Source of the DNA: Candidatus Nomurabacteria bacterium | Lineage (GTDB): Bacteria > Patescibacteriota > WWE3 > UBA101185 > UBA10185 | Assembly: GCA_020631855.1 (NCBI GenBank) | Contig: JACKGU010000002.1 | Coordinates: 234,615-298,614, forward strand | Direction of reading: 5' to 3' | DNA length: 64,000 bases | Shown: positions 1 through 64,000 of the stretch, one piece after another | Position numbering within the stretch: position 1 is the first letter of the stretch | Layout of the letters: each line of letters starts with the position of its first letter | The notes under the pieces: generated by a model | The model's database searches: none | Seen by the model: the letters and a program-made list of their open reading frames with translations, nothing else | Told to the model about the DNA's origin: nothing | Position numbers and translations under genes: made by a program

Positions 1-231
1 GCGACCGACTATGTAAAAGGGGACATTAAAGTTCAAAATAATAAATATGAGGTTAAAAGTGGCGACACACTTTGGGAAATAGCTGAAGCAGTCTACGGTA
101 ACGGTTCGGAATGGGTTAATATACTTTCCGTAAATGCCGACAACATAGGATATCTTAACAACGGACAACAAGCCTTAATTTTTCCGGGGCAAATTATTAC
201 AATTCCAGTAAACGCCGGCACTGCGATATAG
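1..231 (+). CDS. LysM-domain protein, C-terminal fragment (N-terminus lies outside the window)
   Basis: Frame 1 is open from position 1 to a TAG at 229-231. Translation ends ...SGDTLWEIAEAVYGNGSEWVNILSVNADNIGYLNNGQQALIFPGQIITIPV, which matches the LysM consensus (DTLxxIA...N.L.pGQ.L.IP). Confidence 0.5.
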   Translation, partial: ATDYVKGDIKVQNNKYEVKSGDTLWEIAEAVYGNGSEWVNILSVNADNIGYLNNGQQALIFPGQIITIPVNAGTAI

Positions 232-354
232 GCAAAGCACCAATAAAAAGTGCGAACGTTAAATAAATGTTATCGGGAAGACACTCAAATCTTTGACAAA
301 AAGAGGGCCTGACAATTGCCTATCTAGATCTTTATTATTTCAAGATACGCATTT

Positions 355-465
355 ATCAACCACCACTATCTAAGCGGCTGTTTGCTGTAATTGTAAAGCC
401 TGGCATGTTGCATAAGCTACATCTACTAGATCATGCAAGTAGTTTTAAGTAACGAAATTATAAAG
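355..465 (+). repeat. Copy R1 of the intergenic repeat family: 3' module, with an internal ~10 nt deletion
   Basis: atcaaccaccac...gctgtaatt...catgttgcat...acatctactag...caagtag...gtaacgaaattataaag shares the family's conserved core and its 3' end GTAACGAAATTATAAA. It sits immediately upstream of tRNA-Thr. Confidence 0.6.
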
Positions 466-466
466 T

Positions 467-472
467 ATAATT
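467..472 (+). promoter_or_regulatory. Candidate -10 box (TATAAT) for tRNA-Thr, 8 nt upstream of the mature 5' end
   Basis: A TATAAT hexamer lies at 467-472 and the tRNA starts at 481. The -35 region is weak (TTTAAG/TTAAGT, contributed by the repeat's 3' end). Confidence 0.35.
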
Positions 473-480
473 TTGATGGT

Positions 481-556
481 GCCACCCTAGCTCAAATGGT
501 AGAGCAGGCGTATCGTAAACGTCAGGTTATGGGTTCGATTCCCGTGGGTGGCTCCA
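481..556 (+). tRNA. tRNA-Thr (anticodon CGT), with encoded CCA
   Basis: Folds as a cloverleaf: acceptor GCCACCC/GGGTGGC, D-arm GCTC..GAGC, anticodon stem GGCGT/ACGTC with loop AUCGUAA (anticodon CGT), T-arm ATGGG-TTCGATT-CCCGT, discriminator T then CCA. Confidence 0.85.
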
Positions 557-579
557 AACAGACCTAACAGAAAGAAAAT

Positions 580-1296
580 ATGGCACAAAAAAGACATTAT
601 CATGAAGAAATACTAATTAAGAGACTTAAAAGAACTATATTGGCTGTTATAGGTATACCGGTACTGGTAATAGCCATAATGGCTTTTTTCGGCCCCACCG
701 TGGCTTCAATATTTGGCTTCGTATCAATAGACAGATGGACAAAAGCTCCTGGTGATACGATCGCACCCACCGTTCCGGGCTTCAGAAGCCCTCCCGGAAG
801 CGTTAAGGATACAAAAATTACTCTGAACGGGTTCGGAGAACCGGGATCAGTAATAAAATTGTTCATTAATGGCCCGGAGAAACAATCTACAGTAGTAGGA
901 AACGACGGAACCTTCACTTTTCAGGACGTTGAACTTATAAACGGAAAAAACACATTGTTTTTGAAGGCACAGGATCAGGCAGGAAACGAGAGCGAAGCGT
1001 CAGAAAGAGTTGAGATCACTGTAGATACAATCGAGCCTAAAATAGAAATAACCGCTCCTGAAAAAGATAAAACGGTAAAAAACCTAAATGAGAGAGTACT
1101 AATTCAGGGCAAAATTAGCGAAAAAGCCACTATTAGAATAAACGACAGGCTTGCAGTACAAAAGCCCGACCTCACTTTTGAATTCATTCTAGGGGTAAAG
1201 CAGGGTGAGGTAGAAGTTACGGTCGAGGCGGTTGACGAAGCAGGGAATAAAAAGGAAGAAAAGCTAAAGTTCACCTATCTCAAACAAAGCGAGTAG
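580..1296 (+). CDS. Membrane-anchored hypothetical protein with Ig-like beta-sandwich repeats
   Basis: 238-aa ORF. The N-terminal TM segment is ILAVIGIPVLVIAIMAFFG; repeated segments resembling bacterial Ig-like domains follow (ITLNGFGEPGSVIKLFING..., IEITAPEKDKTV...). No catalytic motif was recognised. Confidence 0.45.
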   Translation: MAQKRHYHEEILIKRLKRTILAVIGIPVLVIAIMAFFGPTVASIFGFVSIDRWTKAPGDTIAPTVPGFRSPPGSVKDTKITLNGFGEPGSVIKLFINGPEKQSTVVGNDGTFTFQDVELINGKNTLFLKAQDQAGNESEASERVEITVDTIEPKIEITAPEKDKTVKNLNERVLIQGKISEKATIRINDRLAVQKPDLTFEFILGVKQGEVEVTVEAVDEAGNKKEEKLKFTYLKQSE

Positions 1297-2517
1297 CAAA
1301 AAGAACAAATACATAATCTGGGGATAAAATAAAGAATTTATAAACTGAGAACTCACCCCCAAGCCTACAATCAGGGATATATAGTACAAGCTTTTTTCGG
1401 CTGGGAAGGCAGAGGGGCCTTTGGCAAGTTTTGCCAAAGGCCCCAAAAAACCAATCAAAAAAAGTCCAAACCCGACAACTCCTGTTGTAGCAAGAACAAA
1501 TATAAAACTCGAATCTATACCGGCCCCTGAATTTCCACCGTCCTCAATAGAATAATCAATAAAAGACAAAAGGTTGTTCTCTTTTTGCGCGTATCTAAGC
1601 GTATTAAAACCGACGCCACTTACCGGGTTACTTTTAAATAAGTCGAGCCCGTTTTCCCACGATCGCCATCTAAAGCTAGCAGAGTCGGCAGGATTTGTTA
1701 CGCCTAAAATACGCCCCTGAACCCTTGGAACAGTAAAGAACACCAAGCTGCATATAAAAATAGACACAAGAAGCATTCTAGGCTTTCTAAAGACCCCGTA
1801 CACCAACCCAATACATGCTAAAAACAACCAGCCGCTTCTTGAGAAAGTAAGAAATATTGCAATCAGACATAATAAAAAAAATAAACCTAATATATTTCTG
1901 GAGAAAAAGCTTCTTATGCGAATAAGAACGAGAAGAATAATGCAAAGATATGTAGCGGCAAAATTTGGATCGAAAAATGTAGATGCTAGCCTAAACTTAT
2001 GGGGATCCCACCCTAAAGATCTTTCCAACACACCAAAGTCGGGTAAAAAATATAATTGAATAAAACCTAATATGATGAACAACAGGCCTGAAAAAACTAT
2101 AGCTTTCTCGAGCCTTATGTGGCAGACTAGGCCGTTTTTAACAGAGGACGCAACGCAGAAACCAAATAACAAGTATGAGCTAAAACGTACAAAATAGAGA
2201 AAAGACTCAGAAAATTCTTCAGGTATCATTGAAACGGGCGTAACCAAAAGCGACACCAAGGCCCATGTAGAAAATACTGCAAAAGGAAATAATACAGACT
2301 CAACATACAGTTTCTTACCGCTTAATAATAGATAAAAAACGCAGTATAGGGCCGAAAATGCGATATAAATGTCAAAAAAGTAAATTCCGGGCCCTCCAAA
2401 ATAGCTCAACTTGGCTAATTGTCCCAACATGAGAATAAAAGGAGAAAGGTAAATTATACTAGCGAGCAACATATGTTTTCCAGGACTTACGGGCAAAAAT
2501 AACCAACAATATAACAA
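1264..2517 (-). CDS. O-antigen ligase-like (Wzy_C) polytopic membrane protein
   Basis: 417 aa with many TM helices and the motif FLTFSRSGWLFLACIGL, typical of the O-antigen ligase/WaaL/Wzy_C family. Its cell-surface polysaccharide neighbours support the call. Confidence 0.6.
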   Translation of the reverse strand: MLYCWLFLPVSPGKHMLLASIIYLSPFILMLGQLAKLSYFGGPGIYFFDIYIAFSALYCVFYLLLSGKKLYVESVLFPFAVFSTWALVSLLVTPVSMIPEEFSESFLYFVRFSSYLLFGFCVASSVKNGLVCHIRLEKAIVFSGLLFIILGFIQLYFLPDFGVLERSLGWDPHKFRLASTFFDPNFAATYLCIILLVLIRIRSFFSRNILGLFFLLCLIAIFLTFSRSGWLFLACIGLVYGVFRKPRMLLVSIFICSLVFFTVPRVQGRILGVTNPADSASFRWRSWENGLDLFKSNPVSGVGFNTLRYAQKENNLLSFIDYSIEDGGNSGAGIDSSFIFVLATTGVVGFGLFLIGFLGPLAKLAKGPSAFPAEKSLYYISLIVGLGVSSQFINSLFYPQIMYLFFLLLALFEIGEL

Positions 2518-3766
2518 TGAAGAGCTCGGAAAGCCAAGTTAAAACGGAAGAAGCATAAAACGAGTACATCGGAATTGTAATAAGATTCAAGGTCACGTTA
2601 AAAACTGCCCCCAAGAGATACACTGCGGGGAGGTATTTTTGCTTACCCAGCGAAACTATAAACCAAGAGATAGGTTGCGAAATATAGAATATCGGCAAAC
2701 CTATAAGCAGCAGCCTCAAGACTCCGGCTGACTGTAGAAATTCTTGTCCGCCCAATAAATTTATTACATAACCCGACAAACCTGCCCCAACAGCCGCACC
2801 TGCAAAGCCTAAAAGGAACAGAAAGCCAATTGTTTTATAAAACATCAACAAAAAGTCTTCTTTTCCTGTTTCCAGTTTTTGAATAAAAATAGGGTATACA
2901 GCATTCATGAAAAAAGTCGGTAAAACTAAAGCGACTTCAAAGATTTTATACGGCAGACCATAGACCCCCACAGCCTCGGTTTGAGATAATTTTATAAAAG
3001 CGGGCACGGGTAGAACAGACATAAGAATTGCATCAGACTTAAAGTTAATTTGACTAAAAACAAACATCAGTCCTAAAGGCACTGCCTGGATCAGAAGAGG
3101 TTTGTAAATCTCTTTTTGTAATCTTATTCGCGCTCTAATGAAAAAAAACTTCTTTAATAAAAAATACTGAGCCAAGAATGTTATTGATCCGCCAACAACA
3201 TAAGCAAAGCTTACCCACATAACGTTCTGCTTGAAATGTATAAGAACTAACGCGGTAATTAATATAGCCCCATAACCGAGAATATATGAGATTGTCGACA
3301 AATCATATCTTAAATATTTTTGAAAAATAATATTTGCGGAAGCATAAAGCGCCTGCGTAACTACAAGACACAGATTCAAAATAATACCAATTTTCAGCAA
3401 CCTATTATAGGGAAAAAAGCTTAACACACCAAGCGCCACCAAGATTATCAGAAAAGAAATAACCAGCCTCAATCCTATTACATTTGCTAAATAAGTCTCA
3501 AGCTGAGATTTATCTTTTTTCACATCTCTAATAACTACAGCGTTAAAACCGAAATCAACAATTATGAAAAAAAGTGCAGGCCAAGACTGCATGAGGTTAA
3601 ACTCTCCATAGCCTTCCCTGCCGTATAATCTAGAAACCAAAACAGTAACAAAAACTGTAATACCCATACTTAAAAACTTACCGATAATCTGATACAAAGC
3701 ATTTGAAGCTACTACACCCTTTGTGCTGCTTGGGCCTGTTAACTTTAATAATTTAGTTACAATCAT
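2459..3766 (-). CDS. Polysaccharide flippase, Wzx / MOP superfamily
   Basis: 435 aa, about 12 TM helices. The N-terminus ...SNALYQIIGKFLSMGITVFVTVLVSRLYGREGYGEFNL is typical of Wzx/PST-family polysaccharide exporters. Confidence 0.65.
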   Translation of the reverse strand: MIVTKLLKLTGPSSTKGVVASNALYQIIGKFLSMGITVFVTVLVSRLYGREGYGEFNLMQSWPALFFIIVDFGFNAVVIRDVKKDKSQLETYLANVIGLRLVISFLIILVALGVLSFFPYNRLLKIGIILNLCLVVTQALYASANIIFQKYLRYDLSTISYILGYGAILITALVLIHFKQNVMWVSFAYVVGGSITFLAQYFLLKKFFFIRARIRLQKEIYKPLLIQAVPLGLMFVFSQINFKSDAILMSVLPVPAFIKLSQTEAVGVYGLPYKIFEVALVLPTFFMNAVYPIFIQKLETGKEDFLLMFYKTIGFLFLLGFAGAAVGAGLSGYVINLLGGQEFLQSAGVLRLLLIGLPIFYISQPISWFIVSLGKQKYLPAVYLLGAVFNVTLNLITIPMYSFYASSVLTWLSELFIVILLVIFARKSWKTYVAR

Positions 3767-4940
3767 TTGACTCTATTCTACCAGTAAATAATGTCTCCGG
3801 CGTACCGGCAACCTTTTTCATGCTCTTTACCTCAAAAAATTGCTCAAAAGGCTCTTTATCTACATCGACCCAAGCAAAGTGATCGAATGGCGGCGGATAC
3901 CAAATTGTAAATGGTATGACGGCCTTAATCCTCTTATCCTTAAGCCAAACCTGTTCGTAGGCAATTTTAAAATTCTCTCCAACTCTTTTTGATGTGTAAT
4001 ATGAAGGATTATAGGACAGGCCTTCTGCATGAGCCCACCCGGTTTCTGTAATAAATATAGGATATTCTTTTGATATACCGAGTACGGAAGACAGATAAGA
4101 CAGCTCAAATTCATAGGCCCTAACACTATTTCTGCCCGAACCATAAGGAGAGCCTGAAAAGTTAGGCTGAGGGTAAGAATGAGAAGCCCATCCATCGAGC
4201 TTATTAAAAACCTCCGGGCGCGAAGAGTACATTTGATTAATAAAATCCAATGCGTCAATTGTCCCATTTCCACCCGAAGCACTTATATTTAACGCTCCAT
4301 TTAACATAAAGTAGTTTGAATTTATGTCTTTAAAGATGTCTATAGTTGTATCCAGAATCTCAGCATATTGTTTGGGATCGGCTTTACCATACCAAAAATT
4401 CGAATCATTGGGCTCATTGTAAACCGAAATATAGCGATCCTTTACAGGCCAATCAAAAAAATTCAAAAACTCCGCACCTCTTTTAGTATCCCTGGGAATC
4501 TCATCCAAATCCAAGGCATTAAGCTGAATTATTGGAATTAAGTGCTTTTCTGCAAGCACCTCAAAAACTTTACGCCACTTTTCAAAATCACGGTCTGTAC
4601 TAATATTGAAGGGGATTAAAACGTACCCCCAGTCTCCCCCATTAGAGTTTACCAGTTCTGCCGCTAAATCAAGGAATTCGGTGTCTTCTGCATAAACATA
4701 GATACCGTAAATATTATTGTTGTCGTTACCTATTGCATCTTTGTAGTACTGGTAATTAAACTCTAAAGAGGTGCATCCGGCATCTTGCTTAGGCAGTTTA
4801 GTATTAAATATGAATACTTCCGGCAGAGTATGCGAAACAAACGCCTCACGCAGAATATAAATAAAAATCGTAAACAGTAATGAGATTAAACTAAATAAGA
4901 TTACATACAATACTTGGGTTAGAATGTGTCTCACATTCAT
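3753..4940 (-). CDS. Membrane-anchored clan GH-A glycoside hydrolase (GH5-like)
   Basis: N-terminal TM anchor. VYNEPN resembles the acid/base NEP motif and IFITETGW the nucleophile TE(T)G motif of clan GH-A / family 5 hydrolases. Confidence 0.5.
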   Translation of the reverse strand: MNVRHILTQVLYVILFSLISLLFTIFIYILREAFVSHTLPEVFIFNTKLPKQDAGCTSLEFNYQYYKDAIGNDNNNIYGIYVYAEDTEFLDLAAELVNSNGGDWGYVLIPFNISTDRDFEKWRKVFEVLAEKHLIPIIQLNALDLDEIPRDTKRGAEFLNFFDWPVKDRYISVYNEPNDSNFWYGKADPKQYAEILDTTIDIFKDINSNYFMLNGALNISASGGNGTIDALDFINQMYSSRPEVFNKLDGWASHSYPQPNFSGSPYGSGRNSVRAYEFELSYLSSVLGISKEYPIFITETGWAHAEGLSYNPSYYTSKRVGENFKIAYEQVWLKDKRIKAVIPFTIWYPPPFDHFAWVDVDKEPFEQFFEVKSMKKVAGTPETLFTGRIESNDCN

Positions 4941-5033
4941 ATTCTACGAGTGTAAGCAATTTCTCGCAAACGTTACATTAAAAGGCATAGACAAACACCA
5001 TACTAAACAAGTGTTATTTAAAACTTATCACTG

Positions 5034-5039
5034 TATAAT
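5034..5039 (+). promoter_or_regulatory. -10 box (TATAAT) 6 nt upstream of the GH18 gene's GTG start; apparently leaderless
   Basis: ctgTATAATgaattaGTG: only 6 nt separate the -10 hexamer from the start codon, and there is no SD sequence. Confidence 0.4.
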
Positions 5040-5045
5040 GAATTA

Positions 5046-6269
5046 GTGGATCTGCTCAAAAAACTTATCATTATTCTATACGCCACCTCATTAGGTTTGA
5101 TGACGGTAAATTTTATTTTTGTAAAAACGCCAAAAACGTATAACATAAAATCCCCGGTTCACGGTAGTTTTTCGGTCCTTGCTGCGGTCGATCAACAAAG
5201 AGAAAATTACATTGTCTACGGCTTTTTACCTTACTGGAAACTTGATAACGCAAAATTCATACAAACAGATAAGCTAACTGACATTGCCTACTTTGGGCTT
5301 AAGATAGAAGGAAACGGCGAAATAAGAAGGTTTGAAGAGCCCGGAGTACTAGAACCAGGCTACAACAACTGGAAAAATAACCCTGAACTTTCAAACCTCA
5401 TTTCTCGAAGCAAAAAAGCCGGAGTTAGATTTGCTTTAACCATAATATCTCACGAAGACGAGGTTTCAGATGAGTTTTTAAATTGCACATCCTGTTGGCA
5501 AACACTAATAAATGAGATAGGGATTGAACTTGAAGAAAAAAATATAACCGACGTCAATCTCGATTTTGAGTACTTTGGATACACAGATTTGGAAACAGCC
5601 TTAAAATACTCTGCCTTTGCTAAACAGCTAAACGACACGCTCGATGCTCGTTACAATAACAACTCGAAGGTTATCGTCTCAACATTTGCCGATTCTGTTG
5701 TTAAACCAAGAGTCACACACATTGACACGTTAGCAAAATATACAGACGGGCTTTTTGTTATGGCATACGACTTTCACAGGCCCGCCTCAGCTACTGCAGG
5801 ACCAATCGCGCCTTTGGGCGGAATGGGCGATAAAAGCTCTTACGACGTGATCACAATGCTCAAAGCGTACCTATCCACTATGTCGCCCGATAAAATAATT
5901 TTAGGCGTGCCGTACTACGGCTACAACTGGCTAATCGACGAACAAGCACCTTATGCAAACAGGGTTGAAGGTAACGACTACATAGGATACTCCGAATCTC
6001 AGCCTTACGAAACAATTGTATACGATATTAAGGAGCTAAATTCTTTAATTTTATGGGATAACATAGGGCAAACTCCATATTATTACTATCGATCTCCGGA
6101 CTCAGGAGCTTTGAGAGTCGTTCACTTTGAAAATAAAGACTCTTTAAAAATGAAGTATGGGCTTGTTAAGCAATACAACCTGGGCGGTGTCGGATTATGG
6201 GCCTTAGGTTACGATGGCCAGCTCCCTGAACTATGGGACTTACTGGGGAAAGAGTTTGGGAAAAAATGA
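5046..6269 (+). CDS. Glycoside hydrolase family 18 (chitinase-like), membrane-anchored
   Basis: DVNLDFEYFGY matches the GH18 catalytic DxxDxDxE motif; MAYDFH and YYGYNW match further GH18 motifs. N-terminal TM anchor; GTG start at 5046. Confidence 0.7.
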   Translation: MDLLKKLIIILYATSLGLMTVNFIFVKTPKTYNIKSPVHGSFSVLAAVDQQRENYIVYGFLPYWKLDNAKFIQTDKLTDIAYFGLKIEGNGEIRRFEEPGVLEPGYNNWKNNPELSNLISRSKKAGVRFALTIISHEDEVSDEFLNCTSCWQTLINEIGIELEEKNITDVNLDFEYFGYTDLETALKYSAFAKQLNDTLDARYNNNSKVIVSTFADSVVKPRVTHIDTLAKYTDGLFVMAYDFHRPASATAGPIAPLGGMGDKSSYDVITMLKAYLSTMSPDKIILGVPYYGYNWLIDEQAPYANRVEGNDYIGYSESQPYETIVYDIKELNSLILWDNIGQTPYYYYRSPDSGALRVVHFENKDSLKMKYGLVKQYNLGGVGLWALGYDGQLPELWDLLGKEFGKK

Positions 6270-6376
6270 AGACTCCGTGGACTGAAATCCCACGGCTCTT
6301 CTTTCTTTGCAGTTGAGAGCTCACGCTTTCATCTTCGAGCTAAAGCACAGGACCTTCCCGATGCAGAAATAAATAG
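6266..6376 (+). repeat. Copy R0: solo 5' module of the repeat family, placed between the GH18 stop codon and tRNA-Val
   Basis: ATGAAGactccgtggactgaaatcccacgg...cgagctaaagcacaggaccttcccgatgcagaaataaat is about 80% identical to the 5' halves of R5 and R4. Its first bases (aTGAag) include the GH18 TGA stop codon. Confidence 0.6.
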
Positions 6377-6468
6377 CGTGTAGGTTCGAAACCACTAACT
6401 AAGTTGAAATATCTTTATCTATGAGAGGCTTCTTCGCAAAATATGTGACAGGTTAGGTGTTTTTATTA

Positions 6469-6545
6469 TGGTGGTCGGAACAGGACTCGAACCTGTGACC
6501 CCTGCAATGTGAATGCAGTGCTCTAACCAACTGAGCTACCCGACC
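6469..6545 (-). tRNA. tRNA-Val (anticodon CAC), with encoded CCA
   Basis: The reverse complement GGTCGGGTAGCTCAGTTGGTTAGAGCACTGCATTCACATTGCAGGGGTCACAGGTTCGAGTCCTGTTCCGACCACCA folds as a cloverleaf: 7-bp acceptor, anticodon stem CTGCA/TGCAG with loop UUCACAU, discriminator A73. Confidence 0.85.
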
Positions 6546-6599
6546 TTACAAATATCAGACCCGGAGTTGTTGCCGAGGCGAGTTAATTATACAACATGA

Positions 6600-7148
6600 G
6601 TGCTTTTTGTTACTATATTATGTATGCCAAATTTTCGAAGAGCCGCACTCCATTTTTTACTCGATACAATTGAAATATTAGTTATAGGTACTTGCCTTGC
6701 CGCTTTCTCTTGGCTTGTAATTGCAGAGGCTGTAGAGGTTACAGGAGATTCAATGCTCCCAACACTACAGAATAGAGAGAGATTGATTGTAGAAAAGGTT
6801 TCGATAAAACTAGATAAGGTGGGACGTGGCGATATAATTGTCTTTAAATCCCCCCAGGATGATAAATTATTAATAAAAAGAGTAATCGCATTACCAAACG
6901 AATACCTGGAAATTATTTCACAAGACGTTTATGTGGACGGGAAGATGCTTCCAGAACCTTATGTCTCAAATCACGAAAACATGTCATCAATGAAAGTTCA
7001 ATTAAAAGATGGGGAATATTTTGTAATGGGAGACAACAGAGGCGTGAGTAACGACTCTAGAAGGTTCGGCCCCATTAAACAAAGCTCAATATTCGGCCAC
7101 GCCGTACTAATAATCAGCCCCGTGCAAGAATTTAGAATAATTAACTAA
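6600..7148 (+). CDS. lepB: Signal peptidase I (S26 family)
   Basis: GDSMLPTL carries the catalytic Ser box; GDIIVFKSP, LIKRVIALP (Lys box) and FVMGDNRGVSNDSR match the other S26 boxes. One N-terminal TM segment. Confidence 0.8.
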   Translation: MLFVTILCMPNFRRAALHFLLDTIEILVIGTCLAAFSWLVIAEAVEVTGDSMLPTLQNRERLIVEKVSIKLDKVGRGDIIVFKSPQDDKLLIKRVIALPNEYLEIISQDVYVDGKMLPEPYVSNHENMSSMKVQLKDGEYFVMGDNRGVSNDSRRFGPIKQSSIFGHAVLIISPVQEFRIIN

Positions 7149-7173
7149 AAAAACAACCCCAGAATCCCTCTAC

Positions 7174-7295
7174 AATCAACTGCCACCAGCTTGTGCAGGT
7201 GGTTTGCTGTAATTTCTTTGCACTGCAAAGCCCAACATGTTGGGTAATCTGCATCTACTAGCCTGCGCAAGTAGATTTAGGTAACGAAATTATAA
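7174..7295 (+). repeat. Copy R2: 3' module, followed directly by a 13-nt stub of the 5' module
   Basis: atcaactgccaccagcttgtgcaggtggtttgctgtaatttctttgcactgcaaagcccaacatgttgggtaatctgcatctactagcctgcgcaagtagatttaggtaacgaaattataaa. The next bases (7296-7308), ATGAAGGttcagg, match the 5'-module start ATGAAGGctccgtgg. It lies between the convergent 3' ends of lepB and rpmA. Confidence 0.65.
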
Positions 7296-7344
7296 AATGA
7301 AGGTTCAGGAAAATTGCAAACTTTTTACGATGAGCTTGAATCTA

Positions 7345-7605
7345 CTATGCTTCGGTTACTACGTCGATTCTCTTCTTTTTTCGAGTATCGTTCACGAATT
7401 TTACAATACCACTAACTTTTGAGAATAAGGTGAAGTCTCTCCCCATGCCGACATTGGCCCCGGGTTTAAAGGTTCTGCCTCTTTGTCTCACGATAATCTG
7501 CCCCGCCTTAACCACACCTCCGCCAAAAACTTTAACTCCAAGTCTTTTTCCTGCGGTATTACTTCCTTGTCTTGCTTTTGCACCTGCTGCTTTTTTATGT
7601 GCCAT
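7345..7605 (-). CDS. rpmA: 50S ribosomal protein L27
   Basis: [56 protein letters not shown] is canonical L27. Confidence 0.9.
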
Positions 7606-7617
7606 AGTTTCTCCAAA

Positions 7618-8175
7618 TTAATTTTTTTTAGGTTTTGTGCTTTCTTTAGTCGTCTTTTTTACTGTTTTTTTAGTAGTTGTTGGTGCTTTCTTATTTTCCG
7701 CTTTTTTAGTAGCAGGGGTAGACTTTTTCTCTACTTTTTTTACTGCTACTTTTGCAGGAGCTTTTGCTTCTTTTTCAGCACTTTTTTTAACTCCAGCTTC
7801 AATTGTAGACTTAGCAACTTTCGAAACAGGTTTTATCTGGTTCTCTGCTTTTGTCTTTGTTTCTTCAGTAGATTTTTTACCAACACTTATAGAATCTATT
7901 TTAACTACCGAAATCGGTTGTTTATGTCCCTTAACTTTTCTGTATCGGGATTTTGATTTAAAACGTGCAACTCTTATTTTGTCGTCTCTTTTTTGCTCAA
8001 GGATAGTTGTTTTAACAGTAACGCCCTTTAAAGACTCTGCATCCAAAAGTAAAATTCCCTCTTCAGAATACATTAGAACTTCGAGATTAATCTCGTTTTG
8101 ACGCTCTATCTCAAAGACATCGCCTTCTTGAACTCTTAGTTGTTTTCCACCTAATTGGATTACTGCATATTTCAT
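7618..8175 (-). CDS. rplU: 50S ribosomal protein L21 with a ~95-aa Lys/Ala/Thr-rich C-terminal extension
   Basis: The L21 core is MKYAVIQLGGKQLRVQEGDVFEIE...RVARFKSKSRYRKVKGHKQP. The tracked ORF starts 14 codons earlier (to 8217), but the conserved L21 N-terminus begins at the ATG at 8173-8175. The tail is KAENQIKPVSKVAKS...KKAPTTTKKTVKKTTKESTKPKKN. Confidence 0.8.
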   Translation of the reverse strand: MKYAVIQLGGKQLRVQEGDVFEIERQNEINLEVLMYSEEGILLLDAESLKGVTVKTTILEQKRDDKIRVARFKSKSRYRKVKGHKQPISVVKIDSISVGKKSTEETKTKAENQIKPVSKVAKSTIEAGVKKSAEKEAKAPAKVAVKKVEKKSTPATKKAENKKAPTTTKKTVKKTTKESTKPKKN

Positions 8176-8191
8176 AACATTGTGAATAATA

Positions 8192-8509
8192 CTACAAATG
8201 GTCCAATGATTCAACAATCATAAGATTCTCGACTAAATCAATATCGTCATCTCCTGCTACACGGTTTTTTCTAATTAAACCGCACTTGTTGCATTTGTGT
8301 ACTATTACTTCCTCCCCGTCTTTCTTTATAATTTTCGCGACAGCCGCCATGGCGCCGCCGCATTCTGATTTTCTATCGCCTATTGTATTATCTACGTGCA
8401 TAGAACACAAGCAAAAAGGACAGTGGTTTCTATTTTTTGTTCCCGGGGCTTTAAAAAAAACCTTTTTCGCACAGTTTATGCAATAAAAATACATATTAGT
8501 TTGAGCCAA
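8192..8509 (-). CDS. RNHCP-domain, Cys-rich zinc-ribbon protein
   Basis: 105 aa containing NRNHCPFCLCSMHV and HKCNKCG, i.e. the R-N-H-C-P signature plus Cys pairs. Function unknown. Confidence 0.5.
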   Translation of the reverse strand: MAQTNMYFYCINCAKKVFFKAPGTKNRNHCPFCLCSMHVDNTIGDRKSECGGAMAAVAKIIKKDGEEVIVHKCNKCGLIRKNRVAGDDDIDLVENLMIVESLDHL

Positions 8510-9863
8510 GTGTTATAAGAACGTCGTATTCGGAATCTTCAGGCAGATCGGTTAAGATTTCTACTGTAAACTCATCTTGCAAGTCTTCTTCCAGAACCGA
8601 TGCGTAGGCTTTTTTGCTTTCTTTAATCTGTATAGTGGTAGTTTCCAGCCCACTTTTATCGGAATCTCCTATACCTTCAACTTTATAACCCAGCTCCTCC
8701 AGAGTCGCGCGCGTCTGAGATGCCAAACCTGCTATTCCTGCGCCGTTTTCAACCCTAAGCACTATATCCTCCTTATTTAGATCCTCAATCGCATCTTCAT
8801 CTTCTAAATCAGCGCTGCCTTGGGTAGTGTCGTTCGTTTGTGTCTCTTGGCTAAGTACTGTAGGGGCATTGTCGGTGTTTGATGCAGCAAGACGGCTTGC
8901 TTCCAAACGTGGTCGGTACAAGAACACATATCCGCTTACAACCAATAGAACCACAGCCGCCGACATAGCAACTCCCGCATACACGGGAACCAAACTTCTG
9001 GAGACAGCCGGCAGGGGCAATAGATTTAAAGCATTTACTTGTGTTTGGAGCAGTTCAGGGTTGTCTTTTAGCATCGATTCGGCCATCAAATGTACTTCAT
9101 AACCCTTGGCCTGGGCAAAATCTTCGTCAAGCTCAAGCAGTCTCGAAACTTCGAAAGAAGACTCAAGCTTGCTGTCGTCTTCTCCATCAACCAGATAAAG
9201 CCGGTTTATTGGGGAGGCTTTTTTAAATACACGAAGTTCATCTATGTAGGCGTTCATTGCAGCAGCATCTTTGAAAGTATATTTTTCCTCAACATGGTAG
9301 ATTCCGTTTAGTTCCGCAAGAGCCAGCATTTTTTCGTCGGACGTGCCGTTTGTGGATATAAACACTGCGGGGTCGTTGCTTTGCATAAACTTAGGCAGAA
9401 GCAAAACCCAAGGCAGAACGGCTTTCAGAGGCATTTTAAGTTCTAGAGATAGGCCTAGTATAGAGTCTAGGAGCTGTTTTTTGACAGCAATGAACTGGTA
9501 TACAAAAGGGGCTATTTTTTTATAAGCAAAATAATAGCTATCAATGTCTTCGGTTAGCTTGTTTTTAGCTTCCTCGATGATAAAAGTATCGAGCGAGTCC
9601 TGATTTTTACTAGATGTTACAAAAAACAGCTCCGATTGAGAAGGTTGCAACAAATACACTAGTTGCAAATGCCTTTTTTTGACAGCTGTAAAACCTTCAA
9701 CTACCTTAAATATTGCTTGAGCAAGCTCCTGCGTGTTATTAATCGATCCGTCTTGATCAACAATTTCAGGCGAAACATCAACAGAAGACTGTAAAAGTCC
9801 TTCTTTAGATAATACGCTAGCTTTTAAAATATTATTACTTACTGATAAAATTAAATCGGGCAT
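8496..9863 (-). CDS. Bitopic membrane protein: cytoplasmic N-domain of unknown function, TM, Ser/Thr-rich linker, C-terminal LytR_C-like domain
   Basis: TM segment VYAGVAMSAAVVLLVVSGYVFLY. The C-terminal ~90 aa (LRVENGAGIAGLASQTRATLEELGYKVEGIGDSD...VLITLGSN) resemble the LytR_C cell-envelope domain. Any resemblance of the N-domain to PilM/FtsA is speculative. Confidence 0.4.
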   Translation of the reverse strand: MPDLILSVSNNILKASVLSKEGLLQSSVDVSPEIVDQDGSINNTQELAQAIFKVVEGFTAVKKRHLQLVYLLQPSQSELFFVTSSKNQDSLDTFIIEEAKNKLTEDIDSYYFAYKKIAPFVYQFIAVKKQLLDSILGLSLELKMPLKAVLPWVLLLPKFMQSNDPAVFISTNGTSDEKMLALAELNGIYHVEEKYTFKDAAAMNAYIDELRVFKKASPINRLYLVDGEDDSKLESSFEVSRLLELDEDFAQAKGYEVHLMAESMLKDNPELLQTQVNALNLLPLPAVSRSLVPVYAGVAMSAAVVLLVVSGYVFLYRPRLEASRLAASNTDNAPTVLSQETQTNDTTQGSADLEDEDAIEDLNKEDIVLRVENGAGIAGLASQTRATLEELGYKVEGIGDSDKSGLETTTIQIKESKKAYASVLEEDLQDEFTVEILTDLPEDSEYDVLITLGSN

Positions 9864-9926
9864 ACATAAAATATACCATAAAAATGGTTCCTAAAACTAC
9901 GTATTGCACTAATTTAAGAAATCAAA

Positions 9927-12788
9927 CTAAGCCAAATTTTGAACCCTATATTCAGTAGAAAATTCAATTTCTTCAGCCCCGACTTTATCTTTAATGTAAT
10001 CACCAAACATCTTTAGTATCTCGGCATTGTCAGCCTCGTCCATTAAAAATACTTTAACCCTGTCCGAGACGTCTAGATTTTCTTCTTTTCGCATATCTTG
10101 TATTTTTCTTATTAAGTCGCGCGCCGCTCCTTCAAGCTCTAGCTCGCGAGTAAGTGTTGTATCAAGATAAACTTTGTACTCTTTTGACTCAGAAAAAGGC
10201 ATTGCAGATATTTGAGAAGGTATTTCCGAACCGACATGTACAACCTTAACATTAACCTCATCCTCTATTAAATCCGAAAATAAGTTCAAAGATTCACTTG
10301 TAACATAAAGTCCTGCTAAAGGCTGCCTTATCTTTATTGCTTCCGAAACTCTTACAGAAAGCGCCAGCGAAACAACCTCACGCGTATTAGCCATTCTCTG
10401 AAGTATCTCAATCTCGGATTGCTCCAGCTCTTTGTAAGAAGGGAAAAAATCAAAATGCACGGAACCGAATTCTGTATAGTCGGGTAAATTAAGGGTCTGG
10501 TAAATCTCCTCTGCCATGAAAGGCACAAAGGGTGCAATTAGCTTACTTAAGGAGCTCAAAACAAAAAATAATACATGTAGGGATTCAGCATCTCCTGAAT
10601 TTATGCGGTCTCTAGAACGTCTTACATACCAGGTAGATAAATCATTGACGAGGGGGGCAAGCTGCCGTGCCGCCTCCATAACTGTATAGTCATCCATTTT
10701 CTCCACAACAACATTGATCGTCTCCTGCAATCTTGCCAACACCCATTTATCCAAAACATTATCGCTTTTCGGAACATTTAAATCAGGTTCGAATTCGGCC
10801 TTATTCGCATATGTTACAAAATATTTTACGCAATTCCACAACGGTAAAAAAAACTCTTTGCGGGCGTCGATCAAAACCTGCTCATAAAATCTTGGACTTT
10901 CTCCCTGCACAATAGGCGAATTCAATAAAAAGTATCGTAAAACATCTCCGCCGTACTTGTCTAATACTGTATCAAGCGGCTGATAATTTTTTTTGCTTTT
11001 GCTTAACTTCTTACCCTTTTCGTCAAGCAACATACCTGAAACTACAACATTTTTGTAAGGAACCTTATCAAATAGTGCAACACCGAGAACGTGCATTGTG
11101 TAGAACCAGAGCCTTACCTGATCATCACTCTCCGAAATATACTCGGCAGGGAAGGTCTCTTTAAAACGATCTTGATTCTCAAATGGGTAGTGCAGTTTGG
11201 CAAAAGGCACAGCTCCTGAATCAAACCAAACATCGACAACATCAGGTACTCTTCTAAAAGTGCCTCCACTAGACTTATCGTCCCAAGTCACTTCGTCCAC
11301 ATAAGGCTTGTGAGGATCTTCGAGTTTAACACCGGAAAGCTCTTCTAACTCTTGGAATGAGCCAATAACATGTATATCTCCTGTCTTGTCGTTAATCCAA
11401 ACCGGCAAGGGTGTACCCCAATACCTACTTCTGCTCAGCGCCCAGTCACGGACATTTTCCAACCAAATCTTCGAAGCACCGTTTTTTGTATGTTCAGGCT
11501 TCCAGTTCACTTTTTGGTTTTCCTCAAGCATTCTTTCTTTTAGTTTTGTGGTTGCTAAGTACCAGCTTCTTATTGGCTTATAAATCAAAGGGGTTCCGGT
11601 TCTCCAGCATATCGGCATTCTGTGTAGAATAGTTGAGGAATCAAACAGCAGGCCTTTTTTCTCTAAAGATTCCAGAATTATCGGATTTGCGTCTTTATAA
11701 AATTTGCCTTTAAGCTCTGGGATTTCATCAGTAAACCGCGCGCTCTCGTCCAGGTAATCAAAAAGTTGTATTCCTAAAGCCATAAAAACATCAAAATCCT
11801 CAGCGCCGTAGGGGGCAAGATGAACAATGCCCGTGCCGTCCTCATCGCTTGCATGATCAGCAATAACGATTCTAAAACAACCCTCAGCTCTTTTACTCAA
11901 GTAGTAATCAAACAAAGGCTCGTACTCACGGCCTTCAAGATCAGAACTTGAAAGTTTTTCTAATACTTTATATGAATTATTCTTAAAAACGTCTTCTAAT
12001 CTAGCCTCAGCAACATAATATGTTTCACCTTCATACTGCACTTTTGCATAAACAACCTTTTTCCCTACCGCCAGCATTAAATTAGAAGGCAGGGTCCACG
12101 GGGTTGTAGTCCATGCCAATACAAAAGCGTCTTCATCTATAAGTTTGAACTTTAATGTGACTGAAGGATCTTCAAGCTCTTTGTAGCCACCATCTTGAAC
12201 TTCATGAGTTGATAAGCTCGTGCCAGCACGTGTTGAATAAGCAACAACCTTATATCCTTGATAAAGAAAGCCTTTGTTGTAAAGTTCTTTTAGAGCCCAC
12301 CACATGCTTTCGATATAGCTTGCGTCCATTGTGTAATACATGTCGGATTCATCAAACCAACGTCCCAAACGACTTTCATAAGCAAACATGGCGTCACGGT
12401 GCTTTAGAACAGATTGTCTGCACATCTCGTTAAATTTAGCGACACCAAACTCTTCAATATCGTCTTTGTGTTCAAAGCCCATCTCTTTTTCTATTTCAAA
12501 CTCAACCGGAATTCCTTGGCAATCCCAACCAATATTTCTTGAAACTAGGTAATTTTTCATAGACCAATATCTTGGAATAACGTCTTTCATGGTCCAGGTT
12601 ATAGCATGACCATAGTGAGGCATGCCGTTTGCAGTTATAGGCCCGTCATAATAAACTTTTTCGACTGAATCTTTTCTCAACTCCTTCAAACTCTCTACAG
12701 CTTTTAGAGATTTCCATAACTCTAGCTTTTGCTTCTCAAGATCGGGAAAATCAGGACTTGTAGTCAAATCTTTAAATTTTTTCTTCAT
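9927..12788 (-). CDS. ileS: Isoleucine--tRNA ligase, class I, archaeal/eukaryotic-like long form
   Basis: 953 aa with the HIGH-type motif PHYGHAI, the editing-domain motif WTTTPWTLPSN and the KMSKS-type motif KLSKSKKNY. The length and motif set fit IleRS better than ValRS or LeuRS. Confidence 0.75.
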   Translation of the reverse strand: MKKKFKDLTTSPDFPDLEKQKLELWKSLKAVESLKELRKDSVEKVYYDGPITANGMPHYGHAITWTMKDVIPRYWSMKNYLVSRNIGWDCQGIPVEFEIEKEMGFEHKDDIEEFGVAKFNEMCRQSVLKHRDAMFAYESRLGRWFDESDMYYTMDASYIESMWWALKELYNKGFLYQGYKVVAYSTRAGTSLSTHEVQDGGYKELEDPSVTLKFKLIDEDAFVLAWTTTPWTLPSNLMLAVGKKVVYAKVQYEGETYYVAEARLEDVFKNNSYKVLEKLSSSDLEGREYEPLFDYYLSKRAEGCFRIVIADHASDEDGTGIVHLAPYGAEDFDVFMALGIQLFDYLDESARFTDEIPELKGKFYKDANPIILESLEKKGLLFDSSTILHRMPICWRTGTPLIYKPIRSWYLATTKLKERMLEENQKVNWKPEHTKNGASKIWLENVRDWALSRSRYWGTPLPVWINDKTGDIHVIGSFQELEELSGVKLEDPHKPYVDEVTWDDKSSGGTFRRVPDVVDVWFDSGAVPFAKLHYPFENQDRFKETFPAEYISESDDQVRLWFYTMHVLGVALFDKVPYKNVVVSGMLLDEKGKKLSKSKKNYQPLDTVLDKYGGDVLRYFLLNSPIVQGESPRFYEQVLIDARKEFFLPLWNCVKYFVTYANKAEFEPDLNVPKSDNVLDKWVLARLQETINVVVEKMDDYTVMEAARQLAPLVNDLSTWYVRRSRDRINSGDAESLHVLFFVLSSLSKLIAPFVPFMAEEIYQTLNLPDYTEFGSVHFDFFPSYKELEQSEIEILQRMANTREVVSLALSVRVSEAIKIRQPLAGLYVTSESLNLFSDLIEDEVNVKVVHVGSEIPSQISAMPFSESKEYKVYLDTTLTRELELEGAARDLIRKIQDMRKEENLDVSDRVKVFLMDEADNAEILKMFGDYIKDKVGAEEIEFSTEYRVQNLA

Positions 12789-12798
12789 AAAAACCCCC

Positions 12799-12831
12799 TA
12801 AAAAAGAAAAACCCTTTACTAATAAAGGGTT
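12799..12831 (-). terminator. Intrinsic terminator hairpin plus U-tract immediately upstream of the ileS RBS (attenuator terminator)
   Basis: The minus-strand RNA reads AACCCUUUA-uuag-UAAAGGGUU (9-bp perfect stem), then UUUCUUUUUU, then AGGGGG-uuuuu-AUG (ileS start). Being in the 5' UTR, it blocks ileS unless read through. Confidence 0.55.
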
Positions 12832-12863
12832 AAAGCGAGCCAAACCGAAATACGGCCCGCGAT

Positions 12864-12902
12864 CTAAATAATAATTATTGTTTTTGAAACTTTTGTATTC
12901 AT
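12864..12902 (-). CDS. Candidate ileS leader peptide MNTKVSKTIIII, with four consecutive Ile codons before the stop
   Basis: ATG AAT ACA AAA GTT TCA AAA ACA ATA ATT ATT ATT TAG lies 12 nt downstream of a sigma70-like promoter and directly upstream of a hairpin (GCGGGCC...GGCUCGC) and the terminator. Confidence 0.4.
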   Translation of the reverse strand: MNTKVSKTIIII

Positions 12903-12914
12903 AACCTACACTTG

Positions 12915-12943
12915 ACTATACAAAAAATATTTCTTTAATGCAA
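12915..12943 (-). promoter_or_regulatory. Sigma70-like promoter for the ileS leader: TTGCAT-N17-TATAGT on the minus strand
   Basis: The reverse complement of 12915-12943 is TTGCATtaaagaaatattttttgTATAGT, with -35 at 12938-12943 and -10 at 12915-12920. Confidence 0.45.
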
Positions 12944-13101
12944 ATAAACATTTTTTTCTCTAGGTAAAGCTTGTGACTCTAAAGTGCTAGCGGATACGCA
13001 ATAATTATATTTACTGCAGTAAGGCAGCCAACCTAGTTCACGTATGAAAACTTATGTACGTAGAAGTAAAGAAAGGTCTTCTGCTCTGGGTCCGCAACAC
13101 T

Positions 13102-13749
13102 TCATTTTACTTTTTCATTAAACTTTTTGGGCAACCAAATAGTATCTTCAATCTGCTGAACGTGGTTTGCATACCTTGCTAAAACAAACAATAAATCAGA
13201 CAATCTATTAAAATAAATTAGCATGTCTCTGGAAACATCATCTATAACAAAGTCTTTCTGAGAAACAAAAGATACAAAACTCCGCTCAAGTCTCCTGCAC
13301 ACTGCTCTGGAAATATGTAAATTTTTGGCTTGTATACTGCCGCCAGGTAAAATAAAGTTTTTTAATTCCGGTAAATCTGAGGACAGCTCGTCAATCAAAC
13401 GTTCCGACTTCAAAACCATCGCGCGAACATCTGGCCCTAATGAAGAGGTTCTTGTCCATTTGACTGATTTGGCTAAAGCTGTACCTGCTCTTTTTTTTGA
13501 TTCTGAAACATCACCATCGCCTGAAGATTCATAAGAAGCTATCACAGCACCGAGGCTAAAAAGATCTTCCTGCAGTCCTAGGATTGTTCTTGATATTTTT
13601 GATTTATTATCAACAACAGCTAAAGCCAAAGCAGCATTAAGCTCGTCCATAGTGCCTAATACTTCAAAAACATATTCTTTTTTCGAAAGAATTCCGCCGT
13701 TTATGATTGAGGATTTGCCGGAGTCGCCTTTTTTTGTGTAAATTTTCAT
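13102..13749 (-). CDS. PduO-type ATP:cob(I)alamin adenosyltransferase
   Basis: The N-terminus MKIYTKKGDSGKSSI matches the PduO/MMAB signature (IYTRTGDKGETSL). Its size (215 aa) fits, and the neighbouring gene encodes a B12-dependent RNR. Confidence 0.7.
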   Translation of the reverse strand: MKIYTKKGDSGKSSIINGGILSKKEYVFEVLGTMDELNAALALAVVDNKSKISRTILGLQEDLFSLGAVIASYESSGDGDVSESKKRAGTALAKSVKWTRTSSLGPDVRAMVLKSERLIDELSSDLPELKNFILPGGSIQAKNLHISRAVCRRLERSFVSFVSQKDFVIDDVSRDMLIYFNRLSDLLFVLARYANHVQQIEDTIWLPKKFNEKVK

Positions 13750-13798
13750 AATTTATTCTGCTATAAAAATAGGGGTGCTACAAGGCCTATTTATTGAA

Positions 13799-13828
13799 GG
13801 AGGCAGGGAGATTTTCTCCCTGCCTCCT
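13799..13828. terminator. Perfect 13-bp palindromic hairpin between nrdJ and pduO; likely the nrdJ terminator
   Basis: GGAGGCAGGGAGA-tttt-TCTCCCTGCCTCC lies 40 nt downstream of the nrdJ stop codon. The flanks are A/T-rich on both sides. Confidence 0.45.
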
Positions 13829-13868
13829 TCTTAATAACAAACAATCAAGCCCGGACATAAGCGCCTAA

Positions 13869-16373
13869 TTAACAGACACTATAGCCACAATCATGACACT
13901 TTAAACAACCCTCTTCTCTTATAAGCGAAGAGTTGCCGCAATCCGGACACATATCTAAGTGGGCATTAACACTTATATTATTTGAGTTTTCTTCAATTAT
14001 ATTCGAACCATTCGCCTTTACTTTTATCTTTAAATCGTCTGCCAATACTTTAGCTATAGCATCAGGAATGGAACTTACCCTGCTCTTACCAAAACCTACA
14101 GAACGCGCGCCGCCGATGCCTATTAGTTGCGATACTATTTCTTTTGCTGTCGTCAAAGGATTATAACTTGTTCTCAACCAGCCCGATAAAGACCTTCCAA
14201 GAGCCTCAGAGAGAGCCGATACGTCGCTACCCGCTTTACCTACTCCTACAAAAACCTCGAAAGGATCGCCGTTCGCATCTCTGTTTACAGTAATAAAAGC
14301 CTTTCCCTGGGGAGTTTGAACTTTGTAAGTATTTCCGTTCAACACATACCCTCTATCCATTATCGGCTCGGGATTAACGTTTTTAACTTCCTCGGGACCG
14401 GTATAAGAGCCGGCCTCTTTAGAGTCTTTTACTGCCTTAGTTTCCAAAACTACTTCTGTCCTACTTCCGGTGACATAAACCGTTAATCCTTTACACTTCA
14501 TCTCCCAACCTAGCATATAAGCTTTAGAGACATCTTCCAGGGTCGCGCCCTCAGGGAAATTACATGTTTTAGATATTGAGTTATCTATGAAAGCCTGTAT
14601 TGCGGCCTGAGTCATTATATGCTCTTCGGCAGTAATATCAGAGGAAACAACAAAAACATCACGAATCTCTCTAGGAAGATCTTCTATGTCAGTACAGGAA
14701 CCGGTGTTTGCAACTGAAGAAATAATATTCTGACGCGTTTCCGGAGAAAGATCTAACATATCAAGGGCCTTCTCAAACATTGGACTAACATAGGTGAGGG
14801 TTAGCTTTTCAGAATCTCCTGCAGCCTGATAAACGTTTCTTAAATAAGCCAGAGCAAAAACAGGCTCACAGCCGTAACCCTCAATTCCTGCAACAGTTGA
14901 GATTGTACCGGTTGGGGCAACAGTTGTTTGAGCAGCATTTCTAATACCGTGAGTCCTGATACCCTCCACCACGTATGCCCAATCCAGCGCCGGCCTACCA
15001 AAATCTTTTGAGTAGGGGGTCAGCGGTTTGGGGGGCTGCCATGTTAGATTTTCAGGGTCGTAAATACTACCTTTAATCTTTAAGAAAGGGCCTCTTTCCT
15101 TTGCCAACGCTATTGAAATCTTCATAGAGTGATATCTAATAAATTCAGTTATCTGCGCTGCCAGCTCTTGCCCCTCGAGACTTCCGTACCTTACTCCCAT
15201 TGCATACATCACGTCCGCCAAACCCATAAAACCTAGCCCAATTCTCCTGGCATTTAAGGCCGCCTCTCTGAGCTGAGGAATAGACGGCACATAAGTATTT
15301 TCAGATACTACGTTATCTAAAAATCTTGTTGCTAACTCTACACTTTCCTCTAAGAACTCCCAATTAAGCGTGCCATCTTCGTTAAGATGCGCCTCAAGGT
15401 TGAGCGACCCCAAACAACAGTTCTCATAAGGTCCAAGCCACTGCTCGCCGCAAGGATTTGTTGCCTCCAGATCATAAAGATGGGGCACGGGGTTGGTTCT
15501 ATTTGCCTCGTCGATAAATAACACTCCGGGCTCACCATTTTTGTGTGCGTGTTTAACTATTAAATCAAATATTTCACGAGCCATTGGTGTCTCGGTAACC
15601 TCTTTAGTATTAGGATCTATTAATTCGTAAGCTGTATCGTTTCTAACCGCCTCCATGAATCTGTCGGTAATAGCCACGGAGATGTTGAAATTCGCCATTT
15701 TACCTTCCTGGGCTTTACACATAATAAATTCCCTTATATCCGGATGATCAACCTTTAATACACCCATGTTAGCACCCCGACGAGCTCCTCCCTGAGCTAC
15801 CTCACCGAACGCACCATCATACACGGACATGAACCCAACCGGGCCGCTAGCCTTGCCGTTACTAGATTTTACAATACTGCCCTTTGGTCTAAGCTTTGAA
15901 AATGAAAAGCCGTTTCCACCTCCAGACTGCTGAATTAGTGCCGCAGTTCTTAGCGTAGAAAAAATGCTATCTTCACCAATCCCAAGATCGTCAGAGACCG
16001 GCAAAACGAAACAAGCGGCCAACTGGCCAAGCGGGGTTCCGGCACCGGTAAAAGTAGGGGAATTTGGAAAGAAACGCTTTGTCGCCAAAAGGTTATAGTA
16101 TTCAACCGTAGATTTCTGTACATCTCGGTAAGGAGCATCGGGCTTTGCAACTGTGGAAGCAACGCGTTCAAATAGTTGCTGTATATTTTCGGCATAAGTT
16201 CCGTCGGGATTTTTTCTTAAATACCTTCTCTCCAGTATATTTTGGGAGTTTGGGCTGAGTTCTATGTCTTCCTTTTTTTGCAGACCGTAATCTTTAATAA
16301 AAGTTGTATTAACTTTCAATGAACTGAGTATACTAGGTTTAAAAGCGTTAGAGGCAACATTAATCCACTTCAT
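13869..16373 (-). CDS. nrdJ: Class II (adenosylcobalamin-dependent) ribonucleotide reductase
   Basis: 834 aa. The active-site region is [21 protein letters not shown], and the C-terminal Cys cluster (CPDCGNSS...[12 protein letters not shown]) is typical of NrdJ. Confidence 0.85.
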
Positions 16374-16663
16374 ATTAAAGAGGATTTCAGAAACCGGTAG
16401 GCTTAAACTGCCTGAAAGACTACAGGTTTATGGAATCCGGTCAGGAATTTTATACTTTTTTGTTTCAAGTCTTATCTTTTCATAATCAAAAAAACAATAC
16501 CACTAATGCCGATTAATACTTGAACTATTTTGAACTACTGTGGAAATTAAAAATCAATAAACAGGTATTTTTTTTAACCGATCCTATATTGCAACATTCT
16601 AAATTTTAACATTTATGATTTTCTATTACTGCTAAAGGGTTTGAAAGCTCTTAATAACTCTAA

Positions 16664-16781
16664 GCAACCACCAGCTGACGCAGGTGATTTGCTGTAATTT
16701 CTTTGCTCTGCAAAGCCCAACATATTGGGTAAACTACATCTACAAGCCTACACGAGTCGTTTTAAGTAACGAAATTATAAA
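16664..16781 (+). repeat. Copy R3: 3' module, with remnants of the 5' module upstream (~16630-16663)
   Basis: agcaaccaccagctgacgcaggtgatttgctgtaatttctttgctctgcaaagcccaacatattgggtaaactacatctacaagcctacacgagtcgttttaagtaacgaaattataaa. It sits between the ftsZ 3' end and the nrdJ 5' end. Confidence 0.65.
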
Positions 16782-16844
16782 ATAAAGTGGGAATGCGCCA
16801 ATTTTTTATGGTGTTTTATCAAGGAGGGCTACTAGACCCGCTAA

Positions 16845-17987
16845 CTAGTTCTCTCGAAGAAATGCCGGTATGTCGTAGAGCTCGCTGTCGTCATCAATAT
16901 TCTGGTTTTGCTTTTTTTCTTTATCTGTGGAAACTTCTTCGTTCTTATTTGTTTTTGGCCTTAGCTCCTGCAATCCTTCTGGATCTTTACGCTTAAGTGC
17001 ATCAAGGTTCATTCTGCTACGAATAAGCTCATCTTCCTGCTCAAAGCCGGTTGCAATAACAGTGATTTTTACTTGATCATTAAGAGATGGGTCAACTCTG
17101 TATCCAAAAATAATATTAGCATCTGGACTTGCGGACGTATTAATAACCCTAGCGGCATCGTCAACTTCCCGCATTCCCAGATCTGAACCTCCCACAACGT
17201 TGAAAAGTATACCCTTAGCACCATCGATGTTGTTCTCCAATAAAGGAGAGGATATTGCCGCCCTCGCGGCTAAGACCGCGCGCCCCTCTCCTGTTCCAAC
17301 GCCAATGCCCATTAGCGCAGAACCGGCGTTCTTCATAACTGTTTTAACATCCGCAAAATCTACATTTATTGTTCCGGGCATCATGATCAAATCAGAAATT
17401 CCTTGAACTCCCTGACTGAGCACACTGTCGGAAACCCTAAAAGCATCAATTACCGACATGCCCTCGTCTGCTATTTCTAATAATTTTTGATTCGGAATAA
17501 TTATTAAAGCATCTACCTCTCTCTTTAATTGAACCAGGCCGTTCTCGGCATTCTCTCTCCTCTGAGACCCTTCAAAATTAAAAGGTTTTGTTACAACCGC
17601 AACAGTTAATGCGCCCAGCTCCCTTGCAATAGATGCAACAACAGGTGCTGCTCCGGTACCTGTCCCTCCGCCCATACCTGCAGTAATAAAAACCATGTCA
17701 GAATTTTCAAGATTACTTTGAATTAGATCTCTAGATTCTTCTGCTGCTTTTCTTCCTATCTCAGGGTTTGCTCCTGAACCTAAACCGTTTGTAATTTCTT
17801 GTCCAATCGGAAGTTTCACAAAGGCTTTATTTTTCGATAAATCTTGAGCATCTGTATTAACGGCCACATACTCTACGCCGACTATTTGCTGAGACTCAAT
17901 TAAGGTGTTTAGAACGTTTCCTCCCGCACCTCCAACTCCAACAACTTTTATTTTCGCAAATCTCTCTATTTCAGGTTTAATCAACAT
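16845..17987 (-). CDS. ftsZ: Cell division GTPase FtsZ
   Basis: Contains the tubulin signature [16 protein letters not shown]; the N-terminus is [12 protein letters not shown]. Confidence 0.9.
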
Positions 17988-18092
17988 AGTTTTTTATTCT
18001 ATCAAATTTTATATTGTCATTACATTATACTGGAAACGCACATTTTATCTCGTGCAAGTTTTCACAAAATACAACGTAATGACATACTATTT

Positions 18093-19346
18093 TTAGGGCA
18101 GAAAGGATTTTAGCTTCTCAATGAATCCTTTAGCAGGAGCAGCGAAGCCCCCTCTTGAGGGTTCGGGTGAAAAGCCATCTTTATTGTTTAGCATTGAAAG
18201 TCCGTACAGAACTGACCCTACCGAAGCAGAAAACGCAGGGCCCTGTATCTCTTCGATAAGACCGGTCAATCCTCGAGGCACTCCAATTCTTACAGGCATG
18301 CGTAATGCTTTTTTTGCTGTTTTTTCTATGTTTGCGGTTAATGCTCCGCCTCCGGTAAGCACAGCTCCTGCCGGCAATCTTGCGGTCAGGCCGGCTTTTT
18401 CTATCTCGAGTGCAATCAATTTAAAAATTTCGTTTAATCTCGCGTCAATAACCTCATATAAAAACTTTTTAGGTATTGAATGCTCGTCAAGGCCAAATTC
18501 TGAAACGTCCAAATAGTCGGATTCTTCCGATGAACTGATCGACATCTGAGAGTTATCCGGACCACTAAGTTTTAGTTTAATTTTTTCTGCCTCTTCCAGT
18601 CGGGTTCTAAGGCCTATGGCTAAATCATGGGTTATGTGTTTTGCGCCTATTGGAAGTACAGAAGAGAAAATCGGACTTCCGTCATTAAATGCTATGACTG
18701 AGGTTGTGCCTCCTCCAATATCTATTAACAAAGTTCCCAATTCTCTTTCAGTGTCAGTGAGCGTGGCCTCCGATGCGGCTAGTGCCGTAAATACAAGAGC
18801 CGTAACATCTATACTAACCTGCTGAACACATTTGGTGAGATTTTTTATAGCCGATGCCAAACCATAAATGATATGAGTTTCTACCTCAAGCCGTACCCCC
18901 GACATTCTTTCGGGGTTTTTTACGCCTTCCTGAGAGTCAACTTTGAAATCTCTAGGAATAACATGGATTATCTCCTCAGACGAAGGGAGCGTTACTGCTC
19001 TGGCCGCATCGGTTACTCGTGCGATATCGTATTCATTAATCTCAGAGTTTGGATTTGAAATAGCAACCACCCCATGTGAATTCTGAGTTTTAATGTGACT
19101 TCCGTTTAGTGTTATAAAAGCAGAAGATATTGAAACACCCGCCATCCTCTCGGCACGTTCTATGCTTTTTGAAATTGACTCAACTGTGTCATCAATGTCC
19201 GAAACATTACCCTTAGTAATACCTTTTGAAGGCACGGATCCTGAAACCCCGATTACTGACAACCTGCCGTTATTGAGTGAGGCGATAATTGTACTCACTT
19301 TTGAGGATCCGATGTCTATTCCTGTAATAATTCTTTCTTTAGGCAT
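18093..19346 (-). CDS. ftsA: Cell division protein FtsA (actin-like ATPase)
   Basis: GIDIGSSKVSTIIA and DIGGGTTSV are the actin-fold phosphate motifs. It sits directly upstream of ftsZ. Confidence 0.85.
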   Translation of the reverse strand: MPKERIITGIDIGSSKVSTIIASLNNGRLSVIGVSGSVPSKGITKGNVSDIDDTVESISKSIERAERMAGVSISSAFITLNGSHIKTQNSHGVVAISNPNSEINEYDIARVTDAARAVTLPSSEEIIHVIPRDFKVDSQEGVKNPERMSGVRLEVETHIIYGLASAIKNLTKCVQQVSIDVTALVFTALAASEATLTDTERELGTLLIDIGGGTTSVIAFNDGSPIFSSVLPIGAKHITHDLAIGLRTRLEEAEKIKLKLSGPDNSQMSISSSEESDYLDVSEFGLDEHSIPKKFLYEVIDARLNEIFKLIALEIEKAGLTARLPAGAVLTGGGALTANIEKTAKKALRMPVRIGVPRGLTGLIEEIQGPAFSASVGSVLYGLSMLNNKDGFSPEPSRGGFAAPAKGFIEKLKSFLP

Positions 19347-19353
19347 ATGGTAA

Positions 19354-20169
19354 TTATTTTACTATTACTTTATCATATCTCAAATCAATTTTGTTAAACG
19401 ACTCTCCCCCTAACGACAACTGACGAATTAATGCCGTGAGTATGCCCACAGAGGTTCTAATGTTTTTTTCAATAGAAACAAGGACTTCTACATTGTTCTC
19501 CGAATAAAAACGAACGTAATCGTTTGTTATGCTTAAACTTGTGGCTTTAACTTTTTTCTCCTCGAGAGCCTTTAGCAATTCAAGGTATACGGGAACTACT
19601 TTTGCATCAAGGGTATATCCTACTTGTAGCTCTCCATTGTAAGAAATAATAGGAAGATCATAGGCTCTTCGATCGACCTGCCCAAGTAAATACCCTTCGT
19701 CATCAACAATAAAAAAATCTTCACTGCCGGGATTGCTAATAATGGCTATGGGCTTTCTCTCGACTACCTCGATCTTTAATTTATCGGGATATTCTTTAGT
19801 TATTGTAAATTTTCTGCCACCTTTAAATATTTCTAAGAGACGAGACTCGATGCCTGAAACATCGACTCTAAAAATAAGTTGATCGAAGGAATTGGCACGA
19901 ACCAACTGCTCAACATCGTCTTTATTTACATAGTTCCCTGCCCCTACAACAATATAGGACGAAACATTGAAAAACTTTTCATCCAGAATACTTTTCTTTA
20001 CACCAACAGCAAAAGCACAAATTACAGTAAGAGATACTAAAACTGCAGTAAACCTCCTGAAAAGCATAAATGCTTTTCTCTTCGCGTATATAAAAGAGTT
20101 GTTTCGACGCTGCGCAGCGCTGCTTTCTCTTTTTTTTCGCATTTTTTTTGGCAGATAAATATCAGACAT
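19354..20169 (-). CDS. ftsQ: Cell division protein FtsQ/DivIB (POTRA)
   Basis: Basic N-terminus, one TM segment, then POTRA-like VSSYIVVGAGNYVNKDDV. Its position between murG and ftsA matches the dcw order. Confidence 0.7.
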   Translation of the reverse strand: MSDIYLPKKMRKKRESSAAQRRNNSFIYAKRKAFMLFRRFTAVLVSLTVICAFAVGVKKSILDEKFFNVSSYIVVGAGNYVNKDDVEQLVRANSFDQLIFRVDVSGIESRLLEIFKGGRKFTITKEYPDKLKIEVVERKPIAIISNPGSEDFFIVDDEGYLLGQVDRRAYDLPIISYNGELQVGYTLDAKVVPVYLELLKALEEKKVKATSLSITNDYVRFYSENNVEVLVSIEKNIRTSVGILTALIRQLSLGGESFNKIDLRYDKVIVK

Positions 20170-21298
20170 TTTTAACGTCTTTTCGTTTTTGTGCCTTAGC
20201 GACCTCTAAAATAACCCCGGCAATATCAATGGCCGCATTAGAGCTTAATTTTATGTGAAGGTCGCTCTCGTCGTTATATTTATATGATTTTATATTTTCG
20301 GAGAATTTTTTTATCTCTTGTAGTAAAACCGGAGGGCTGATATTACGCTCATCAAGAATTACTCCAAGACCGAATTTTTGAACATATCGAGCATTTTCAT
20401 ACTGCTCGTTATGCGAGACCCACGGAATGGGAATAAGTATTGCAGGCTTACGAAGAGCTAAAAGCTCCGCAACAGTATGTGCGCCTGCTCTACATAGAAC
20501 AAAATCAGCACGGGAGTAGGCCTCGCCAATCTCGTCGACAAACACAAACTTTCGTAAGAAATACTTCCCCCTAACCTTATCTTTTACATTGTTATAGGTA
20601 TTTAGGAGCTTGTCGTAGTCATTAAACTGAGAGTGATCACCGCACTGATGAATTATATTTACTTCATCAAGAAGATGCTCAAGAATAGAGTTAATTAGTA
20701 GATTAATTTTATTAGAACCGCTTTTACCGGCCGTGATATACATAACAGGCAGAGAGGGCTCACAAATAAACGAAGCTGAGCTGGCTTCAAAAATTTCTGA
20801 TCTAATGGGTATACCTACAACCTGTACTTTCTTTTTGTTAAAAAATTTAATCGAATCCGGCCAAGATAGTAAAACTCTTTTTGCAAAAAAAGAGGAGAAT
20901 TTGTTTGCGTAACCCACTACAACCGTCTGCTCGTGTAAAACAGATGGGATTCTCAAAAACCATCCGACAGTTACAACCGGAACAGATAGATACCCGCCAA
21001 ATGTCAAAATTGCATCCGGCCGTTCTTTTATTAGAAGTAGCAGCGCATGAACAAAACCAAGAGGAATCATTAATAAAGAGATAGGGTTATAAGTTCGGTA
21101 AAACTTTCCCGCCCGAAGCGAGTAAAACTTCAATCCCAATGCAGTTATTTCTTTATGCTCCAGAGACTCCCTCTTATTAGAGCGTGTTGAGTTCCTGTGT
21201 CCAAACCAAACCAATTCAAGAGATGAGTCCGATTTTTGCAGCTCCTTAATTACCGGTATTGCCGAAGAGTGGTGCCCGCCGATCAAAACAATTTTCAT
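20162..21298 (-). CDS. murG: UDP-GlcNAc:lipid I N-acetylglucosaminyltransferase (GT28)
   Basis: The N-terminus is KIVLIGGHHSSAIPV (a variant G-loop). The C-terminal region LCRAGAHTVAELLALRKPAILIPIP...QYENARYV matches the MurG C-domain. The position in the dcw cluster supports the call. Confidence 0.75.
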   Translation of the reverse strand: MKIVLIGGHHSSAIPVIKELQKSDSSLELVWFGHRNSTRSNKRESLEHKEITALGLKFYSLRAGKFYRTYNPISLLMIPLGFVHALLLLIKERPDAILTFGGYLSVPVVTVGWFLRIPSVLHEQTVVVGYANKFSSFFAKRVLLSWPDSIKFFNKKKVQVVGIPIRSEIFEASSASFICEPSLPVMYITAGKSGSNKINLLINSILEHLLDEVNIIHQCGDHSQFNDYDKLLNTYNNVKDKVRGKYFLRKFVFVDEIGEAYSRADFVLCRAGAHTVAELLALRKPAILIPIPWVSHNEQYENARYVQKFGLGVILDERNISPPVLLQEIKKFSENIKSYKYNDESDLHIKLSSNAAIDIAGVILEVAKAQKRKDVKNV

Positions 21299-21316
21299 AT
21301 GGTTGATTTTATCATT

Positions 21317-22519
21317 TTAGGACTTCATTCGTGAAATATTGCTAAGTACTCCTATGCCCATGAGCATAAAAACAAGCGACGACCCTCCATAAGAGATTAA
21401 CGGGAGCGGCATACCGGTTAGAGGTATTAATTGGGTCATCGCGCTAATATTAACGAAAAACTGTATTGCAATCCAAGACGTTATGCCTACAGCTAAAAGT
21501 CTGGCATACATATCTTTGGATTTTAAAGCAACAGAGTATCCTTTATAGATCAGCAGACCAAAAACAAAAACTAAAGATACTGTACCAACAAACCCTAACT
21601 CCTCGCCAATGATTGCAAAAATTGAGTCTGCAAAAACCTCAGGCAAGTAATTAAATTTTTGCCTTGATTGTCCGAACCCTACACCAAAAATTCCTCCTGA
21701 ACCTAGAGCGATTAAAATTTGCTTAACGTGATATCCAACCACATTCGCATCGGCATTTCCACTAAAAGCGGCAGTAAAGCGCTCAATTCTAGCCCTGCTA
21801 TGAGGAGAAGCCAGCATGGCCAACAGGCCTAATAATGTAAACGGGGGAAGGGCCAACAGAAAAGGCTTAATGCTAAAACCGGAGGCAAAATACATGGATA
21901 AACCGATAGCAAAAATTAGAGCGGCCGTCGACATGTTGGGCTGCAGCACAATAAGAAGAGATACGCTCCCTAGGAAAATAAAAAATTTTATTGTTTCGTC
22001 TTTGATCGAAGTTTTCATGTCGCTTAAGAAGGATGCAAAAAATAAAACCGCACTGAACTTCGCCAGCTCGCTGGGCTGAAAACCTAAAACGCCCAGAACG
22101 GGTAAGGGAGGCAATGGATGAGGATTGAAATAGAGCCATCTATTAGCACCATTAACACAAGGGGTAAATATAAAATTCAAAGAACAAGGCAAAACGCCAA
22201 AAATTGCTAACAAAGCCAGCAAAGAGGCAGTTACGTAAAAGAGCGGACGAGCAACGCGTTTTATGTACGAAAGCTCTAAATTATAAAAAATAATAAAGCC
22301 TACTGCCCCGACTGCTAACCACGATAACTGAAGAAGAACAAACTTATAGGGAGTTTTATATATTTGTTGAGATAAAATTCCGGTTGAGTCGTAGATCGCT
22401 ATAATACCGAATGATAACAAGAAAACGATACAAAAGGATAAAATCTTATCAGGAAACCTCTTAGGATTTCTGACCTTAAGTCTATATTTCGATTTATAAT
22501 TTACGGGCAATGTACTCAT
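21317..22519 (-). CDS. ftsW: SEDS-family peptidoglycan glycosyltransferase FtsW
   Basis: About 10 TM helices; GFQPSELAKFSAVLFFASFL is a SEDS motif. It sits in the dcw cluster. Confidence 0.8.
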   Translation of the reverse strand: MSTLPVNYKSKYRLKVRNPKRFPDKILSFCIVFLLSFGIIAIYDSTGILSQQIYKTPYKFVLLQLSWLAVGAVGFIIFYNLELSYIKRVARPLFYVTASLLALLAIFGVLPCSLNFIFTPCVNGANRWLYFNPHPLPPLPVLGVLGFQPSELAKFSAVLFFASFLSDMKTSIKDETIKFFIFLGSVSLLIVLQPNMSTAALIFAIGLSMYFASGFSIKPFLLALPPFTLLGLLAMLASPHSRARIERFTAAFSGNADANVVGYHVKQILIALGSGGIFGVGFGQSRQKFNYLPEVFADSIFAIIGEELGFVGTVSLVFVFGLLIYKGYSVALKSKDMYARLLAVGITSWIAIQFFVNISAMTQLIPLTGMPLPLISYGGSSLVFMLMGIGVLSNISRMKS

Positions 22520-22575
22520 AATGAGGGTATCCGATTACTGTCATTTTATGAACTCATATAAACATTGCGAAGCAA

Positions 22576-23676
22576 TTACAGAAGTGCAATGAGTATGCCG
22601 ACAAATGTCAACATAACAGATACTATCCAGAACCTTAATACTACCTTTGTTTCAGGCCAGCCTAGAAGCTCAAAGTGGTGATGCATAGGAGCCATTCTGA
22701 AAATCCTTTTTCCTGTTAGCTTGTTTGAAAACTGCTGAAGAGGACTTGATATTCCATCCATTAAATAAACGCCTAAAATAAAAAACAGCGCTACTTCCCT
22801 GTGAAGTACAACGGCGAATACGGCAAGTACGGACCCCAGAACATGCGATCCTACATTTCCCATGAAAATTCTTGCGGGGTAGACATTGAAATACAAAAAG
22901 GGCAACATTGCTCCAATAAAAGTGGCGGCTAAGGTTCCCAAAGAATTGTAGCCGAGACGAGAAGCTAAAACCCAAAAAGCTGCGAAAGCAATTATACCTA
23001 GGCCTCCTGCTAAGCCATCCAAGCCGTCTGTAAAAGCAACAAAATTCAAAACCGCAATAAATAAAAAGAAAATAAAAATAGGATACAGAATACCTATGTG
23101 TACGTCGCCAATCAACGGAAACCAAATATAGTCCCAACCTAATTTTACGTAGGCCCAATAGGCTACAAAACCACCAATAAATCCCTGAATTAGAAGTTTT
23201 TGATATGTCTGTAAACCAATGTTTGCAGTGCTCCCAATAATTCTTGTGAACTCAAAAAAGAACCTCCAAACCTTAATAAAAGGTTTAAAGACTGTTTTTT
23301 TTGCAATATTTGAGGCCAGATCGCCTTTTTTATAATTAAACGCACCATCAATCATAAGAAGCTGCCTCAAGCCCGAAGTCCTGTAAAGTTTTGATAAATC
23401 CTCTACAATACCAAAAAGTCCTGCCATGGCAGCCACTAATAGAGGAAAAAGGGTTTGAGTACGAGATTTATTGAATATAAAAGTAACTAAAGAAACAGTA
23501 ACAAGAAAAACCAAACCTCCCATTGTGGGAGTGCCTTTTTTCTTTAAATGAGATTGTGGTCCATCTTCTCGAACATCCTCTCCCATTTGATACTTGTATA
23601 CAAAACTTATCCAAACCGGATAAAGAGCAAAAGATATCATCATTGCGAAAATCAAGTATAAAATCTGATTAAGCAT
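22576..23676 (-). CDS. mraY: Phospho-N-acetylmuramoyl-pentapeptide transferase
   Basis: The motifs PTMGGLVFL and APMHHHFELLGW (the HHH motif) are diagnostic for MraY. Confidence 0.85.
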   Translation of the reverse strand: MLNQILYLIFAMMISFALYPVWISFVYKYQMGEDVREDGPQSHLKKKGTPTMGGLVFLVTVSLVTFIFNKSRTQTLFPLLVAAMAGLFGIVEDLSKLYRTSGLRQLLMIDGAFNYKKGDLASNIAKKTVFKPFIKVWRFFFEFTRIIGSTANIGLQTYQKLLIQGFIGGFVAYWAYVKLGWDYIWFPLIGDVHIGILYPIFIFFLFIAVLNFVAFTDGLDGLAGGLGIIAFAAFWVLASRLGYNSLGTLAATFIGAMLPFLYFNVYPARIFMGNVGSHVLGSVLAVFAVVLHREVALFFILGVYLMDGISSPLQQFSNKLTGKRIFRMAPMHHHFELLGWPETKVVLRFWIVSVMLTFVGILIALL

Positions 23677-23696
23677 ATTAAGAGTATAGCACTAAT

Positions 23697-25022
23697 TTAT
23701 CTCTCTATAGAAGCGCCTAAAGACAAAAGCTTTTCAATAAAATCCTCAGTATATTGCTCAACCTTTTCAATGCCAATAACAGTACTTTTCCCCTCCGCGC
23801 ATAACGCGGCAGACACCAAAGCAAGTCCTGAGTTATAACCTTCTATATGCAATGATCTTCCTTTTAGTTTTGTCTTTCCTGTAACGTGGGCCACTGTAAA
23901 AGGCTCGCCCTCTACTTTTAAATTATAAGCATCGTTGCTGATAACACACTCCAAACCTACTTCTGAAGGTCTTTTGAGCTCGATATTTGCTCCCATACTA
24001 TTTAATTGCGTAACGTAGCCGAAGTTGTCAACATACACTGTGTCATGAAACACGCTTGTGCCCTCTACCTGCGTCATAAGTGCGCACATAGGGCTAATCC
24101 AATCAGTGAGGTAGGCCGGGGAAGGGGCCGAGGTAATATTTATCGGCTGAAGCTCTTCGCCAATTCGCCAAATCCTGATTTCATCATTTGCGAACTCAAA
24201 CGTGGCTCCAATTTTAGGTAGAGAACTCAAAAAAGATAAAAGGGGACCTCTTTCGGTACCCTTCAAAATAAGGTTTCCGTTTGTAATCAATGCGAGCAGC
24301 ATAAATAAAACGGCCTCATTCTTATCAAATATAATTCTGTGCTTGGCGCTACTGAAAGTGCTTGTGCCTGTGACTTTAATAACGTCCGGCTCTACTCTTT
24401 CAACTTTTGCACCTATGCTATTCACAAAATCTATTAAATTGTCTGTTTCCGGAGATTGGGATGCGTTCGAGATCGTTGATTCTCCGTTGATAAATGACGC
24501 AGTTAAAATAGCATTGTCGGTTCCGGAATTAGTTATACCCTTAAACTTTATATCGGCTGCCCTAACCTCGGAACTATCAAAAGTCACAATGCCATCTTTT
24601 TCTCTTATTTTTACACCAAAAGCGTCCCAAACATCGAACCACCTGTTTATAGGCCTAAAGCCGGCCTTGATGTTTAAAGGTAAAGGTACACAGGCTTTAC
24701 CGAACTTGTGCAACAGAGGACCCACCACCAACATTGTTGTACGTAATTGAGAACCGATTTCAAAGGGAACTTCAAAAGAGGTTAGGTTTGCGGCATTAAT
24801 AAGTAAAGAGTTTTTCCCTATCCACTCGTAGCTTGCACCTAAGGCTTTAATTAAGCTTAGATCACTTTTTACTGTATCAACATTTGGAACATTTTCTAAC
24901 ACCACATCTTCGGAAACAAATAAACTGGCATATATGATTTTAGATGCAGCAATATGAGAACCGGAAATCTTTATACTTCCTTTTAGAGGATTTCCGCCTT
25001 GGATGTCAACTGAGGGTTTCAT
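23697..25022 (-). CDS. murA: Enolpyruvyl transferase family; most likely UDP-GlcNAc 1-carboxyvinyltransferase (MurA)
   Basis: 441 aa; the N-terminus is VDIQGGNPLKGSIKISGSHIAASKIIYASLF, matching the EPT fold. Its position next to mraY favours MurA over AroA. The usual active-site Cys region is not canonical. Confidence 0.6.
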   Translation of the reverse strand: MKPSVDIQGGNPLKGSIKISGSHIAASKIIYASLFVSEDVVLENVPNVDTVKSDLSLIKALGASYEWIGKNSLLINAANLTSFEVPFEIGSQLRTTMLVVGPLLHKFGKACVPLPLNIKAGFRPINRWFDVWDAFGVKIREKDGIVTFDSSEVRAADIKFKGITNSGTDNAILTASFINGESTISNASQSPETDNLIDFVNSIGAKVERVEPDVIKVTGTSTFSSAKHRIIFDKNEAVLFMLLALITNGNLILKGTERGPLLSFLSSLPKIGATFEFANDEIRIWRIGEELQPINITSAPSPAYLTDWISPMCALMTQVEGTSVFHDTVYVDNFGYVTQLNSMGANIELKRPSEVGLECVISNDAYNLKVEGEPFTVAHVTGKTKLKGRSLHIEGYNSGLALVSAALCAEGKSTVIGIEKVEQYTEDFIEKLLSLGASIER

Positions 25023-25025
25023 GTT

Positions 25026-25244
25026 TTAACTTAAAATTACTATTGCTAGAGAGTTAACGACTAAAAAGAGTGCAGAAATTATAGTTAATATGAGTATAAG
25101 TCTCTCTAAGCCTCTTTTTGACCTGTAGGCACTTACTGCACCACTAATGCTGCTGGAAAGACCGCCTGTTTTTGTTTGTATAACTACAACAAATATTATA
25201 AAAACAGATAAAAATAATTGAAGTGCTTTTAATACATTTAACAT
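25026..25244 (-). CDS. secG: Preprotein translocase subunit SecG-like
   Basis: 72 aa with two TM helices and the SecG-like loop VIQTKTGGLSSSISGAVSAYRSKRGLERL. Confidence 0.5.
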   Translation of the reverse strand: MLNVLKALQLFLSVFIIFVVVIQTKTGGLSSSISGAVSAYRSKRGLERLILILTIISALFLVVNSLAIVILS

Positions 25245-25258
25245 ATTTTATAATAATA

Positions 25259-25672
25259 CTATCTTTCCTTGCCTAACCATAAAAATGTTTTGACCGTTAT
25301 TGTAAAAACCAGAGCAGTACACAACAAAGACTCTATTCCATTTAGGTGCTTAGATGGTAACACAAAGCCAAAAATAATCAACTCAGGCAAAAAAGAAGCA
25401 ACGATTCTGAAGTTAGGCAAAAATACAATAAAAACTTGAAAAACAGCTACATTAAGAATTAAAGACAAAAATATAGCAGAGAACCCTTTTTTTGGAAGCG
25501 GTAAAATAGCAAATACATGAGGCGCAAGCATGTTAGCAAAAGTTAGCACAAAAACAACAAAAAAAGACGTGATTACTCTATTACCTGATATAAATATTCC
25601 CCCTATAGTACTGCTCGCGACGTAATAACCAATGGAGCAATAAATAAAGAATGTAATAAATTTTTTTATCAT
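25259..25672 (-). CDS. Hypothetical polytopic membrane protein
   Basis: 137 aa, 4 predicted TM helices, no recognisable motif. Confidence 0.3.
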   Translation of the reverse strand: MIKKFITFFIYCSIGYYVASSTIGGIFISGNRVITSFFVVFVLTFANMLAPHVFAILPLPKKGFSAIFLSLILNVAVFQVFIVFLPNFRIVASFLPELIIFGFVLPSKHLNGIESLLCTALVFTITVKTFLWLGKER

Positions 25673-27027
25673 GATTTCAACTCTTTAAGGCGCAATTTAT
25701 GAAAATAGCTCTGCGCAAACCTATGAGCCTCATCTCTAAGTTGTTGAATTAATTTTAAACCCTCATCGTCCTTTTGCAAGGAAAGCTCGTTAAACTTACC
25801 GTCTTTAAAATAAACCAGTGTTTCAAATTTTTTTGCAATTCCAATAAGCGGAATATCGATGTTTAATTTTGTAAAAACTTCCAATACAGCCGAAACCTGA
25901 CCTTTTCCCCCATCCAAGACTATCAAATCCGGCATGCCCCACTTGGTCGAGCTAGCTTGTGTTGAAATCTCTCTTTTTAGCCTCCTGTAAAGAACTTCGG
26001 ACATCATGTAAAAATCGTCAGGCGTTGTTTTTGTTTGTATTTTAAATTTTCTATATTCGGATTTATCTATACGCCCATCAATAGCAACTACCATCGACCC
26101 CACAGCATTTTTCCCCGAAATATTAGAGATATCATAGCATTCAATACGTACAGGAGGACTGTTCAGTAGAGGAATGTTCAAAGCAATGCTTTTTAATGCC
26201 AACTGCCTTGAATCTTCAGCCAAAGTTGGGTTTTGTATGTAGTCGGTCGCCGAAGAAGGATTTTTTGAAACATACTCTAGGCGGGAAACAGTGTTTCTGT
26301 ATTCTATAGCTTCCTCAAATCTTTGTTCAGAAGAAGCTTTCTGCATTAGATTTTTGTACTCAATCAAAAGTCGGTTACTTTGCCCTGAGAGAATTTTTTT
26401 CATTGCAACAATGCTTTTTTGGTGCGCTACCAAACCCCCAGCATGTAAGCACGGCGCAGGACAAACACCGATATGCCCATATAGACAAGGTTTTTGCATT
26501 TTTGAATATTTATTAAATTTTGATATGGAGCAGTCTCTAAAAGGAAAGATCCTCCTTAATCTTCTAACAGTATTTCTAACTACCCTGGCTTCAGGAAATG
26601 GACCGAATACGGTGTCTTTTTTTTCTATTTCTTGTGCTCTAAGAACAAGAATTTTTGGAATATTGACAGGCCTCGAACGAGCTTGGACTGCAACACTCTC
26701 GTTCCTTATAACGATATACACGTATGACTTATCGTCCTTTAGCGCAATATTATATCTGGGTTTATATCTTTTTATTAACTCTGCCTCGAGAAGAAGAGCA
26801 TCGAGCTCGGTTCTTGTTTCAATATAATCGAGGTCATAAATGCTTGCTACAAGTCTTTGCGTTTTCGTGCCCAAAGTAACATCTTGCTGGAAATAGCTTT
26901 TTACTCTGGTCGGGAGATATTTTGCTTTTCCCACATATATTACTTTTGATTTATTATTTAAAAAAAGATACACCCCAGGACTCTTAGGCAACCTCTCGAG
27001 CTTTTCAGTTAAATTTGCTGTCTGCAC
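25669..27027 (-). CDS. uvrC: Excinuclease ABC subunit C, short form lacking the C-terminal (HhH)2 domain
   Basis: GIY-YIG N-terminus (GVYLFLNNKSKVIYVGKAKYLPTRVKSYF), Cys-rich segment CLYGHIGVCPAPC, endonuclease motif RIECYDISNISG, and the C-terminal RDEAHRFAQSY. At 452 aa it is about 150 aa shorter than E. coli UvrC (~610). Confidence 0.8.
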   Translation of the reverse strand: MQTANLTEKLERLPKSPGVYLFLNNKSKVIYVGKAKYLPTRVKSYFQQDVTLGTKTQRLVASIYDLDYIETRTELDALLLEAELIKRYKPRYNIALKDDKSYVYIVIRNESVAVQARSRPVNIPKILVLRAQEIEKKDTVFGPFPEARVVRNTVRRLRRIFPFRDCSISKFNKYSKMQKPCLYGHIGVCPAPCLHAGGLVAHQKSIVAMKKILSGQSNRLLIEYKNLMQKASSEQRFEEAIEYRNTVSRLEYVSKNPSSATDYIQNPTLAEDSRQLALKSIALNIPLLNSPPVRIECYDISNISGKNAVGSMVVAIDGRIDKSEYRKFKIQTKTTPDDFYMMSEVLYRRLKREISTQASSTKWGMPDLIVLDGGKGQVSAVLEVFTKLNIDIPLIGIAKKFETLVYFKDGKFNELSLQKDDEGLKLIQQLRDEAHRFAQSYFHKLRLKELKS

Positions 27028-27050
27028 CTATTTATTCTAACATTGAAGTA

Positions 27051-28979
27051 ATGAAAAAATTATTTTTTTCACTTATCTTCTCCTGCATATTTTTAGGTGT
27101 TCTTTCGTTTAAGAATGTACATGCGCAAAACACCTCAATTCAAGAATTCGCACTTAAATTCAACACATCATACATTTTTGAAGAAACAGGCGAAACGTCA
27201 GTAAAACAAGAGATATCCATAATAAATATGCAAGACAGTGTAATACCAAAAACCTACACAATAATTGTTCGGGATATTGAGGTAGCGCAAGTTGAGGCAT
27301 TTGATCAAAACAAAGATGAATTGAAGACCGAAGTTGAAAAAGTCGGGCAGGAAAATAGAATAAAAATCGAACTAAAAAACTTTCTTATAGGAGAAGGGAA
27401 AGAGAATAAACTCATAGTTCAATACAAGACAACCAGCATGGCAGAAAAAATCGGCTCTATATGGCACATAAGTGTACCTAGGGTGAATCTTCCAAGTGAA
27501 ACAGCAGAATATCAAACTACTTTAGAGATTCCCTCTTCCTATGGTAAGGAGATATTTATATCGCCTGCACCGGAAAGCATTATATACAAAGAAAACAGCA
27601 CTTTATATAAATACTCACTAGCGCAATTGCAGAACTTTGGGATAGGAGGAACTTTTGGAAACACTCAGTTAATAAACTTCACACTGGTTTATAGTATAAA
27701 GAATGACTCCAAATTTGATACTAAAAAAAGTATCGTCATTCCCTCAGATATTATCGACGCGCAGCAGATAGCGATTGCTAGTATAGACCCGGAACCTAAA
27801 AGAGTAGCTCTGGATGAACACGGCAATTCTTATGGTGAATATAGCCTTAAATCAGGGGAGGAGCTTAATATTATACTCCAAGGAAGTGCCCAAATAATAA
27901 GTCGAAAACTTGATTTAACTCAAGGAGGTGCTTTTTCTGAAATCAGAAAAAGCACAAAAAAATACACTAAACAAAATGAGAACTGGCAAACAAAAGACAT
28001 GGAACTTTCCGAGACAGCGGAGCAGATTCTAAACACCTCGCAATCAGTTGTGAAGAACGCGTACGAGATTTATAAATACATTCTGACCAATATTTCATAT
28101 GAATACTCCGAAACCGAAATAAAACCACGAAAAGGAGCCGCTCTAACATTAAAAGAAGGGGAAGCAGGCACCGCCACTGACCTAAATGACCTTTTTATTG
28201 CTCTATGCCGTTCGGCAGGCATTCCGGCAAGAGAGGTTGTCGGCCTGGTGCTGACCTCGGATGCTAAAGGGGAAGCCCACACCGGACCACATACTTGGGC
28301 GGAAATATTTGACCCAAAACTTGGATGGGTTCAAGTAGATACGGCACTTGCAAAAACCACTTCGATAGACAGCTTTGCAAGGTTAAATGCGGATCACTTC
28401 GCGATAATAAGAAAAGACTATAATTTAAACCTCTCTCTTCCAAAGATGCCTAGCAATCTAAACCAAGGATATACCGAGCAAGCCTCTAAGATCTTTTTTG
28501 ATACTGAATCCGAGGTATCTACAAAAACTACAGAACCTATAAGAACTAAAGGCACGTTTGAACCGAATTTTGTTGTATACAAATCTATTCTCTTTAATCC
28601 TTTCACTTTAGGATCCGAGAGAATAGCTTATCTTTCAAACACAGGAAACGTGGCTCTGCATCCTTTAGATGTGATTTCCAAACAAAAAAACACGACCATC
28701 TTACAAAATCAGACCAAAACGATTTATATTAAAAAAGGATACTCAAGTATCACGCTTCGAGAGCCGACCGGGAAAATAATATCTTTGAGTTATGCACCAA
28801 AAGTCTCTTACGCGCTATTAGCTAAAGACCTGGTTGTCCTATTGCTTTTCTTAGCGCTTCCGCTGTGTATGATTTCTTATCTTTTAGTAAGTCTTGTAAA
28901 GAACCGGAAAAAACTACCTCGCCGCCCTTATCTCCTCCATCAGGTCCTAAATCTATTACCCACTCGGCGTTCGAAATAA
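27051..28979 (+). CDS. Secreted, membrane-anchored transglutaminase-like cysteine protease domain protein
   Basis: Signal peptide MKKLFFSLIFSCIFLGVLS. The core EAGTATDLNDLFIALCRSAGIPAREVVG...GPHTWAEIFDPKLGWVQVDT matches the transglutaminase Cys-His-Asp core. C-terminal TM segment LVVLLLFLALPLCMISYLLV. Start chosen at the ATG at 27051. Confidence 0.6.
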   Translation: MKKLFFSLIFSCIFLGVLSFKNVHAQNTSIQEFALKFNTSYIFEETGETSVKQEISIINMQDSVIPKTYTIIVRDIEVAQVEAFDQNKDELKTEVEKVGQENRIKIELKNFLIGEGKENKLIVQYKTTSMAEKIGSIWHISVPRVNLPSETAEYQTTLEIPSSYGKEIFISPAPESIIYKENSTLYKYSLAQLQNFGIGGTFGNTQLINFTLVYSIKNDSKFDTKKSIVIPSDIIDAQQIAIASIDPEPKRVALDEHGNSYGEYSLKSGEELNIILQGSAQIISRKLDLTQGGAFSEIRKSTKKYTKQNENWQTKDMELSETAEQILNTSQSVVKNAYEIYKYILTNISYEYSETEIKPRKGAALTLKEGEAGTATDLNDLFIALCRSAGIPAREVVGLVLTSDAKGEAHTGPHTWAEIFDPKLGWVQVDTALAKTTSIDSFARLNADHFAIIRKDYNLNLSLPKMPSNLNQGYTEQASKIFFDTESEVSTKTTEPIRTKGTFEPNFVVYKSILFNPFTLGSERIAYLSNTGNVALHPLDVISKQKNTTILQNQTKTIYIKKGYSSITLREPTGKIISLSYAPKVSYALLAKDLVVLLLFLALPLCMISYLLVSLVKNRKKLPRRPYLLHQVLNLLPTRRSK

Positions 28980-31791
28980 TGTCCAGATTATGTTCTATAA
29001 CTAAAATTGAATGTCCTCGGGATATGAGTATCTTCATAATACTTACAAGCCGTTCAAGATCTTTGAAGTGAAGTCCGGTAGTAGGCTCGTCGAGTATATA
29101 CAAAGTATTGCCGCGAGCCTTTTTTGAAAGCTCTAAGGATAATTTAACTCTCTGTGCCTCACCCCCGGAAAGTGTTGGCGCGGGCTGGCCCAGTTGGATA
29201 TAGCCGAGCCCAACATCATGTAAAACCTCTAGCCTTCGTCTAATTTGAGGAATATTTTTGAAAAACTCGTAAGCTTCTTCAACAGTCATCTCCAGAACTT
29301 CACTAATATTTTTTTCTTTATAATAGATCTCAAGAGCCTCGCGATTATACCTTCGTCCCTCGCAAACCTCGCAATTAACATACACGTCGGGCATGAATTG
29401 CATCTCAATTTTAATCTGGCCCTCACCTCTGCACGCTTCACACCTCCCACCTTTAACATTAAAGCTGAAACGTCCGGGCTTATATCCTCGAACCTTTGCT
29501 TCCGGAGTTTGAGCAAATAAATTTCTTATTTCGTCAAAAACTTTTGTATAAGTAGCAGGATTAGACTTAGGAGTTCTTCCGATGGGTGACTGGTCGATGG
29601 CTACTACCTTATCTATGTTCTCCTGCCCGGATAGTGTTTTAAAGGTTTCCGGCCTTTCCTCAACCTTAAGTCCGTAGTATTGCCTTAGCGCAGTGTACAA
29701 AGTGTCCATAATTAGAGTCGATTTCCCAGACCCTGACACACCGGTAACACAAACAAACTTATTTAATGGGATTTCAAAATCAATATTTTTTAGATTTCTA
29801 CCCGATGCTCCTTTCAAACTTAAAGTTTTATATTTTTTCTCAACTGCCTCCTCTGTACCACTAAGATTATGGATTTTTGTCTGCCCAACTTTCTTCTTAC
29901 CTGAGATATAGGCTCCGGTTATTGAGTTTTTATTTTTCATGATCTCTTCGGGCGTACCATAAGCAATAACCTCGCCTCCTCTCGATCCCGCTCCAGGACC
30001 AAAATCGATAATATAATCACTATTCAGCATTGTGTCCGTGTCGTGTTCAACAACTAAAACTGTGTTACCAAGATCTCTTAAGTGTTTCAGGGTCTTAATA
30101 AGTTTTCCTTGATCACGTGCGTGTAAGCCAATGGAAGGCTCGTCAAGTACATACAGCACGCCGGAAAGCCCTGTACCTATTTGGGAAGCAAGACGAATCC
30201 TCTGAGCCTCCCCTCCCGACAAATGTGCAGAAGACCGACTCAATGTCAGATACCCCAAGCCTACGTCCAAAAGGAATTTAATCCTGTAGTTTATTTCTTT
30301 TAAAATTGGCTGTGAAATTTTTCTCTCCCGCTCATTAAATTTGGACTCGAGTTGTTTTGTCCAGCCCGAGAAATCTTTTATCGACATGTCTGAGGCGTTC
30401 GCAATATTTTTACCATCAATAACGATAGAGAGAATCTCATCTTTTAATCTTGTGCCTTTGCAATTTGGGCATGGTTCTTTAACCATATACTTTTCTATCT
30501 CATTTCTAATAAAATCCGAGGAGGTTTCTTTATGTCTCCTTATTAAATTAGGAATGACCCCTTCGTATCGAGCCTGAAAGGTGCCTGAGTCATTATTTTT
30601 GGTTCTATAGTTTACAGTAAATTTACGTTCTTCTTTTGGTCCAAAAAGAACAAGCTCCAGAATATCTTTAGGTAAATCTTTTATTGGCGTGTTGAGAGAA
30701 AAATTATAAGCTTCGGCAACTGATTTAATGACCATAGAGGTCCAGGAATTATGCTCGAATAGTTTTGTCCAGGGAAATATTCCTCCCTCTGCGATAGAGA
30801 GATTGCCGTTTAATACAGATTTTTCATCAACACTTAGCTGAGTTCCTAAACCGTCGCACGAAGGACACGCACCATGCGGAGAGTTAAAAGAAAAACTTCT
30901 TGGCTCAATTTCGGGCAAAGATATATTACAGTGGGGGCAAGCAAAATTTTCAGAAAATAAATGGTCTTCATATTCTTTCGGCTGCTCGGGGAAATCAAAA
31001 GAACTATCTTTAACGATTGAGAGTTCAACCAAACCATTTGCGAGCCTCAGCGCAGTCTCAAGAGTTTGATGAAGGCGACTTTGAAAATCTTTTTTCTGTT
31101 CAGCTGTACTCAAACGTTCTTTATTGATAATGTTTCTCAAAACCACAGCTTCAATAGAATGCTTATTTGTCTTAATTAAATGAATATCCGAACTAAGGTC
31201 ATATAAGGTATTATCGATTCTAGCTTTAGACAAACCTTGCTTTTTCAAATTTGCAAACAAAGAGTTGAACTCTCCTTTGCGATCTTTAACAACAGGGGCA
31301 AAGATAAAATATCTAACACCCTTTGAAGTTTTAAAGTCTTTGTCGGAAGATAATATATCTACTATTTGAGTAGAAATTTGATCAATGCTCTGCCTGCTTA
31401 TTTCACGGCTACAAGAAGGGCAATGAGGGTGGCCGACACGAGCGTACAACAAACGCATAAAGTCATATACTTCGGTTATGGTACCTACAGTAGATCTTGG
31501 ATTCTTAGAGGTTGTCTTTTGATCAATTGCAATTGCAGGAGACAAGCCTTCAATACTGTCCAGGTCAGGCTTTCCCATAACCCCCAAGAACTGTCTGGCA
31601 TAGGCCGATAGGCTTTCGACATATCTCCTCTGCCCTTCAGCATAAATTGTGTCCATGGCCATAGAAGACTTACCGGAACCAGAAACACCGGTAAATACTA
31701 CTAACTTATTTTTAGGAACGCTGAGATCGATATTTTTTAGATTGTGTTCTCGGGCACCTCTAACAATAATGCTATCTAGAGCTGAAGACAT
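28822..31791 (-). CDS. uvrA: Excinuclease ABC subunit A
   Basis: The N-terminus MSSALDSIIVRGAREHNLKNIDL and two ABC modules (GVSGSGKSS / GVSGSGKST) with zinc-finger Cys pairs identify UvrA. The true ATG is at 31789-31791; the tracked ORF extends two codons further to 31797. Confidence 0.9.
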   Translation of the reverse strand: MSSALDSIIVRGAREHNLKNIDLSVPKNKLVVFTGVSGSGKSSMAMDTIYAEGQRRYVESLSAYARQFLGVMGKPDLDSIEGLSPAIAIDQKTTSKNPRSTVGTITEVYDFMRLLYARVGHPHCPSCSREISRQSIDQISTQIVDILSSDKDFKTSKGVRYFIFAPVVKDRKGEFNSLFANLKKQGLSKARIDNTLYDLSSDIHLIKTNKHSIEAVVLRNIINKERLSTAEQKKDFQSRLHQTLETALRLANGLVELSIVKDSSFDFPEQPKEYEDHLFSENFACPHCNISLPEIEPRSFSFNSPHGACPSCDGLGTQLSVDEKSVLNGNLSIAEGGIFPWTKLFEHNSWTSMVIKSVAEAYNFSLNTPIKDLPKDILELVLFGPKEERKFTVNYRTKNNDSGTFQARYEGVIPNLIRRHKETSSDFIRNEIEKYMVKEPCPNCKGTRLKDEILSIVIDGKNIANASDMSIKDFSGWTKQLESKFNERERKISQPILKEINYRIKFLLDVGLGYLTLSRSSAHLSGGEAQRIRLASQIGTGLSGVLYVLDEPSIGLHARDQGKLIKTLKHLRDLGNTVLVVEHDTDTMLNSDYIIDFGPGAGSRGGEVIAYGTPEEIMKNKNSITGAYISGKKKVGQTKIHNLSGTEEAVEKKYKTLSLKGASGRNLKNIDFEIPLNKFVCVTGVSGSGKSTLIMDTLYTALRQYYGLKVEERPETFKTLSGQENIDKVVAIDQSPIGRTPKSNPATYTKVFDEIRNLFAQTPEAKVRGYKPGRFSFNVKGGRCEACRGEGQIKIEMQFMPDVYVNCEVCEGRRYNREALEIYYKEKNISEVLEMTVEEAYEFFKNIPQIRRRLEVLHDVGLGYIQLGQPAPTLSGGEAQRVKLSLELSKKARGNTLYILDEPTTGLHFKDLERLVSIMKILISRGHSILVIEHNLDIISNAEWVIDLGPDGGDKGGEVVFSGSLQDLLKDKKSYTAEALRKAIGQPGL

Positions 31792-31799
31792 ACCCAAAG

Positions 31800-31828
31800 A
31801 TTATACGAAACAATTGAGTGTATTTCAA
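31800..31828 (-). promoter_or_regulatory. uvrA promoter TTGAAA-N17-TATAAT, 8 nt from the ATG, overlapped by an 18-bp palindrome
   Basis: The minus strand reads TTGAAAtacactcaattgtttcgTATAATctttgggtATG. The palindrome GAGTGtatttcaaCACTC (31816-31833) overlaps the -35. Confidence 0.45.
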
Positions 31829-31851
31829 CACTCTGTATTTTGAGTTTTACA

Positions 31852-32071
31852 ATGAAGAGACTACGGACATAAGTCCGTAGCCTCGCCCCTACTGCTCCAC
31901 GCATAAACTTTCACCGCGAACTAAAGCAAGGGGCCTTCCCGCTGCAGAAATCAACCACCGCCAGCTTACGCTGGCGGTTTAATGTAATTTCTTTGCACTG
32001 CAAAACCCAAAATGTTGGGCAAACTAAATCTACTAGCCCACGTAAATAGGTTTGAGTAACGAAATTATAAA
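31852..32071 (+). repeat. Copy R4: full-length bipartite element (5' module plus 3' module)
   Basis: ATGAAGagactacggacataagtccgtag...gaactaaagcaaggggccttcccgctgcagaaatcaaccaccgccagcttacgctggcggttt|aatgtaatttctttgcactgcaaaacccaaaatgttgggcaaactaaatctactagcccacgtaaataggtttgagtaacgaaattataaa. It lies between the uvrA 5' end and the 3' end of a LysM gene. Confidence 0.7.
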
Positions 32072-32170
32072 GTTGAGAACGGGTACGAGACAAAAAATAT
32101 ACCCCTTGGGCAGGGGTATAGGGGTAACGTAATAACAACCTAGTGTTATTATTCTATTGCAATATAATAA

Positions 32171-32626
32171 TTACTCACAAACTACTTTTAGCACTTGACC
32201 TTCAGCGACCTCTGAATAAATGGTCATGCCATTAGCTTCAGCCAGTTTGTTATATTTTTCACCTGCACCACACACTCTCTTAGCAACGTGCCACAAACCT
32301 TCACCTTTCTGTACTACAGTCTCGCCTTCTCCAGCTTCGACCTTTGCCATTGTTGTGTCAGTTGTTGTTTCATCAACCATAGACTCTTCGCCGGCTGTAA
32401 CTTCGGTGGCTTCATTCTCTATCATAATTTCGGAATCGGTAAGATCGCTTAAATCTATTGGGGTGTTGCCTTTTGAGAAATAGGAAACACTAAAAACAAC
32501 CACAAGAGCGAATATTACTACTCCTGTTACTAAATGCCTCCATTCAGCGTTAGGGATATCTTTTTTAACCTGTGCAAAAGAAGTCATTATTTTTTTCTTT
32601 GTATCGTTAAAATTAACTTTTTTCAT
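32171..32626 (-). CDS. Membrane-anchored LysM-domain protein
   Basis: One TM segment (VVIFALVVVFSVSYF), an acidic linker, and a C-terminal LysM (GEGLWHVAKRVCGAGEKYNKLAEANGMTIYSEVAEGQVLKV). Confidence 0.55.
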   Translation of the reverse strand: MKKVNFNDTKKKIMTSFAQVKKDIPNAEWRHLVTGVVIFALVVVFSVSYFSKGNTPIDLSDLTDSEIMIENEATEVTAGEESMVDETTTDTTMAKVEAGEGETVVQKGEGLWHVAKRVCGAGEKYNKLAEANGMTIYSEVAEGQVLKVVCE

Positions 32627-32768
32627 TAGTACTCACCTCCTTAATTTACTATAATAATATATGATTTTCTTTAATATTCAAGATTTAAACTCGACCATAA
32701 AAGTTTATACACCAAAATCGATTGTAATAATCAAAGATCGGTTATTAAAAACGCTTTTAAGATAAAAG

Positions 32769-35288
32769 CTAATCTTTTTTGTTTTCTTTATCCTTATCTT
32801 TATCAGAATCTTTTTCTTTAGGAGCTGGGCAAATTCTAGAAGGTATCGGGTTTTTTTCATCAAACACCTCTATTGCTCCGCAACTTGGGTCCGTTTTAAC
32901 TACTATTCCGTCAGGTATAATGAAAGGTTCATCAGGAATATCTTTTAAAACCGAGCCCATAACCCTATTCCATATAGGTGCTGCCCCGCTAAGGCCTGAT
33001 GCAAGGTTGCGGTTCATGGCCCGATTATCATTATTTCCGACCCAAACTCCTACAGCATAGGTCGGAGTATAGCCGATGGTCCAGTTGTCTCTAATATCAT
33101 TCGTTGTTCCGGTTTTAACTGAAACTACATGCCCGGGAACAACTAGCTGACTTCTAGGGCCAAAAGCAGGAGTACGAGCGTTATTGTCAGATAAAATGTT
33201 TGAAATTATATATGATGTTTGCGGGGACAAAACCTGCTTCTCGTAATTTCTTGTAATATTATAGATCTCAAATCCGTTTGAATCTTTTATAGAGGCGAAG
33301 GGGCTTATGGGCCTTTGTCGCCCGCTTCTGGCAAAAGTAGAGAATGCGCCAACTAGGTCTACCAGACGCACTTCCTTGCCTCCCAAAGTTACGGCTAAGC
33401 CATATGTATTATCTACCTTCCAGTTGCTTAAACCCATATCGTGCCCAAGTTGAACCATATTATCTGGGCCCAGCTGACTAACTAGTTTTACTGCCGGTAT
33501 ATTATAAGAATTAGCCAAGGCGGTACGCAAAGTCACAACCCCGTGATATGTGTTGTCATAGTTCTTTGGAGAATATTTTTGACCGTATGACTGATACGTT
33601 ATTGGGGCATCCACAACAGTGCTTGCAGCCGTCATGCCATTTTCAAGGGCCAAAGCATATGTAATCGGCTTAACAGAGGATCCGGGCTGTCGATAGGCTG
33701 TAGCGACATCAAACTTACCATCGCTTCCTAAAAAGTAATCATACGAGCCGACATGTGCCAGTATCCCGCCTGTGCGAACGTCGACCACTACGGCCGCAGC
33801 ATTTGAAAAGCCGAAACGTGCCCCGGCATCAACTTCTTCTCTAACTATTTCTTGAACTTGATCTTGAAGATCAAGATCAAGAGTTGTGGTTACAGATAAA
33901 CCTCCGAAGTCAACCATGCGCTGCCCAAATATTTCATAGAGTGACTTTCTGACAAACTCTACAAAATGTGGAGCCCTAATGTATTCTTGCTGTGAGGCAA
34001 AAACAAGCTCTTGGGCGTAGGCGACCTCCGCATCGGCACTTCTAATAAACCCCAGCTCTACCATCCTATCTAGTACTTGTTTTTGCCTTTCTTTAGCCAA
34101 ATCGTAATTTCCGGAAACCGGAGAGTAAACAGACGGAGCTGAAGGCAAGCCTGCAAGCAGGCTTGCCTCAGCCAAGTCAAGATCAGAAACATCTTTGCCA
34201 AAATATTTGTTCGCTGCAGCCTGCACCCCATAAGCCGTGCCCCCATAGGGAATATTGTTTAGGTAAAATTCAAGTATTTCATTCTTTGAATACTTCTGTT
34301 CAACAAGAATGGACAATACCAACTCTTTAACTTTTCTTGAAATTGTTCTTTCGGGAGTTAATAAAACATTTTTAACCAGCTGTTGGGTAATTGTGGAAGC
34401 TCCCTGGAGATCGTCTTCAAGTAAGGTGGCCTTTGCGGCCCTCACTATACTGGTTACTCTAAATCCGTGGTGGCTATAAAACTCAGAATCCTCTATAGCT
34501 AATGTGGAATCAATTACAACTTGAGGAATATCTTCAAGTCTCACGGGGGCATAGTTTTTATCTACATAAATTTCGTATAACAGACGGCCCTTACGATCTA
34601 ATATGCGCGTCGAGCTATTATACGCCCGCTGCTCCAGTAAAACAGGCTGAGGAAGTTGCTTATACCATAAATAAGTCATTGCTGGAGCAACAATAAACAA
34701 AAGCACAAATAGTCCTCCATAGAAAAATGTTGCGAACGGGCTTAGAAGAAATTTTCTCAAAGCAGTACGTTTTGGGTGACTGACTTTAACACTCTTCTTT
34801 TTCAGACTCTTGTCGAGGGGGATATTCTTGGAACCTGCGGGCTCTTTTTTAGTTTTAGCAGCCTGAGTCGGCTTATTTGTTTTTGAGGATCTTTTAGATT
34901 TATGTTTTGTGAACAGTATTTTACCAACAATTCTAGAAAAAGAAGCTTTTACAAAAATGCTTCTGTACCTGCTAAGTTCTGAACGTGCGGGCCCAAGCAG
35001 ATCTGCACGAAAAGAAAAAACAACTATCCTTGTTATTGTGCGACGGACACGGCCAAAGACAGAGAATATCAAAAATAAAGGCTTGGTTAGGGTCTTAGGT
35101 ATTGATATAAAGTTTTTAGCTGTTTTTAATGAGGTTTTTTTTATCGAGTTAAAAATCTTAGCGATAAAACAAATCGATCTTTCAATAGGCCATAGAAAAA
35201 CGTAACCAATAATAACCAAAAGTTCGATGATTCCAATTAGTATATGAGTTATTAAGTCGGTTTTTTCTATTTTTTCTTTTTTGGCCAT
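32769..35288 (-). CDS. Class A penicillin-binding protein (bifunctional GT51 transglycosylase / transpeptidase) with a long N-terminal membrane extension
   Basis: EDSEFYSHHGF and GASTITQQLVKN are GT51 motifs. The downstream transpeptidase region carries SxxK-like (PGSSVKP) and KTGT motifs. 839 aa. Confidence 0.8.
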   Translation of the reverse strand: MAKKEKIEKTDLITHILIGIIELLVIIGYVFLWPIERSICFIAKIFNSIKKTSLKTAKNFISIPKTLTKPLFLIFSVFGRVRRTITRIVVFSFRADLLGPARSELSRYRSIFVKASFSRIVGKILFTKHKSKRSSKTNKPTQAAKTKKEPAGSKNIPLDKSLKKKSVKVSHPKRTALRKFLLSPFATFFYGGLFVLLFIVAPAMTYLWYKQLPQPVLLEQRAYNSSTRILDRKGRLLYEIYVDKNYAPVRLEDIPQVVIDSTLAIEDSEFYSHHGFRVTSIVRAAKATLLEDDLQGASTITQQLVKNVLLTPERTISRKVKELVLSILVEQKYSKNEILEFYLNNIPYGGTAYGVQAAANKYFGKDVSDLDLAEASLLAGLPSAPSVYSPVSGNYDLAKERQKQVLDRMVELGFIRSADAEVAYAQELVFASQQEYIRAPHFVEFVRKSLYEIFGQRMVDFGGLSVTTTLDLDLQDQVQEIVREEVDAGARFGFSNAAAVVVDVRTGGILAHVGSYDYFLGSDGKFDVATAYRQPGSSVKPITYALALENGMTAASTVVDAPITYQSYGQKYSPKNYDNTYHGVVTLRTALANSYNIPAVKLVSQLGPDNMVQLGHDMGLSNWKVDNTYGLAVTLGGKEVRLVDLVGAFSTFARSGRQRPISPFASIKDSNGFEIYNITRNYEKQVLSPQTSYIISNILSDNNARTPAFGPRSQLVVPGHVVSVKTGTTNDIRDNWTIGYTPTYAVGVWVGNNDNRAMNRNLASGLSGAAPIWNRVMGSVLKDIPDEPFIIPDGIVVKTDPSCGAIEVFDEKNPIPSRICPAPKEKDSDKDKDKENKKD

Positions 35289-35378
35289 TAAGTACCTGTC
35301 CTGTAACTTGTACCGGTATTACTGCTTAAATTAATCATCTTAAGATGGTACTCGCGTATTATAAATTGCAACTACAGG

Positions 35379-37454
35379 TTATGTCAAATTAGCCTGTTTT
35401 TTTATCTTTCGTATTTGGTCACGAATGACAGCCGCCTTTTCAAAATTTAAGCTATCGGCCTCGTACTGCATCTCTTTTGTGAGTTTTAAAAGCTCTTTTT
35501 TTAAGAATTTTGGTGGCAGTTGTAAATAATCAATATCCGATAGCGTTTTTTTTCTGTCTGACTCTGTAACATCTATGACCTCTTCGTATAGCTTTGCCCT
35601 TATTGGCTTTGAGATTGAAACAGGCGTGATGTTATGCTCAATATTATATTTTTCTTGGATGGCCCTTCTTCTGTTTACTTCTCCGATAGCACGCTCCATG
35701 CTTTTCGTGACATTATCTGCATACATCACTACCTCACCGTTTATATGCCTTGCGGCACGGCCCATGGTCTGAATCAGTGCGCTTTCTGATCTCAAAAAAC
35801 CTTCTTTATCAGCATCTAATATTGCCACCAAAGAAACTTCCGGCAAGTCCAAACCTTCTCGTAATAAGTTGATACCAACTAAAACATCGTAATTACCCTT
35901 TCGTAGGTCGTCTAAAATGTTGGATCTTTCCAAAGTCTCAATATCCGAATGTAAGTATGTTACTTTTATGCCTTTATCAACGAGGTAGGTTGCCAACTCT
36001 TCAGCCATCCTCTTAGTTAAAGTTGTAACTAAAACTCTTTCTCCTAAAGAAGTTTTTTCTAGTATCCTACTAAATAGATCTTCGATCTGCCCTTCTGTGT
36101 TCAAAACAGTGATTCTGGGATCAATCAATCCGGTGGGCCTAATAATTTGCTCTACTATTCTATCCTTAGATGCCTCAATCTCCCAAGCGGACGGCGTTGC
36201 ACTTGTATATACTGTATACCCCATACGCTCGCGAAACTCGTCAAAGTTTAGAGGTCGGTTATCGAATGCTGAAGGCAATCTAAAACCGTAATCAATTAAG
36301 TTTTTCTTCCTTGCATAATCCCCATTGTACATACCACGTACCTGAGGAATTGTGATGTGAGACTCATCAACAACAAGTAAATAGTCTTTGGGGAAAAAGT
36401 CCAACAAAGTATAGGGGGCATCCCCCGGGCCCCGACCATCAAAATATCTTGAGTAATTCTCTATTCCTTTACAATAGCCAATCTCCCGTATCATCTCTAA
36501 ATCATACATGGTCTTTTGTTCTAACCTATAAGCCTCGATGGCCTTTCCTTCCGCTTTCAAGAAAGCTACGCGTTTCTTTAGGTCGAGCTCAATTTCCTCA
36601 TAGGCTTTTTCTCGTCGCTCCTCTGCGGTAACGTAATGTTTAGCAGGGTAAATCATCAAAAAGTCTCCTTCTTTAGCTCTATGACTATTAAAATCAGATT
36701 CATCTTGCGTAATACTCTTGGTATGGCTTCCCCTTCTCTCAGAAACCAGCTGAGACCTGTCTATCGGATCCCCCGTGAGAGGATTGAATCTGGTTATACT
36801 CTCAACACGATCGTCAAATAATTCAACCCTAACTCCTACTTCCTCGTAAGCCGGGTAGATATCGACAGTGCTACCTCTAATTCTGTAAGTGCCTCTTTTA
36901 AACTCGAACTCATTTCTTTCATAAAAGATTTGATTAAGTCTAAGTAATAAATCCTCTAATCTGATCTTCATTCCTTGCTTGAGTTCAATTGCGACCTTGG
37001 AATATTCAGCTGGAGAACCAAGGTTGTATATGCAAGAGACGGAGGCTACAACGATAACGTCTTTTCTGGTCATTAAAGACATGGTTGCTGAGAGCCTCAT
37101 TCTATCTATGTTTTCATTTATGTCAGCGTCTTTTTCTATATACGTGTCCGTACGAGGAATGTAGCTTTCAGGCTGATAGTAGTCATAGTAGCTTACAAAA
37201 TATTCAACTGCATTTTCAGGAAAAAAATCTTTAAATTCTTGGTAAAGCTGCCCAGCAAGAGTTTTATTATGCGAAAGTATAAGTGTGGGACGTTGAATCT
37301 CTTGAATAATGTTTGCAACAGTGAAAGTCTTGCCGCTTCCGGTCACTCCCAATAAAACCTGATCTCGGCAACCTTCCTCAAGCCCGCCAAGCAAAAAATC
37401 TATTGCTTTTGGCTGATCCCCTGAGGGCTTGTAGGATGAATTCAGCTTAAACAT
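35379..37454 (-). CDS. uvrB: Excinuclease ABC subunit B
   Basis: GVTGSGKTFTVANII is the Walker A motif. Helicase motifs and a C-terminal UVR domain (EMQYEADSLNFEKAAVIRDQIRKIK) are present. Confidence 0.9.
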   Translation of the reverse strand: MFKLNSSYKPSGDQPKAIDFLLGGLEEGCRDQVLLGVTGSGKTFTVANIIQEIQRPTLILSHNKTLAGQLYQEFKDFFPENAVEYFVSYYDYYQPESYIPRTDTYIEKDADINENIDRMRLSATMSLMTRKDVIVVASVSCIYNLGSPAEYSKVAIELKQGMKIRLEDLLLRLNQIFYERNEFEFKRGTYRIRGSTVDIYPAYEEVGVRVELFDDRVESITRFNPLTGDPIDRSQLVSERRGSHTKSITQDESDFNSHRAKEGDFLMIYPAKHYVTAEERREKAYEEIELDLKKRVAFLKAEGKAIEAYRLEQKTMYDLEMIREIGYCKGIENYSRYFDGRGPGDAPYTLLDFFPKDYLLVVDESHITIPQVRGMYNGDYARKKNLIDYGFRLPSAFDNRPLNFDEFRERMGYTVYTSATPSAWEIEASKDRIVEQIIRPTGLIDPRITVLNTEGQIEDLFSRILEKTSLGERVLVTTLTKRMAEELATYLVDKGIKVTYLHSDIETLERSNILDDLRKGNYDVLVGINLLREGLDLPEVSLVAILDADKEGFLRSESALIQTMGRAARHINGEVVMYADNVTKSMERAIGEVNRRRAIQEKYNIEHNITPVSISKPIRAKLYEEVIDVTESDRKKTLSDIDYLQLPPKFLKKELLKLTKEMQYEADSLNFEKAAVIRDQIRKIKKQANLT

Positions 37455-37464
37455 AGAACAAATT

Positions 37465-37478
37465 ATAACATATGTTCG
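37465..37478. promoter_or_regulatory. Candidate LexA (Cheo-type) box overlapping the uvrB -10 element
   Basis: The plus strand reads ATAACATATGTTCG; the minus strand reads CGAACATATGTTAT, a 12/14 match to the Cheo consensus CGAACATATGTTCG with the perfect 10-bp palindrome AACATATGTT. It overlaps the uvrB -10 TATAAT (37462-37467; ATG 7 nt downstream) and lies 21 nt upstream of the lexA -35. Confidence 0.5.
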
Positions 37479-37499
37479 GGTAATTTTTGGGCAAGTTTC

Positions 37500-37529
37500 T
37501 TGACATCTTCGGTTTGTTTTCGGTAATAT
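37500..37529 (+). promoter_or_regulatory. lexA promoter TTGACA-N18-TAATAT, with the ATG 7 nt after the -10 (leaderless)
   Basis: TTGACAtcttcggtttgttttcggTAATATttaaatATG: -35 at 37500-37505, -10 at 37524-37529, start codon at 37536. Confidence 0.45.
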
Positions 37530-37535
37530 TTAAAT

Positions 37536-38165
37536 ATGAGCCCAGTAACACTTTATAAAAGACAAAAAGAAATCTTAGATTATATTTCTCAGTATATTCA
37601 AATTAACGGAACCTCCCCCACCCTATCAGAAATAGCTGATGCCATGGGTCTTTCTTCTCTAGCCACAGTGCACGAACATCTTCAAACCCTAGAAAAAAAG
37701 GGTGTAATTAAAAGATTTGACGGCTCCGTGAGAGGCATAGAGGTACTTGACCTGTCGGTAAACTCCACTCCACAAGCGCTAGAGCTGCCGTTAATAGGCT
37801 ATATAGCGGCCGGGGAACCGATTGAAGCCATAGAGAACCCCCTTGACACTGTGCTAGTATCTTCGGATCTGGTTTCAAAAGTAAAAAGATGTTATGTACT
37901 CCAAGTAAAAGGAGACTCGATGATCGGCATTGGCATTTTTGACGGAGATTATGTTGTAGTTCAACAACAAAATGTAGCTCAAAACGGAGATAACGTTGTA
38001 GCTCTAATAGAAGGTAATTTTGCGACATTAAAAACCTTTTATAGAGAAAAGAACGGAAAAATAAGACTACAGCCTGCTAACGATTCCATGGAACCAATTA
38101 TAGTAGACGAAGAAGATGTTCAAATTCAAGGCAAAGTTACGGGAGTTATAAGAAAATTCTCGTGA
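37536..38165 (+). CDS. lexA: SOS repressor LexA
   Basis: N-terminal wHTH (LTKRQKEILDYI...SPTLSEIADAMGLSS) and a C-terminal S24 peptidase domain with the Ala-Gly cleavage site (IAAGEP), GDSMIGIGIFDGDYVVV (catalytic Ser) and the Lys motif LKTFYREKNGKIRLQPAN. Confidence 0.85.
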   Translation: MSPVTLYKRQKEILDYISQYIQINGTSPTLSEIADAMGLSSLATVHEHLQTLEKKGVIKRFDGSVRGIEVLDLSVNSTPQALELPLIGYIAAGEPIEAIENPLDTVLVSSDLVSKVKRCYVLQVKGDSMIGIGIFDGDYVVVQQQNVAQNGDNVVALIEGNFATLKTFYREKNGKIRLQPANDSMEPIIVDEEDVQIQGKVTGVIRKFS

Positions 38166-38232
38166 GCATGCTGCTGCAACAATATCAGTAGCCAGCACCT
38201 AGCTATAAATTTTTATCATAGGGATTATGTAA

Positions 38233-39024
38233 CTACTTTTTGGAACTATCTTTTGTCGCGGATTCTTTTCCTACACCACTAAACTTAGACAAAAAACTTG
38301 CGCTTCCCTTCTTTTTCCGCTTGTAAAAATAGAACAACACTATAACACCTAGCACCAGAGCTATCATGAGTTGAACAATAGATTCCATACTGTCAAAACC
38401 ATTAACGTATGACTCTGCTCCAACATACCCTATATAAAGATAGATCATATTTCTACCTAAATAGCCCACAAAAGACGAAACCATATAATTTTTGAAATCA
38501 AGTTTTGACAAACCGGCCAAAATTGAAACCGGGGCTGTGGGGACAATAGGAATTAATCTTGAAAACATAATAACAATAAAGTCCTTTTTTCCTTTTCCGA
38601 AGTGTTGGCCAAAAGCTTCGACCTCTGATCTGGAAACACCTATAAATTTACCGAACCTTGTCAAAACAAAATCTTCAGCTTTTGCAGAAGCGACATAAAG
38701 TATAGCAGCGCCAATAAGTTTGCCCATACCGCCCAAAAAAGCTAACCAGAATAAAAATATAAAGGCTTTATTTTGAGCCCCTGCAATGGATCCTGCAGCC
38801 GTCATAACAATAGGGGAGGGTATTGGAGCAATTACTTCTTCTACAAAAGAGGCGATAAATGTAAAAAGACCAACCGGGACGTGGTTCGCGACATTAAGAA
38901 GCATATTAGTGAGTTTATCTAAAATTGACATGGAAGAATTGTAGCAAGAAAAAATCATTTGTGCTATTTTTAATATATGAGCGTAACTGCCCCCCAGACC
39001 ATGTCCTTGGTCAGCCATGATCAA
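38233..39024 (-). CDS. DedA/VTT-family membrane protein
   Basis: The DedA/SNARE-associated pattern FVEEVIAPIPSP...GKLIGAAILY...FSRLIPIVPTAPVSILAG is present. The true start may be the internal Met (MSILDK) at 38931. Confidence 0.6.
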   Translation of the reverse strand: MIMADQGHGLGGSYAHILKIAQMIFSCYNSSMSILDKLTNMLLNVANHVPVGLFTFIASFVEEVIAPIPSPIVMTAAGSIAGAQNKAFIFLFWLAFLGGMGKLIGAAILYVASAKAEDFVLTRFGKFIGVSRSEVEAFGQHFGKGKKDFIVIMFSRLIPIVPTAPVSILAGLSKLDFKNYMVSSFVGYLGRNMIYLYIGYVGAESYVNGFDSMESIVQLMIALVLGVIVLFYFYKRKKKGSASFLSKFSGVGKESATKDSSKK

Positions 39025-39735
39025 AATTTAACACCCAAACAAAAAACAGAAGATTTGATGCTTGAATTGATTGAAAATTTTGGTAAAGATGAAGTCGAGG
39101 AGGCCGTGAAATATCTTCATTACCGCAACCCAACCCCGTTACCAAAAAATGAGAAGAAGGGAAAACCAATACTATATGTTTTTAGGCACGGAGAAACCTC
39201 GGATAACTTCAATATGCTCTTTAGCGGGTGGAGAGATGTGAATATAACAGAAAAAGGTAAAAAGCAGGCGCTTGCACTAGCTAATAAGCTGGCTAAGAAG
39301 GATATAGATATGTTAATTTGTTCGGATCAAATTAGATCTATAGAAACAATGAAACTTGCGATGTCAAAAAACACTAAAGGTAAGAATTTGGAAATTATAA
39401 AAGAGCCTAGAATTAAAGAAAGGCGATACGGAGATTGGGAGGGGCAAAGTAAATTAAAAATGCTTCTAACTCACCCTGAGAGTAAAGAACAGCGCAGAGA
39501 CTTTGACTTCGTACCTCCAAATGGGGAGAGCATGGCAATGGTCGAAGGGCGAGTGCTTGCATTTCTAAGAGAGATACTCCCTCTTATGAGAAAGCACAAT
39601 GTCAATGTTGCGCTATCTTGTCACGGAAATTCAATAAGAGCAATAAGAAAAAAATACGAAGGACTAACAAACGAACAGGCCGCTCACATTGAAACGATAC
39701 TGGGAGAAGATTACGCTGCTTACTATGTAGGGTAA
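38977..39735 (+). CDS. Histidine phosphatase superfamily (phosphoglycerate mutase-like) protein
   Basis: LYVFRHGETSDN carries the RHG catalytic motif; CHGNSIRA carries the second His. The true start may be an internal Met, since the 5' end overlaps dedA. Confidence 0.6.
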   Translation: MSVTAPQTMSLVSHDQNLTPKQKTEDLMLELIENFGKDEVEEAVKYLHYRNPTPLPKNEKKGKPILYVFRHGETSDNFNMLFSGWRDVNITEKGKKQALALANKLAKKDIDMLICSDQIRSIETMKLAMSKNTKGKNLEIIKEPRIKERRYGDWEGQSKLKMLLTHPESKEQRRDFDFVPPNGESMAMVEGRVLAFLREILPLMRKHNVNVALSCHGNSIRAIRKKYEGLTNEQAAHIETILGEDYAAYYVG

Positions 39736-39810
39736 CCGCGATCAAATTACCAACGACTCGTTCGTCTTTTTCACGGACCTAAAAAATAAAACAAAGGGTT
39801 CTGGATCAGC

Positions 39811-41091
39811 CTAAGAGCCAAAAAAATTATCAAAAATGTCAAGCAAACGATTATACTTCGCGACTCTTTCACCACGAGCGGGAGAGCCGGATTTAATAAA
39901 ATCAGCCTCTACAGCTACTGCTAAATCTGATATGAACGTATCTTCGGGGGTATCTCCGCTTCGATGAGAAACTATTGTGGACATGTCGGCGGATTTGGCA
40001 AGTCTTATAAAATCTAAGGTCTCTGATACCGTGCCCACTTGATTAGGTTTAATAATCACAGCAGAGGCAAGATTCTTTTTAATAGCTGCCTTCAAATATT
40101 TTGCATTGGTTACAACTAAGTCATCAGCTACTATCATTACCTTTTGTTTGTAATTTTGATAAAAGTGCTCCCACCCTTCAATATCGTTCTCATAGAAAGG
40201 ATCTTCTAAATAAATAATCGGATATTGTTGAAGAAGATCGCCATAATAAGAAGATAATTGGGCATGATCGAGTTTCAAAGATTCTTCTTTTATCTCGTAA
40301 CGATCGCCCACATGAAAAGACTCAGCGGCAACATCCATGCCTAAAAACAGGTCTTTGCCTAGAACTAAACGGTTGTTTTTCTCACCGTCTACCCTAACCT
40401 CTTCTACAGCCTGTTTTATGGTCGTTAGAGCTTTTTTTGTCGTAAAACCTTGAGGAGCAAAGCCTCCCTCATCTCCCACCCCCGACTCATATCCCTGAGA
40501 AACTAAAAGCTTGTGCAATGAATTATAAACAAATACACCCATTTCTAACTGTTTAGGGTAAGGGGTTGTTTTTGCAGGAATCACCATAAATTCTTGAAAA
40601 GATAGATCGTTGTCTGCGTGCTTACCCCCATTTAATATATTAAAAACCGGAGTAGGAAAATTTATTGAGCCCATTTTAGAGTATGCCGGTTTAAATACAG
40701 AATTGTTTTTATACAATACATGCAAATACTCAAACAGTTGAAGATTCAAGCTTTTTGCAGCAGCATTTGAGACTGCCAGAGAAACAGATAAAATGCTGTT
40801 TCCGCCTAACACTCTTTTATTGGGAGTGCCGTCCATGTCTATCATTAAAGTGTCAATTTCGAGTTGATTAAATGGGTTTTTACTAACAAGTAAGTCTTTT
40901 AAGGGGTCATTGACTACCGCAGCAGCCTTTTGTGCTTCTAAATGCAAGGCCTCATTCTCTCCGGTCGAGGCTCCGTCCGGAACAGTTTGGGTTCCCACAG
41001 CACCATCATCGAGCTCTACCCGAGTTTCAATAGTCCACTCTGACCTGGAGTTTAGGACTTTGTGACAAGTGATGTCTTTAATTTTCGGCAT
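39811..41091 (-). CDS. eno: Enolase
   Basis: SRSEWTIETRVELDDGAVGTQTVPDGASTGENEALHL at the N-terminus and the enolase signature SHRSGDTPEDTFISDLAVAV. The tracked ORF has a 25-codon N-terminal extension overlapping ppsA, so the start is chosen at MPKIKDITCHKV (the ATG at 41089-41091). Confidence 0.85.
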   Translation of the reverse strand: MPKIKDITCHKVLNSRSEWTIETRVELDDGAVGTQTVPDGASTGENEALHLEAQKAAAVVNDPLKDLLVSKNPFNQLEIDTLMIDMDGTPNKRVLGGNSILSVSLAVSNAAAKSLNLQLFEYLHVLYKNNSVFKPAYSKMGSINFPTPVFNILNGGKHADNDLSFQEFMVIPAKTTPYPKQLEMGVFVYNSLHKLLVSQGYESGVGDEGGFAPQGFTTKKALTTIKQAVEEVRVDGEKNNRLVLGKDLFLGMDVAAESFHVGDRYEIKEESLKLDHAQLSSYYGDLLQQYPIIYLEDPFYENDIEGWEHFYQNYKQKVMIVADDLVVTNAKYLKAAIKKNLASAVIIKPNQVGTVSETLDFIRLAKSADMSTIVSHRSGDTPEDTFISDLAVAVEADFIKSGSPARGERVAKYNRLLDIFDNFFGS

Positions 41092-41101
41092 ACTCAAGAC
41101 C

Positions 41102-43411
41102 TTAAATAGTAAATCTTTTCCTCTTCGCTTCTTTAGAAACGCTCTTTTGACTGTGCTTTTTTGCAAGCAGTTTTTTCTCAGCTTCGTATACTATCTTTCT
41201 TGTTTTTTCCACAACATCAGGACTTAAAGAAACTGATGTAATACCCCACTCAACTAGCTTCTCTACCAACTCTGGGTATTGAGAAGGGGCCTGCCCGCAC
41301 ATAGAACATGTCACTTTCATCTTTTTACTTACAGTAACAACTTTTTCTAATGCGGCCATTACCGCAGGGTCAAGCTCGTTATATACATTTGCCACCTTTG
41401 GATTATCTCTATCAACTCCAAGAATTAACATGGTCAGATCATTAGTACCTATCGATACACCATCTATGCCTTCATTTAAGAAATCTTCGAGCAGTATAAC
41501 GTTAGAAGGAATTTCAACCATCATCCATATCATAAATGAACCGCTACGGCGAAGCCCGTTTGCAGACATAATCTTTTTTACCCCAACGAGCTGATCAACA
41601 GTCCTTACAAAAGGAATCATCATGTGAAGATTTTTCAGGCCCTGTTTATTTCTAACAATCTTCATCGCTTCAATCTCTAGACGAAAAACATCATCATCTT
41701 CAAGATAACGAGACGCTCCCCTAAATCCGATCATTGGATTTCTTTCATCTTTTTCGTACTTTGCTCCTCCAACCAGATTACGAAACTCGTTTGTTCTAAA
41801 GTCTGTGGCTCTATAAACTACCGGTCTAGGATGGAAGGCCTTAGCAAATTTTCCCATACCTTCAGCGAGCTTTATTACAAACTCATCCTGTTTTCCATCC
41901 TCAATAAATTTGCGGGGGTGTTTTCCAATCTGAGCAACAATAAACTCAGCACGTAGAAGTCCAACACCATCTACATTGCGCGCAGCCATATCTTCTGCCA
42001 ACTCAGGCTCGGCCAAATTCACATAAATTTTAGTGGCGGTTTTAAAATCAGCCTTAGCCTCCGACTTCACCTCTTCCTTTACCACAAAATCTCCTTCGAA
42101 TACCTTTCCGGTAGACCCATCAACAGTGACTACCTCTCCCTGCTTTAAAATTTTTGTTGCGTGTTCCGAACCTACTACAGCGGGAATGCCTAACTCCCGG
42201 CTTACAATTGCTGCGTGCGAAGTACGGCCCCCCTCATCGGTGACGATTGCAGAAGCACGCTTCATGGCCGGAACATAATCAGGATCAGTCATAACCGCAA
42301 CGAGTATATCTCCTTCTTTTACTCTTGATATCTCCTTTGGAGAACGAACTATAACTACCGGACCGCTTGCTACCCCTGGAGATGCCGCCAGTCCCTCTAA
42401 AATAAACTTTCCTGCTTTTTTCTCATCAACATGAGAATGTAGAGAGTCTGCTTTCACATCGTTTAGTGTGGTTACGGGTCTTGATTGAACTATAAACAGC
42501 TTTTTACCTTCCAAGGCCCACTCTATATCCTGGGGCCTGCCGTAATGGTCCTCTATCCTCATCCCAAGCTGCGCTAATTCTTTTACATATTTGTCAGACA
42601 ATTTCTGTTTCTCTTGGTAGGCTTTAGAGACAGGAGTTTTACCCGCCAGGGTGAATTGCCAAGTCTGCTTTGCAATGTGACGATATGTTATTTTATTAGT
42701 CTTTTTATCTATCAAAAACTGGTCCGGAGTTAACTCCCCCGACACAATAGGCTGGCCCAATCCAAAGGCGGCTTCTATCGAAACTTCTTTTCTACTGTTT
42801 GTGAGGGGATTCACAGTAAACATTATGCCGGATATTTCCGACTGAACCATTAACTGCACAGGAACAGCTATCCCAACCTTTAGATGGTCGTAATTTTTAT
42901 CGGTTCTATAAAAAATTGCCCTCGACTCAAAGAGCGATGCCCAGCACATCTGTACGTGCTTTATTACATCTTTATAGCCTTCAACGTTTAAATACGTCTC
43001 TTGCTGACCCGCGAAGGAGGCGTCGGGGAGATCTTCTGCTGTAGCAGAAGATCTCACAGCAACTCTTTTATCAAATTCTCCACACAACTCATGATAGCTC
43101 TTTTTAATCTCCTGCTGAATATCCTCAGGCATCGCCGCGCTCATAATAGCTGTTTTAATATGCTTCGAAGCCTCAATCAATTTATTTGAATCCTCAACGT
43201 TCAAGCCCGATAACTCTGTAAGTATTTTGTCTTTAAGCGAAGTTTTTTTTAAAAAATCAAAATAAGCTTTTGCTGTTACCACAAAACCATTAGGAACAGG
43301 TATTTCAGCGTGGTACATTTCACCAAGATTTGCACCTTTTCCTCCAACTAAAGCTATATCATTTTTTCTAATTTGGTTGAACCAAAGAGTATGGGCAGTA
43401 TTTTTATTCAT
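41102..43411 (-). CDS. ppsA: PEP-utilizing enzyme: phosphoenolpyruvate synthase (pyruvate, water dikinase)-like
   Basis: 769 aa with an N-terminal PPDK_N ATP-grasp domain, the mobile His domain GGRTSHAAIVSRELGIPAVVG and a C-terminal PEP-binding TIM domain. The size fits PpsA better than PPDK. Confidence 0.7.
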   Translation of the reverse strand: MNKNTAHTLWFNQIRKNDIALVGGKGANLGEMYHAEIPVPNGFVVTAKAYFDFLKKTSLKDKILTELSGLNVEDSNKLIEASKHIKTAIMSAAMPEDIQQEIKKSYHELCGEFDKRVAVRSSATAEDLPDASFAGQQETYLNVEGYKDVIKHVQMCWASLFESRAIFYRTDKNYDHLKVGIAVPVQLMVQSEISGIMFTVNPLTNSRKEVSIEAAFGLGQPIVSGELTPDQFLIDKKTNKITYRHIAKQTWQFTLAGKTPVSKAYQEKQKLSDKYVKELAQLGMRIEDHYGRPQDIEWALEGKKLFIVQSRPVTTLNDVKADSLHSHVDEKKAGKFILEGLAASPGVASGPVVIVRSPKEISRVKEGDILVAVMTDPDYVPAMKRASAIVTDEGGRTSHAAIVSRELGIPAVVGSEHATKILKQGEVVTVDGSTGKVFEGDFVVKEEVKSEAKADFKTATKIYVNLAEPELAEDMAARNVDGVGLLRAEFIVAQIGKHPRKFIEDGKQDEFVIKLAEGMGKFAKAFHPRPVVYRATDFRTNEFRNLVGGAKYEKDERNPMIGFRGASRYLEDDDVFRLEIEAMKIVRNKQGLKNLHMMIPFVRTVDQLVGVKKIMSANGLRRSGSFMIWMMVEIPSNVILLEDFLNEGIDGVSIGTNDLTMLILGVDRDNPKVANVYNELDPAVMAALEKVVTVSKKMKVTCSMCGQAPSQYPELVEKLVEWGITSVSLSPDVVEKTRKIVYEAEKKLLAKKHSQKSVSKEAKRKRFTI

Positions 43412-43481
43412 ACACTAATGGTAATACATACCGATTTATTAGTCTAGGAAAAAATAGGTACAAAAAGAAAATATTCTCTAA

Positions 43482-43708
43482 ATGAAGGCTCCGTGGACTA
43501 AAGTCCCCAGTCTCTTCTTTCTCCGCGGTTGAAAGCCCACGCCTTCATCCCCGAGCTAAAGCACGAGGTCTTCCCGCTGTGGAAATCAACCTCCGCCAGC
43601 TTACGCAGGTGTTTTGCTGTAATTTCTTTGCTCTGCAAAGACCAACATACTGGGCAAACTACATTTATTAGCTTACGCGAGTAGAGTTTTAAGTAACGAA
43701 ATTATAAA
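43482..43708 (+). repeat. Copy R5: full-length bipartite element
   Basis: ATGAAGgctccgtggactaaagtcc...cgagctaaagcacgaggtcttcccgctgtggaaatcaacctccgccagcttacgcaggtgtttt|gctgtaatttctttgctctgcaaagaccaacatactgggcaaactacatttattagcttacgcgagtagagttttaagtaacgaaattataaa. Its 3' end abuts the pgm stop codon with a 3-nt gap, and the 5' end lies 70 nt upstream of the ppsA ATG. Confidence 0.7.
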
Positions 43709-43711
43709 TGA

Positions 43712-45178
43712 CTAGCCTTGCTTTAATTCAACTTCTCCTAAAGGTATAAAATCAACCCCTTGAGAAGCCAAAAGACTTAAAATCATTAAATGCACCTCAT
43801 TTAAAAGATCGATATTATCTAGCTCGATAAGGATTGTTAAGTTTGGAGTCGTATTGGATACGCGAATTAAAAACCAAGAATGTTCACTTAAACTAACTCT
43901 AACACCATCAACATAGCTTACTCGATAAAAATTTGCCTCTTGCTCCTTTACATTTTGGACTATACCGGAAATTACCGAGAACTTTTTTTCGTCACTTACA
44001 GGTATTTTTATTTCTCCCGAAGTGTAACTTTTTTGCACGCCCTTCATTAACTCAAATAAGCTGATGTCCAGATCTTCCAGCATCTTTAAAAAATATAAGG
44101 AATTAAAAATACCATCGTCATACCCATAATTTATGTCTAAATATATATGCCCTGAGTTTTCGCAGCCTAAAACTGCACCGGAGTGCATCGCATCCGAAAA
44201 AAATGTGTGACCGGTTTTTATCATGCGCGGAGATCCCCCAAGACTAAGAACGCGTTCGTGCAAATAACTGGAGCACTTAGGATCATAAACCACTAAAGAT
44301 TTTCCGGAGCGGCCCTCCAAGTAGTAAGGCAGCATTGCTTGGACAAGTCTGTCTGTAGAGTAGCTATTGCCCTTTTCGTCAATTAAGCCCATACGATCGC
44401 AATCAGGATCTAAAGCAATTCCGAGCTCAAAAGAAGAATCATAAGAAAGTGCAACTTCTTTAAAGGAGTTCATATAAAACTTGTTTTCAGGATTCGGGGT
44501 CACTGAATCGACACCGTACTCAGGCTCGTTGTTTATAACAGTCAAGTCAAGGTTAAGCGCACCATAAGTTTCAGTCGCATATTCTGAAATGGTTGAGTGT
44601 CCGCAATTTAATATAACTTTATGTTTTTTGTTAAATACAAAATAATCTCTTATGTAAGAAAAATATTGCTGATTTAAGTCTTCTTTTCTCTTTGTCCCTT
44701 TATTAAATTCAAAATTTCGTGCACGTACCTTGTCTCTAATCTCCTGGATGTCAGCAGAACTAAAAGGAACTGCATTTCTGTAGTCAAGGCGAAACCCATT
44801 GTACGATAAGGGGTTATGGCTTGCTGTTATTTCTATTCCAGCATCAAAATCTTGAGTACAAGTTAAAAAATGCACTATTGGGGTTAATGAGACTCCAATA
44901 TCTATAACATCAGCGCCAACCGCAACCAAACCTTCAATAAAAAAACTTTGCAAAGAACCCGAGCTGGGTCGAGAATCTCTTCCAACGACAACTGTAACAT
45001 TTTCTTTTGCTAGTTTTTCAAACAGTAAAGTTCCAACCGCACACCCTATTAAGTAAGCGCCCTTTACATCAAGATCTTTATCTACAATGCCCCTTATATC
45101 GTATGTACGAAAAATATTGTCATTTGCTAACATGCTATACGTAATATTATCAGGGAATATTAAATGTTTAAAGTACAC
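43712..45178 (-). CDS. Alpha-D-phosphohexomutase (phosphoglucomutase/phosphomannomutase family)
   Basis: GIEITASHNP carries the active-site phosphoserine loop (TASHNP), with Mg-binding and sugar-binding loops downstream. The true start is probably an internal Met (MLANDNIFRTYDIRG). Confidence 0.75.
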   Translation of the reverse strand: MYFKHLIFPDNITYSMLANDNIFRTYDIRGIVDKDLDVKGAYLIGCAVGTLLFEKLAKENVTVVVGRDSRPSSGSLQSFFIEGLVAVGADVIDIGVSLTPIVHFLTCTQDFDAGIEITASHNPLSYNGFRLDYRNAVPFSSADIQEIRDKVRARNFEFNKGTKRKEDLNQQYFSYIRDYFVFNKKHKVILNCGHSTISEYATETYGALNLDLTVINNEPEYGVDSVTPNPENKFYMNSFKEVALSYDSSFELGIALDPDCDRMGLIDEKGNSYSTDRLVQAMLPYYLEGRSGKSLVVYDPKCSSYLHERVLSLGGSPRMIKTGHTFFSDAMHSGAVLGCENSGHIYLDINYGYDDGIFNSLYFLKMLEDLDISLFELMKGVQKSYTSGEIKIPVSDEKKFSVISGIVQNVKEQEANFYRVSYVDGVRVSLSEHSWFLIRVSNTTPNLTILIELDNIDLLNEVHLMILSLLASQGVDFIPLGEVELKQG

Positions 45179-45239
45179 GATGCGGCAATACGAACGTAAA
45201 GAATAAAGAAATAGTGCAGAGCTTTAAAAGGACACCGAA

Positions 45240-46013
45240 TTAAGAAAGCGGGATTGTGAAAATAAATTTTGATCCTGAGGGTAGATTGTCCTCAACCCAT
45301 ATCTTACCGCCGTGTGCCTCGACAATTCCTTTTGCAATAACCAAGCCTAGACCTGTCCCGTGTTCTCGAGACACAGGCAATTCTCTGGCCTGAACGAATT
45401 TCTTGAATATCTGCTGCCGCATCTTAGGAGTAATTCCGACTCCTGTATCGCAAACCTCTATCTGAACAAAACCATGAGATTGCTTTGATCGAAGGCAAAT
45501 GTGCCCCTTAGCAGTGTATTTTACTGCATTGGATAGTAAATTACTCAAAACGTGCTTTAATTGTTCGGGGTCGCAGCTTACATAAGAAATCGTAGGATCG
45601 AGCTCAACAACAGCTGTAAGACCCTTTTCCTTAGCCAAAAGGCTGTAGCCTTCCATTACAGATTCCAAAAGCTCATTTAAATTAACCGGGTGCTTAAAAA
45701 GCTCAATCTTACTAGCTTCTATTTTAGCAACATCCAACAAGTCATTCACTATAGATAAAAGGTTAGACGAGGAATCTTCGATCTGTTTAATCATCAAGGA
45801 AACTTTTTCCTCTCCTAAACGATCTTTTTCTTTAAGAATCATGTCGGCAGAACTTCTAATGACCGACAAAGGAGACCTTAATTCGTGGATCATCATTGCG
45901 GTGAATTCGTTTTGAAGCTTTTTAAGCCTCGTGGCCTTTTGATTTGTGAAATGTATATAAAATATAGAAACTAAAGCAATTAAAAATGGGGGCAGAATTA
46001 GCAAAATATCCAT
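45240..46013 (-). CDS. Sensor histidine kinase (one TM, HisKA, HATPase_c)
   Basis: H-box HELRSPLSVIRSSADMI, N-box LSNLLSNAVKYT and G-boxes DTGVGI / GTGLGL. Confidence 0.75.
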   Translation of the reverse strand: MDILLILPPFLIALVSIFYIHFTNQKATRLKKLQNEFTAMMIHELRSPLSVIRSSADMILKEKDRLGEEKVSLMIKQIEDSSSNLLSIVNDLLDVAKIEASKIELFKHPVNLNELLESVMEGYSLLAKEKGLTAVVELDPTISYVSCDPEQLKHVLSNLLSNAVKYTAKGHICLRSKQSHGFVQIEVCDTGVGITPKMRQQIFKKFVQARELPVSREHGTGLGLVIAKGIVEAHGGKIWVEDNLPSGSKFIFTIPLS

Positions 46014-46014
46014 T

Positions 46015-46416
46015 TCAAGACATTAACTTAACTACCGAGTCAGAGGCATCACCCAGCAAGGTGGATACTTTGGCAGCAAGCTCCTCAGGAACAATGTTAT
46101 ATTTCATAATATAATCTTCTGCACCAAGCTCAATAGCTTTGCTAATGTTATCTTCATTACCGAAATTTGTCAGCATAACAACGCGCTGGCTTCTGAGCTC
46201 GCTATCTTCTTTTATTTCTTGCAGGATTTCAAGGCCGTTTTTACCCGGTAAAACAAGGTCGAGCAATACCAGGTCCGGCTTATGTTCTCTTACCGCGTCT
46301 ATGGCTTTATCTCCTGCAGAAACGTTCATTACAGAGTAGCCGCTGAGTTCAAGTTGGGTTTTATATAAGTTATAAATATCTAAGTCGTCTTCGATTATAA
46401 GTATGTTTTTAGCCAT
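46015..46416 (-). CDS. Stand-alone response-regulator receiver (CheY-like)
   Basis: ILIIEDDLD...DLVLLDLVLPGKNG...MLTN is the receiver fold. The start is chosen at MAKNIL (the ATG at 46414-46416); the tracked ORF adds 14 codons. There is no output domain. Confidence 0.75.
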   Translation of the reverse strand: MAKNILIIEDDLDIYNLYKTQLELSGYSVMNVSAGDKAIDAVREHKPDLVLLDLVLPGKNGLEILQEIKEDSELRSQRVVMLTNFGNEDNISKAIELGAEDYIMKYNIVPEELAAKVSTLLGDASDSVVKLMS

Positions 46417-46478
46417 ATGTAAAATATAACACAGCACACACTTCACAAACAATAACATTTACTCTATGCTTATTTAGT

Positions 46479-47561
46479 ATGTTTAAAAAAGCCTTAGTAT
46501 CAACAACACTTCTAATATTGCTGGCCACAGGACTTTATATAACCTACGATTTTTTAGCACTAGACAACAAAATAAATCCCGAAAACAGCATAATTTCTCC
46601 CATTATAAACGCGGTTGAAGAAAAAGTTGATTCTTCAAAAAACATTGAGGGTTCAAAATACGAAAATTCGGACATTATTAACATACTTCTGCTTGGAATT
46701 GACAGGCGAAGTAAAGAAGAATACGGCTACAGAACCGATATAATGATCTTACTAACAATCAATAAAGCTAAAAATAAAATAGTCCTAACCTCTATCCCCA
46801 GAGATCTTTGGTATGGAGGAGGTAGAGTCAACGCCTTTTTTATACAAAGTAGCTGGGAAGAAACACAAAACGCTTTTTTAGAAATTACAGGCCAGAAGCC
46901 CGATGCATACATTTTGACTGATTTTGAGGATTTCTCGTGGATCGTGGATCAAATAGGAGGCCTTCCGGTAACGATAGAGACCACCTTTACAGACTCTCAG
47001 TATCCGGTCGATGCAACAAAAGAGTATCAAACAATAACTTTTATCCAAGGTCAAGAAAAAATGTCCGGCGACCGTGCACTTATTTTTGCAAGATCTAGAA
47101 AAGGAGATAACGACAACGGTGACTGGGGCAGAATGAAAAGACAGCATCTCTTGCTTAAAAGTCTAGGCGAAAACATGTTTAATGCGGATAGTTTCATATG
47201 TAAAATAGGAAATCTAAAAATAACCGACGGGTCCTGCTTTTTAAACCTTAATACGGAAACCTTGAAAAAGGGCTTTGAGCTCGCTACTACAGGCAGGATG
47301 GAAACCAACCTAACACTAAAAGACCTGGTGTACGCAAAAGACCTGTATGTAGATAAAAACGACTACAAAGTGGAATCTTTGTACATGGACTACAACTATT
47401 TATACACTCCTCTAGCCGAAGACTATGGGGGAGCTTGGGTACTTGCTCCAATAGGTGACTCTTTTGTTAATTTTCACCAGGAACTGGAAAATAAAATTAA
47501 CAATACTGAGATCCAAGAACTAGATCGGGCGAGCGACGAAGCGCAAACACTCAACAACTAA
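46479..47561 (+). CDS. LytR-CpsA-Psr (LCP) family cell-wall glycopolymer transferase
   Basis: N-terminal TM segment, then the LCP core NILLLGIDRRSKEEYGYRTDIMILLTINKAKNKIVLTSIPRDLWY. Confidence 0.75.
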   Translation: MFKKALVSTTLLILLATGLYITYDFLALDNKINPENSIISPIINAVEEKVDSSKNIEGSKYENSDIINILLLGIDRRSKEEYGYRTDIMILLTINKAKNKIVLTSIPRDLWYGGGRVNAFFIQSSWEETQNAFLEITGQKPDAYILTDFEDFSWIVDQIGGLPVTIETTFTDSQYPVDATKEYQTITFIQGQEKMSGDRALIFARSRKGDNDNGDWGRMKRQHLLLKSLGENMFNADSFICKIGNLKITDGSCFLNLNTETLKKGFELATTGRMETNLTLKDLVYAKDLYVDKNDYKVESLYMDYNYLYTPLAEDYGGAWVLAPIGDSFVNFHQELENKINNTEIQELDRASDEAQTLNN

Positions 47562-47679
47562 AGCCCTAGGCATAAAGGTTAATAGCAAACCCTATCTAAA
47601 AAATGAGCAAAATTCACCTAAACTAAAACCTCTATTCGAAAAAGTTCGTCTGAAAAACTTATCTACTCGCAATATAGCA

Positions 47680-48030
47680 CTATTGCAATAGCGGGAGTGT
47701 ATAACAGTAAAGATATGTTGGCGATACAAAAAACAAGTAACACTTTAGTTTATAGTCGGAATAAGCAATGCGATTTGAATACAAATAGTATCTTATAGCT
47801 CGAGACATGGCCTGCCTCTTTCTGTAATTAATGAGCCTTTCTACATCAGTTTCGCAATCCCGTCTATACTTAACCTCCACAAAAGCTATAAGGTCTCTTT
47901 TCTTCGCAACCACATCCAATTCTCCCCACCTGCAAGTCCAGTTCTTATCCAGTAAGGAAAAGCCCAAAGAACTTAAATGGTCGCACACCTTAGACTCTGC
48001 GCCACGACCTATTTTTCTTGTTTTGTGCAT
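47680..48030 (-). CDS. yraN: YraN/UPF0102 family endonuclease-like protein
   Basis: GAESKVCDHLSSLGFSLLDKNWTCRWGELDVVAKKRDLIAFVEVKYRR matches the UPF0102 pattern (G..aE..A..yL...G..il.rN.r...GEiDlva......fVEVK.R). Confidence 0.6.
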   Translation of the reverse strand: MHKTRKIGRGAESKVCDHLSSLGFSLLDKNWTCRWGELDVVAKKRDLIAFVEVKYRRDCETDVERLINYRKRQAMSRAIRYYLYSNRIAYSDYKLKCYLFFVSPTYLYCYTLPLLQ

Positions 48031-48102
48031 ATAAAAATTTTATTAAAAGAGTGAGAATAAATGACGGGAGAATGCTAGTAAAAATAGATTAAGCGGGCAT
48101 AA

Positions 48103-50004
48103 CTATTGCTCTAAAATAGAATCTTCAGGTACATCTTCAACAACGCCGACAGCCGATTCTTCCTTTGGAGCCTCGGGGTCTTCAGATATCAACTGGGGGG
48201 ACTTTAACGGCTCTACGGCAGAAGGATCATCGGGGGCTATACCATAGTAATTAACAAGGTCGTTTGCTATTTGCATCCACAAAGGAACAGCTGTCTCAGA
48301 TGCATATGTACTGGAGCTGGGTTCTTGTAATTTCACAAGCATTGTAAACTTTTTAGAGGTTGGTAAATAACCGATAAAAGTGGCGTTAGTTTTTGAAGGA
48401 TCGTATTTTCCATTAACCGGAATTTGGGCTGTACCGGTCTTTCCGGCAATATCGTATCCCTTTAAATTGAAGTACCTGGATTCACCGCCGCTGACGGCCT
48501 GAGTCAACATGCCGGTCATTGTCGCTGAAGCTTCTTTGGATATAACTCTGCGTAAAACTTGGGCGGGAATATCAATTACTCTGTCGCTTTCTATAATTTT
48601 CTGAACAATTCGGGGGCGCATTAGATTACCTCCGTTAACAATTGAATTAAAGGCATTAAGAACCTGCAGAGGCGTCGCAGACATGCCTTGGCCAAACGAC
48701 ATTGTAGCTAAATCGATGTCGGTCAAAGTATCCGCATCCTTTATTAAACCGGTGTCCTCTCCCTCAAGCTCAATGCCGGTTACATTTCCTAAACCGAAGT
48801 TTCTAAAATACTCCACTATGCTGCTAGCTCCAACCAAATGGCCCACCCATGCCGCGCCAATGTTATTTGACTTTTGCAAGAGCTGAACTATTGTTTGAAC
48901 ACCGTGATGCCTTCCATCCCAGTTATTTATAGTGTAATCAGAATAAACAACAGGGCCTGCATCAACAAAAGTAGATTCTGGAACGATCTTTCCCAGATCA
49001 ATGCCCGCAGAAACCGTCAAAGATTTAATTACAGATCCCGGCTCATAGGTCTGAGATATTGCTAAATTGGTTCGTTCAATCTTCTTCTTGCCACCTTCAA
49101 GATTTTCTTCTTCGGACATACCGAAATCACTGAAATCAGTCGGATCGTACGTTGGATAATTAGCCATAGCAATAACATCTCCGGTAAAAGGGTCCATAAC
49201 AATAACACTGCCGGAAATTGCGCCGTATGTTTCAACCCCCTCCTTCAATCTGCTTTCCACCATGTACTGCACCGCGCGATTAATTGAAAGCGATATATCC
49301 CTGCCATCTATAGAGTCTATTCGTTTATAACCTCCAACCAAAATAGGGTTCCCAAGAGCATCGCGTTCCTCTACTATTCTACCGGGGCGACCTTGTAAAT
49401 CTCCGTTCAGCGCACCTTCTATTCCAAAGTAACCCTGAGGGTTCCCTTCTTCATTACTAGCTACAAAACCCAAAACATGAGAAGCTAAAGAACCTTCCGG
49501 GTAGTACCTTGCGGGCTGTTCTTCAAAACCAATGCCTGTAATTCCCAAGCTCTCTATTGCGGCCTTCTGATCAGGATCCAAGCCGCTCGCTAACCTTACC
49601 CAATATAAATCTAAATTTAAGGAGTCATAGATTTTTGCATAAGTTTTTTCTTTATATTCAAGGCGACTGCGTTCATCTTCAAAGACAACAAAGCTTGTTA
49701 AAGTTTCGGATAGGCGCTGGGCTGCATCGTTTATATTAAGCAATACCTTTGGCTGAGCATACAATAAAAATGAAACTTGGGTTGTGGCTAATTTATAGGA
49801 GTCACTACTTAAAATATCTCCCCTTTTGGCGGGTATTTCTTGCAAATTCCAATACTGATCCTGAGCTAAAGCTTTATACTTTTCGTGCCCCAAAACTTGT
49901 ATGAAAAAAAGCCTAACAATAAGAACTAAAACGCCTAGAGAAGCGGTCAACTGTAAAATATAGATTCTGCTATTGTTGCTTGTGGGCGAAATCGGTCTTC
50001 TCAT
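48103..50004 (-). CDS. ftsI: Class B penicillin-binding protein (FtsI/PBP2-type transpeptidase)
   Basis: N-terminal TM segment, PBP dimerisation region, and a transpeptidase domain with SxxK-like (PGSVIKS), SxN and KTGT motifs. It lies downstream of ftsL in an mraZ-rsmH-ftsL-ftsI operon. Confidence 0.8.
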   Translation of the reverse strand: MRRPISPTSNNSRIYILQLTASLGVLVLIVRLFFIQVLGHEKYKALAQDQYWNLQEIPAKRGDILSSDSYKLATTQVSFLLYAQPKVLLNINDAAQRLSETLTSFVVFEDERSRLEYKEKTYAKIYDSLNLDLYWVRLASGLDPDQKAAIESLGITGIGFEEQPARYYPEGSLASHVLGFVASNEEGNPQGYFGIEGALNGDLQGRPGRIVEERDALGNPILVGGYKRIDSIDGRDISLSINRAVQYMVESRLKEGVETYGAISGSVIVMDPFTGDVIAMANYPTYDPTDFSDFGMSEEENLEGGKKKIERTNLAISQTYEPGSVIKSLTVSAGIDLGKIVPESTFVDAGPVVYSDYTINNWDGRHHGVQTIVQLLQKSNNIGAAWVGHLVGASSIVEYFRNFGLGNVTGIELEGEDTGLIKDADTLTDIDLATMSFGQGMSATPLQVLNAFNSIVNGGNLMRPRIVQKIIESDRVIDIPAQVLRRVISKEASATMTGMLTQAVSGGESRYFNLKGYDIAGKTGTAQIPVNGKYDPSKTNATFIGYLPTSKKFTMLVKLQEPSSSTYASETAVPLWMQIANDLVNYYGIAPDDPSAVEPLKSPQLISEDPEAPKEESAVGVVEDVPEDSILEQ

Positions 50005-50023
50005 GTAACTCTATAATATCAAA

Positions 50024-50350
50024 CTATTGAGTCAAAGATGCAGTTTGTACAACAGGGCTAAGGGCATACACATAAGCGGTATTTCTCTGAAATCCTTGCT
50101 CCTGGGCTTGTTTTTCAATGTATGACAAAGACGAATACTTAGCGGATTCAAGTTCCAGCTCCGATATTTCCGACAACAAAGAAGTTTTTTCTCTCATTAG
50201 TGCGGACATCTCTTTACCCTTTACAGCTAAATTATTGGATATGCTAAGCTGAAATATTAAACTTAGCGTAAAAATCAAAACACAAACAGCAAGCATAGCT
50301 TTGCAGAAATCGAATGTGCTTTTGTTTGTTTTTTTATATCTATAATCCAT
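50024..50350 (-). CDS. ftsL: FtsL-like cell division protein (bitopic, coiled coil)
   Basis: 108 aa with a single TM segment (CVLIFTLSLIFQLSI) and a coiled-coil tail. Its position between rsmH and ftsI matches the dcw order. Confidence 0.5.
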   Translation of the reverse strand: MDYRYKKTNKSTFDFCKAMLAVCVLIFTLSLIFQLSISNNLAVKGKEMSALMREKTSLLSEISELELESAKYSSLSYIEKQAQEQGFQRNTAYVYALSPVVQTASLTQ

Positions 50351-50351
50351 A

Positions 50352-51254
50352 CTAAGCTACTCTTTCAAAAACTCTTAATTTGGCGCTTCTTGCGCGTCTG
50401 TTGTTTCTCACTTCCCCGTCGGAAGGGACTAAAGGCTTTTTAGTTAAACTATCAAGCCGTATTTCACTAGCAGGCCGCATGTATTGTCGACCAAAATCTT
50501 TGACGACCTTATCTTCGAGCGAATGAAAACTAATTACAGCCATTCGCCCCCTAGGCAGTTTTAATAAACATGCGGCCTGAGGCAGTGAATTTTCAAGATT
50601 TGCCAATTCATCATTGACAACTATTCGCAGGGCTTGAAATACTCTAGTGGCAGGATGAATTCTGCCCTTTTCATAGCCCGAAGGAGCTTCACTAACCAAA
50701 AGATCAACAAGATCTCTAATTACATTAAACTTCTTCGATCCACGAAACCTAACTATGGCAACAGCGAACTTTTTCGCCATGCGCTCACCCCCAAAGACGT
50801 AAAACATCTGCGCCAACTGCTGTTCCGAAAGAGTATTCAGAAGATCAGCCGCTGTTACACCCAAATTTTTATCTAGCCTCATGTCCAGCGGAGCATCTAG
50901 TTCATTTGTAAAACTAATTCCCGACTCTCCCGACTCAACCTGAGAAGAACTAAAACCGAGATCATAAATTATCCCATCAACATCTGTAAAACCATTCTCA
51001 AGAGCAATAGCGAGTATATCTTTAAAATTTCCCTTTACCCCAATAAAATTCTTATCCAGCCTCTCCTCCTTAAGGCGCTCTTCGGCTCTACTTAGAGAGA
51101 ATTCATTACAATCAATACCAAGGACAAAACATCCTTTTTCAAGCAATTTAGAGGCATGCCCAGCATCTCCAAGAGTACAATCAATGTACTTTCCGCCTTT
51201 TATGGGCGCCATATAAGTTAAAATTTCACTCTCAAATACAGGTGTGTGATACAT
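50352..51254 (-). CDS. rsmH: 16S rRNA (cytosine1402-N4)-methyltransferase RsmH (MraW)
   Basis: HTPVFESEIL...YIDCTLGDAGHA...DLGFSSSQVE...RMAVISFHSLEDKVVK are canonical MraW motifs. Confidence 0.85.
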   Translation of the reverse strand: MYHTPVFESEILTYMAPIKGGKYIDCTLGDAGHASKLLEKGCFVLGIDCNEFSLSRAEERLKEERLDKNFIGVKGNFKDILAIALENGFTDVDGIIYDLGFSSSQVESGESGISFTNELDAPLDMRLDKNLGVTAADLLNTLSEQQLAQMFYVFGGERMAKKFAVAIVRFRGSKKFNVIRDLVDLLVSEAPSGYEKGRIHPATRVFQALRIVVNDELANLENSLPQAACLLKLPRGRMAVISFHSLEDKVVKDFGRQYMRPASEIRLDSLTKKPLVPSDGEVRNNRRARSAKLRVFERVA

Positions 51255-51260
51255 TTCAAC

Positions 51261-51671
51261 CTAACTCGGCAAGTTCTTCGATAAATTTTCAAGGTACGCT
51301 TCCCAGATGGAAGTGTTCCATATTTCAATGTGATCTCCTGCTCCAATTACTGTTGTTTCTTTGTCAAGCTGAGCATAGACCTTTAGATTAGAAGGTAAAA
51401 CAATCCGACCTTGCGAATCAATTGCAGCTTCAGCGGCACCGGCATACATATATCTTTTAAGGTCTCTGGTTCTAGCCTCGGTTATTGAACCCGAAAGCTG
51501 TTTTTGAGATTCTTCGAGCCAGTCATTTTTATCGTAAATAAAAACGCACTGCTCAAAACCTCTAGAGAGAACAACCTCATCTCCTAAAATCTGGTCACGT
51601 AGTTTTTTAGGCAGGGCGAGCCTTGAACCCTCAGTAATATTCGGTTGATACTCCCCTAAAAACATTTTCAT
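51261..51671 (-). CDS. mraZ: Transcriptional regulator MraZ
   Basis: MFLGEYQPNITEGSRLALPKKLRD...GRIVLPSNLKVYAQL shows the two MraZ DXXXR-like repeats. It is the first gene of the dcw operon. Confidence 0.8.
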   Translation of the reverse strand: MKMFLGEYQPNITEGSRLALPKKLRDQILGDEVVLSRGFEQCVFIYDKNDWLEESQKQLSGSITEARTRDLKRYMYAGAAEAAIDSQGRIVLPSNLKVYAQLDKETTVIGAGDHIEIWNTSIWEAYLENLSKNLPS

Positions 51672-51849
51672 AAATATTAGACTTTAATGAGCAGACAAAA
51701 TGCTTGTGAAATCTATAGATATTCACCAGCATTCACCATGTACATCCAATATGCACCAATTTTATCCCAAGGTCAATACAAAGATTACCCGAAGATTGAA
51801 AGGAGATGACTTGAAAGTGAAATTTTAAAACTCTGTTCTCGGAACTTTT

Positions 51850-52052
51850 TCCTGCTGATGCTTTTAGAATGTTGGCGCATCTACACTTTTACTCCTTTCA
51901 GCCTTCGCCGATAAGCTAAAAGCTGAAGAACGTCAACCGCACCGGCTTATGCATGTGTTTTTCTGTAATTTCTTTGCGCTGCGAAGCACAACATGTTGGG
52001 TAAACTACATCTACTAGCTTACGCAAGCAGTTTCAAGTAACGGAACTATAAG
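51850..52052 (+). repeat. Copy R6: diverged full-length element (the 5' module is recognisable from ...cgataagctaaaagctgaag...)
   Basis: ...ccgataagctaaaagctgaagaacgtcaaccgcaccggcttatgcatgtgtttttctgtaatttctttgcgctgcgaagcacaacatgttgggtaaactacatctactagcttacgcaagcagtttcaagtaacggaactataag. It lies upstream of mraZ, at the left edge of the GC-rich island. The 5' boundary is uncertain. Confidence 0.55.
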
Positions 52053-52112
52053 TAATGAAAAAGGAGGGGATTCAGGAAAACCTGTAATGCAAGGCCTTCC
52101 CTCCGCCCCCCC

Positions 52113-52508
52113 TTAGAAAAAATAGTTCAGCAGGTAGTAAATACCACCTGCTGCCAAGACCCCCATTACCACAACGACAAACAGGCAACAACCGTTGCCA
52201 TCGTCGCCGGGTGACGGCGGTATTATATCTTCCATGCTCCAGCCAGATCGCCGGAGCGCAACTATGACAAGCAATGCAGCTATGCCTAGCGCAAACGCTA
52301 GGACAAAGGCATTGCCTGCCCAGACGAGGAGACCCTCGTCCTTTTCCTCGACCACAGCGGGCGCTGTGGTCGGAGTAATTTGCTCAGCCACCGTAGTGGT
52401 GGGCTGGGCAACTTTGGTTTTCGGCGGCTGCGCCACCAAAAACACACCCACGGCACAAATGGCCATGGGTATAAGTAGGGTCGCTACCGACCCTATAAGT
52501 TTTTTCAT
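52113..52508 (-). CDS. Small secreted/membrane protein of unknown function, encoded in GC-rich DNA
   Basis: Strong SD (GGAGGG-aaaa-ATG), signal peptide MKKLIGSVATLLIPMAICAVGVFLV, a Pro/Thr-rich linker and two C-terminal TM helices. Local GC is about 55-60% against about 38% around it, and the codon usage looks atypical for the window. Confidence 0.4.
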   Translation of the reverse strand: MKKLIGSVATLLIPMAICAVGVFLVAQPPKTKVAQPTTTVAEQITPTTAPAVVEEKDEGLLVWAGNAFVLAFALGIAALLVIVALRRSGWSMEDIIPPSPGDDGNGCCLFVVVVMGVLAAGGIYYLLNYFF

Positions 52509-52559
52509 TTTTCCCTCCAGGGAAATTCGCTCCGAGGAGACATTTCGGCCGAAGCCTTA

Positions 52560-53060
52560 ATGTCGGAGCCAGGCTTTAATGTAGCCTGCCTATTTTGCCG
52601 AGGAAAAGATTGGCAGGGATAGGTCCCTTTTGGGAATTTGGTGGCTGGCGCCACGCTCCTTACACCCTATAGGGGGTCGGGACATCCAAAGATGCGGGTT
52701 ACACCGCACCGGTCCCTGGGTGTAAGGTCTTTCCCTGGTCGTTAACGTAGACCATCGGCAGATGCAAGCATCTTTGCTGCACGTCAGGGTAACCCATAGC
52801 TGTTTTCTCACAGCTATCCCTCTCGATGGGGTTTTCTGCTCTTGGGCTTTCCTACGCTTCATTGCGCCGGAAACTTCCCTCACCTACCTTTACGCCGCAG
52901 GGGCGTTCAGATAACTGCCCTGGGGGCGGTGCTCCTTAACGCACCAGAGATCTATCGCGTCTCCTTGGCGCCACTGTTGCTAAAATCTTTGATTAGTGGG
53001 ATCAAAGAAGTTGAGTTATCGAACAAATAATGTTTTGGTCGGCAATTCAACTTTTTTGAT
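52560..53060. other. GC-rich, hairpin-dense ~0.5 kb non-coding region: candidate structured RNA or leader of the 52113-52508 gene
   Basis: No convincing ORF; about 55-60% GC. Local stem-loops include GACAUU-aa-GGC-uucg-GCC-g-AAAUGUC and an RBS-sequestering UCCCUGGAGGGA just upstream of the small gene. Two copies of a GGUGC(G)UUAAGGAGC(A)CC-like motif occur (52640-52670, 52925-52955). A terminator-like hairpin plus U-tract lies on the plus strand at ~53010-53065. Identity unresolved. Confidence 0.3.
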
Positions 53061-53176
53061 GCTGAGAATTAAGAAAAACAGGCAGCAAAAAAAGGTTTCT
53101 TATAATGTTATAGGTTAATTATACGCCTAATGAAGCGTTTTGTAAATATTATAGGTCCTTTACGGGGGGGGGGAGG

Positions 53177-54523
53177 TTACCCGAGCTCGTCGATTCTTAA
53201 GCGTCTTTGTGAAGCTGTATCGCGATCTCTGATAGTCACAGTTTCATCCTCTAAGGTCTGAAAATCGACTGTAATGCAATAGGGAGTCCCTATTTCGTCT
53301 TGGCTATAGTACCTTTTTCCAATATTTCCTCGATCATCCCAAGCCACATTATAGCCTTTGGTAACTAGAGTGTTGTATATTAGCCGAGCTTTATCCACAA
53401 GCTCGGGTTTATTCTTTAAAAGCGGGAAAACAGCATACCTATAGGGTGCTATATCTGGGTGCAGTTTCAGAACTACTCGTTCTTCTTCCTCAACATAAGC
53501 ATCAAACAACAACACCAACATAAGTCTATTAAGCCCTATGGAGTACTCAACGACATGGGGAACATATTTCTCCCCTGTTACAGGGTCGGTGTAATCTAGA
53601 TTAGTTCCCGAAAATTCCGCATGGCGACTTAAGTCCCAGTCGCTTCTGTAGTGAAGGCCTTGAAATTCTTTCCAACCAAAAGGAAATCTATACTCAACGT
53701 CTGTAGCTATCTTATTGTAATGAGCCCGCTCCTTAAAGTCTTGGTCGCGCAGCCTGAGCTTATCTTCAGGAATTCCCAAACTTACTAACCAGTCTATAGC
53801 CCAAGATTTCAATTTCGCCATTTGATTTTCGGCATCTGAAGGATGCACATACAGTTCCATTTCCATTTGTTCAAATTCCCGCGTTCTAAAAAAGAAAGGG
53901 CCGACCTTTATCTCATTTCTAAACGCCTTGCCTATTTGAGCTATTCCAAAAGGTATTTTCATTCTCATGGAATCTCGAACTAAAGCGTAGTTATAAAAAA
54001 TGGGCTGACATGTTTCTCCTCTTAAATAAGCGGTTGCTTTAGCGTCTTCTAGTGTACCTATTGAGACCTCAACTAAACTATTGAATTTTCTTGCTTTTGA
54101 AAGCTTATTTCCATCGGGGCTTAAAATGTTATTTTCAGCAATTAAAATATCCAGCTCCTCAAGACTCATGCCGTCAGCATTAAACTCCTCTCCGTTTTTT
54201 TTCTCAAAGTATTCCCCAATAATGTGGTCGGCTCGATATCTTTTATTGTTTTTTATATCTTCAACCATTGCATCGGCAAAGGATTCAACGTGCCCGCTAG
54301 CCTCCCATACCCTCGGGTGAGATATAATTGCACTATCTAGCCCCACTATGTTTGGTTGTTTATGCACAAACTCTTTCCACCATAAATTTCTGATGTTTCT
54401 TAGCATTTCAGCTCCTAGAGGACCAAAGTCGTAAGCGGCTTCCCACCCACCATAGATTTCTGAGGATTGAAAAACAAAACCTCTTCGTTTGCATAAACTT
54501 GTTATTTTTTGAACCGCGTCCAT
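53177..54523 (-). CDS. glyQS: Glycine--tRNA ligase, homodimeric (archaeal/eukaryote-like) type
   Basis: The N-terminus RRGFVFQSSEIYGGWEAAYDFGPLG, the class II motifs (FRNE...) and the anticodon-binding C-domain identify a dimeric GlyRS. 448 aa. Confidence 0.85.
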   Translation of the reverse strand: MDAVQKITSLCKRRGFVFQSSEIYGGWEAAYDFGPLGAEMLRNIRNLWWKEFVHKQPNIVGLDSAIISHPRVWEASGHVESFADAMVEDIKNNKRYRADHIIGEYFEKKNGEEFNADGMSLEELDILIAENNILSPDGNKLSKARKFNSLVEVSIGTLEDAKATAYLRGETCQPIFYNYALVRDSMRMKIPFGIAQIGKAFRNEIKVGPFFFRTREFEQMEMELYVHPSDAENQMAKLKSWAIDWLVSLGIPEDKLRLRDQDFKERAHYNKIATDVEYRFPFGWKEFQGLHYRSDWDLSRHAEFSGTNLDYTDPVTGEKYVPHVVEYSIGLNRLMLVLLFDAYVEEEERVVLKLHPDIAPYRYAVFPLLKNKPELVDKARLIYNTLVTKGYNVAWDDRGNIGKRYYSQDEIGTPYCITVDFQTLEDETVTIRDRDTASQRRLRIDELG

Positions 54524-54678
54524 GGAACTATCCTACCATAACCATAAGCAGTATTAAATCCCATTTTAAATACAATCAGCAGCGGGTTTTACCCATCTCA
54601 AAAGGTGTTTGAGTACTTTGTTGATTTTTTGAGACCCGGACCCATAAGATAAGAGTAAAAAACGTGCTTTTACAAAAT

Positions 54679-54800
54679 AATCAACTGCCGCTAGCTCACT
54701 CAGGCGGGTTACTGTAGTCTCATTACGCTTCAAAGCCAACATTTCGGGCAAAGTACATCTTCTAGCCTATGCAAGTGGTTTTGAATAACTAAACTATAAA
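54679..54800 (+). repeat. Copy R7: diverged 3' module
   Basis: aatcaactgccgctagctcactcaggcgggttactgtagtctcattacgcttcaaagccaacatttcgggcaaagtacatcttctagcctatgcaagtggttttgaataactaaactataaa. It lies in the divergent region between glyQS and the small gene paired with the Y-family polymerase. Confidence 0.5.
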
Positions 54801-54805
54801 AGCAC

Positions 54806-54834
54806 TTGACATAATAGCCCCCTTCGGGTTATAT
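54806..54834 (+). promoter_or_regulatory. Promoter TTGACA-N17-TTATAT, with the ATG 7 nt after the -10 (leaderless)
   Basis: cacTTGACAtaatagcccccttcgggTTATATtcggtatATG: -35 at 54806-54811, -10 at 54829-54834, ATG at 54842. Confidence 0.45.
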
Positions 54835-54841
54835 TCGGTAT

Positions 54842-55165
54842 ATGTACGAGGCGCTAAATCAACCTATAGAAGTATTGATTTCCTTTACCAAAAATGGCCC
54901 CATACCGACAAGTTTCATATGGAAAAAGAAGGAATACTACATCCAAGAATTAAATTTTATATATAAAGAAAAAAGAGGAAATGAAACAATTCACTACTTT
55001 ATGGTCTCTGATGACTCTGCGGCGTATAAGCTATGTTTTGAAACCGAGAGCCTGAGATGGTTACTTATGGAGGTATATGATACGCTGCAACCGGAGAACG
55101 GCGTTTCTGCAGTAAAAGAAAGAATAACTATAACTTATGCGAGACAGAATAATATTACATGTTGA
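54842..55165 (+). CDS. Small hypothetical protein overlapping the start of the Y-family polymerase gene (possible polymerase accessory factor)
   Basis: 107 aa with no recognised motif. Its 3' end overlaps dinB by 29 nt, which suggests translational coupling. The layout resembles the yolD-uvrX / yqjX-yqjW pairs in Firmicutes, but that is inference only. Confidence 0.35.
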   Translation: MYEALNQPIEVLISFTKNGPIPTSFIWKKKEYYIQELNFIYKEKRGNETIHYFMVSDDSAAYKLCFETESLRWLLMEVYDTLQPENGVSAVKERITITYARQNNITC

Positions 55166-56438
55166 TTATGACTCTTTCTTCGCTTCCGTAGAGCAACAGG
55201 CAAATCCGTTTCTAAGAAATAAAGTTGTTGGAGTAACAAGTGCAAATTCGAACAAGGGCATAATTGTTGCCCCCTCAATACAAGCTAAAAGAGTTGGCAT
55301 CAAAACAGGCATGCCTGTTTTTAAAGCACGTGCTTTATATAAAAACATAATCTTGGTTAAAAGTGATTTTGTAAAATATACGCATGTTCAAAAAGAAAGC
55401 TTAAAAATTTTTGCTAAATATACCGATAAGATAGAGCCATTTAGTATAGATGAGGCATTTCTTGATATAACGCAAACCTGCAAATTTTTCGGCACGCCCG
55501 AAAACGTAGCACTAGAGATTAAGTCAGAACTTAGAAAAACTATAGGGACGCTTATTACATGCTCCATAGGCATAGGGCCAAATAAAAGCATGGCAAAAAT
55601 AGCCTCAGAAATAAATAAACCTAATGGGATTTTTAAACTAACTAGAAATAACATGGAAGAAGTTTATAAAGAAATTGAACTTACAGATGTTTGTGGGATA
55701 GGTAAGGCAACAGCCAAAAAACTAAGGGATTTAGATATAAATAATCTTGAAGATCTAGCTAAAACAAACTACGCGATTCTTAAATTAAATTTTGGAAACT
55801 CCTTAGCAAATTTTTTAACGGACATTGTTAAGGGCACAGAGAGCTCGGGGGTCAGTTCAATTGATTTTAAACGAGTACCTAAATCGATGGGCCACCAACA
55901 TACGCTATCTTCCAGCACAAAAGATAAACTGATTATTAGGGCAACAATAAAAGGCCTAACCGAGCTTTTGGCACGACGTTTAAGAAAATACAAAATGAGA
56001 TGCACAGGTTTAAGCCTCTATATCAAAGATGAAAGGGGGTTAGGGCGCGAAGCGAAACAAAGCTTTACAAAAGGAGTGGATTCCGGACAAATTTTATTTG
56101 AAATTCTGCACCAGCTGTACTTGGGCCTCAACGTTGAACAAAGAGTGAGGTTTATAGGCATTCGAGCCTACAAACTGGAGTCTGCAAGGTATTCCGTGCT
56201 GGGCCTGTTCGAAGAAGAAACAAGGAATGAGTTGCCAAAGCCAAACTCCAACAGAAACACTAGCGCAAGGAGTCAGGAAAATACTTTACAGCAAATTAAA
56301 TACGATAGAAAGGAGGCTCTAAGTAAATTGCTGGACAGCCTGAACAATGTCTGGGGTACTAAAACTATTTTTTTTGGCACTGAAATTCATGCTGGCGAAG
56401 TACAAGGCAAAACAAGTAGTTTTATCAGCTACGATTAA
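55137..56438 (+). CDS. dinB: Y-family translesion DNA polymerase (DinB / Pol IV-like)
   Basis: The N-terminus ILHVDYDSFFASVEQQ (catalytic D-x-D), the SIDEAFLD motif, and the little-finger region identify a Y-family polymerase. 433 aa. Confidence 0.8.
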   Translation: MRDRIILHVDYDSFFASVEQQANPFLRNKVVGVTSANSNKGIIVAPSIQAKRVGIKTGMPVFKARALYKNIILVKSDFVKYTHVQKESLKIFAKYTDKIEPFSIDEAFLDITQTCKFFGTPENVALEIKSELRKTIGTLITCSIGIGPNKSMAKIASEINKPNGIFKLTRNNMEEVYKEIELTDVCGIGKATAKKLRDLDINNLEDLAKTNYAILKLNFGNSLANFLTDIVKGTESSGVSSIDFKRVPKSMGHQHTLSSSTKDKLIIRATIKGLTELLARRLRKYKMRCTGLSLYIKDERGLGREAKQSFTKGVDSGQILFEILHQLYLGLNVEQRVRFIGIRAYKLESARYSVLGLFEEETRNELPKPNSNRNTSARSQENTLQQIKYDRKEALSKLLDSLNNVWGTKTIFFGTEIHAGEVQGKTSSFISYD

Positions 56439-57157
56439 ACATTACCAAATATCTGAAGGGTTTTTGGATTTTGATCAAGTACGGATCTTACATAAGTTTT
56501 TAGAAGATCGCCAACTGCCCTATAAGAAACATCAGATAAATACTTTCCCTTTGCAAGAGAGTGGAGTTGGCGAGCCTTAGTGAGATCTATATGTAAGCCG
56601 GAAACACTACAGCTACCGCAAATTAAACCTCCGGACGAGGTGTTTAATTTATATACGTCCCAATCATCCGAGTAGGGCTTCATGCAAACGACGCATTTGT
56701 CCAAAGAAATACCATAGCCTAAATATTCCATAATCCGGAGTTCAAAGTAACATACACTAAAATCTGACGTTGAGGGATTTTTATCTAAAAGAGACAGGGA
56801 TCTCAGCAAAGCCAAAAAGAGATTTCGATGTTCTTGCTGATCAAATAAAAATTTATCTACAATCTCAATAAGGTAGTAGGCCTTATTAGATAGATCGTAT
56901 GCATTTTTAATATTCTTAAACGGATCAATAACCTCAAGCTCACTAAGGTACAGCTGTCCGCTTTTAGCTTCCGATATAGATGCGTGAATTAAATTTAAAG
57001 TGTCTAAACTTCCTGCTCTTTTGGATGTTATTTTTCGAACCCCCTTTGCAGTAACAGAGATTTTCCCCCGCTCCTCTGAAAAGAGGGTATATATTTTATC
57101 GGTGTCTTTATAGTTAAATGATTTTAGAACAATACAAGTTAGGTTATGTTTTTTCAT
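56435..57157 (-). CDS. recO: DNA repair protein RecO
   Basis: N-terminal OB fold (LTCIVLKSFNYKDTDKIYTLFSEERGKISVTAKGVRK) and the zinc motif CVVCM...CGSC. The start is chosen at MKKHNL (the ATG at 57155-57157). It is convergent with dinB, overlapping by 4 nt. Confidence 0.75.
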   Translation of the reverse strand: MKKHNLTCIVLKSFNYKDTDKIYTLFSEERGKISVTAKGVRKITSKRAGSLDTLNLIHASISEAKSGQLYLSELEVIDPFKNIKNAYDLSNKAYYLIEIVDKFLFDQQEHRNLFLALLRSLSLLDKNPSTSDFSVCYFELRIMEYLGYGISLDKCVVCMKPYSDDWDVYKLNTSSGGLICGSCSVSGLHIDLTKARQLHSLAKGKYLSDVSYRAVGDLLKTYVRSVLDQNPKTLQIFGNV

Positions 57158-57237
57158 TGGAATGGATTGGGTTTGGGGGGCTTTTTGTTTTACAAAAAGC
57201 CCCCACAACTTTCAAATCATAATCGATTAAACCCAAG

Positions 57238-59208
57238 CTATAACTTTGTTGAATATAGTTGGTCTTTCTCAAGCTCTACTGTTTCTGACTTATTTCCAAT
57301 AGTTATAGTGTGAGGTTCTGAATTTATACCTGACTGCTTCTGTAGATATAAATTATACGTGTCCCCTTTTACAACATCCTCGGGAAGATAGTATTTAAAT
57401 GTAACGGTCTTAGTTTCTCCCGGAGACAGTGTCACGTAACCATGGAAATATGTTTTATTCCTCTCTTCTCCTGTACCAGCGGGATCATCCGAATTTTCAA
57501 TACTAATTAGTTCTGAACCTAATGGAACATACAATCTAAGCCAATCTTGATACCTTGTTTTAAACACATCGTATTCAGGACCCTTATCGCCATAGGTGAA
57601 TGTTGCGGCCACAGTTCTAACATACCTATCACCTTCTCTGGTTAAAGAATGCTCAACGGATTTATTTACAAACCAAGTGTTTGTTTTCCCCCCGCCAAGA
57701 TTCGTGGAAACAAGATGGGCATAATCTCCAGATCCAGGAATAGGATCAGCTATTCTGCCTGCATAGTTGTACTTTTCCAACAATGCCTGTGCCTGCGGGT
57801 CGAACATAAAAGCTTTTATGTGCTTTCTTGCTGCAAGATCAAGCCCCTTATCTACAAGCTGAGGCCACAAATTCTTATCTGATTCAAAAACGTTCTTTAA
57901 CATGGCTTCCATCAAATCTCCAAGAATTTTCTTTCGGTTTGCCTGCTCTCTCAAAGCAAGGCTTGCTATTTTCTCTAACTCTAACGTGACTGTTTCGGAG
58001 TCATAAGTAATACCATTTAGTGTTACCGGCCCTGTTACTTGAAGCAATTCTTCAAGAACTTGGGTATTAATTGTTATTACACCATCAACAGGTTTAACAT
58101 TTGGAGAATGCGGTCCGGCTAAATCCCAAAACAACATAAACTGATCAACCGATGTGGGAAAATCAGGAGAAATATTTGCGTCGCGAGAAAACATTCTTTC
58201 AACCTTCAAATGATTTCTGTAAGCATCGGGAACCGTGGGGAAAGTGTAATACGGATCTATAACCTCAAGAGCAAAGTCTATATTGTATGTACCTTGTGAC
58301 GTAAAATCTGAAGAAAGTTGCGCGTTTGCTATCTTGAATGTCGAGATGTATGTCCAAAAACCTCCCGTTGCTCGTAACTCTTTATCATTCTCCATTAGTA
58401 TCATGTATCTCTTTTCGGTCGTACCTACGCCAAGAAGGGGAGGGATAATGTTCAACGCTTCTTTAATATCTGGAGCGGAATCATTTAAAAGAGTTAAGGT
58501 GTTTTGAGCTTTAATTATTGACTGCCTTAAATCTGTACCTCTAAAACTTTCAGGATATTTTGACGCATCAACCTTATTTAACTCTTCTCCTGCTAGAGTG
58601 AGCCTGTTTAGGACAACATCTATGTCACCAGCTATTTCGGGCATTATCGCTATCCAATTTGAAAAAGCTTCCGCCAAACCTGATCCTTGGGCAGGGTCAA
58701 CTATTTCAATCTCTTGCTCTGCAGAGATTCTAAAACCACCTGCATCCGCAAAAGGCTCAATTAGCTTTATAGCCTCACGACCGGCTTCAATCATTTGCAA
58801 GCCTGCGTCCATGAAATGATTCGAGTCCGCGTAGTACTCTTTTGTGAGGCCAAAATTCTCCATCCAACCAATATTCTCATCTCTTGCAGCCCTTAGTTCA
58901 GCAATATCCATCTCTAGCTTATCTAAGTTTGCAGAAAGCTCAACAAGGTCTCTGTTAGTAGCGGACTTTGATATCTCAGAAATATCGGCCTTAACCTCGT
59001 TTACTTTTGACATTAGTGCAAGTGTTGGCCTTAGTGCAACAAAGTACGTTACAGCAAAAAGTATCAGAAAAACCACTGCTGCTATTCCTGCGGCCAACCC
59101 AGCGCCCTTTAGTATTTTCTTATTGTTTTTATTACCATAAAGCTGGGTGCCTTTTGCAGAGGCCGGCTTAAGGCCTGTTTTACTCGAAGCAAAAAATTTT
59201 GAATCCAT
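57238..59208 (-). CDS. Large membrane-anchored extracytoplasmic protein of unknown function, associated with the exopolysaccharide cluster (possibly a DUF4012-like family)
   Basis: 656 aa with one N-terminal TM segment (LAAGIAAVVFLILFAVTYFVAL) and a large extracellular domain. It sits directly upstream of a sugar transferase and GT4 genes. The family assignment is from memory of similar Actinobacteria/CPR EPS loci and is unverified. Confidence 0.35.
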   Translation of the reverse strand: MDSKFFASSKTGLKPASAKGTQLYGNKNNKKILKGAGLAAGIAAVVFLILFAVTYFVALRPTLALMSKVNEVKADISEISKSATNRDLVELSANLDKLEMDIAELRAARDENIGWMENFGLTKEYYADSNHFMDAGLQMIEAGREAIKLIEPFADAGGFRISAEQEIEIVDPAQGSGLAEAFSNWIAIMPEIAGDIDVVLNRLTLAGEELNKVDASKYPESFRGTDLRQSIIKAQNTLTLLNDSAPDIKEALNIIPPLLGVGTTEKRYMILMENDKELRATGGFWTYISTFKIANAQLSSDFTSQGTYNIDFALEVIDPYYTFPTVPDAYRNHLKVERMFSRDANISPDFPTSVDQFMLFWDLAGPHSPNVKPVDGVITINTQVLEELLQVTGPVTLNGITYDSETVTLELEKIASLALREQANRKKILGDLMEAMLKNVFESDKNLWPQLVDKGLDLAARKHIKAFMFDPQAQALLEKYNYAGRIADPIPGSGDYAHLVSTNLGGGKTNTWFVNKSVEHSLTREGDRYVRTVAATFTYGDKGPEYDVFKTRYQDWLRLYVPLGSELISIENSDDPAGTGEERNKTYFHGYVTLSPGETKTVTFKYYLPEDVVKGDTYNLYLQKQSGINSEPHTITIGNKSETVELEKDQLYSTKL

Positions 59209-59223
59209 ATTAATCTCCTAAAA

Positions 59224-59871
59224 TTAAACCGCCCCACTTCCGGTTATTACAACGTATGGGGTTTTTAATAATATTATTAAATCATACAACACAGAGTGCC
59301 TACTTGCATACTCTGAATCCATTTTTATTCTTTCTTCAAAGTTGACGTTAGATCTTCCGCCTATTTGCCAAGGACCTGTTAATCCGGGCTTTGTTGTTAG
59401 GGCTTGTTTTATGTAGTCTTTAGTGTGGGGATATCTGCCCTCCTGCTCCTCAAGCTCATATTTAAAATACGCCCTAGGACCAACAACACTCATCTCGCCT
59501 TTGAGAACGTTAAAGAATTGGGGCATTTCGTCTATGCTGTATTTTCTAATAAATTTACCGCCTTTCAATAAACGAGGGTCGGGATCTAGTTTGTAACCGT
59601 TTTCCTGATATCTTTTGTAGAGTTCGGGCTGTGTTTCCAGCCATTTCTGTGCGTTCGGGCGCATAGTTCTAAGCTTATACATCTTAAACTCTTTTCCGTC
59701 TTTTCCGACTCTTGGCTTACTATCAACGAATATTGAGCCTTCAGGAGAAACGCTTTTAATAAAAAGGCTAGCTATTAATATTACCGGGGAAAAAACAACG
59801 ATCCCTATAATTGCACAAACAATATCTGTAAGCCGTTTAATTCGAAAATACATGGCCATCTGAGTATACAC
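59224..59871 (-). CDS. Undecaprenyl-phosphate sugar phosphotransferase (bacterial sugar transferase, WbaP C-domain-like)
   Basis: KRLTDIVCAIIGIVVFSPVILIASLFIK...KMYKLRTM...DEMPQFFNVLKGEMSVVGPRAY is the canonical PF02397 pattern. Confidence 0.75.
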   Translation of the reverse strand: MYTQMAMYFRIKRLTDIVCAIIGIVVFSPVILIASLFIKSVSPEGSIFVDSKPRVGKDGKEFKMYKLRTMRPNAQKWLETQPELYKRYQENGYKLDPDPRLLKGGKFIRKYSIDEMPQFFNVLKGEMSVVGPRAYFKYELEEQEGRYPHTKDYIKQALTTKPGLTGPWQIGGRSNVNFEERIKMDSEYASRHSVLYDLIILLKTPYVVITGSGAV

Positions 59872-60991
59872 TATCTACATAGTCTTTTACTATCCTCGAA
59901 AAAATTTCTTTACTGAAATTCTCCGCTCTAACAATACAGAGATCTGGATTAAACTTATTCTTTGAATATCTATTTATCACCTCTTTTATGGCATCAGCGG
60001 ATTGTTCTTTGTAAAGAATCCCCGAAATGCCGGGTACAACTGTTTCGGTAGAACCTCCCGAATTATATGCTATTACAGGCGTGCCGCAAGCCATGCTCTC
60101 AAGAGGGACGATTCCAAAATCTTCAATCTGAGGAATTATTACGGCTTCGGCGTTTTTCATAAGAATAATTTTTCGATCTTCAGGAACATAGCCTAAAAAA
60201 GTTACGTTTTGACAGGCGAGAGATTTAAGTCGAGAAAAATCAGGGCCCTCACCAACTACTACAAGATTAATCCCAAGAGAATTAAAAGCTTCGACAACAG
60301 TATCTACCCTTTTCCATGAAACCAGCCTTGAAACGACCAAAAAATACGGCTTTCCGGCAACCACACTTTCCTCATTTTTAGATATAATTCTTCTAATCTC
60401 TGTGAAATCTACAAATGGGTAAATTACTTTATCCGCATATATTCCATTATATTTTTGTAACCTGTCTCGCACGGTTCGGGAGTTAGCAATGACTACATCG
60501 GCTCTCGCTGAAACACTACGGTCCCACAAACGCAAATAGCTTAAACTCAAACCAAGAATTTTTCTCAGCCAAGATTTATTTTTAAAATAATACTCGGGCT
60601 CCCAGAACATTCTTCCGGGGCTATTACAATAGGATATATGCAAAGTTTGCGGTTTAGTAATAACTCCATGCGCATAACGAGCAGAAATTGAAATTACCAG
60701 ATCGAAATCATTTAAATGAAAGTTTTCAAATGCAATACAGTGGAGGCCCAATATTGAATAAAATTTATTAAGCCTGCAACAAAAAGGCAGACTTTGCATA
60801 AAGGACAAATGATACTTAATGCCTAGGCCCTTAAGACGTTTTCTCCACCTGTGCGATATAACACTTGTAAAAAGTTCCGCATCGGGCCAGATCTCAAAGA
60901 ACGCGAGAAGTAATCTTTCAGCCCCGCCAAACTGAACAAGGTCATCAAATACTAGTGCTATCTTTGGTGTAGGAGAATTATGCGACTTCAT
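59837..60991 (-). CDS. Glycosyltransferase family 4 (GT-B)
   Basis: The C-terminal donor-binding motif is VVGEGPDFSRL...AEAVIIPQIEDFGIVPLESMACGTPVIA (E-x7-E). Confidence 0.75.
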   Translation of the reverse strand: MKSHNSPTPKIALVFDDLVQFGGAERLLLAFFEIWPDAELFTSVISHRWRKRLKGLGIKYHLSFMQSLPFCCRLNKFYSILGLHCIAFENFHLNDFDLVISISARYAHGVITKPQTLHISYCNSPGRMFWEPEYYFKNKSWLRKILGLSLSYLRLWDRSVSARADVVIANSRTVRDRLQKYNGIYADKVIYPFVDFTEIRRIISKNEESVVAGKPYFLVVSRLVSWKRVDTVVEAFNSLGINLVVVGEGPDFSRLKSLACQNVTFLGYVPEDRKIILMKNAEAVIIPQIEDFGIVPLESMACGTPVIAYNSGGSTETVVPGISGILYKEQSADAIKEVINRYSKNKFNPDLCIVRAENFSKEIFSRIVKDYVDSVYSDGHVFSN

Positions 60992-62078
60992 TCAATACTT
61001 TTAAAACTTTCTCAGCAGAAATTTTCCATGAAAAATTCTTGACTCGCTCGAAACCACGAAGCCGAAGATCACGTCCATTGGCAGAGAGAGCCCCCTCTAT
61101 ACCTCGCGCCACATCATTACTGTTATAAGGGTCTACATAAAATGGAATGTCCTGCCCAACCTCAGGCAGAGATGTAGTATTTGAACAAATTACCTTAGTT
61201 CCACAGGCAAAAGCCTCAAGAAGCTGTAATCCAAAACCTTCGTGCGTTGAAGCTGTTATAAAAGCCTCACTGCCTGAATACAAAGAAGGTAAATCCGTAT
61301 CCTCCACAAACCCGGTGTATTTTATACCTTCTTCCGAATAATTACTCTCCAGACGTTCATAAAAAAAGTCTTTTTTCCCTGCAAGCACAAGACTAAGGTC
61401 GGGATAGTTTTTCTTCGCAATTAAATAGCCTTCAATGAGAGCACAGATATTCTTATGAGGGTGTGCGTTGCCGACATAAAATAAATACGGTTTTTTGATA
61501 TCATATTTTTCTAACACTTTGTCAATTTTACTTTCTTCCTGAGGGAAGAAACTTTCAGATACAGCATTATAGATTACTTCGATCTTATTTGAGTTAATTT
61601 TATAATCGCTAACTAATTCTTTCTTCACAAAATTAGAGACGGTCAAGATTCTCTTTGCAAAGAAAATTGAAAATAAAATTGCAATCCGAGCTCCAAGACG
61701 CTTTAACAAATAAAACAAATAAAAATGGGTAGAGGCTCTGCCTGTTTTTACCTTCAGTATTGTAAGGTCATGGAGTGTCACTACCGTAGGCTTAAAATAT
61801 AACACCGGAACATTTAAATTTGTACTTAAAAATACATCAAGACCTTCTCTATAAAGATACATTGGTAAAACAAGCTGCTCCTTGAAGGTGTACCACCTAA
61901 TATCCACTATGACTTTTTTTACGTTCGGGGCGGCCAAGACTTGATCGTAATCTCTTTTCAATACAAATAATACAAACTCACTCTCTGGGGAACTTTCAAC
62001 AAGCCCTTCAACTATGTTTCGAGTAAATCTTCCTATGCCGGTTTCATTCCACATTCTACAATCAATACCTATTTTCAT
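60978..62078 (-). CDS. Glycosyltransferase family 4 (GT-B)
   Basis: LVLAGKKDFF...EAFITASTHEGFGLQLLEAFACGTKVI carries the E-x7-E motif. The start is chosen at MKIGIDCRMW (the ATG at 62076-62078); the tracked ORF adds 21 codons. Confidence 0.75.
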   Translation of the reverse strand: MKIGIDCRMWNETGIGRFTRNIVEGLVESSPESEFVLFVLKRDYDQVLAAPNVKKVIVDIRWYTFKEQLVLPMYLYREGLDVFLSTNLNVPVLYFKPTVVTLHDLTILKVKTGRASTHFYLFYLLKRLGARIAILFSIFFAKRILTVSNFVKKELVSDYKINSNKIEVIYNAVSESFFPQEESKIDKVLEKYDIKKPYLFYVGNAHPHKNICALIEGYLIAKKNYPDLSLVLAGKKDFFYERLESNYSEEGIKYTGFVEDTDLPSLYSGSEAFITASTHEGFGLQLLEAFACGTKVICSNTTSLPEVGQDIPFYVDPYNSNDVARGIEGALSANGRDLRLRGFERVKNFSWKISAEKVLKVLNEVA

Positions 62079-62112
62079 ATGTAAATTAATTATACAATGA
62101 TAACATTCAAAT

Positions 62113-63303
62113 ATGAGAAAGTTTTTGTATAACATATCCACAGTAGCATTTGGAAATTTTTTTAATGCTGCGCTGGGATTCTTTTATATTGCTGCAGTGG
62201 CAAAGGCACTAACCCTCGAGGACTTCGGAAAATACAGCATACTATCTGCTACGCTTGTGGGAATAGCAAAATTAACGGATTTTGGTGTTAATAATGTTTT
62301 TGTTGCAAAAAGTATTACACAAACCGATGCTATAGAAAAACTCCGACATCAATTCGGCGGTGCGAAAATCACACTACTTGTCCTAGCAATATTTATTGGC
62401 TGCCTATTTATCTTTTCTGCAGGGTACAGGGAATACTCTCTGCTGATTTTATTTATCATAGGAGTAGTTGGCTATAGCGTAAATTTTTCTCTTTTTGCTT
62501 TGTTTCAAAAAGAAAAACTCTATATTTACGCGGTCGCGTTAAATACACTGCCTGCACTAATTAAGGGGCTGATTGCGATCATGCTTTTTTTCGGATTCTT
62601 CAACCTAAGCCTTTTCTCCGCTTTTGCAGTATTTAGCTTATCTATTTGTACCAGTTTAATCCTATACACCAAATTGCCTGAGAAACACACACTTTACAGC
62701 TTTCCTTCCAAAAAAACTTTTGAGCTACTTCGCACAGCAGCTCCGGCGGGTGTTTCAGGTCTAATCGGATCTTCGTGGTCGGCAATTGCGGCTTTTATAG
62801 CAAAGGTTTTTGGCACTTTCTCAAGTGCCGGCATATACTCTATAGCAGATAAGATTGCGAACGTTTTCACACTGGTTTCCGTCTCCATCTCTACGGTTCT
62901 GCTACCAAACCTGGCTCAATCTAAGCTCGATAATAAACGTATAAACAAAAAAAAGTTAGGCGTCTTATGTATATTAACAGCTACCATGGGCCTGCTAACT
63001 GTAGGGGCTACAAGAGTTCTATTCCCAATAGTTTTTGGCGATAAATTTGCAGACTCAATAAACCTTCTGGACATTCTGATAATTGCTGCGTCTTTTACTG
63101 CTATACATAATTTTCTTGAAAATTATTTTTTTGTGGAACAAGCCACGCACAAACTTGCTGCCATATCGCTGTTAAAACTTACTGTCTTTGTAGCGGTGGC
63201 TTTTTCTCTAATGGGTACTTACGGACTCACAGGCTTAGCTATTGCGCAAATATCAGCATCTACCGTAGCTTTAATTACTATCTCCGTTTTTATCTATCGT
63301 TAA
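62113..63303 (+). CDS. Oligosaccharide/polysaccharide flippase (Wzx-like, MOP superfamily)
   Basis: 396 aa with about 12 TM helices and a Wzx-like N-terminus (NISTVAFGNFFNAALGFFYIAAVAKALTLEDFGKYSIL). Confidence 0.6.
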   Translation: MRKFLYNISTVAFGNFFNAALGFFYIAAVAKALTLEDFGKYSILSATLVGIAKLTDFGVNNVFVAKSITQTDAIEKLRHQFGGAKITLLVLAIFIGCLFIFSAGYREYSLLILFIIGVVGYSVNFSLFALFQKEKLYIYAVALNTLPALIKGLIAIMLFFGFFNLSLFSAFAVFSLSICTSLILYTKLPEKHTLYSFPSKKTFELLRTAAPAGVSGLIGSSWSAIAAFIAKVFGTFSSAGIYSIADKIANVFTLVSVSISTVLLPNLAQSKLDNKRINKKKLGVLCILTATMGLLTVGATRVLFPIVFGDKFADSINLLDILIIAASFTAIHNFLENYFFVEQATHKLAAISLLKLTVFVAVAFSLMGTYGLTGLAIAQISASTVALITISVFIYR

Positions 63304-64000
63304 AGTCAAATTGTTTACCAGGTCAGTAAGCTCCTGGCGTCTCGAGCTTTGCTCAAGGCTTATCTTTTCTCCGGCAGCGGTACGTCTGCCCATGTCTTCA
63401 TTTAACTCAGTAAGTTCCCTTTGAGCATCCTTTAACGCTTTTCTGTCCAAGCTACGTTGCGAAGGTTTATACCCTAAAACCCACTCATCAATCCTTTCAA
63501 CAATTGTGAGGGTTGGATTCTCGTTGTTGAAATTTCTATATCTGCTCTCTTTAGTTAAAAATATAACGTCTTCATCATACTTAGTATCTGCAACTTTTTG
63601 CCGCAATGGTTTGTATTCCAAAATTTCAAAAGGGCCGTCTACATAGTACAAAGCCAAAGGTAATTCCACCGATGCGTCAATATATAGCTTTTCTTTTTCG
63701 CCATAGCTTATATTCTTTAACTCCATCAACGAAGCCTGTTTTCCGGTGAAATCATACGTATAGACTAAATCTCTTTGAGTATAAAAATAAAATAAACTTA
63801 GTGTCAGAATTGAATATACTATTACAGCCCGTGCCACTACACCGATTCGGAATGAGTGGATTACTTGTGCTATAAAGCTCCCGACTATAATGGATAAAAA
63901 GGGATAGATGGGAATAATATACCAAACAAGCTTCGAACGAGAAGCTGAAAAAAAGAAAAAGATGAAGCCTGAAATTAGAAACAATAGCTTATCTTTATTC
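63271..64000 (-). CDS. C-terminal fragment of a polytopic membrane glycosyltransferase-like protein (ArnT/PMT-like?); the N-terminus lies outside the window
   Basis: The ORF stays open to the window edge: there is no stop between the TTG at 63984 and 64000. The visible part has 2-3 TM helices, then a ~170-aa soluble domain ending in a coiled coil. The family call is weak. Confidence 0.3.
   Translation of the reverse strand, partial: NKDKLLFLISGFIFFFFSASRSKLVWYIIPIYPFLSIIVGSFIAQVIHSFRIGVVARAVIVYSILTLSLFYFYTQRDLVYTYDFTGKQASLMELKNISYGEKEKLYIDASVELPLALYYVDGPFEILEYKPLRQKVADTKYDEDVIFLTKESRYRNFNNENPTLTIVERIDEWVLGYKPSQRSLDRKALKDAQRELTELNEDMGRRTAAGEKISLEQSSRRQELTDLVNNLTLTIDKNGDSN

Follow-up and report, generated by a model that had tools for sequence, protein, structure and literature searches.

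The genomes of CPR bacteria are small and compact, and mobile DNA is considered scarce in them. In the 64,000-nucleotide stretch analysed here (hereafter the window), from a WWE3-like member of this group, a preliminary description recorded a hairpin-rich intergenic sequence of ~110 nt, in some copies extended by a second, 5' module. It offered two readings, a non-autonomous mobile element or a family of structured regulatory RNAs or terminator-insulators, and so raised the question of what these repeats are and how they came to lie between the genes.

All seven of the ~110-nt repeats reported on the plus strand were recovered there as 3' modules of ~117 nt by an nhmmer model built from these seven window copies themselves (E 1e-26 to 1e-39), while copies from the metagenome were matched independently by blastn (E 1e-12 to 1e-36). 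The conserved sequence GTAACGAAATTATAAA was exact in 5 copies. Three clear 5' modules of ~100 nt were located with nhmmer, together with a fourth, diverged one that the earlier reader had missed; lying on the opposite strand, it contradicts the statement that all copies are oriented alike. A further 5' module lies ~0.6 kb past the left window edge (L036:8702-8817). Both families were also found by a de novo repeat search of the window, and a scan of the window for additional repeat families showed no other. As summarized in Table 1, the density is 11 modules in 64 kb; they make up about 24% of the spacer DNA of the window and occupy 9 of the 11 spacers that are 190 nt or longer. When the other contigs are included, distinct copies number 13 for the 3' module and 6 for the 5' module.

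Table 1. Repeat modules in the window; the strand is that on which the ends are described in the text.
Feature	Position	nhmmer bounds	Strand	Remarks
R1, 3' module	355..459	355-465	-	TTTAT on minus strand at 460-464; nhmmer E 1e-26; 10-nt internal deletion
R0, solo 5' module	6266..6368	6262-6378	-	TTTAT at 6369-6373
R2, 3' module	7175..7291	7175-7297	-	TTTAT at 7292-7296
Diverged solo 5' module	13011..13105	13005-13109	+	TATAT at 13006-13010; nhmmer E 3e-7
R3, 3' module	16662..16776	16662-16782	-	TTTAT at 16777-16781; right end diverged
5' module fused to R4	31852..31949	31847-31959	-	left end TTCTGCAGCGGG directly after 3'-module TTGAT; right end CTTCAT
R4, 3' module	31950..32066	31950-32072	-	TTTAT at 32067-32071; hairpins best preserved of all copies; right end GGTTGAT abuts 5' module
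5' module fused to R5	43482..43584	43478-43594	-	nhmmer and end mapping
R5, 3' module	43585..43703	43585-43709	-	TTTAT at 43704-43708
R6, 3' module	51932..52047	51935-52052	-	CTTAT at 52048-52052; no attached 5' module
R7, 3' module	54680..54795	54680-54801	-	TTTAT at 54796-54800; most diverged copy

The two modules had been described as parts of a single bipartite element, with the 5' module attached to R4, R5 and R6 and standing alone as R0. Its presence at R4, R5 and R0 was borne out, but the sequence upstream of R6 scored z = 0.4 against shuffles and gave no nhmmer match. Because most modules of each kind stand without the other (9 of 13 3' modules lack a neighbouring 5' module, and 4 of 6 5' modules occur unfused), the repeats form two families with members sometimes joined, and not a single bipartite unit. 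Fusion is head to tail: in R4 and R5 the 5' module sits directly after the TTGAT that closes the right end of the 3' module, while the left ends of solo 5' modules are preceded by TTTAT, TTCAT or TATAT. A comparable head-to-tail junction occurs on contig L017 (which L042 contains, plus flanks), where a right end finishing in AGTTGAT exactly abuts a left-end fragment that starts AATTTCGTTACT.

Mapping of the ends on the minus strand revealed the same plan in both families. The 3' module reads flank, yTTAT, AATTTCGTTACTTAAAA (17 nt), a hairpin, the body of the element, a second hairpin, and 8 nt ending in TTGAT. Its left hairpin (CTACTTGC-GTAA-GCTAGTAG) is separated from the left end by 17 nt and its right hairpin (CCACCTGC-GTAA-GCTGGTGG) from the right end by 8 nt; both hairpins carry the loop GCGTAAGC together with an A.A mismatch. 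The 5' module follows suit with TTNAT, 16 nt, a hairpin, the body, a second hairpin, and 9 nt ending in CTTCAT, its hairpin loops reading CTTTAG. The left-flank pentamer is yTTAT in 13 of 13 3' modules and TTNAT in 5 of 6 5' modules; that it lies outside the mobile unit is seen at one head-to-tail junction and in the fused copies only. When both modules' termini and flanks were compared, neither terminal inverted repeats nor target-site duplications were detected.

This arrangement closely resembles the ends of IS608, whose hairpins are set in by 19 nt on the left and 10 nt on the right, likewise with no terminal inverted repeats or target duplication (PMC3201880; PMC7290912); ISDra2, for its part, inserts 3' of TTGAT (PMC2806898). 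Two boxes within the 3' module, one covering the left-end junction and linker and the other the bases immediately 5' to the right-end hairpin, carry 6% mismatches versus 13.7% elsewhere (p = 4e-5); both are cis regions that IS608 uses. A putative guide-to-target pairing of TTAT with AAAA would mirror that of TTAC with AAAG in IS608, but the subfamily comprising R4, M15 and M17c has AAAC beside its left-end hairpin with the TTTAT flank unchanged.

Orientation was strongly biased. The clear copies share one strand in 10 of 10 cases across 74 kb, the sole reversed copy being the diverged 5' module of Table 1, and the L042 copies do so in 5 of 5 cases over 21 kb. Uniformity extends to convergent and divergent spacers, where transcription sets no direction. 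With a plus-strand GC skew of -0.09, the predicted active (minus) strand is the G-rich one, as it is in 5 of 6 contigs, the skew of the L042 region being near zero. Judged by GC skew and gene-strand bias, the active strand would be the lagging-strand template, use of which is expected for the IS200/IS605 family (PMC5027513).

The preliminary description had proposed looking for empty sites in sister genomes, and these were found: at six syntenic loci of related genomes (FtsI 64-67% identical, GroEL 81-82%) gene order is the same, the copies are absent, and the spacers measure 0-9 nt versus 130-520 nt in the window or L042. Since the copies are missing and the spacers near zero in these relatives, the repeats are lineage-specific insertions and not ancestral DNA. 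Pairwise identity among copies is 66-89% (mean 77.5%), and diagnostic shared variants define subfamilies. Short-read assemblies break inside copies, short-read contigs doing so at R6. The copy numbers, the identities, the subfamilies and the assembly breaks point to a copy-and-paste history; the copies are old and decayed, and most now look inactive.

The insertions have remodelled gene ends and spacers and rewritten at least two protein C-termini. Several contacts with genes noted previously were verified: R0 begins inside the TGA stop of the GH18 gene, a stop supplied by its right end CTTCAT when reverse-complemented; 3 nt separate R5 from the stop codon of PGM, where the PGM-PPDK spacer of the sister is 9 nt; and two copies flank the tRNAs of the window, R1 lying between a LysM gene and tRNA-Thr, 15 nt upstream of the latter, and R0 90 nt from tRNA-Val. 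Likewise, the cobalamin adenosyltransferase gene takes its TGA stop from one end of the diverged 5' module, and the C-terminus of its product is 7 residues longer than that of the sister. R2 separates LepB from L27, which overlap in sister locus L040, R3 lies between FtsZ and class II ribonucleotide reductase, and R7 occupies the spacer from which GlyRS and the dinB operon diverge. The lasting effect of the copies is wider spacers, and stop codons supplied by the ends of the copies.

The explanation that we favor, at about an even chance, is that both families are old, transposase-less mobile DNA with IS200/IS605-type ends, known as palindrome-associated transposable elements (PATEs); the repeats are accordingly a fresh instance of an already known kind of element, and not a new RNA. 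A Y1 HUH transposase supplied in trans would excise the minus strand of the window as single-stranded DNA and paste it into the lagging-strand template, 3' of a TTNAT pentamer that is mostly TTTAT. Since the right ends also finish in TTNAT (TTGAT or TTCAT), they would draw new insertions, and such targeting would produce both the fused "bipartite" copies and the one head-to-tail junction. Insertion of a 3' module starting with AAT after TTTAT or CTTAT would also create TATAAT, the sequence found at the junction in 11 of 13 3' modules; R6 and R7 start with AGT and have TATAGT. As single-stranded DNA, R4 folds with z = -6.2. The mobile-element reading offered previously (MITE/PATE type, IS200/IS605-like) thus gains from the empty sites, the subfamilies, the IS608-like ends and the TTNAT flank, although the active strand is opposite to the one then described and a HUH transposase was not found: neither a Y1 transposase nor TnpB emerged from ~115 kb of this organism's ~1-Mb genome, covered in part by Pfam scans and for the rest by precomputed Pfam marks for genes called on L021, L036 and L042.

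Further observations count against this scheme. The hairpins differ between the families, so that a single transposase would need loose recognition. Among the sampled populations, neither near-identical copies nor presence/absence differences were seen. A 3' module lies within 1 kb of every forward 5' module (5 of 5), and right-end targeting accounts only for the fused 5' modules among these, not for the other nearby pairs.

A less probable but serious alternative is that the repeats are generic interspersed intergenic repeats, BOX/SPRITE-like or MITE, spread by some other mechanism, their resemblance to IS200/IS605 being coincidental. They are modular, hairpin-rich, intergenic and clustered, with modules that adjoin or nest, as in BOX, RUP and SPRITE (PMC10969869); no transposase was seen; and the best-conserved part of the 3' module is a 14-nt imperfect inverted repeat, TGTAATTTCTTTGC with GTAACGAAATTATA (11/14). 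This inverted repeat is, however, not terminal, with ~45 nt of conserved sequence outside its left arm, and target duplications are absent. Moreover, a generic repeat leaves unexplained the 17- and 8-nt hairpin offsets, the TTNAT that both families show beside the left end and again at the right end, the exact right-to-left-end junction and the long-range orientation bias.

It is improbable that the copies were retained for a host function, whether as TATAAT promoters, as two-way terminators or insulators between formerly overlapping genes, or as protein-binding boxes. Such retention would fit the two boxes kept 2-3 times better than the remainder, the frequent junction TATAAT, the terminator-like hairpins called in R4, the persistence of copies in most long spacers of a streamlined genome, and the position of several upstream of RNR, uvrA, PPDK, mraZ and GlyRS. 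However, the hairpins have decayed in most copies (hairpin 1 at -1 to -10 kcal/mol except in R4, hairpin 4 at 0 to -6), pairing is kept no better than chance, a consistent -35 box is lacking, and beyond the elements the box motif shows no enrichment (8 matches versus 6.5 expected). Constraint on master copies alone could explain the boxes.

A structured non-coding RNA family, comprising small RNAs from either strand or TnpB reRNA-type guide scaffolds with the 3' flank as guide, is very unlikely: against a sharp, conserved end, a ~115-nt multi-hairpin body running from TATAAT to the right-end boundary, good folding of R4 on the plus and the minus strand (z roughly -5.6 to -5.9) and one compensatory change in a long-range helix of R7 stand a covariation score reached by 33 of 500 shuffles, paired positions at 89.1% versus 88.4% in shuffles, G-U and A-C pairs with no strand asymmetry outside one invariant pair, an R5 plus strand that folds no better than shuffled sequence, solo modules missing promoter or terminator in most copies, and no sight of TnpB in ~115 kb. 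Rfam returned only tRNAs, with no match to the elements even at E = 10, in keeping with the earlier remark that the element was not recognised as any described RNA; the structured-RNA or terminator-insulator reading offered alongside it finds no backing in these data. There is an equally slight prospect that the 3' modules are orphan guide-RNA genes, the junction TATAAT driving a multi-hairpin transcript of ~115 nt that finishes at the right-end boundary and reads into the flank, like TnpB reRNA/omega-RNA; if so, a TnpB-like nuclease or nuclease-dead repressor elsewhere could use dozens of copies for homing or gene control.

Other candidates were rejected. An intrinsic terminator family was set aside because the first hairpin reaches a strength of -9.9 kcal/mol or better only in R4, R2 and M18, with tails that have 3-5 T in 8 nt whichever strand is read. 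The sole inverted repeat is internal (left arm ~45 nt inside the unit) and there is no target duplication, unlike a terminal-inverted-repeat MITE. Units of 100-117 nt with 2-4 hairpins in direct orientation likewise differ from the single 20-40 nt palindrome of REP/BIME.

The two non-coding families have separated genes that overlap or abut in relatives. The repeats break short-read assemblies; they provide a dated, lineage-specific marker for the WWE3-like lineage and a caution for the annotation and binning of genomes of this kind. Should the IS200/IS605 reading be correct, they would indicate that a Y1 transposase, perhaps together with TnpB, is active in the lineage.

Comparison with known systems places the repeats as follows. 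Like REP/BIME (RAYT Y1), they are hairpin repeats, putatively of HUH type, with high copy number in spacers and close to stop codons, but REPs have a GTAG head and usually occur as inverted pairs of short single palindromes, in contrast to the longer, several-hairpin units here. Correia elements of Neisseria, ERIC and RPE MITEs similarly reshape the ends of genes, contribute stop codons or promoters and lengthen spacers; those bear terminal inverted repeats, and Correia a TA duplication, neither of which is present here. Pneumococcal BOX and SPRITE share a likeness of architecture, being short, modular, non-coding, hairpin-rich, clustering and inserting into one another, some of them terminator-like (PMC10969869), whereas BOX is an A-B-C unit with complementary ends and the present repeats are asymmetric at their ends and strongly biased in orientation. 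The closest match is to PATEs and their IS200/IS605 parents, of which IS608 and ISDra2 are autonomous elements that have been studied. [quoted passage not shown]

The seven ~110-nt 3' module copies (R1-R7) claimed in the preliminary description align over ~120 nt, and a profile built from them recovers exactly those seven in the window, on the + strand, with E values of 1e-26 to 1e-39; a more sensitive search added no further 3' copy there. That claim was thus borne out by both alignment and profile. Profile searches for the 5' module returned three clear copies and a diverged fourth, whose strand contradicts the proposed uniform orientation of every copy (see table). R6 had likewise been credited with an extra 5' module, yet its upstream flank is unrelated to that module (z = 0.4). 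Because most copies hold a single module, the sequences constitute two families, not the one bipartite element originally described. No other repeat family was found within the window, where modules sum to 1,275 nt (~24% of spacer DNA) and are present in 9 of the 11 spacers that reach 190 nt or more.

Positions of 5' modules and of other features observed (window coordinates unless a contig is named)
Feature	Position	Observation
5' module, clear copy	6262-6378	profile search
5' module, clear copy	31847-31959	profile search
5' module, clear copy	43478-43594	profile search
5' module, diverged fourth copy	13005-13109	strand opposite to other copies; E 3e-7
AAGCT within both 3' module hairpins, minus strand	e.g. 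31961-31980, 32029-32048	may be coincidence
Module-free spacer	25023-25258	236 nt; minus-strand TATAATTTCTGCAC resembles conserved box; may be ordinary promoter
R5 element to PPDK start	43412-43481	67 nt without counterpart in sister's 9-nt spacer; contains promoter-like TTGTAC-16-TAATAA
Stretch without called gene, module or Rfam match	52509-53176	668 nt; only an uncalled 97-aa ORF (52590-52883), no Pfam match
131-aa ORF adjoining that stretch	52113-52508	absent from sister loci
Palindrome between class II ribonucleotide reductase and cobalamin adenosyltransferase genes	13791-13837	49 nt; may be terminator or operator
Concentrations of DNA-repair genes	25669-38165 and 54842-57208	uvrC, uvrA, uvrB, lexA, dinB-like gene, recO
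Overlap of uvrA ORF with convergent transglutaminase-like ORF (27015-28979)	28822-28979	~157 nt; one end may be mis-set
Class II ribonucleotide reductase + cobalamin adenosyltransferase	13102-16373	same position in L041
Class Ia ribonucleotide reductase, large + small subunits	L040:12412-16368

In six syntenic loci of related genomes, gene order is preserved and a sensitive search detects zero copies, in agreement with the empty sites anticipated for a mobile element. The set comprised contigs L031-L034 (two genomes; FtsI 65-66% identical), L040 (64%), L041, and L045 with L046 (GroEL 81-82%). The PGM to PPDK spacer measures 9 nt in the related genomes and 300 nt in this lineage, and the Wzy-like to PEGA spacer 5 nt and 132 nt, respectively. 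GH18, LepB and L27 are overlapping ORFs in the relatives, while here R0 (a solo 5' module) and R2 widen the spacers; GroEL and the next gene, convergent and overlapping in the relatives, are separated by 521 nt on L042, a contig of assembly GCA_020631805.1. The modules are insertions, not ancestral DNA. The tRNA-Val, tRNA-Thr and tRNA-Asp genes adjoining modules are native. A cargo transposon, in which a 5' and a 3' module would bracket LepB with tRNA-Val or LysM with tRNA-Asp, was rejected since these genes occupy identical positions in sister loci that lack modules. Truncation of the PPDK N-terminus by insertion was also rejected, the window and sister N-termini being equal. As a separate observation on these loci, the ribonucleotide reductase gene differs by replacement among close relatives (L040 versus the window and L041).

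The window falls within contig JACKGV010000006.1 (629 kb) of assembly GCA_020631795.1. The nearest relatives of the window proteins belong to candidate division WWE3 and other Patescibacteria. A strict two-block pattern yielded chance matches only across 185,579 species genomes and nothing real in viral contigs, where the single match (L035) failed the module models; plasmid and phage collections held no similar element, and we found no literature on such repeats in CPR bacteria. In metagenomes, the pattern identified genuine copies on five contigs, drawn from two samples; one of these contigs, L017, represents the same locus as L042. The locus of the window is itself present in both samples, with comparable coverage (~4-5x in ERZ795048), and the copies therefore come from the same population or one very close to it. 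In total, the 3' module is represented by 13 distinct copies and the 5' module by 6. Five short-read contigs (L024, L025, L027, L029 and L030) start or stop inside R5 or R6, indicating that these modules fragment short-read assemblies of this lineage. Copies are 66-89% identical (mean 77.5%), with diagnostic variants common to subfamilies such as M15/M17c/R4 or R3/R5 (M designating 3' modules on metagenome contigs); such a pattern results when changing master copies are duplicated and the products then decay. The two repeat families are real, lineage-specific, non-coding and mobile.

The decisive step was to read both families on the window minus strand. The 3' module then begins, after a flank ending in yTTAT (TTTAT, n=10; CTTAT, n=3), with AATTTCGTTACTTAAAA followed by the hairpin CTACTTGC-GTAA-GCTAGTAG, and it closes with the hairpin CCACCTGC-GTAA-GCTGGTGG, TGGTTGAT and the flank. 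Its two hairpins are paralogues, with a common loop, a common A.A mismatch and stems that differ by paired changes. The 5' module starts after TTNAT with TTCTGCAGCGGGAAG(a) and a hairpin bearing a CTTTAG loop, and finishes with a GGAC-loop-GTCC hairpin and 9 nt ending CTTCAT before the flank. Solo 5' modules are preceded by TTTAT (n=2), TTCAT (n=1) or TATAT (n=1). Both families lack terminal inverted repeats and target duplications. A terminal-inverted-repeat MITE with an 88-nt core was rejected, as conservation continues for ~45 nt past the left arm and no duplication is present.

The pentamer may be the target and lie outside the element, as suggested by one head-to-tail junction plus one fused type. 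On L017, the right end of M17c (...GCTGGTGATAGTTGAT) is followed immediately by a left-end fragment starting exactly AATTTCGTTACTCAAAC, with the right end's TTGAT in the usual place of TTTAT. In R4 and R5, the 3' modules with a fused 5' module, GGTTGAT is directly followed by TTCTGCAGCGGG or TTCCACAGCGGG, such that both fused 5' modules have a 3' module's TTGAT as their flanking pentamer. Target-mimicking right ends would draw further insertions, which would explain the copies described as bipartite as head-to-tail pairs. A 3' module lies within 1 kb of every forward 5' module, a near-constant association for which right-end targeting accounts only partly.

Insertion also affects neighboring genes. 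Placing a left end that starts with AAT after TTTAT or CTTAT generates TATAAT at the junction in 11 of 13 3' modules (TATAGT at R6 and R7) and creates a TAA, which the gene adjoining M16 uses as its stop. The reverse complement of the 5' module right end, CTTCAT, similarly provides a TGA at which the GH18 and cobalamin adenosyltransferase genes now end, their C-termini differing from those of sister proteins. The end read as 3' in the preliminary description lies 4 nt or less from a stop codon in 5/13 copies (R5, M15, M16, M17b and M17c), which we attribute to ancestral spacers only a few bases long. Regarding gene neighborhoods, R4 stands before uvrA and R7 before the dinB operon, in which the dinB-like gene has a small upstream ORF (also in sister genomes L031 and L034) and is followed by recO.

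Two + strand boxes, TGTAATTTCTTTGC and GTAACGAAATTATAAA, are 2-3x better conserved than the remainder of the module, with mismatches across all copies of 3.1% and 4.7% compared to 13.2% overall. Four metagenome copies had been retrieved via these boxes; when the statistics were rerun without them, the difference persisted (6.0% versus 13.7%, p = 4e-5). On the inferred active strand, one box covers the left junction and its linker and the other the sequence immediately 5' of the right hairpin, and they are imperfect inverted repeats of one another. Such conservation could denote a host function. Outside the elements, the window shows no enrichment of the box motif, on which ground a LexA or other regulon box was rejected. 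Constraint on master copies, in which the boxes serve as cis sites for mobilisation, would produce the observed conservation without a host function.

Neither of two earlier proposals, a family of structured RNAs or of terminators, is supported. Helix pairing over five helices in 12 aligned copies was 89.1%, compared to 88.4% in column shuffles, and the covariation score was equalled in 33/500 shuffles. G-U (23) and A-C (19) pairs were balanced, one invariant G.T pair excluded, and therefore neither strand is favoured as RNA. In Rfam, the two tRNAs were the only matches of the window, and a full copy searched at E = 10 gave nothing above chance level. The first hairpin, taken to be a plus-strand terminator, measures -1 to -10 kcal/mol (R4, -15.8) and the fourth 0 to -6 kcal/mol; T-runs are alike on both strands, and R4 has a good fold on either strand, while R5 on the + strand folds no better than shuffled sequence. 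Plus-strand or two-way terminators were thus rejected, most hairpins being weak. A small-RNA gene running on the minus strand from TATAAT to the terminal hairpin fails because most modules are solo with one signal missing, and no consistent -35 box is present.

The ten clear modules over 74 kb (the window plus flanking contig L036) share one strand, as do the five on L042. These include R2, R7, M17a, M17b and M17c, at which transcription sets no direction because their spacers are convergent or divergent. Where the surrounding genes are arranged in tandem, the + sense runs antisense to them in 5/5 cases (R3-R6 and M16), with R1 the exception. Every 8-kb bin shows a + strand GC skew of -0.09, with 4/5 other contigs in agreement. 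The lagging-strand template is the insertion strand for the IS200/IS605 family (PMC5027513), and the inferred active strand (the window minus strand), G-rich and gene-rich, is probably this template; the support is not decisive because skew is near zero in the L042 region and one diverged copy is reversed.

Taken together, these findings make it highly probable that the families are selfish non-autonomous mobile DNA, while the odds that they are specifically PATEs of the IS200/IS605 type are about even. Of the earlier suggestions, the MITE/PATE element is the favoured one. Neither a Y1 transposase nor TnpB turned up in ~115 kb, as assessed by our own Pfam scans of flanking and unnamed ORFs and, where called genes on L021, L036 and L042 fell outside those scans, by precomputed Pfam marks. 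The value of these families lies in their CPR host, high copy density and clean head-to-tail logic. Members of the IS200/IS605 family carry neither inverted repeats nor duplications (PMC7290912), and their ends-only derivatives are PATEs; the end layout of both module families appears to be of this design. Cleavage of IS608 falls 19 nt 5' of the left hairpin, following a flanking TTAC outside the element, and 10 nt 3' of the right hairpin (PMC3201880). The 3' module likewise has a pentamer flanking its left end, with hairpin offsets of 17 and 8 nt compared to 19 and 10 nt. An IS608-like TTAT-AAAA pairing is suggestive, but the AAAC subfamily retains the TTTAT flank. For ISDra2, the insertion point lies 3' of TTGAT, and all its genomic copies have this pentamer before the left end (PMC2806898), comparable to the left-flank TTNAT or yTTAT of the modules.

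Follow-up and report, generated by a model that had tools for sequence, protein, structure and literature searches.

Intergenic hairpin repeats in a Patescibacteria genome as probable non-autonomous IS200/IS605-type elements

The locus and the copies of the repeat

The window that we have analyzed, 64,000 nucleotides in length, is a segment of a bacterial chromosome with housekeeping genes that include the dcw cluster, uvrA, uvrB, uvrC and the genes for PEP synthase and enolase, together with two tRNAs. The closest homologues of its PEP synthase are from WWE3/Patescibacteria, at 74% identity or less. Dispersed through the window is a strictly intergenic repeat, found in eight full or partial copies that have one orientation throughout (the plus strand, as they were originally read). 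The copies are 60-86% identical and partly decayed, with nhmmer E-values of 1e-18 to 1e-33 when copies are compared with one another. The hairpins of interest lie in what had been called the 5' module of this repeat and taken as the 5' part of a single unit. On the minus strand the repeat resolves instead into two separable mini-elements, module A of about 117 nt (116-119; the former 3' module) and module B of about 100 nt (the former 5' module), and the arrangements observed are solo B, solo A, A-A dimers and A-B composites. The features are given below, with ^ denoting a junction.

355..459, minus strand: Rm, an internally deleted module A lying 21 nt upstream of tRNA-Thr (481-556)
6266..6368, minus strand: R0, solo module B, reading TTTAT^TTCTGC...CTTCAT^ on the minus strand; carries the studied hairpin
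6268..6301, minus strand: studied hairpin of R0, with an inner stem (6275-6280/6290-6295) and an outer helix (GAAGA/TCTTC); proposed as the subterminal hairpin at the right end of module B
6333..6352, minus strand: in R0, the left-end hairpin of module B (H3) in degenerate form, minus-strand sequence TCCTGTGC-TTTA-GCTCGAAG, separated from the TTTAT junction by 16 nt
6369-6373: left flank of R0, ATAAA on the plus strand and TTTAT on the minus strand
7175..7291, minus strand: R1, module A of 117 nt; TTTAT target at 7292-7296 (ATAAA on the plus strand), module-B remnant at 7139-7174
16663..16776, minus strand: R2, a module A whose right end is degenerate (GTTGCTTAG), situated between ftsZ and the gene for ribonucleotide reductase
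31852..31949, minus strand: R4, module B with the best-preserved studied hairpin (31861-31880), a 12-bp extended stem on the minus strand
31950..32066, minus strand: R4, module A abutting module B, with minus-strand junction GGTTGAT^TTCTGC; TTTAT target at 32067-32071
43482..43584, minus strand: R5, module B; hairpin 43491-43510 decayed, with two mismatches on the plus strand and one mismatch plus one G-T on the minus strand
43585..43703, minus strand: R5, module A of 119 nt; TTTAT target at 43704-43708, 8 nt past the phosphomannomutase stop codon
51932..52047, minus strand: R6, module A in which both the target (CTTAT) and the right end (GTTGAC) are mutated; deleted module-B remnant at its left, about 51880-51931
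54680..54795, minus strand: R7, solo module A of 116 nt; TTTAT target at 54796-54800

The possibility that R0 and R1 are the two halves of a single element interrupted by tRNA-Val and lepB was discarded, since the stretches of the repeat that they cover have about 35 nt in common. Integron attC sites were rejected as well, the flanking genes being housekeeping genes and not cassettes.

In order to enlarge the set of copies the window was extended by 10 kb on each side, giving one new copy of module B (L017:8705-8817, where the counterpart of H3 in R0 reads CCCCGTGC-TTTA-GCCCGGGG) and no new copy of module A. Genome and metagenome contig collections scanned with TGTAATTTCTTTGCNCTGCRAA provided one true additional copy, L006, and three scans of viral contigs provided none. 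The repeat was further translated and the spurious ORFs searched, leading to two more contigs of the same species (L025 and L026) with six additional copies of module A, including two head-to-tail dimers; nhmmer profile searches over ~150 kb at E values up to 50 returned no additional copies of module B. The data set comprises n = 4 copies of module B and n = 14 of module A. The present copies look old and partly decayed and the family looks possibly inactive, with many individual copies having mutated guides or ends.

Folding, retention and covariation of the hairpin

The studied hairpin reads CCGTGG-ACTGAAATC-CCACGG in R0 (6275-6295), CTACGGAC-ATAA-GTCCGTAG in R4 (31861-31880) and ccgtggactaaagtccccag in R5 (43491-43510). 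These are the sequences quoted in the original prediction, each lying one nucleotide to the right of where it had been placed, and every hairpin copy is prolonged into an outer helix GAAGA/TCTTC. Calculated with DNA parameters, the hairpin z-scores are -4.3 for R0, -5.9 for R4, -2.4 for the copy at L017:8705-8817 and +0.4 for R5. The DNA fold of the R0 hairpin has an energy of -7.9 kcal/mol on the plus and -8.6 kcal/mol on the minus strand (z about -4), and a further folding of R4 gives z-scores of -5.8 and -6.4 on the two strands. With DNA parameters the values for the three well-folding copies extend from -2.4 to -6.4; none of 200 shuffles folds as well as R0 or R4. R5 folds no better than its shuffles and has two mismatches on the plus strand. 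In all four copies, and with both RNA and DNA parameters, the minus-strand hairpin is more stable than that of the plus strand, because C.A mismatches on the latter become G.T pairs on the former.

A strong hairpin is kept in three of the four copies despite 13-14 substitutions per 34 nt. In simulations where the observed number of 13-14 random substitutions was introduced into R4, 1.0% of the products match R0 in their folding and 0.5% match the L017 copy; with n = 4 copies the power of this test, and of the covariation test below, is low. The studied hairpin is retained beyond neutral expectation in these three copies (p about 0.005-0.01). Correction of quasi-palindromes can yield apparent compensatory changes without selection, and templated correction of this kind could be the source of the retention instead of selection.

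The four copies of module B align without gaps across the hairpin. In this alignment R4 pairs position i with 35-i and R0 pairs i with 36-i, its 3' arm being one base off, the L017 hairpin needs a bulged C, and R5 has two mismatches. It had been claimed that three base pairs are preserved between R0 and R4 by double substitutions; this count needs the 3' arm of R0 to be slid by one base, and the gapless alignment has a single double change. When the columns are scored against the structure of R4, one pair has changed on both sides, a result that is equaled by 224-290 of 500 shuffles. The case for selection that had been built on double compensatory changes thus fails once the copies are aligned and the fourth is included, and the paired positions of the four copies do not covary significantly. 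Much the same is seen for module A, where five pairs carry double changes and 44-121 of 500 shuffles are as good; no significant covariation is present among its 14 copies. The RNAalifold consensus is weak (-6.9 kcal/mol, with a covariation term of +0.58) and a comparison of G-U with A-C mismatches, 34 vs 21, gives no clear strand signal. A search of the window against Rfam 15 returned only the two tRNAs at gathering score and nothing over the repeats better than E = 0.4. There is no formal covariation for the studied hairpin, and it contributes little to an argument for RNA structure or classical covariation. What is conserved is the shape of the hairpin and not its alignment columns, and keeping a shape in place of a sequence would account for the different stems of the copies.

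Element anatomy and putative guide sequences

Read on the minus strand, and with each hairpin enclosed in parentheses, module A has the form TTTAT^ AATTTCGTTACTTAAAA (CTACTTGC-GTAA-GCTAGTAG) ... CAGCAAA (CCACCTGC-GTAA-GCTGGTGG) TAGTTGAT^ and module B the form TTNAT^ TTCTGCRGCGGGAAGR (CCCCGTGC-TTTA-GCCCGGGG) ... GAGA (CTACGGAC-TTAT-GTCCGTAG) TCTCTTCAT^. The left hairpin of module B is followed by ATGNAG and an internal stretch before GAGA is reached. There are no terminal inverted repeats in either module (the ends are AATTTCGTTAC... and ...GGTAGTTGAT for A and TTCTGC... and ...CTCTTCAT for B), and a classical MITE was excluded on these grounds. There is also no target-site duplication, as the TTTAT of the left flank is not repeated past the right end, and the right flanks are mutually unrelated (TGTAGAG, TATTTTG, AAATGCG, TAAGTGC and CTATGAA). 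Of the 14 copies of module A, 11 have TTTAT as their left flank, one has CTTAT and two, at tandem junctions, have TTGAT; the TTGAT at dimer junctions is the right end of the adjoining unit. Solo B elements are preceded by TTTAT (R0) or TTCAT (L017), and B in composites by the terminal TTGAT of module A. The right ends are TTGAT for module A and TTCAT for module B, and the 'AT' portion of TTNAT could be element rather than target sequence. From junction to hairpin foot the distance on the left is 17 nt (A) or 16 nt (B), and the right tail measures 8 nt (A) or 9 nt (B). Where TTTAT^AAT is formed at the left junction, a TATAAT box arises that is directed into the element.

The two hairpins of module A, which are in direct orientation inside the 117-nt unit, have 16 of 20 bases in common and differ from each other at two compensated pairs. 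They share an unpaired stem position (columns 25/34, unpaired in 12 of 13 copies, and columns 97/106, unpaired in all 14), and an extra-helical T is likewise found in the right-end hairpin of IS608 (PMC3201880). The left hairpin of module B is of the same type. The studied hairpin, at the other end of module B, has the same geometry and another sequence, with a GGAC-NNNN-GTCC apex and no unpaired base, as opposed to the YTGC-NNNN-GCR apex and T.T or T.C mismatch of the other three. It is not assured that a single transposase recognizes all four hairpins.

In IS608 the four bases 5' of each hairpin foot are guides that pair with the cleavage tetranucleotide (PMC3201880). From the IS608 pairs C-3:G-35 and T-4:A-34, with A-2 unpaired, we have derived the rule guide = comp(c2) comp(c1) A comp(c4), which reproduces IS608's own TTAC/AAAG and TCAA/GAAT; the hairpin feet of the repeat had been fixed before the rule was applied. 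The four ends are as follows.

A-left: cleavage TTAT, predicted guide AAAA, observed AAAA
A-right: cleavage TGAT, predicted guide CAAA, observed CAAA
B-right: cleavage TCAT, predicted guide GAAA, observed GAGA
B-left: cleavage TTAT, predicted guide AAAA, observed AAGA

Guide positions 1, 2 and 4 fit the rule at all four ends, and position 3 is G, not A, in both module-B guides. The informative c2:g1 pair is T:A, G:C, C:G and T:A, so that complementarity is found at 4/4 ends via three different base pairs; the probability of such a match at four ends from base composition alone is roughly 0.004, with the ends not fully independent of one another. TTTAT and A-rich tetranucleotides are common in this genome of 40% GC.

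Strand bias, distribution and probable origin of the family

At each of nine independent loci (9/9, window plus flanks) the top strand of the element is on the G-rich strand that carries most of the genes. The plus-strand GC skew is negative throughout, -0.05 to -0.15, and most genes are on the minus strand, making the minus strand, as judged from GC skew and gene orientation rather than from a mapped origin, the probable lagging-strand template. The L006 copy agrees with the strand bias; the skew of L025 and L026 is ambiguous. Copy orientation is independent of the neighboring genes, three copies lying 3' of plus-strand genes and four between minus-strand genes. With respect to distribution, the gap between the phosphomannomutase and PEP synthase genes is 300 nt in the source, where it contains R5, and 9 and 48 nt in two syntenic relatives. 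These relatives are distant (about 73-74% PEP synthase identity to the source) and have no copy of the repeat in the 22 kb of each, which points to the copies being lineage-specific insertions. All near-identical strains carry the same copies, and neither strain-level presence/absence polymorphism nor an empty site was seen among them. Pfam tables covering roughly 115 kb of this species contain no genes for a Y1 transposase, TnpB or IscB.

We consider it likely that the repeat family consists of non-autonomous elements of the IS200/IS605 type (PATEs) residing in a Patescibacteria genome, and that the studied hairpin is probably the right-end subterminal hairpin of module B. The earlier suggestion of a transposase-recognized IS200/IS605 subterminal hairpin is favored by the architecture, the motifs, the guide complementarity, the strand bias and the retention of the hairpin, and it has to be revised with regard to strand and end. 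Proposed as a left end, the hairpin is instead situated 9 nt from the TTCAT terminus, as a right end, on the complementary strand. We infer that the active 'top' strand is the minus strand of the window. The plus strand was tried in this role and discarded, its spacings (left, 6-8 nt; right, 19 nt) being the reverse of those in IS608 and its not being the lagging-strand template.

If the elements behave as IS608 does, the hairpins would fold when the lagging-strand template is single-stranded and would there be bound by a Y1 (HUH) transposase provided in trans. Cleavage would follow the TTNAT sites, each held in place through base pairing with the 4-nt guide that precedes the hairpin foot. A single-strand circle would be excised and then re-inserted 3' of a TTTAT target. 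Any left end might pair with any downstream right end, and the right ends would mimic the target; interchangeable ends and target-like right ends would account for the occurrence of each module alone and of A-A and A-B units. The anatomy, the motifs, the orientation, the restriction to this lineage and the retention of the hairpin are observed, and the transposase, the single-stranded intermediate and past mobility are inferred from the analogy with IS608.

A number of properties link the repeat to IS608 and ISDra2. ISDra2 has TTGAT as its target, and insertion of the present elements is likewise 3' of a short target (TTTAT/TTGAT), which resembles that of ISDra2. As in these systems there are no terminal inverted repeats and no target duplication, and similar imperfect subterminal hairpins are found at both ends. 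The left cleavage site of IS608 is 19 nt 5' of the hairpin foot, outside the element, and its right site is 10 nt 3' of the right hairpin (PMC3201880); here too left cleavage would fall outside the element and farther from the hairpin (17/16 vs 8/9 nt here, 19 vs 10 nt in IS608), and the 4 nt preceding the hairpin foot form a guide that can pair with the cleavage tetranucleotide, the A at -2 being left unpaired. The lagging-strand template is where IS608 and ISDra2 act (PMC5027513), and the top strand of the repeat is on the probable lagging-strand template as well. Unlike IS608 and ISDra2, the repeat has no tnpA or tnpB inside or nearby, its units are only about 100-119 nt long, two different mini-elements are fused or in tandem, and the host belongs to the Patescibacteria (CPR). 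The right hairpin of module B is without the unpaired base, and position 3 is G in the two guides of this module.

PATEs have been defined as elements lacking terminal inverted repeats, with similar near-terminal palindromes, no target duplication and a length too short to encode a transposase; their 5' end bears a targeting sequence of 4-5 bp, and the distance to the palindrome is greater on the 5' than on the 3' side (PMC3119063). The repeat agrees with the published definition point by point, as do the PATEs of Haloquadratum walsbyi and Geobacillus stearothermophilus (PMC3119063, PMC10055086). It differs from them in that no parent IS605-type transposon was identified in this lineage, the copies are more diverged (60-86%) and no strain-specific insertions were observed. 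As a kind of element PATEs are known, and their occurrence in Patescibacteria is what is added here; the literature searched has no description of PATEs in this group.

A neutral or host-adopted repeat of the REP/BIME, BOX or ERIC type, with palindromes that persist by templated mutation or gene conversion, is an unlikely alternative in favor of which several observations can be cited. The copies are modular (solo, tandem, composite), strictly intergenic and, at 60-86% identity, partly decayed, and the correction of quasi-palindromes is an established route to apparent compensation. REP/BIME sequences associated with RAYT (TnpA-REP) have in common with the present repeat an intergenic position, hairpins similar to the ends of IS200/IS605 and the probable involvement of a Y1 HUH enzyme. 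The sequence read showed no RAYT gene. Left without explanation by such a repeat are the constant TTNAT of the flank and termini, the guide complementarity at four ends, the asymmetry between left and right spacings and the uniform orientation relative to the replication strand. REPs are single palindromes of 20-40 nt, usually in inverted pairs (PMC3333891), whereas here two hairpins in direct orientation bracket a 117-nt unit with defined TTNAT boundaries.

It is quite unlikely that the hairpin is part of a functional RNA, be it a small RNA, an omega/reRNA-type guide scaffold from the right end of a transposon or a terminator, with the stem kept by selection on RNA folding. The absence of the repeat from two syntenic relatives, its uniform orientation and the separate occurrence of the modules all speak against an RNA gene. 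The functional RNA stem that the original prediction had offered as its other option finds no Rfam match at any threshold and no significant covariation, either in module A or in the studied hairpin; the RNAalifold consensus is weak (-6.9 kcal/mol), the 34 vs 21 mismatch count is without a clear strand signal, R5 does not improve on shuffles, and the orientation is fixed to the chromosome and not to the flanking genes. Minus-strand hairpins do score as terminator-like, yet the T-runs behind them are not conserved. R4 beats shuffles on both strands (z of -5.8 and -6.4), and the left junction has its TATAAT box. PATEs often encode omega RNAs (PMC10055086), so the two explanations overlap, and an RNA role would be compatible with a PATE origin without being required by any of the observations; there is no TnpB or IscB in the ~115 kb considered. 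Of negligible probability is a chance resemblance between unrelated short inverted repeats in AT-rich intergenic DNA. Only four module copies have the hairpin and one of these is broken, but the homology between copies (nhmmer, 1e-18 to 1e-33) effectively refutes this possibility, as do hairpin z-scores of -2.4 to -6.4 and the failure of any of 200 shuffles to match R0 or R4.

With PATEs as the preferred assignment, a modular intergenic repeat from a poorly studied candidate-phylum genome would be explained by a well-understood mechanism. The guide/cleavage code of IS608 would be readable from relics that contain no genes, allowing the active strand and exact boundaries to be assigned. The known range of single-strand transposition would be modestly extended, and the elements might serve as a marker of replication direction in genomes of this sort.

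A further reading, which we regard as doubtful, is that of a two-module family of single-stranded DNA mini-transposons with freely combining left and downstream right ends in a streamlined CPR genome, which may persist, or may once have spread, by means of a transposase that comes only from outside (from a phage, a host or another member of the community, for instance), or which may be trans-acting carriers of guide RNA (omega RNA); the TATAAT box formed at every left junction might in this case be a portable promoter for the downstream housekeeping gene.

Internal complementarity and tandem copies of module A

In module A, the ∼117 nt mini-element read on the minus strand of the window, the first bases are complementary over a long range, TAATTT(C)/(G)AAATTA, to a segment immediately 5' of the guide at the right end, the tetranucleotide 5' of the hairpin foot (e.g., window 7216-7222 with 7286-7292). 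Over 14 copies these positions are 96% paired, and in the solo copy R7 one A-T pair is swapped for G-C; such complementarity might draw the two ends of the module close to each other in single-stranded DNA. Between the end hairpins the core (e.g., window 7222-7253) carries two short, near-perfect and highly conserved palindromes, CTTTGCAnTGCAAAG and CCCAACATGTTGGG.

At two loci of the same species outside the window module A is present as head-to-tail dimers (L025 10021-10270 and L026 6279-6494, both on the minus strand of the locus) joined at GTTGAT|AATTTC. Such a junction would be expected where right and left ends meet in an excised IS200/IS605 circle, or would result from insertion beside the target-like terminus of a resident copy.

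Promoter-like and terminator-like sequences

Every left junction of module A reads TTTAT|AATTTC and creates a perfect TATAAT hexamer (e.g., 7289-7296, 43701-43708 and, in the A-B composite R4, 32064-32093 on the minus strand), directed into the element and toward the downstream minus-strand gene. In R4 a consensus scan pairs this hexamer with TTGTCT across an 18 nt spacer, matching 10 of 12 positions, and the box could serve as a portable promoter. Immediately upstream of the R4 target site, and after a 151-aa ORF, lies a clean hairpin resembling an intrinsic terminator with its T-run, TATACCCCTGCCCAAGGGGTATA TTTTTT (32098-32120, minus strand). The gene thus carries a terminator of its own, independent of the repeat.

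Neighboring genes

Element ends are also seen to abut the ends of genes.

Gene ends abutted by elements in the window
5046-6269, GH18-like ORF; TGA stop provided by the terminus of R0, a solo module B (6266-6269)
6600-7148, signal-peptidase ORF; stop overlapped by the module-B remnant of R1 (7139-7148)
Phosphomannomutase gene; the A-B composite R5 begins 8 nt past the stop codon (43704-43714)

Three copies adjoin tRNA genes.

Copies beside tRNA genes
Window 355-556, module A, 21 nt upstream of tRNA-Thr
Window 6266-6545, solo module B, ∼100 nt from tRNA-Val (minus strand)
L017 (sequence flanking the window) 8705-8957, solo module B, ∼64 nt upstream of tRNA-Asp

Lineage of the source MAG

The MAG is labeled Candidatus Nomurabacteria, yet the named close homologues of its PEP synthase all belong to candidate division WWE3 or to the Patescibacteria group. 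Because the nearest of the homologues is only 74% identical, the lineage is poorly sampled and the MAG is possibly mislabeled.

Follow-up and report, generated by a model that had tools for sequence, protein, structure and literature searches.

A 117-nt gene-less repeat at R2 of a WWE3 genome is probably an IS200/IS605-type mini-element, with the adjoining ATGAAGG outside it

We analysed the repeat R2 within a 64-kb stretch of bacterial DNA (the window) and conclude that it is probably a 117-nt, gene-less and non-autonomous element of the IS200/IS605 type, resembling the PATEs and present in at least 18 copies, and that the ATGAAGG heptamer found beside it lies outside the element. The conclusion draws on the anatomy of the unit and its flanks, on head-to-tail copies joined exactly at the unit ends, and on related modules that occur with and without a unit.

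The protein labels in the window name candidate division WWE3 or Candidatus Nomurabacteria, that is, a CPR bacterium, and the window corresponds, in reverse complement, to ~216-280 kb of contig JACKGV010000006.1 (GCA_020631795.1). Its gene content is of the housekeeping kind (dcw cluster, uvrABC, ribosomal proteins, glycolysis, cell envelope). A profile search of the 64 kb gave seven 3' modules, here called units, and three 5' modules. All of them share one orientation with a fourth 5' module, R1five, that lies just beyond the window edge, and no extra repeat copies were present within 10 kb on either side. Further loci came from a metagenome pattern scan (L012-L016, five loci apparently of the same organism) and from comparing the translated element with a protein database, where three spurious ORFs matched and led to L035-L038. 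The contigs of these loci are most likely other parts of the genome of the window organism, since they come from the same samples as window-identical contigs, with similar coverage in one sample.

Altogether, 18 distinct copies occur in the ~130-140 kb of non-redundant DNA examined, a density of ~1 per 8 kb for this CPR genome. Their median pairwise identity is 79%, which indicates that the copies are old and that most of them may be fossils. Outside this organism, a pattern scan of GTDB-representative genomes returned chance matches only, three viral-contig scans contained no element copies (two loci resembled the window in pattern only), and BLAST against phage and plasmid collections gave no match to the repeat. 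Searches by nhmmer with short flanks as query yielded nothing usable, and a search of the literature on repeat elements in CPR or Saccharibacteria found nothing relevant.

The 117-nt unit and its flanks

The unit runs from ATCAAC to GAAATT on the plus strand and is followed by ATAAA in every solo copy; its boundaries are ambiguous by a 2-nt AT that is common to both ends. The initial annotation had counted ATAAA as part of the conserved 3' terminus. We assign it instead to the flank, where it reads YTTAT on the complement and precedes the left end in 18/18 copies (TTTAT in 15, CTTAT in 3). The left boundary of every copy on the complementary strand is YTTAT/AATTTCGTTAC or a close variant, so that YTTAT is followed by AATTTCG or a near match to it (a slash marks a boundary or joint). 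The features around R2 are as follows, in window coordinates.

6266..6368, plus strand: R2five, a 5' module without a unit, ending ...GATGCAGAA; ATAAAT follows at 6369-6374
7149..7174, plus strand: degenerate 5'-module tail (CTAAAAAAACAACCCCAGAATCCCTCTACA) directly upstream of the R2 unit, starting at the lepB stop codon
7175..7291, minus strand: R2 unit, 117 nt (nhmmer E = 2e-43); the plus strand reads ATCAAC...GTAACGAAATT
7292..7296, minus strand: flanking target motif (TAM-like) of R2, ATAAA on plus and TTTAT on minus, abutting the left end
7297..7303, plus strand: ATGAAGG heptamer (CCTTCAT on minus), identical over its 7 nt to the start of the R5 5' module, outside the unit and the target motif
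7301..7343, plus strand: unique hairpin in the 48-nt spacer from R2 to the rpmA (L27) stop codon, with no homologue elsewhere

The other copies in the window are these.

355..459, minus strand: R1 unit, 105 nt, with an internal 10-nt deletion; ATAAA at 460-464, and tRNA-Thr begins 17 nt later
16663..16776, minus strand: R3 unit, then ATAAA ATAAAG, a doubled target-like motif (TTTAT-TTTAT on the complement)
31852..31949, plus strand: R4 5' module, from the profile search
31950..32066, minus strand: R4 unit, 117 nt; ATAAA at 32067-32071
43482..43584, plus strand: R5 5' module, starting ATGAAGG and ending ...GGAGCCTTCAT
43585..43703, minus strand: R5 unit, 119 nt, between GTGGAA and ATAAAT of the 5' module; ATAAA at 43704-43708
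51932..52047, minus strand: R6 unit, diverged; flanking motif ATAAG
52084..52125, plus strand: 5'-module-tail-like stretch downstream of R6 (TAATGCAAGGCCTTCCCTCCGC...AGAAAAAATAG), within the terminator hairpin of a minus-strand gene
54680..54795, minus strand: R7 unit, the most diverged copy

On the minus strand, proposed to be the active one, the R2 unit consists of AATTTCGTTAC, 17 nt, the left hairpin, the right hairpin and CAGTTGAT, in that order. The left hairpin is the imperfect palindrome CTACT-TGCGTAAGCT-AGTAG and the right one is CCACC-TGCGTAAGCT-GGTGG, followed by TAGTTGAT/, with a gap of ~45 nt between the two palindromes. Both stand in direct orientation and share one build, a stem, a 1x1 mismatch, a GC pair and a tetraloop; a 10-nt core, AGCTTACGCA, is common to them, and their stems differ by compensatory changes from C-G to T-A. 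The distance from the flanking motif to the foot of the left hairpin is 17 nt in 6/7 copies measured and 19 nt in R5, and ~8 nt separate the right hairpin from the element end. Folding of the R2 minus strand as ssDNA gave two hairpins of this same architecture at -22.1 kcal/mol (z = -3.15), and the fold of the R4 unit has z = -5.0.

Terminal inverted repeats are absent from the unit: the ends ATCAAC... and ...GAAATT are not complementary to each other, and the sole inverted repeat present (TGTAATTTC with GAAATTATA) has an internal position at one side. There is likewise no target-site duplication, as the flanks of 17-18 copies share only the one-sided YTTAT and the ambiguous 2-nt AT. With regard to orientation, GC skew is negative over the entire plus strand of the window, so that the strand carrying the TTTAT-flanked left end is the G-rich one. 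This strand would be the lagging-strand template, with the direction of replication taken from skew only. The same relation between strand and skew holds at L012, L013, L015, L035 and L037; the skew of ~0 at L014 and L036 is a point against the IS200/IS605 reading.

Head-to-tail copies, 5' modules and the lepB locus

Three loci carry units joined head to tail. The L035 pair consists of 117-nt units with a single nucleotide difference and the junction ...GTAACGAAATT/ATCAAC..., at L036 a truncated unit is joined to a complete one by GAAATT/ATCAAC, and at L014 a degenerate copy is joined to an intact copy through the same GAAATT/ATCAAC junction. These tandems define the repeating unit as ATCAAC...GAAATT and place the trailing ATAAA outside it. 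Consistently, YTTAT (ATAAA on the plus strand) is missing between tandem units and kept beside 5' modules that lack a unit. At L014 and L036, the tandem member that adjoins TTTAT is intact, and the one farther away is degenerate or truncated.

Such arrays might also form by replication slippage or by unequal crossing-over among dispersed copies, without any enzyme specific for the ends, the R2 heptamer then being a product of pure chance. The AT-rich genome, the shortness of the heptamer match and its marginal corrected p would suit this account, as would the L035 dimer, whose near-identical units fit a recent duplication. However, the identical junction is present at three independent loci and coincides with the ends of solo copies, and a microhomology of 2 nt would not give the same phase repeatedly. 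We therefore give this account very little credence.

The 5' modules bear on how the longer elements arose. Where a unit is present, the sequence reads GCAGAA[unit]ATAAAG (R4) or GTGGAA[unit]ATAAAT (R5), and where it is missing, GCAGAA/ATAAAT (R2five) or GCAGTAA/ATAAAA (L014). In the paralogous 5' modules without a unit (R2five and L014, against R4 and R5 with one), the joint has exactly the sequence that scarless excision would predict, and the comparison indicates that the 'full-length' element is a unit inserted at a fixed point beside a 5' module. The empty-site examples are paralogous 5' modules; neither an orthologous empty site nor a strain polymorphism was found, all strains being identical at R2.

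The 5' modules themselves have some features of the unit. On its minus strand, the R5 5' module has a hairpin, CCTCG-TGCTTTAGCT-CGGGG, with the architecture of the unit hairpins and 16 nt from the TTTAT-proximal end, and 4/5 5'-module copies end ...CTTCAT/. At the opposite end, the 5' module has a hairpin (T1) whose sequence is unlike that of the unit hairpins; this counts against an IS200/IS605 reading and makes mobility of the 5' module, or of the composite, at most a possibility. In R2five, the initial ATGA overlaps the TGA stop codon of the GH18 gene, and the first hairpin is terminator-like. A reading of the two modules as ancient paralogues is not supported, as local-alignment shuffles mostly gave p >0.05 and only the 10-mer TTTCTTTGCA is in common. 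A small peptide encoded by the 5' module (MKAPWTKVPSLFFLRG) was also discarded, since its frame is broken or lacks a start in R4 and R1five.

Comparison with a syntenic relative clarifies the status of lepB. The closest LepB homologue (49% identity) lies in this relative, where the gene order is GH18, 17 bp, lepB, 4 bp, rpmA (L27) and, elsewhere, LysM, 17 bp, Big_13; at these spots the relative has no modules, no tRNA-Val and no tRNA-Thr. The module-free GH18-lepB-L27 arrangement indicates that lepB is a resident gene and not cargo, and the modules at these loci are insertions with respect to the relative. It also rules out R2 as a split element composed of a 5' module, tRNA-Val, lepB and a 3' module. 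R2five and R2 are instead two separate elements, because each contains the same ~36-nt CTAAAG...AAATCAA segment. The degenerate tail upstream of R2, at 7149..7174, was aligned by eye with CTAAAGCACGAGGTCTTCCCGCTGTGGAA of R5.

The heptamer beside R2

The initial annotation had drawn attention to the sequence that follows R2, describing it as a junction between the 3' end of one element and the 5' start of another. The sequences that it quoted are present: positions 7281-7296 read GTAACGAAATTATAAA, 7297-7309 read ATGAAGGTTCAGG, and the 5' module of R5 starts at 43482 with ATGAAGGCTCCGTGG. The match of 13/15 positions to the 5'-module start was overstated, the ungapped identity with the R5 start being 10/15 (10/13), and identity with the other starts is lower still (R2five 9/15, R4 7/15). 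Exact agreement with R5 covers a 7-nt prefix, extending to 9 nt (AAATGAAGG) with the terminal AA added. The plus strand of the 64-kb window has ATGAAGG four times (6e-5 per position), and a score of 10/15 is reached at 4.5e-4 of window positions. Allowing for copies, offsets and reference starts, we estimate a corrected p of ~0.004-0.03, which is marginal. The similarity at the R2 flank ends after 7-10 nt. Local-alignment shuffles detect no residual resemblance to any 5' module past the first 7 nt (p = 0.19-0.90).

Apart from the heptamer resemblance, the 48-nt flank between R2 and rpmA has no homologue elsewhere. The hairpin at 7301..7343 in this spacer, whose 5' arm contains AAGG of the heptamer, folds at -11.2 kcal/mol on the plus strand (z = -1.7) and at only -5.1 on the minus strand. 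On the proposed active strand, the R2 site reads ...CCTGAACCTTCAT/TTTAT/AATTTCG..., so that ATAAA separates the unit from ATGAAGG, whereas the true junctions of the family lack ATAAA. The heptamer thus lies beyond ATAAA and outside the element, and R2 is not the circular or tandem junction that had been suggested as one possibility. The broader proposal of mobility through single-stranded or circular intermediates fares better: the IS200/IS605-like anatomy of the family and the real tandems at L035, L036 and L014 speak for it, though the R2 site does not.

A second suggestion had been that ATGA or ATGAAG recurs as a target or end sequence. The ATGA near the 3' ends of R5 (ATTATAAATGActag) and R6 (actataagTAATGAaaaa) does exist in the sequence, and only R2, R5 and R6 (3/18) have it within a few nt of the 3' end. 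The other 15/18 distinct 3' ends lack ATGA, the very outcome that the annotation had named as contradicting a recurrent motif. Moreover, the two further cases have other explanations. The TGA at R5 makes up the 3-nt spacer that precedes the stop codon (cta, 43712-43714) of a convergent phosphoglucomutase gene on the minus strand, and at R6 the ATGA forms the U-tail of a terminator hairpin (-30 kcal/mol) that belongs to a convergent minus-strand gene at 52113-52508.

It may be asked whether R2 is the relic of a true tandem or circular junction, running from the 3' module into a following 5' module of which most has been lost. In favour are the rarity of the exact 7-nt prefix (9 nt with AA) and the existence of true tandems in the family. 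R1five is followed by GAAGA, which on the other strand gives TCTTCAT/TTCTGC, the form of a 5'-module right-end-to-left-end junction, and R6 is followed by AATGAA... and, ~30 nt on, by the stretch resembling a 5'-module tail (local alignment 27 versus a null of 17±3, p ~0.01 uncorrected). Nevertheless, ATAAA is present at R2 and missing between elements in the canonical junctions, residual similarity is nil after 7-10 nt, a 7-nt stub is not expected from scarless excision, and the p value is marginal once corrected for multiple testing. On balance we regard a relic junction as unlikely.

On the minus strand the heptamer, CCTTCAT, also equals the final 7 nt of the R5 5' module, and it fits a TTNAT pattern common to the target motif (TTTAT) and the right ends (TTGAT, TTCAT). 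Where R2 has the heptamer, R3 has the second TTTAT of its doubled motif. The heptamer is most likely either a TTNAT-type motif in a T-rich target context or a very short right-end relic (...CCTTCAT/) of a neighbouring 5'-module element. Taken alone, the flagged R2 junction carries little weight.

Relation to known elements and to structured RNAs

In elements of the IS200/IS605 family, insertion invariably places the left end 3' of a specific motif of 4-5 nt, which is retained; similar hairpins lie just inside both ends, and the lagging-strand template is preferred (PMC5027513, PMC10055086). One strand is excised as an ssDNA circle with abutted ends, leaving a scarless donor joint and no target duplication (PMC5027513, PMC10055086). 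The unit shares with IS608 and ISDra2 the lack of terminal inverted repeats and of target duplication, the similar imperfect palindromes in direct orientation inside both ends, a left end that abuts a fixed 4-5 nt motif (here TTTAT), and an element end in the related TTGAT. The single orientation of the window copies, with the active strand on the presumed lagging-strand template, is a further likeness. The spacings of IS608 are ~19 nt on the left and ~10 nt on the right. Furthermore, the head-to-tail junction of units equals the right-end-to-left-end circle junction predicted for this family (PMC5027513).

A guide sequence, AAAG, just 5' of the left hairpin foot of IS608 recognises the target TTAC (PMC5027513). 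In the unit, the corresponding bases are AAAA and the flanking motif is TTAT, a suggestive parallel by analogy with IS608. Several copies have AAAC in place of AAAA 5' of the left hairpin and are flanked by TTTAT all the same, which counts against the IS200/IS605 reading. In contrast to IS608 and ISDra2, the copies have no tnpA or tnpB in or near them, so that catalysis is presumed; the unit is only 117 nt long and the host is a CPR (WWE3) bacterium, and copies are stacked at a single target motif, with a unit placed on another unit or on a 5' module.

On the IS200/IS605 model, a Y1 (HUH) transposase encoded elsewhere would release the minus strand as a circle in which the right end meets the left, and the circle would reinsert 3' of TTTAT in the template for lagging-strand synthesis. 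Since the left end keeps TTTAT as its neighbour, the motif could be used again, and a further insertion there would yield tandems such as GTTGAT/AATTTCG, which is the sequence predicted for abutted right and left ends. Repeated insertion would also generate the 'full-length' elements, with a unit between TTTAT and an older, related 5' module. In stacks formed in this way the newest copy would sit next to TTTAT, a prediction that matches the pattern of intact proximal and degenerate or truncated distal copies at L014 and L036. A cognate transposase gene might lie between ends of the form TTTAT/AATTTCGTTAC... and ...GGTGGTAGTTGAT/, and the circle junction is predicted to read ...CTGGTGGTAGTTGAT/AATTTCGTTACTT.... 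Gene tables and a Pfam scan revealed no Y1 transposase, RAYT or TnpB gene in the ~130-140 kb examined, and an autonomous partner bearing these ends did not turn up either.

PATEs, gene-less derivatives of IS200/IS605 and IS1341 elements, have been described in Haloquadratum walsbyi (PMC3119063) and Geobacillus stearothermophilus (PMC10055086). They are presumed to be mobilised in trans and often carry a guide-RNA scaffold (PMC10055086). Like them, the unit is non-autonomous, keeps only the palindrome-bearing left and right ends and occurs in many copies. Published PATEs usually measure several hundred bp. Unlike these, the units are far smaller, with only ~45 nt from one hairpin to the other.

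REP, BIME and REPIN sequences offer a second comparison. They are high-copy intergenic hairpin repeats linked to RAYT (TnpA-REP), a Y1 HUH enzyme (PMC3116915, PMC3333891). The units are likewise numerous intergenic hairpin repeats, often located at the 3' ends of genes, and a single Y1 HUH gene per genome, as with REP, would account for the lack of a transposase close to them. REPs are single palindromes of 20-40 nt with a 5' GTAG, typically in inverted pairs. The unit differs in that its ends are defined, its two hairpins point the same way, a target motif flanks it and copies stack head to tail. It does not fit a REP/BIME system with RAYT, and in the DNA examined we saw neither inverted doublets nor a RAYT. 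Other candidates judged by eye (dif/Xer, integron attC, inverted-termini MITE, group II intron remnant, DnaA boxes) did not fit either.

The repeats might alternatively be structured transcription units or 3'-UTR modules, such as small RNAs or REP/BIME/BOX-like terminator or insulator cassettes, spread by recombination, with ATGAAG as terminator foot and tail. Several features are compatible with this. The first 5'-module hairpin is terminator-like and directly follows the GH18 and groEL stop codons, the 5'-module copy at L014 has a stem of 12-13 bp and then T6, and GAAG pairs with CTTC of the T-tract. Additionally, the minus strand of every unit starts TATAAT or TATAGT, R4 forms a promoter-like site (10/12), and 9/12 copies lie directly downstream of the end of a gene that is co-oriented with the minus-strand reading. 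However, covariation is not significant by RNAalifold or pair counting (53/500 shuffles reach the observed score), a clear AU/GC exchange occurs at only one pair, and G-U versus A-C mismatches are near balance between the strands (24 vs 16). Support for a -35 box is weak (at least 4/6 matches in 5/13 copies against a null of 18%), the position of the copies relative to downstream genes follows no consistent pattern, and Rfam has no match for them. Recombination also leaves unexplained the precise end-to-end tandems, the flanking TTTAT and the hairpin duplicated at both ends. We consider this alternative improbable; the terminator-like hairpin and the TATAAT features may be by-products of the elements or reflect their use by the host.

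In a covariance scan with Rfam 15, only two tRNAs reached the gathering score, and a permissive scan of R5 gave nothing except HgcC, on the opposite strand, scoring 14.6 bits where the threshold is 50. A minus-strand promoter was discarded as a reading, the -10 box being invariant and -35 support weak, and so was a minus-strand reading frame across the unit, which is interrupted at differing places among copies. The conserved TATAAT ~7 nt before the conserved body, combined with the exact right-end boundary, means that each copy could yield a short RNA. Each copy might then be transcribed as an orphan omega-RNA-like guide for a TnpB- or TldR-type protein encoded elsewhere, with the flanking DNA as its 3' extension, a scenario that strikes us as highly improbable.

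The IS200/IS605-type reading makes concrete predictions: a single Y1 transposase elsewhere in the genome, GTTGAT/AATTTCG circle junctions, and TTTAT as flanking target motif. CPR genomes are generally regarded as poor in mobile DNA. If the reading is correct, the streamlined genome of this CPR (WWE3) bacterium houses a dense family of unusually small IS200/IS605-type mini-elements, which would account for the breaks in the assemblies of the organism at element sites. The family would illustrate head-to-tail stacking made possible by a target motif that is kept beside the left end.

Complementary blocks of the unit and copies of its start sequence

Conservation within the 117-nt unit is highest in two blocks shared by every copy, TGTAATTTCTTTGC (7213-7226 in the window) and GTAACGAAATTATA (7282-7295). 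They are mutually complementary over 14 positions, with one mismatch and two G-T pairs, and the unit copy R7 carries one compensatory G-C between them. On the minus strand, a TATAAT box falls within the outer conserved block.

The unit-start sequence AAATCAACC recurs within coding sequence 41 nt downstream of the end of unit copy R5 (window 43749-43757) and 56 nt downstream of the end of R7 (54856-54864). Only five AAATCAAC sites are found on the plus strand of the window.

Reading frame of the 5' module and tRNA genes beside modules

The 5' module begins with a 16-codon frame, MKTPWTEIPRLFFLCS at window 6266-6316 and MKAPWTKVPSLFFLRG at 43482-43532. In R2five, a 5' module that lacks a unit, the ATG of this frame shares bases with the TGA that terminates GH18 (ATGA). 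Neither R4 nor R1five, the 5' module just outside the window, preserves the frame, so it is probably non-coding.

All three tRNA genes of the region lie within ~100 nt of a module:

tRNA genes beside modules
Window 481-556: tRNA-Thr, after R1
Window 6469-6545, minus strand: tRNA-Val, after R2five
Locus L004 18070-18145, minus strand of the locus: tRNA-Asp, identity read by eye, after R1five

The syntenic relative, which lacks element copies, has neither tRNA-Thr nor tRNA-Val at the corresponding positions; it carries a tRNA sequence identical to the one after R1five, upstream of LysM. The same intergenic gaps seem to have collected both tRNA genes and modules. Directly after R2five, GTGTAGGTTCGAAACCACTA (window 6374-6400) is similar to a tRNA T-arm (GGTTCGAAnCC) and may be a tRNA fragment; ARAGORN called no tRNA at these positions.

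Assemblies and sampling of the lineage

Contigs L008, L021, L026 and L014, short-read contigs of the same organism from other samples, begin or end within units, so the repeats fragment assemblies. Among 5.8 billion proteins, the closest homologue of LepB (window 6624-7148) outside the species is only 49% identical, and the lineage is therefore poorly sampled, which restricted every comparative test.

L014 has two further features in the stretch that separates its tandem units from the 5'-module-like terminator behind groEL. At 10868-10891 there is another strong terminator, AAGCACCTCC-AAAA-GGAGGTGCTT with T-rich sequence after it, and at 10921-10930 an orphan AATGAAGGC, the 9-mer with which the R5 5' module also starts.

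Gene ends at the element terminus

The distance between the TTTAT of the element and the end of a convergent gene is 0-4 nt at five loci:

Convergent gene ends near TTTAT
L013 1918-1924
L014 5289-5295
L014 11198-11205
L012 4517-4524
Window 43708-43714

Such proximity would be expected if the ancestral spacers were only 4-17 bp long. In L013, a 204-aa ORF has its stop codon within TTTATAAT. Element insertions thus provide stop codons or adjoin them.

What the first reader, a model, noticed from the sequence alone, without database searches (positions are those of the whole stretch)
12789..12945. Candidate ribosome-mediated attenuator upstream of ileS, with an Ile-rich leader peptide
The 313-bp region upstream of ileS, read on the minus strand, contains four elements in order. 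First, a good promoter, TTGCAT-N17-TATAGT. Second, 12 nt later, a 12-codon ORF: ATG AAT ACA AAA GTT TCA AAA ACA ATA ATT ATT ATT TAG, i.e. MNTKVSKTIIII with four consecutive Ile codons before the stop. Third, a hairpin, GCGGGCCguauuucgguuuGGCUCGC. Fourth, a perfect 9-bp terminator hairpin, AACCCUUUA-uuag-UAAAGGGUU, followed by UUUCUUUUUU, with the ileS SD (AGGGGG) and ATG immediately downstream. A terminator sitting between a promoter and the RBS, preceded by a short ORF full of the cognate amino-acid codons, is the textbook layout of attenuation (trp, his, ilv, pheST). I am not aware of ileS being controlled this way; Firmicutes use T-box leaders, and I found no T-box sequence here.
Basis: partly seen in the sequence, partly recalled or inferred. 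Interest (0 to 1): 0.65.

Follow-up and report, generated by a model that had tools for sequence, protein, structure and literature searches.

The report
Isoleucine leader-peptide attenuator before ileS
Upstream of the isoleucyl-tRNA synthetase gene of an uncultured WWE3 (Patescibacteria) bacterium lies a 12-codon reading frame ending in four isoleucine codons, then a transcription terminator; four related lineages have the same layout, so it is probably an isoleucine-sensing on/off switch of a textbook kind, not previously described for this gene or this group of bacteria.

Summary
The window comes from a candidate-division WWE3 (Patescibacteria) MAG.

**Support.**
- ileS has a Shine-Dalgarno sequence but no promoter of its own, so it must be transcribed through the terminator.
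- Among about 19 WWE3-type ileS lineages sampled, exactly five, including this one, carry the same module. It has a -10 box, an 11-13 codon ORF with ATA-ATT/ATC-ATT (III or IIII) zero or one codon before a stop, a G/C-rich segment 1-4 nt after the stop, and a terminator 20-26 nt before ileS.
- ORF and terminator co-occur, except that one lineage keeps the terminator alone.
- The non-Ile codons and the stop codon identity differ between lineages. The terminator stem shows compensatory changes.
- No Rfam family matches, including T-box.

**Weak point.** In this window the post-stop hairpin does not overlap the terminator. No antiterminator pairing is predicted for any ribosome position. Two relatives (L034, L040) do show a ribosome-gated antiterminator.

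**Verdict.** This is a likely Ile-sensing leader-peptide attenuator, a new member of a known kind. The switching step in this genome is unresolved, and there are no expression data.

The parts
12915..12943 (-). Promoter P2 of the leader: -35 TTGCAT (12943-12938), 17-nt spacer, -10 TATAGT (12920-12915)
   Evidence: Sequence. The consensus scan reports 9/12 in the adjacent register TTTGCA-18-TATAGT. Equivalent -10 boxes lie 6-13 nt before the leader ATG in L036 (TTGCCT-17-TATAGT), L034 (TTAACA-16-TATTAT) and L020 (TGATATAAT).
12864..12902 (-). Leader ORF: ATG AAT ACA AAA GTT TCA AAA ACA ATA ATT ATT ATT TAG (MNTKVSKTIIII*). The predicted 5' UTR is only about 5 nt, so the mRNA is near-leaderless.
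   Evidence: Counterparts in relatives are MIINFLNIIIM* (L034), MLTYVNHSVIIIC* (L036), MAIITSTKVIIIK* (L040) and MLIASYNSRIII* (L020).
12867..12878 (-). Run of four Ile codons (ATA ATT ATT ATT), the proposed sensor
   Evidence: ATAATYATT is the most conserved block in the five-leader alignment. Its only variable base is a synonymous third position.
12835..12860 (-). Hairpin 1: GCGGGCCG / UGGCUCGC, 8 bp with a 10-nt loop. Its 5' arm starts 4 nt after the stop codon, so a terminating ribosome covers it and a ribosome stalled early in the Ile run does not.
   Evidence: A homologous GCGGGG...CCUCGC hairpin occurs in L036 and L020, and an equivalent one in L040.
12800..12831 (-). Intrinsic terminator: AACCCUUUA-UUAG-UAAAGGGUU, followed by UUUCUUUUUU
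   Evidence: Stem covariation across six lineages: 98% of cells paired, 5 of 9 pairs with compensatory changes, 0 of 500 shuffles as good.
12786..12799 (-). ileS ribosome-binding site AGGGGG (12799-12794) and start codon ATG (12788-12786)
   Evidence: There is no TANNNT box 5-10 nt before the ATG, unlike most genes of the window.
9927..12788 (-). ileS, isoleucine--tRNA ligase, 953 aa: the regulated gene. It is followed on the same strand at short distances by a LytR_C-domain gene, an RNHCP-domain gene, rplU and rpmA.
13004..13031 (-). Second promoter-like site P1, TTGGCT-16-TATAAT, about 90 nt upstream of P2. It is not known whether it belongs to the element.
   Evidence: 10/12.

Best explanation
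This is a ribosome-mediated (leader-peptide) transcription attenuator that couples ileS transcription to the supply of charged tRNA-Ile.

**Proposed sequence of events.**
1. Transcription starts at P2, a few nucleotides before the leader ATG. The 12-codon ORF is therefore translated as a leaderless or near-leaderless mRNA, which is the usual mRNA type in this genome.
2. When Ile-tRNA is plentiful, the ribosome runs to the UAG. From there it covers the G/C-rich segment that begins 4 nt downstream.
3. The terminator 12831-12800 forms and most transcripts end about 12802, before ileS.
4. When Ile-tRNA is scarce, the ribosome stalls with one of the four Ile codons in its A site. The G/C-rich segment stays exposed, more polymerases read through the terminator, and ileS is made.

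**Shown.** The anatomy and its co-conservation in five lineages. The absence of an ileS promoter downstream of the terminator. The geometry: the G/C-rich segment starts +9 to +13 nt from the last Ile codon in all five leaders.

**Inferred.** Translation of the ORF, stalling, and the direction of the response.

**Unresolved.** How the exposed segment defeats the terminator in this window.
- In L034 and L040 the segment pairs with the terminator's 5' arm, which is a classical antiterminator.
- Here it folds into hairpin 1, which does not touch the terminator.
- Hairpin 1 may therefore act as the pause or synchronising hairpin, or through a route not captured by secondary-structure competition.
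For: 1. **Anatomy.** All parts are confirmed.
2. **ileS needs read-through.**
   - The U-tract ends at 12800 and the SD starts at 12799.
   - No promoter-like site lies between them.
   - ileS is one of the few SD-type genes. Twenty-two of 38 ATG genes in the window have a -10 box 5-10 nt before the ATG instead.
3. **Comparative evidence.**
   - An Ile-run ORF and a terminator 20-26 nt before ileS co-occur in exactly five lineages (WIN, L034, L036, L040, L020).
   - The distance from leader stop to ileS ATG is 68-75 nt in all five.
   - No lineage has the ORF without the terminator.
   - These IleRS proteins are only about 57-62% identical to the window's by BLASTP. The non-Ile codons do not align.
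4. **Signs of translation.**
   - The ORFs are 11-13 codons long.
   - The stop comes zero or one codon after the run, but its identity varies (TAG, TAA, TGA).
   - The only change inside ATAATYATT is synonymous.
5. **Terminator.** The stem shows compensatory changes.
6. **Chance.** 11 of 20000 shuffles of the spacer and 2 of 782 short ORFs meet the ORF criterion.
7. **Ribosome gating in relatives.** Probability that the terminator's 5' GC core is free before the 3' arm is made, with the matching pairings seen:

| Leader | Ribosome stalled in Ile run | Ribosome at stop |
|---|---|---|
| L034 | 0.01 | 0.96 |
| L040 | 0.06 | 0.83 |

8. **Precedent.**
   - Leader-peptide attenuators are established for pheST.
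   - They are predicted for leuS and trpS2 in Streptomyces (PMC1262725).
   - Switches between T-box and leader peptide for the same gene are documented (PMC2965389).
   - A weak T-box-like leader precedes ileS in the related locus L022.
Against: 1. **No antiterminator in this window.**
   - The terminator is in the MFE structure for every modelled ribosome position.
   - Hairpin 1 and the terminator share no bases.
   - The best upstream partner of the terminator's 5' arm is only GGG:CCC.
   - The pre-terminator ensemble gives no effect in the expected direction for WIN, L036 or L020.
2. **Most relatives lack the module.** About 13 sampled WWE3-type lineages have a leaderless ileS instead. 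The module is therefore dispensable and patchy.
3. **Possible ileS promoters in two relatives.** L040 has TTGTTA-16-TGCAATAAT. L020 and its sister L021 have TGTTAGGCT 9 nt before the ATG. Both overlap the U-tract, and L021 keeps the terminator without any leader ORF.
4. **The Ile run resembles a -10 box.**
   - It is AT-rich, low-complexity sequence. It contains TATAAT in L040 and is part of TTAACT-17-AATAAT in L036.
   - The same 9-mer is part of the P1 -10 region at 13000-13008.
   - It also reads IIII on the opposite strand.
5. **Leader ORF initiation is uncertain.** There is no Shine-Dalgarno sequence. The -10 to ATG distance is 12 nt, longer than the 6-9 nt typical of leaderless genes here.
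6. **ATA is not rare.** It makes up 39% of Ile codons in window genes.
7. **No transcript, ribosome-profiling or genetic data exist.**
Confidence: 0.6

Rival explanations
1. The short ORF is not a sensor. The AT-rich ATAATTATT block is a promoter element (-10 box) or neutral low-complexity DNA. The two hairpins form a structured 5' UTR or a leaky insulating terminator that ends transcription from the upstream nrd / Cob_adeno_trans genes. ileS is made by constitutive partial read-through.
For: - The Ile run contains -10-like hexamers: TATTAT here, TATAAT in L040, and TTAACT-17-AATAAT (9/12 with TG) in L036.
- The same 9-mer sits in the P1 -10 region.
- L021/L024 keep the terminator before ileS without any leader ORF.
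- The terminator forms in every modelled state.
- No terminator for the upstream gene is seen elsewhere in the spacer.
Against: - No promoter is detected at the Ile run in this window.
- This reading does not explain an in-frame ATG 8-10 codons upstream next to a separate -10 box in five lineages.
- It does not explain a stop codon of varying identity zero or one codon after the run, or the synonymous-only change in the run.
- It does not explain the strict co-occurrence with ileS.
- Chance estimates for the ORF are 5e-4 to 3e-3 per lineage.
Confidence: 0.17
2. It is an independent small gene, encoding a 12-aa hydrophobic peptide or a roughly 105-nt small RNA, with its own promoter and terminator. 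It happens to sit upstream of ileS, and any read-through into ileS is incidental.
For: - A complete promoter-ORF-terminator unit is present.
- Relatives carry a different small ORF, a 35-58 aa single-pass membrane protein, in the same slot.
- L040 and L020 may have a separate ileS promoter.
Against: - Only the Ile run is conserved in the peptides, so there is no conserved peptide sequence.
- The window's ileS has no promoter of its own.
- The association is specifically with the gene that charges tRNA-Ile.
Confidence: 0.1
3. It is a ligand-, tRNA- or protein-binding RNA switch. Candidates are a degenerate T-box or an IleRS autoregulatory operator formed by hairpin 1, in which case the ORF is irrelevant.
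For: - A related lineage (L022) has a T-box-like ileS leader.
- The GCGGGG...CCUCGC arms of hairpin 1 are conserved in sequence in WIN, L036 and L020.
Against: - No T-box or other Rfam match is found even at E = 10.
- The hairpin-1 loops are unrelated in sequence and length.
- L034 lacks hairpin 1 altogether.
- The leader is only about 105 nt, too short for Stem I plus an antiterminator.
Confidence: 0.05

Closest known systems
E. coli pheST attenuator (pheM leader peptide). Basis: own knowledge, plus its mention in PMC1262725.
   Same: A short leader ORF rich in codons for the cognate amino acid, followed by an intrinsic terminator, sits upstream of an aminoacyl-tRNA synthetase operon. Expression is induced when the cognate charged tRNA is scarce.
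   Different: - pheM has a Shine-Dalgarno sequence and clearly overlapping 1:2, 2:3 and 3:4 pairings.
- Here the ORF is (near-)leaderless.
- Here the Ile run abuts the stop codon.
- Here no antiterminator overlaps the terminator in this window.
- The amino acid, gene and phylum all differ.
Predicted classical attenuators upstream of leuS and trpS2 in Streptomyces (Seliverstov et al. 2005, PMC1262725)
   Same: These are computationally predicted leader-peptide attenuators of synthetase genes outside Proteobacteria, found by comparative genomics.
   Different: Those have identifiable antiterminator and terminator hairpins. The same paper finds ileS in Actinobacteria under a translational T-box, not a leader peptide.
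ilv leaders of enterobacteria (ilvGMEDA ivbL/ilvL type). Basis: own knowledge.
   Same: Ile codons in a leader peptide are used to sense Ile-tRNA charging.
   Different: - They control biosynthetic operons.
- They sense several amino acids together (Ile, Val, Leu).
- Their peptides are longer, about 32 aa.
- No Rfam leader family matches here.
T-box leaders of ileS (Firmicutes; translational form in Actinobacteria)
   Same: They regulate the same gene and respond to the same physiological signal, uncharged versus charged tRNA-Ile. A weak T-box-like leader occurs in the related locus L022.
   Different: A T-box binds tRNA directly and needs no translation. There is no T-box sequence or Stem I here.
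His leader peptide upstream of hisS paralogue / hisZ in Bacillus (Naville and Gautheret 2010, PMC2965389)
   Same: It is an example of a leader peptide replacing a T-box for a synthetase-family gene within one group of organisms, a 'switch between sensing systems'.
   Different: The amino acid and phylum differ, and it also rests on prediction only.

Membership tests
Ribosome-mediated (leader-peptide) transcription attenuator | A promoter upstream of the leader, and no promoter between the terminator and the regulated gene | tested here: met
   - P2 lies at 12943-12915.
- The U-tract ends at 12800 and the SD starts at 12799, with no promoter-like site or TANNNT box between them.
- This rests on consensus scans only.
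Ribosome-mediated (leader-peptide) transcription attenuator | A short ORF that can be translated soon after it is transcribed | tested here: inconclusive
   - The ATG lies 12 nt after the -10 box, giving a 5' UTR of about 5 nt and no SD.
- Leaderless initiation is plausible because 22 of 38 genes here look leaderless.
- Translation itself is not shown.
Ribosome-mediated (leader-peptide) transcription attenuator | Tandem codons for the amino acid cognate to the regulated gene | tested here: met
   There are four consecutive Ile codons before the stop. An III run is conserved in four other lineages.
Ribosome-mediated (leader-peptide) transcription attenuator | An intrinsic terminator between the leader ORF and the gene | tested here: met
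   A 9-bp stem plus U-tract is present, with covariation across six lineages.
Ribosome-mediated (leader-peptide) transcription attenuator | An antiterminator structure that excludes the terminator and whose formation depends on where the ribosome sits | tested here: not met
   - In the window, the terminator is kept in all states.
- Hairpin 1 does not overlap it.
- The best alternative pairing is GGG:CCC.
- The ensemble shows no effect in the expected direction.
- The feature is met in relatives L034 and L040.
Ribosome-mediated (leader-peptide) transcription attenuator | Read-through increases when the cognate charged tRNA is limiting | not testable with these tools
   This needs Term-seq or RNA-seq, or a reporter under Ile starvation or mupirocin.
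T-box riboswitch (RF00230) | Stem I with a specifier loop, the conserved T-box sequence, and an antiterminator bulge | tested here: not met
   No T-box hit is found at E up to 10 in 12000-14000 or at the gathering threshold in the whole window. For comparison, L022 gives 29.8 bits.
Curated Rfam amino-acid leader families (Thr, Leu, His, Trp, Phe leaders and the like) | A match to the family covariance model | tested here: not met
   No match overlaps the element. The only leader-family hit at E up to 10, Trp_leader_2 (22.4 bits against a gathering score of 100, E = 4.2), lies inside the ileS coding region at 12634-12728. The gathering-threshold scan found only two tRNAs.

The most novel reading that the evidence does not exclude
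The attenuator works, but not by the textbook competition of hairpins. In this window and in L036, the ribosome-gated element (hairpin 1, with conserved GCGGGG...CCUCGC arms) sits 3 nt upstream of the terminator without sharing bases with it. It would have to change termination by another route. Possibilities are acting on the polymerase, as phage put-type RNAs do, or serving as a helper or pause element for a weak terminator. All of this would run on a leaderless leader mRNA. If true, it would be the first evidence of transcription-translation coupling used for regulation in Patescibacteria, and a variant attenuation mechanism.
Probability: 0.15. Interest if true: 0.75.

Novelty: new member of a known kind. 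Interest (0 to 1): 0.5.

Why it matters
- **New case for ileS.** Leader-peptide attenuation is a classic mechanism. In the held literature searched here I found no case for ileS and none for the Candidate Phyla Radiation. There, ileS is described only with T-box control (PMC1262725).
- **What it would imply if real.**
  - These ultra-small, uncultured bacteria would couple translation to transcription closely enough to regulate by it.
  - They would monitor tRNA-Ile charging even though they are thought to depend on others for amino acids.
  - A leader peptide would be able to work from a leaderless mRNA.
- **Regulatory turnover.** One clade shows three solutions for the same gene: a leader peptide, a T-box-like leader, and no leader. 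That makes it a compact example of regulatory turnover.
- **Practical use.** The element is small (about 145 nt), so it is easy to test in a reporter or in vitro.

Tried and rejected
- **Rfam.** A search at E up to 10 around the site and at the gathering threshold over the whole window and nine relatives gave nothing relevant.
- **Antiterminator search in the window.** All of the following found none beyond GGG:CCC and a weak GGUU:AACC (-2.1 kcal/mol):
  - ribosome-masked MFE folding;
  - folding before the terminator's 3' arm exists;
  - best duplex of every upstream segment with either terminator arm;
  - ensemble probabilities;
  - folding from the upstream promoter P1.
- **Other mechanisms considered and dropped.**
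  - Hungry-codon frameshifting or stop read-through that would carry the ribosome over the terminator: the +1 and -1 frames end at different places in the five leaders, so there is no consistent pattern (by inspection).
  - Sequestration of the ileS SD by the 3' arm of hairpin 1: complementarity is too weak.
  - Hairpin 1 as a tRNA anticodon mimic for IleRS: the loops are not conserved.
- **Similar leader before the other synthetase gene in the window.** glyS (53177-54523) has none and looks leaderless.
- **Leader ORF as a remnant of the small membrane-protein ORF that relatives carry in the same slot.** tblastn found no similarity.
- **Pattern scan of viral contigs for ATAATTATT-N(3-10)-GCGGGG.** It returned 120 or more unrelated hits, none followed by a class I synthetase motif.

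Full report
**Source and setting.**
- The window is part of contig JACKGV010000006.1 of MAG GCA_020631795.1.
- The best genomic relatives of its IleRS are candidate division WWE3 / Patescibacteria MAGs, at 52-62% identity. This is therefore a CPR bacterium with no close sequenced relatives.
- ileS runs from 9927 to 12788 on the minus strand (953 aa; TIGR00392, 815.9 bits against a cut-off of 621.4).
- Upstream on the same strand are a Cob_adeno_trans gene (13102-13749) and a ribonucleotide reductase gene.
- The 313-nt spacer before ileS is one of the longest in a genome whose gaps are mostly under 120 nt.

**The observation.**
  - P2: TTGCAT-17-TATAGT (12943-12915);
  - the ORF, 12902-12864: MNTKVSKTIIII*;
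  - hairpin 1: 12860-12835;
  - the terminator: 12831-12810 plus U-tract to 12800;
  - SD AGGGGG and the ileS ATG at 12788.
- The consensus scan reports the promoter in the adjacent register TTTGCA-18-TATAGT (9/12). It also finds the terminator and a second, better promoter-like site, P1, at 13031-13004.
- The leader RNA folds into the two hairpins with z = -2.75. None of 200 shuffles folds as well.
- A short ORF ending in at least three Ile arises in 11 of 20000 dinucleotide shuffles of the spacer. It arises in 2 of 782 short ORFs of the window.
- No Rfam family, including T-box and the curated amino-acid leaders, overlaps the element even at E = 10.

**ileS needs read-through.**
- Most genes in the window look leaderless. 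Twenty-two of 38 ATG genes have a TANNNT box ending 5-10 nt before the start codon, and only 7 have an SD-like sequence.
- ileS belongs to the minority. It has an SD, no -10 box, and its SD begins one base after the U-tract.
- Unless an unrecognisable promoter is hidden there, every ileS transcript must pass the terminator.

**Comparative evidence.**
- I fetched the ileS upstream region from about 19 WWE3-type lineages.
- A systematic screen finds the combination of an Ile-run ORF and a terminator 20-26 nt before ileS in exactly five lineages.

| Lineage | Leader peptide |
|---|---|
| Window | MNTKVSKTIIII* |
| L034 | MIINFLNIIIM* |
| L036 | MLTYVNHSVIIIC* |
| L040 | MAIITSTKVIIIK* |
| L020 | MLIASYNSRIII* |

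- The distance from leader stop to ileS ATG is 68-75 nt in all five.
- No lineage has the ORF without the terminator.
- One lineage (L021/L024, sister of L020) has the terminator alone.
- These IleRS proteins are only about 57-62% identical to the window's by BLASTP. They do not form one clade in a rough tree.
- Outside the Ile run the ORFs do not align.

Features that argue for translation rather than a mere AT-rich motif:
- The ORF length is 11-13 codons.
- The run ATA-ATT/ATC-ATT is in frame in all five.
- The single substitution within the run is synonymous.
- A stop follows zero or one codon later, and all three stop codons are used.
- Each ATG lies 6-13 nt after a -10-like box.

The terminator stem is 98% paired across six lineages, and five of nine pairs show compensatory changes.

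**Other relatives.**
- Thirteen lineages have no leader, and their ileS looks leaderless. Six of these carry a 35-58 aa membrane-protein ORF in the same slot.
- L022 has a weak T-box-like leader with GGUGGUACCG (29.8 bits, E = 8e-5, below Rfam's gathering score).

**Mechanism: what fits.**
- In all five leaders a G/C-rich segment starts +9 to +13 nt from the first base of the last Ile codon, which is 1-4 nt after the stop.
- From the established size of the ribosome footprint (about 12-15 nt downstream of the P site), a ribosome with the stop codon in its A site covers this segment. A ribosome held at the early Ile codons does not.
- In every leader, this segment is also the best upstream partner for the terminator's 5' arm.
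- In L034 the pairing is GGCCCU with GGGGCU. In L040 it is GGGGUC with GACCCC.
- Before the 3' arm is made, the probability that the terminator's GC core is free changes as follows. This is the classical logic.

| Leader | Ribosome stalled in Ile run | Ribosome at stop |
|---|---|---|
| L034 | 0.01 | 0.96 |
| L040 | 0.06 | 0.83 |

- L034 has a G-rich terminator arm and a C-rich gated segment. The other four have the reverse. This is a swap that preserves complementarity.

**Mechanism: what does not fit.**
- In the window and in L036 the gated segment pairs with a partner immediately downstream to form hairpin 1 (-13.4 and about -9 kcal/mol). Hairpin 1 ends 3 nt before the terminator.
- The terminator is present in the MFE structure for all ribosome positions.
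- Complementarity to the terminator arm is only GGG:CCC.
- The ensemble calculation gives no change for L036. It gives a weak change in the wrong direction for the window and for L020.
- Folding from P1 changes nothing.
- The antiterminator step is therefore not demonstrated here.
- Hairpin 1 could be the pause hairpin that lets the ribosome catch up, as the 1:2 hairpin does in trp. That alone does not explain induction.
- The GCGGGG...CCUCGC arms are conserved in sequence in three lineages, with one compensatory pair. This hints at a role beyond simple folding.

**Rivals.**
- **Ile run as a promoter element.** The run resembles a -10 box: TATAAT in L040, and a 9/12 promoter-like site in L036. 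The same 9-mer is part of P1. In L040 and in L020/L021 a promoter-like site overlaps the U-tract, so ileS there may not depend wholly on read-through. This keeps alive the reading that the module is a leaky terminator plus AT-rich DNA.
  - That reading does not explain the in-frame start and stop pattern or the tie to ileS.
- **Independent small gene.** This is unlikely because only the Ile run is conserved.
- **T-box-like or protein-binding switch.** This lacks support.

**Comparison with known systems.**
- Leader-peptide attenuation of synthetase genes is established for pheST.
- It has been predicted for leuS and trpS2 in Streptomyces. The same study found ileS under a translational T-box (PMC1262725).
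- Exchange of T-box and leader-peptide control for one gene has been described (PMC2965389).
- Three literature searches found no report of an Ile leader peptide for ileS or of attenuation in Patescibacteria. The library is incomplete, so this is absence of evidence only.

**Verdict.**
- One defining feature, the antiterminator, was tested and not met in this sequence.
- Nothing here rests on expression data.
- Confidence is 0.6 and interest is 0.5.

Noticed in passing
L022 2220-2389: A related WWE3-type ileS is preceded by a weak T-box-like leader (RF00230, 29.8 bits, E = 8e-5, below the gathering score of 93). It has the hallmark GGUGGUACCG and a terminator. Within one clade, ileS therefore has a T-box-like leader, a leader peptide, or no leader at all.
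   Followed up: partly
window 13796-13831: A perfect 15-bp palindromic hairpin, GAAGGAGGCAGGGAG-AAAAU-CUCCCUGCCUCCUUC (minus-strand reading), lies in the gap between the ribonucleotide reductase and Cob_adeno_trans genes. It has no U-tract and gave only spurious miRNA hits in Rfam. L020 also has long perfect hairpins after its reductase gene.
   Followed up: no
whole window: Most genes look leaderless. Twenty-two of 38 ATG-start genes have a TANNNT box ending 5-10 nt before the start codon, often with an upstream TG. Only 7 have an SD-like sequence. The ileS genes of relatives without the leader follow the same pattern.
   Followed up: partly
window 13004-13031 and 12916-12951 (minus strand): A second, stronger promoter-like site, TTGGCT-16-TATAAT, lies about 90 nt upstream of P2. 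A tiny ORF, MFICIKEIFFV*, overlaps P2. Whether transcripts start here is unknown.
   Followed up: no
L002, L038, L039, L041, L042, L045, just upstream of ileS: Relatives without the leader carry a 35-58 aa ORF between Cob_adeno_trans and ileS, in the slot where the window has the leader. It has a basic N-terminus, one hydrophobic stretch, and an RA..(A/T/V)D motif followed by YF or LY. tblastn finds no similarity to the window's spacer.
   Followed up: partly
L021 / L024, about 40 nt upstream of ileS: The sister lineage of L020 keeps the homologous terminator (CCCTTCC-TTAT-GGAGGGG-T6) directly after the reductase stop codon, with no leader ORF. A TGTTAGGCT extended -10-like box lies 9 nt before the ileS ATG. 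This suggests loss or gain of the leader around a pre-existing terminator.
   Followed up: partly
window 12777-12809 (minus strand): The terminator U-tract, UUUUUCUU, is complementary to ileS codons 2-4 (AAGAAAAA). Pairing between them would loop out the SD and start codon in read-through mRNA. L034 and L036 have similar A-runs. This may only reflect Lys-rich N-termini.
   Followed up: no
window 53177-54841: The gene at 53177-54523 is glyS (glycine--tRNA ligase, NF003211, 572 bits). It has a 318-nt upstream gap, shared with a divergent gene, but no leader ORF or terminator. Its start looks leaderless: TGGTAGGAT, then 6 nt, then ATG.
   Followed up: yes
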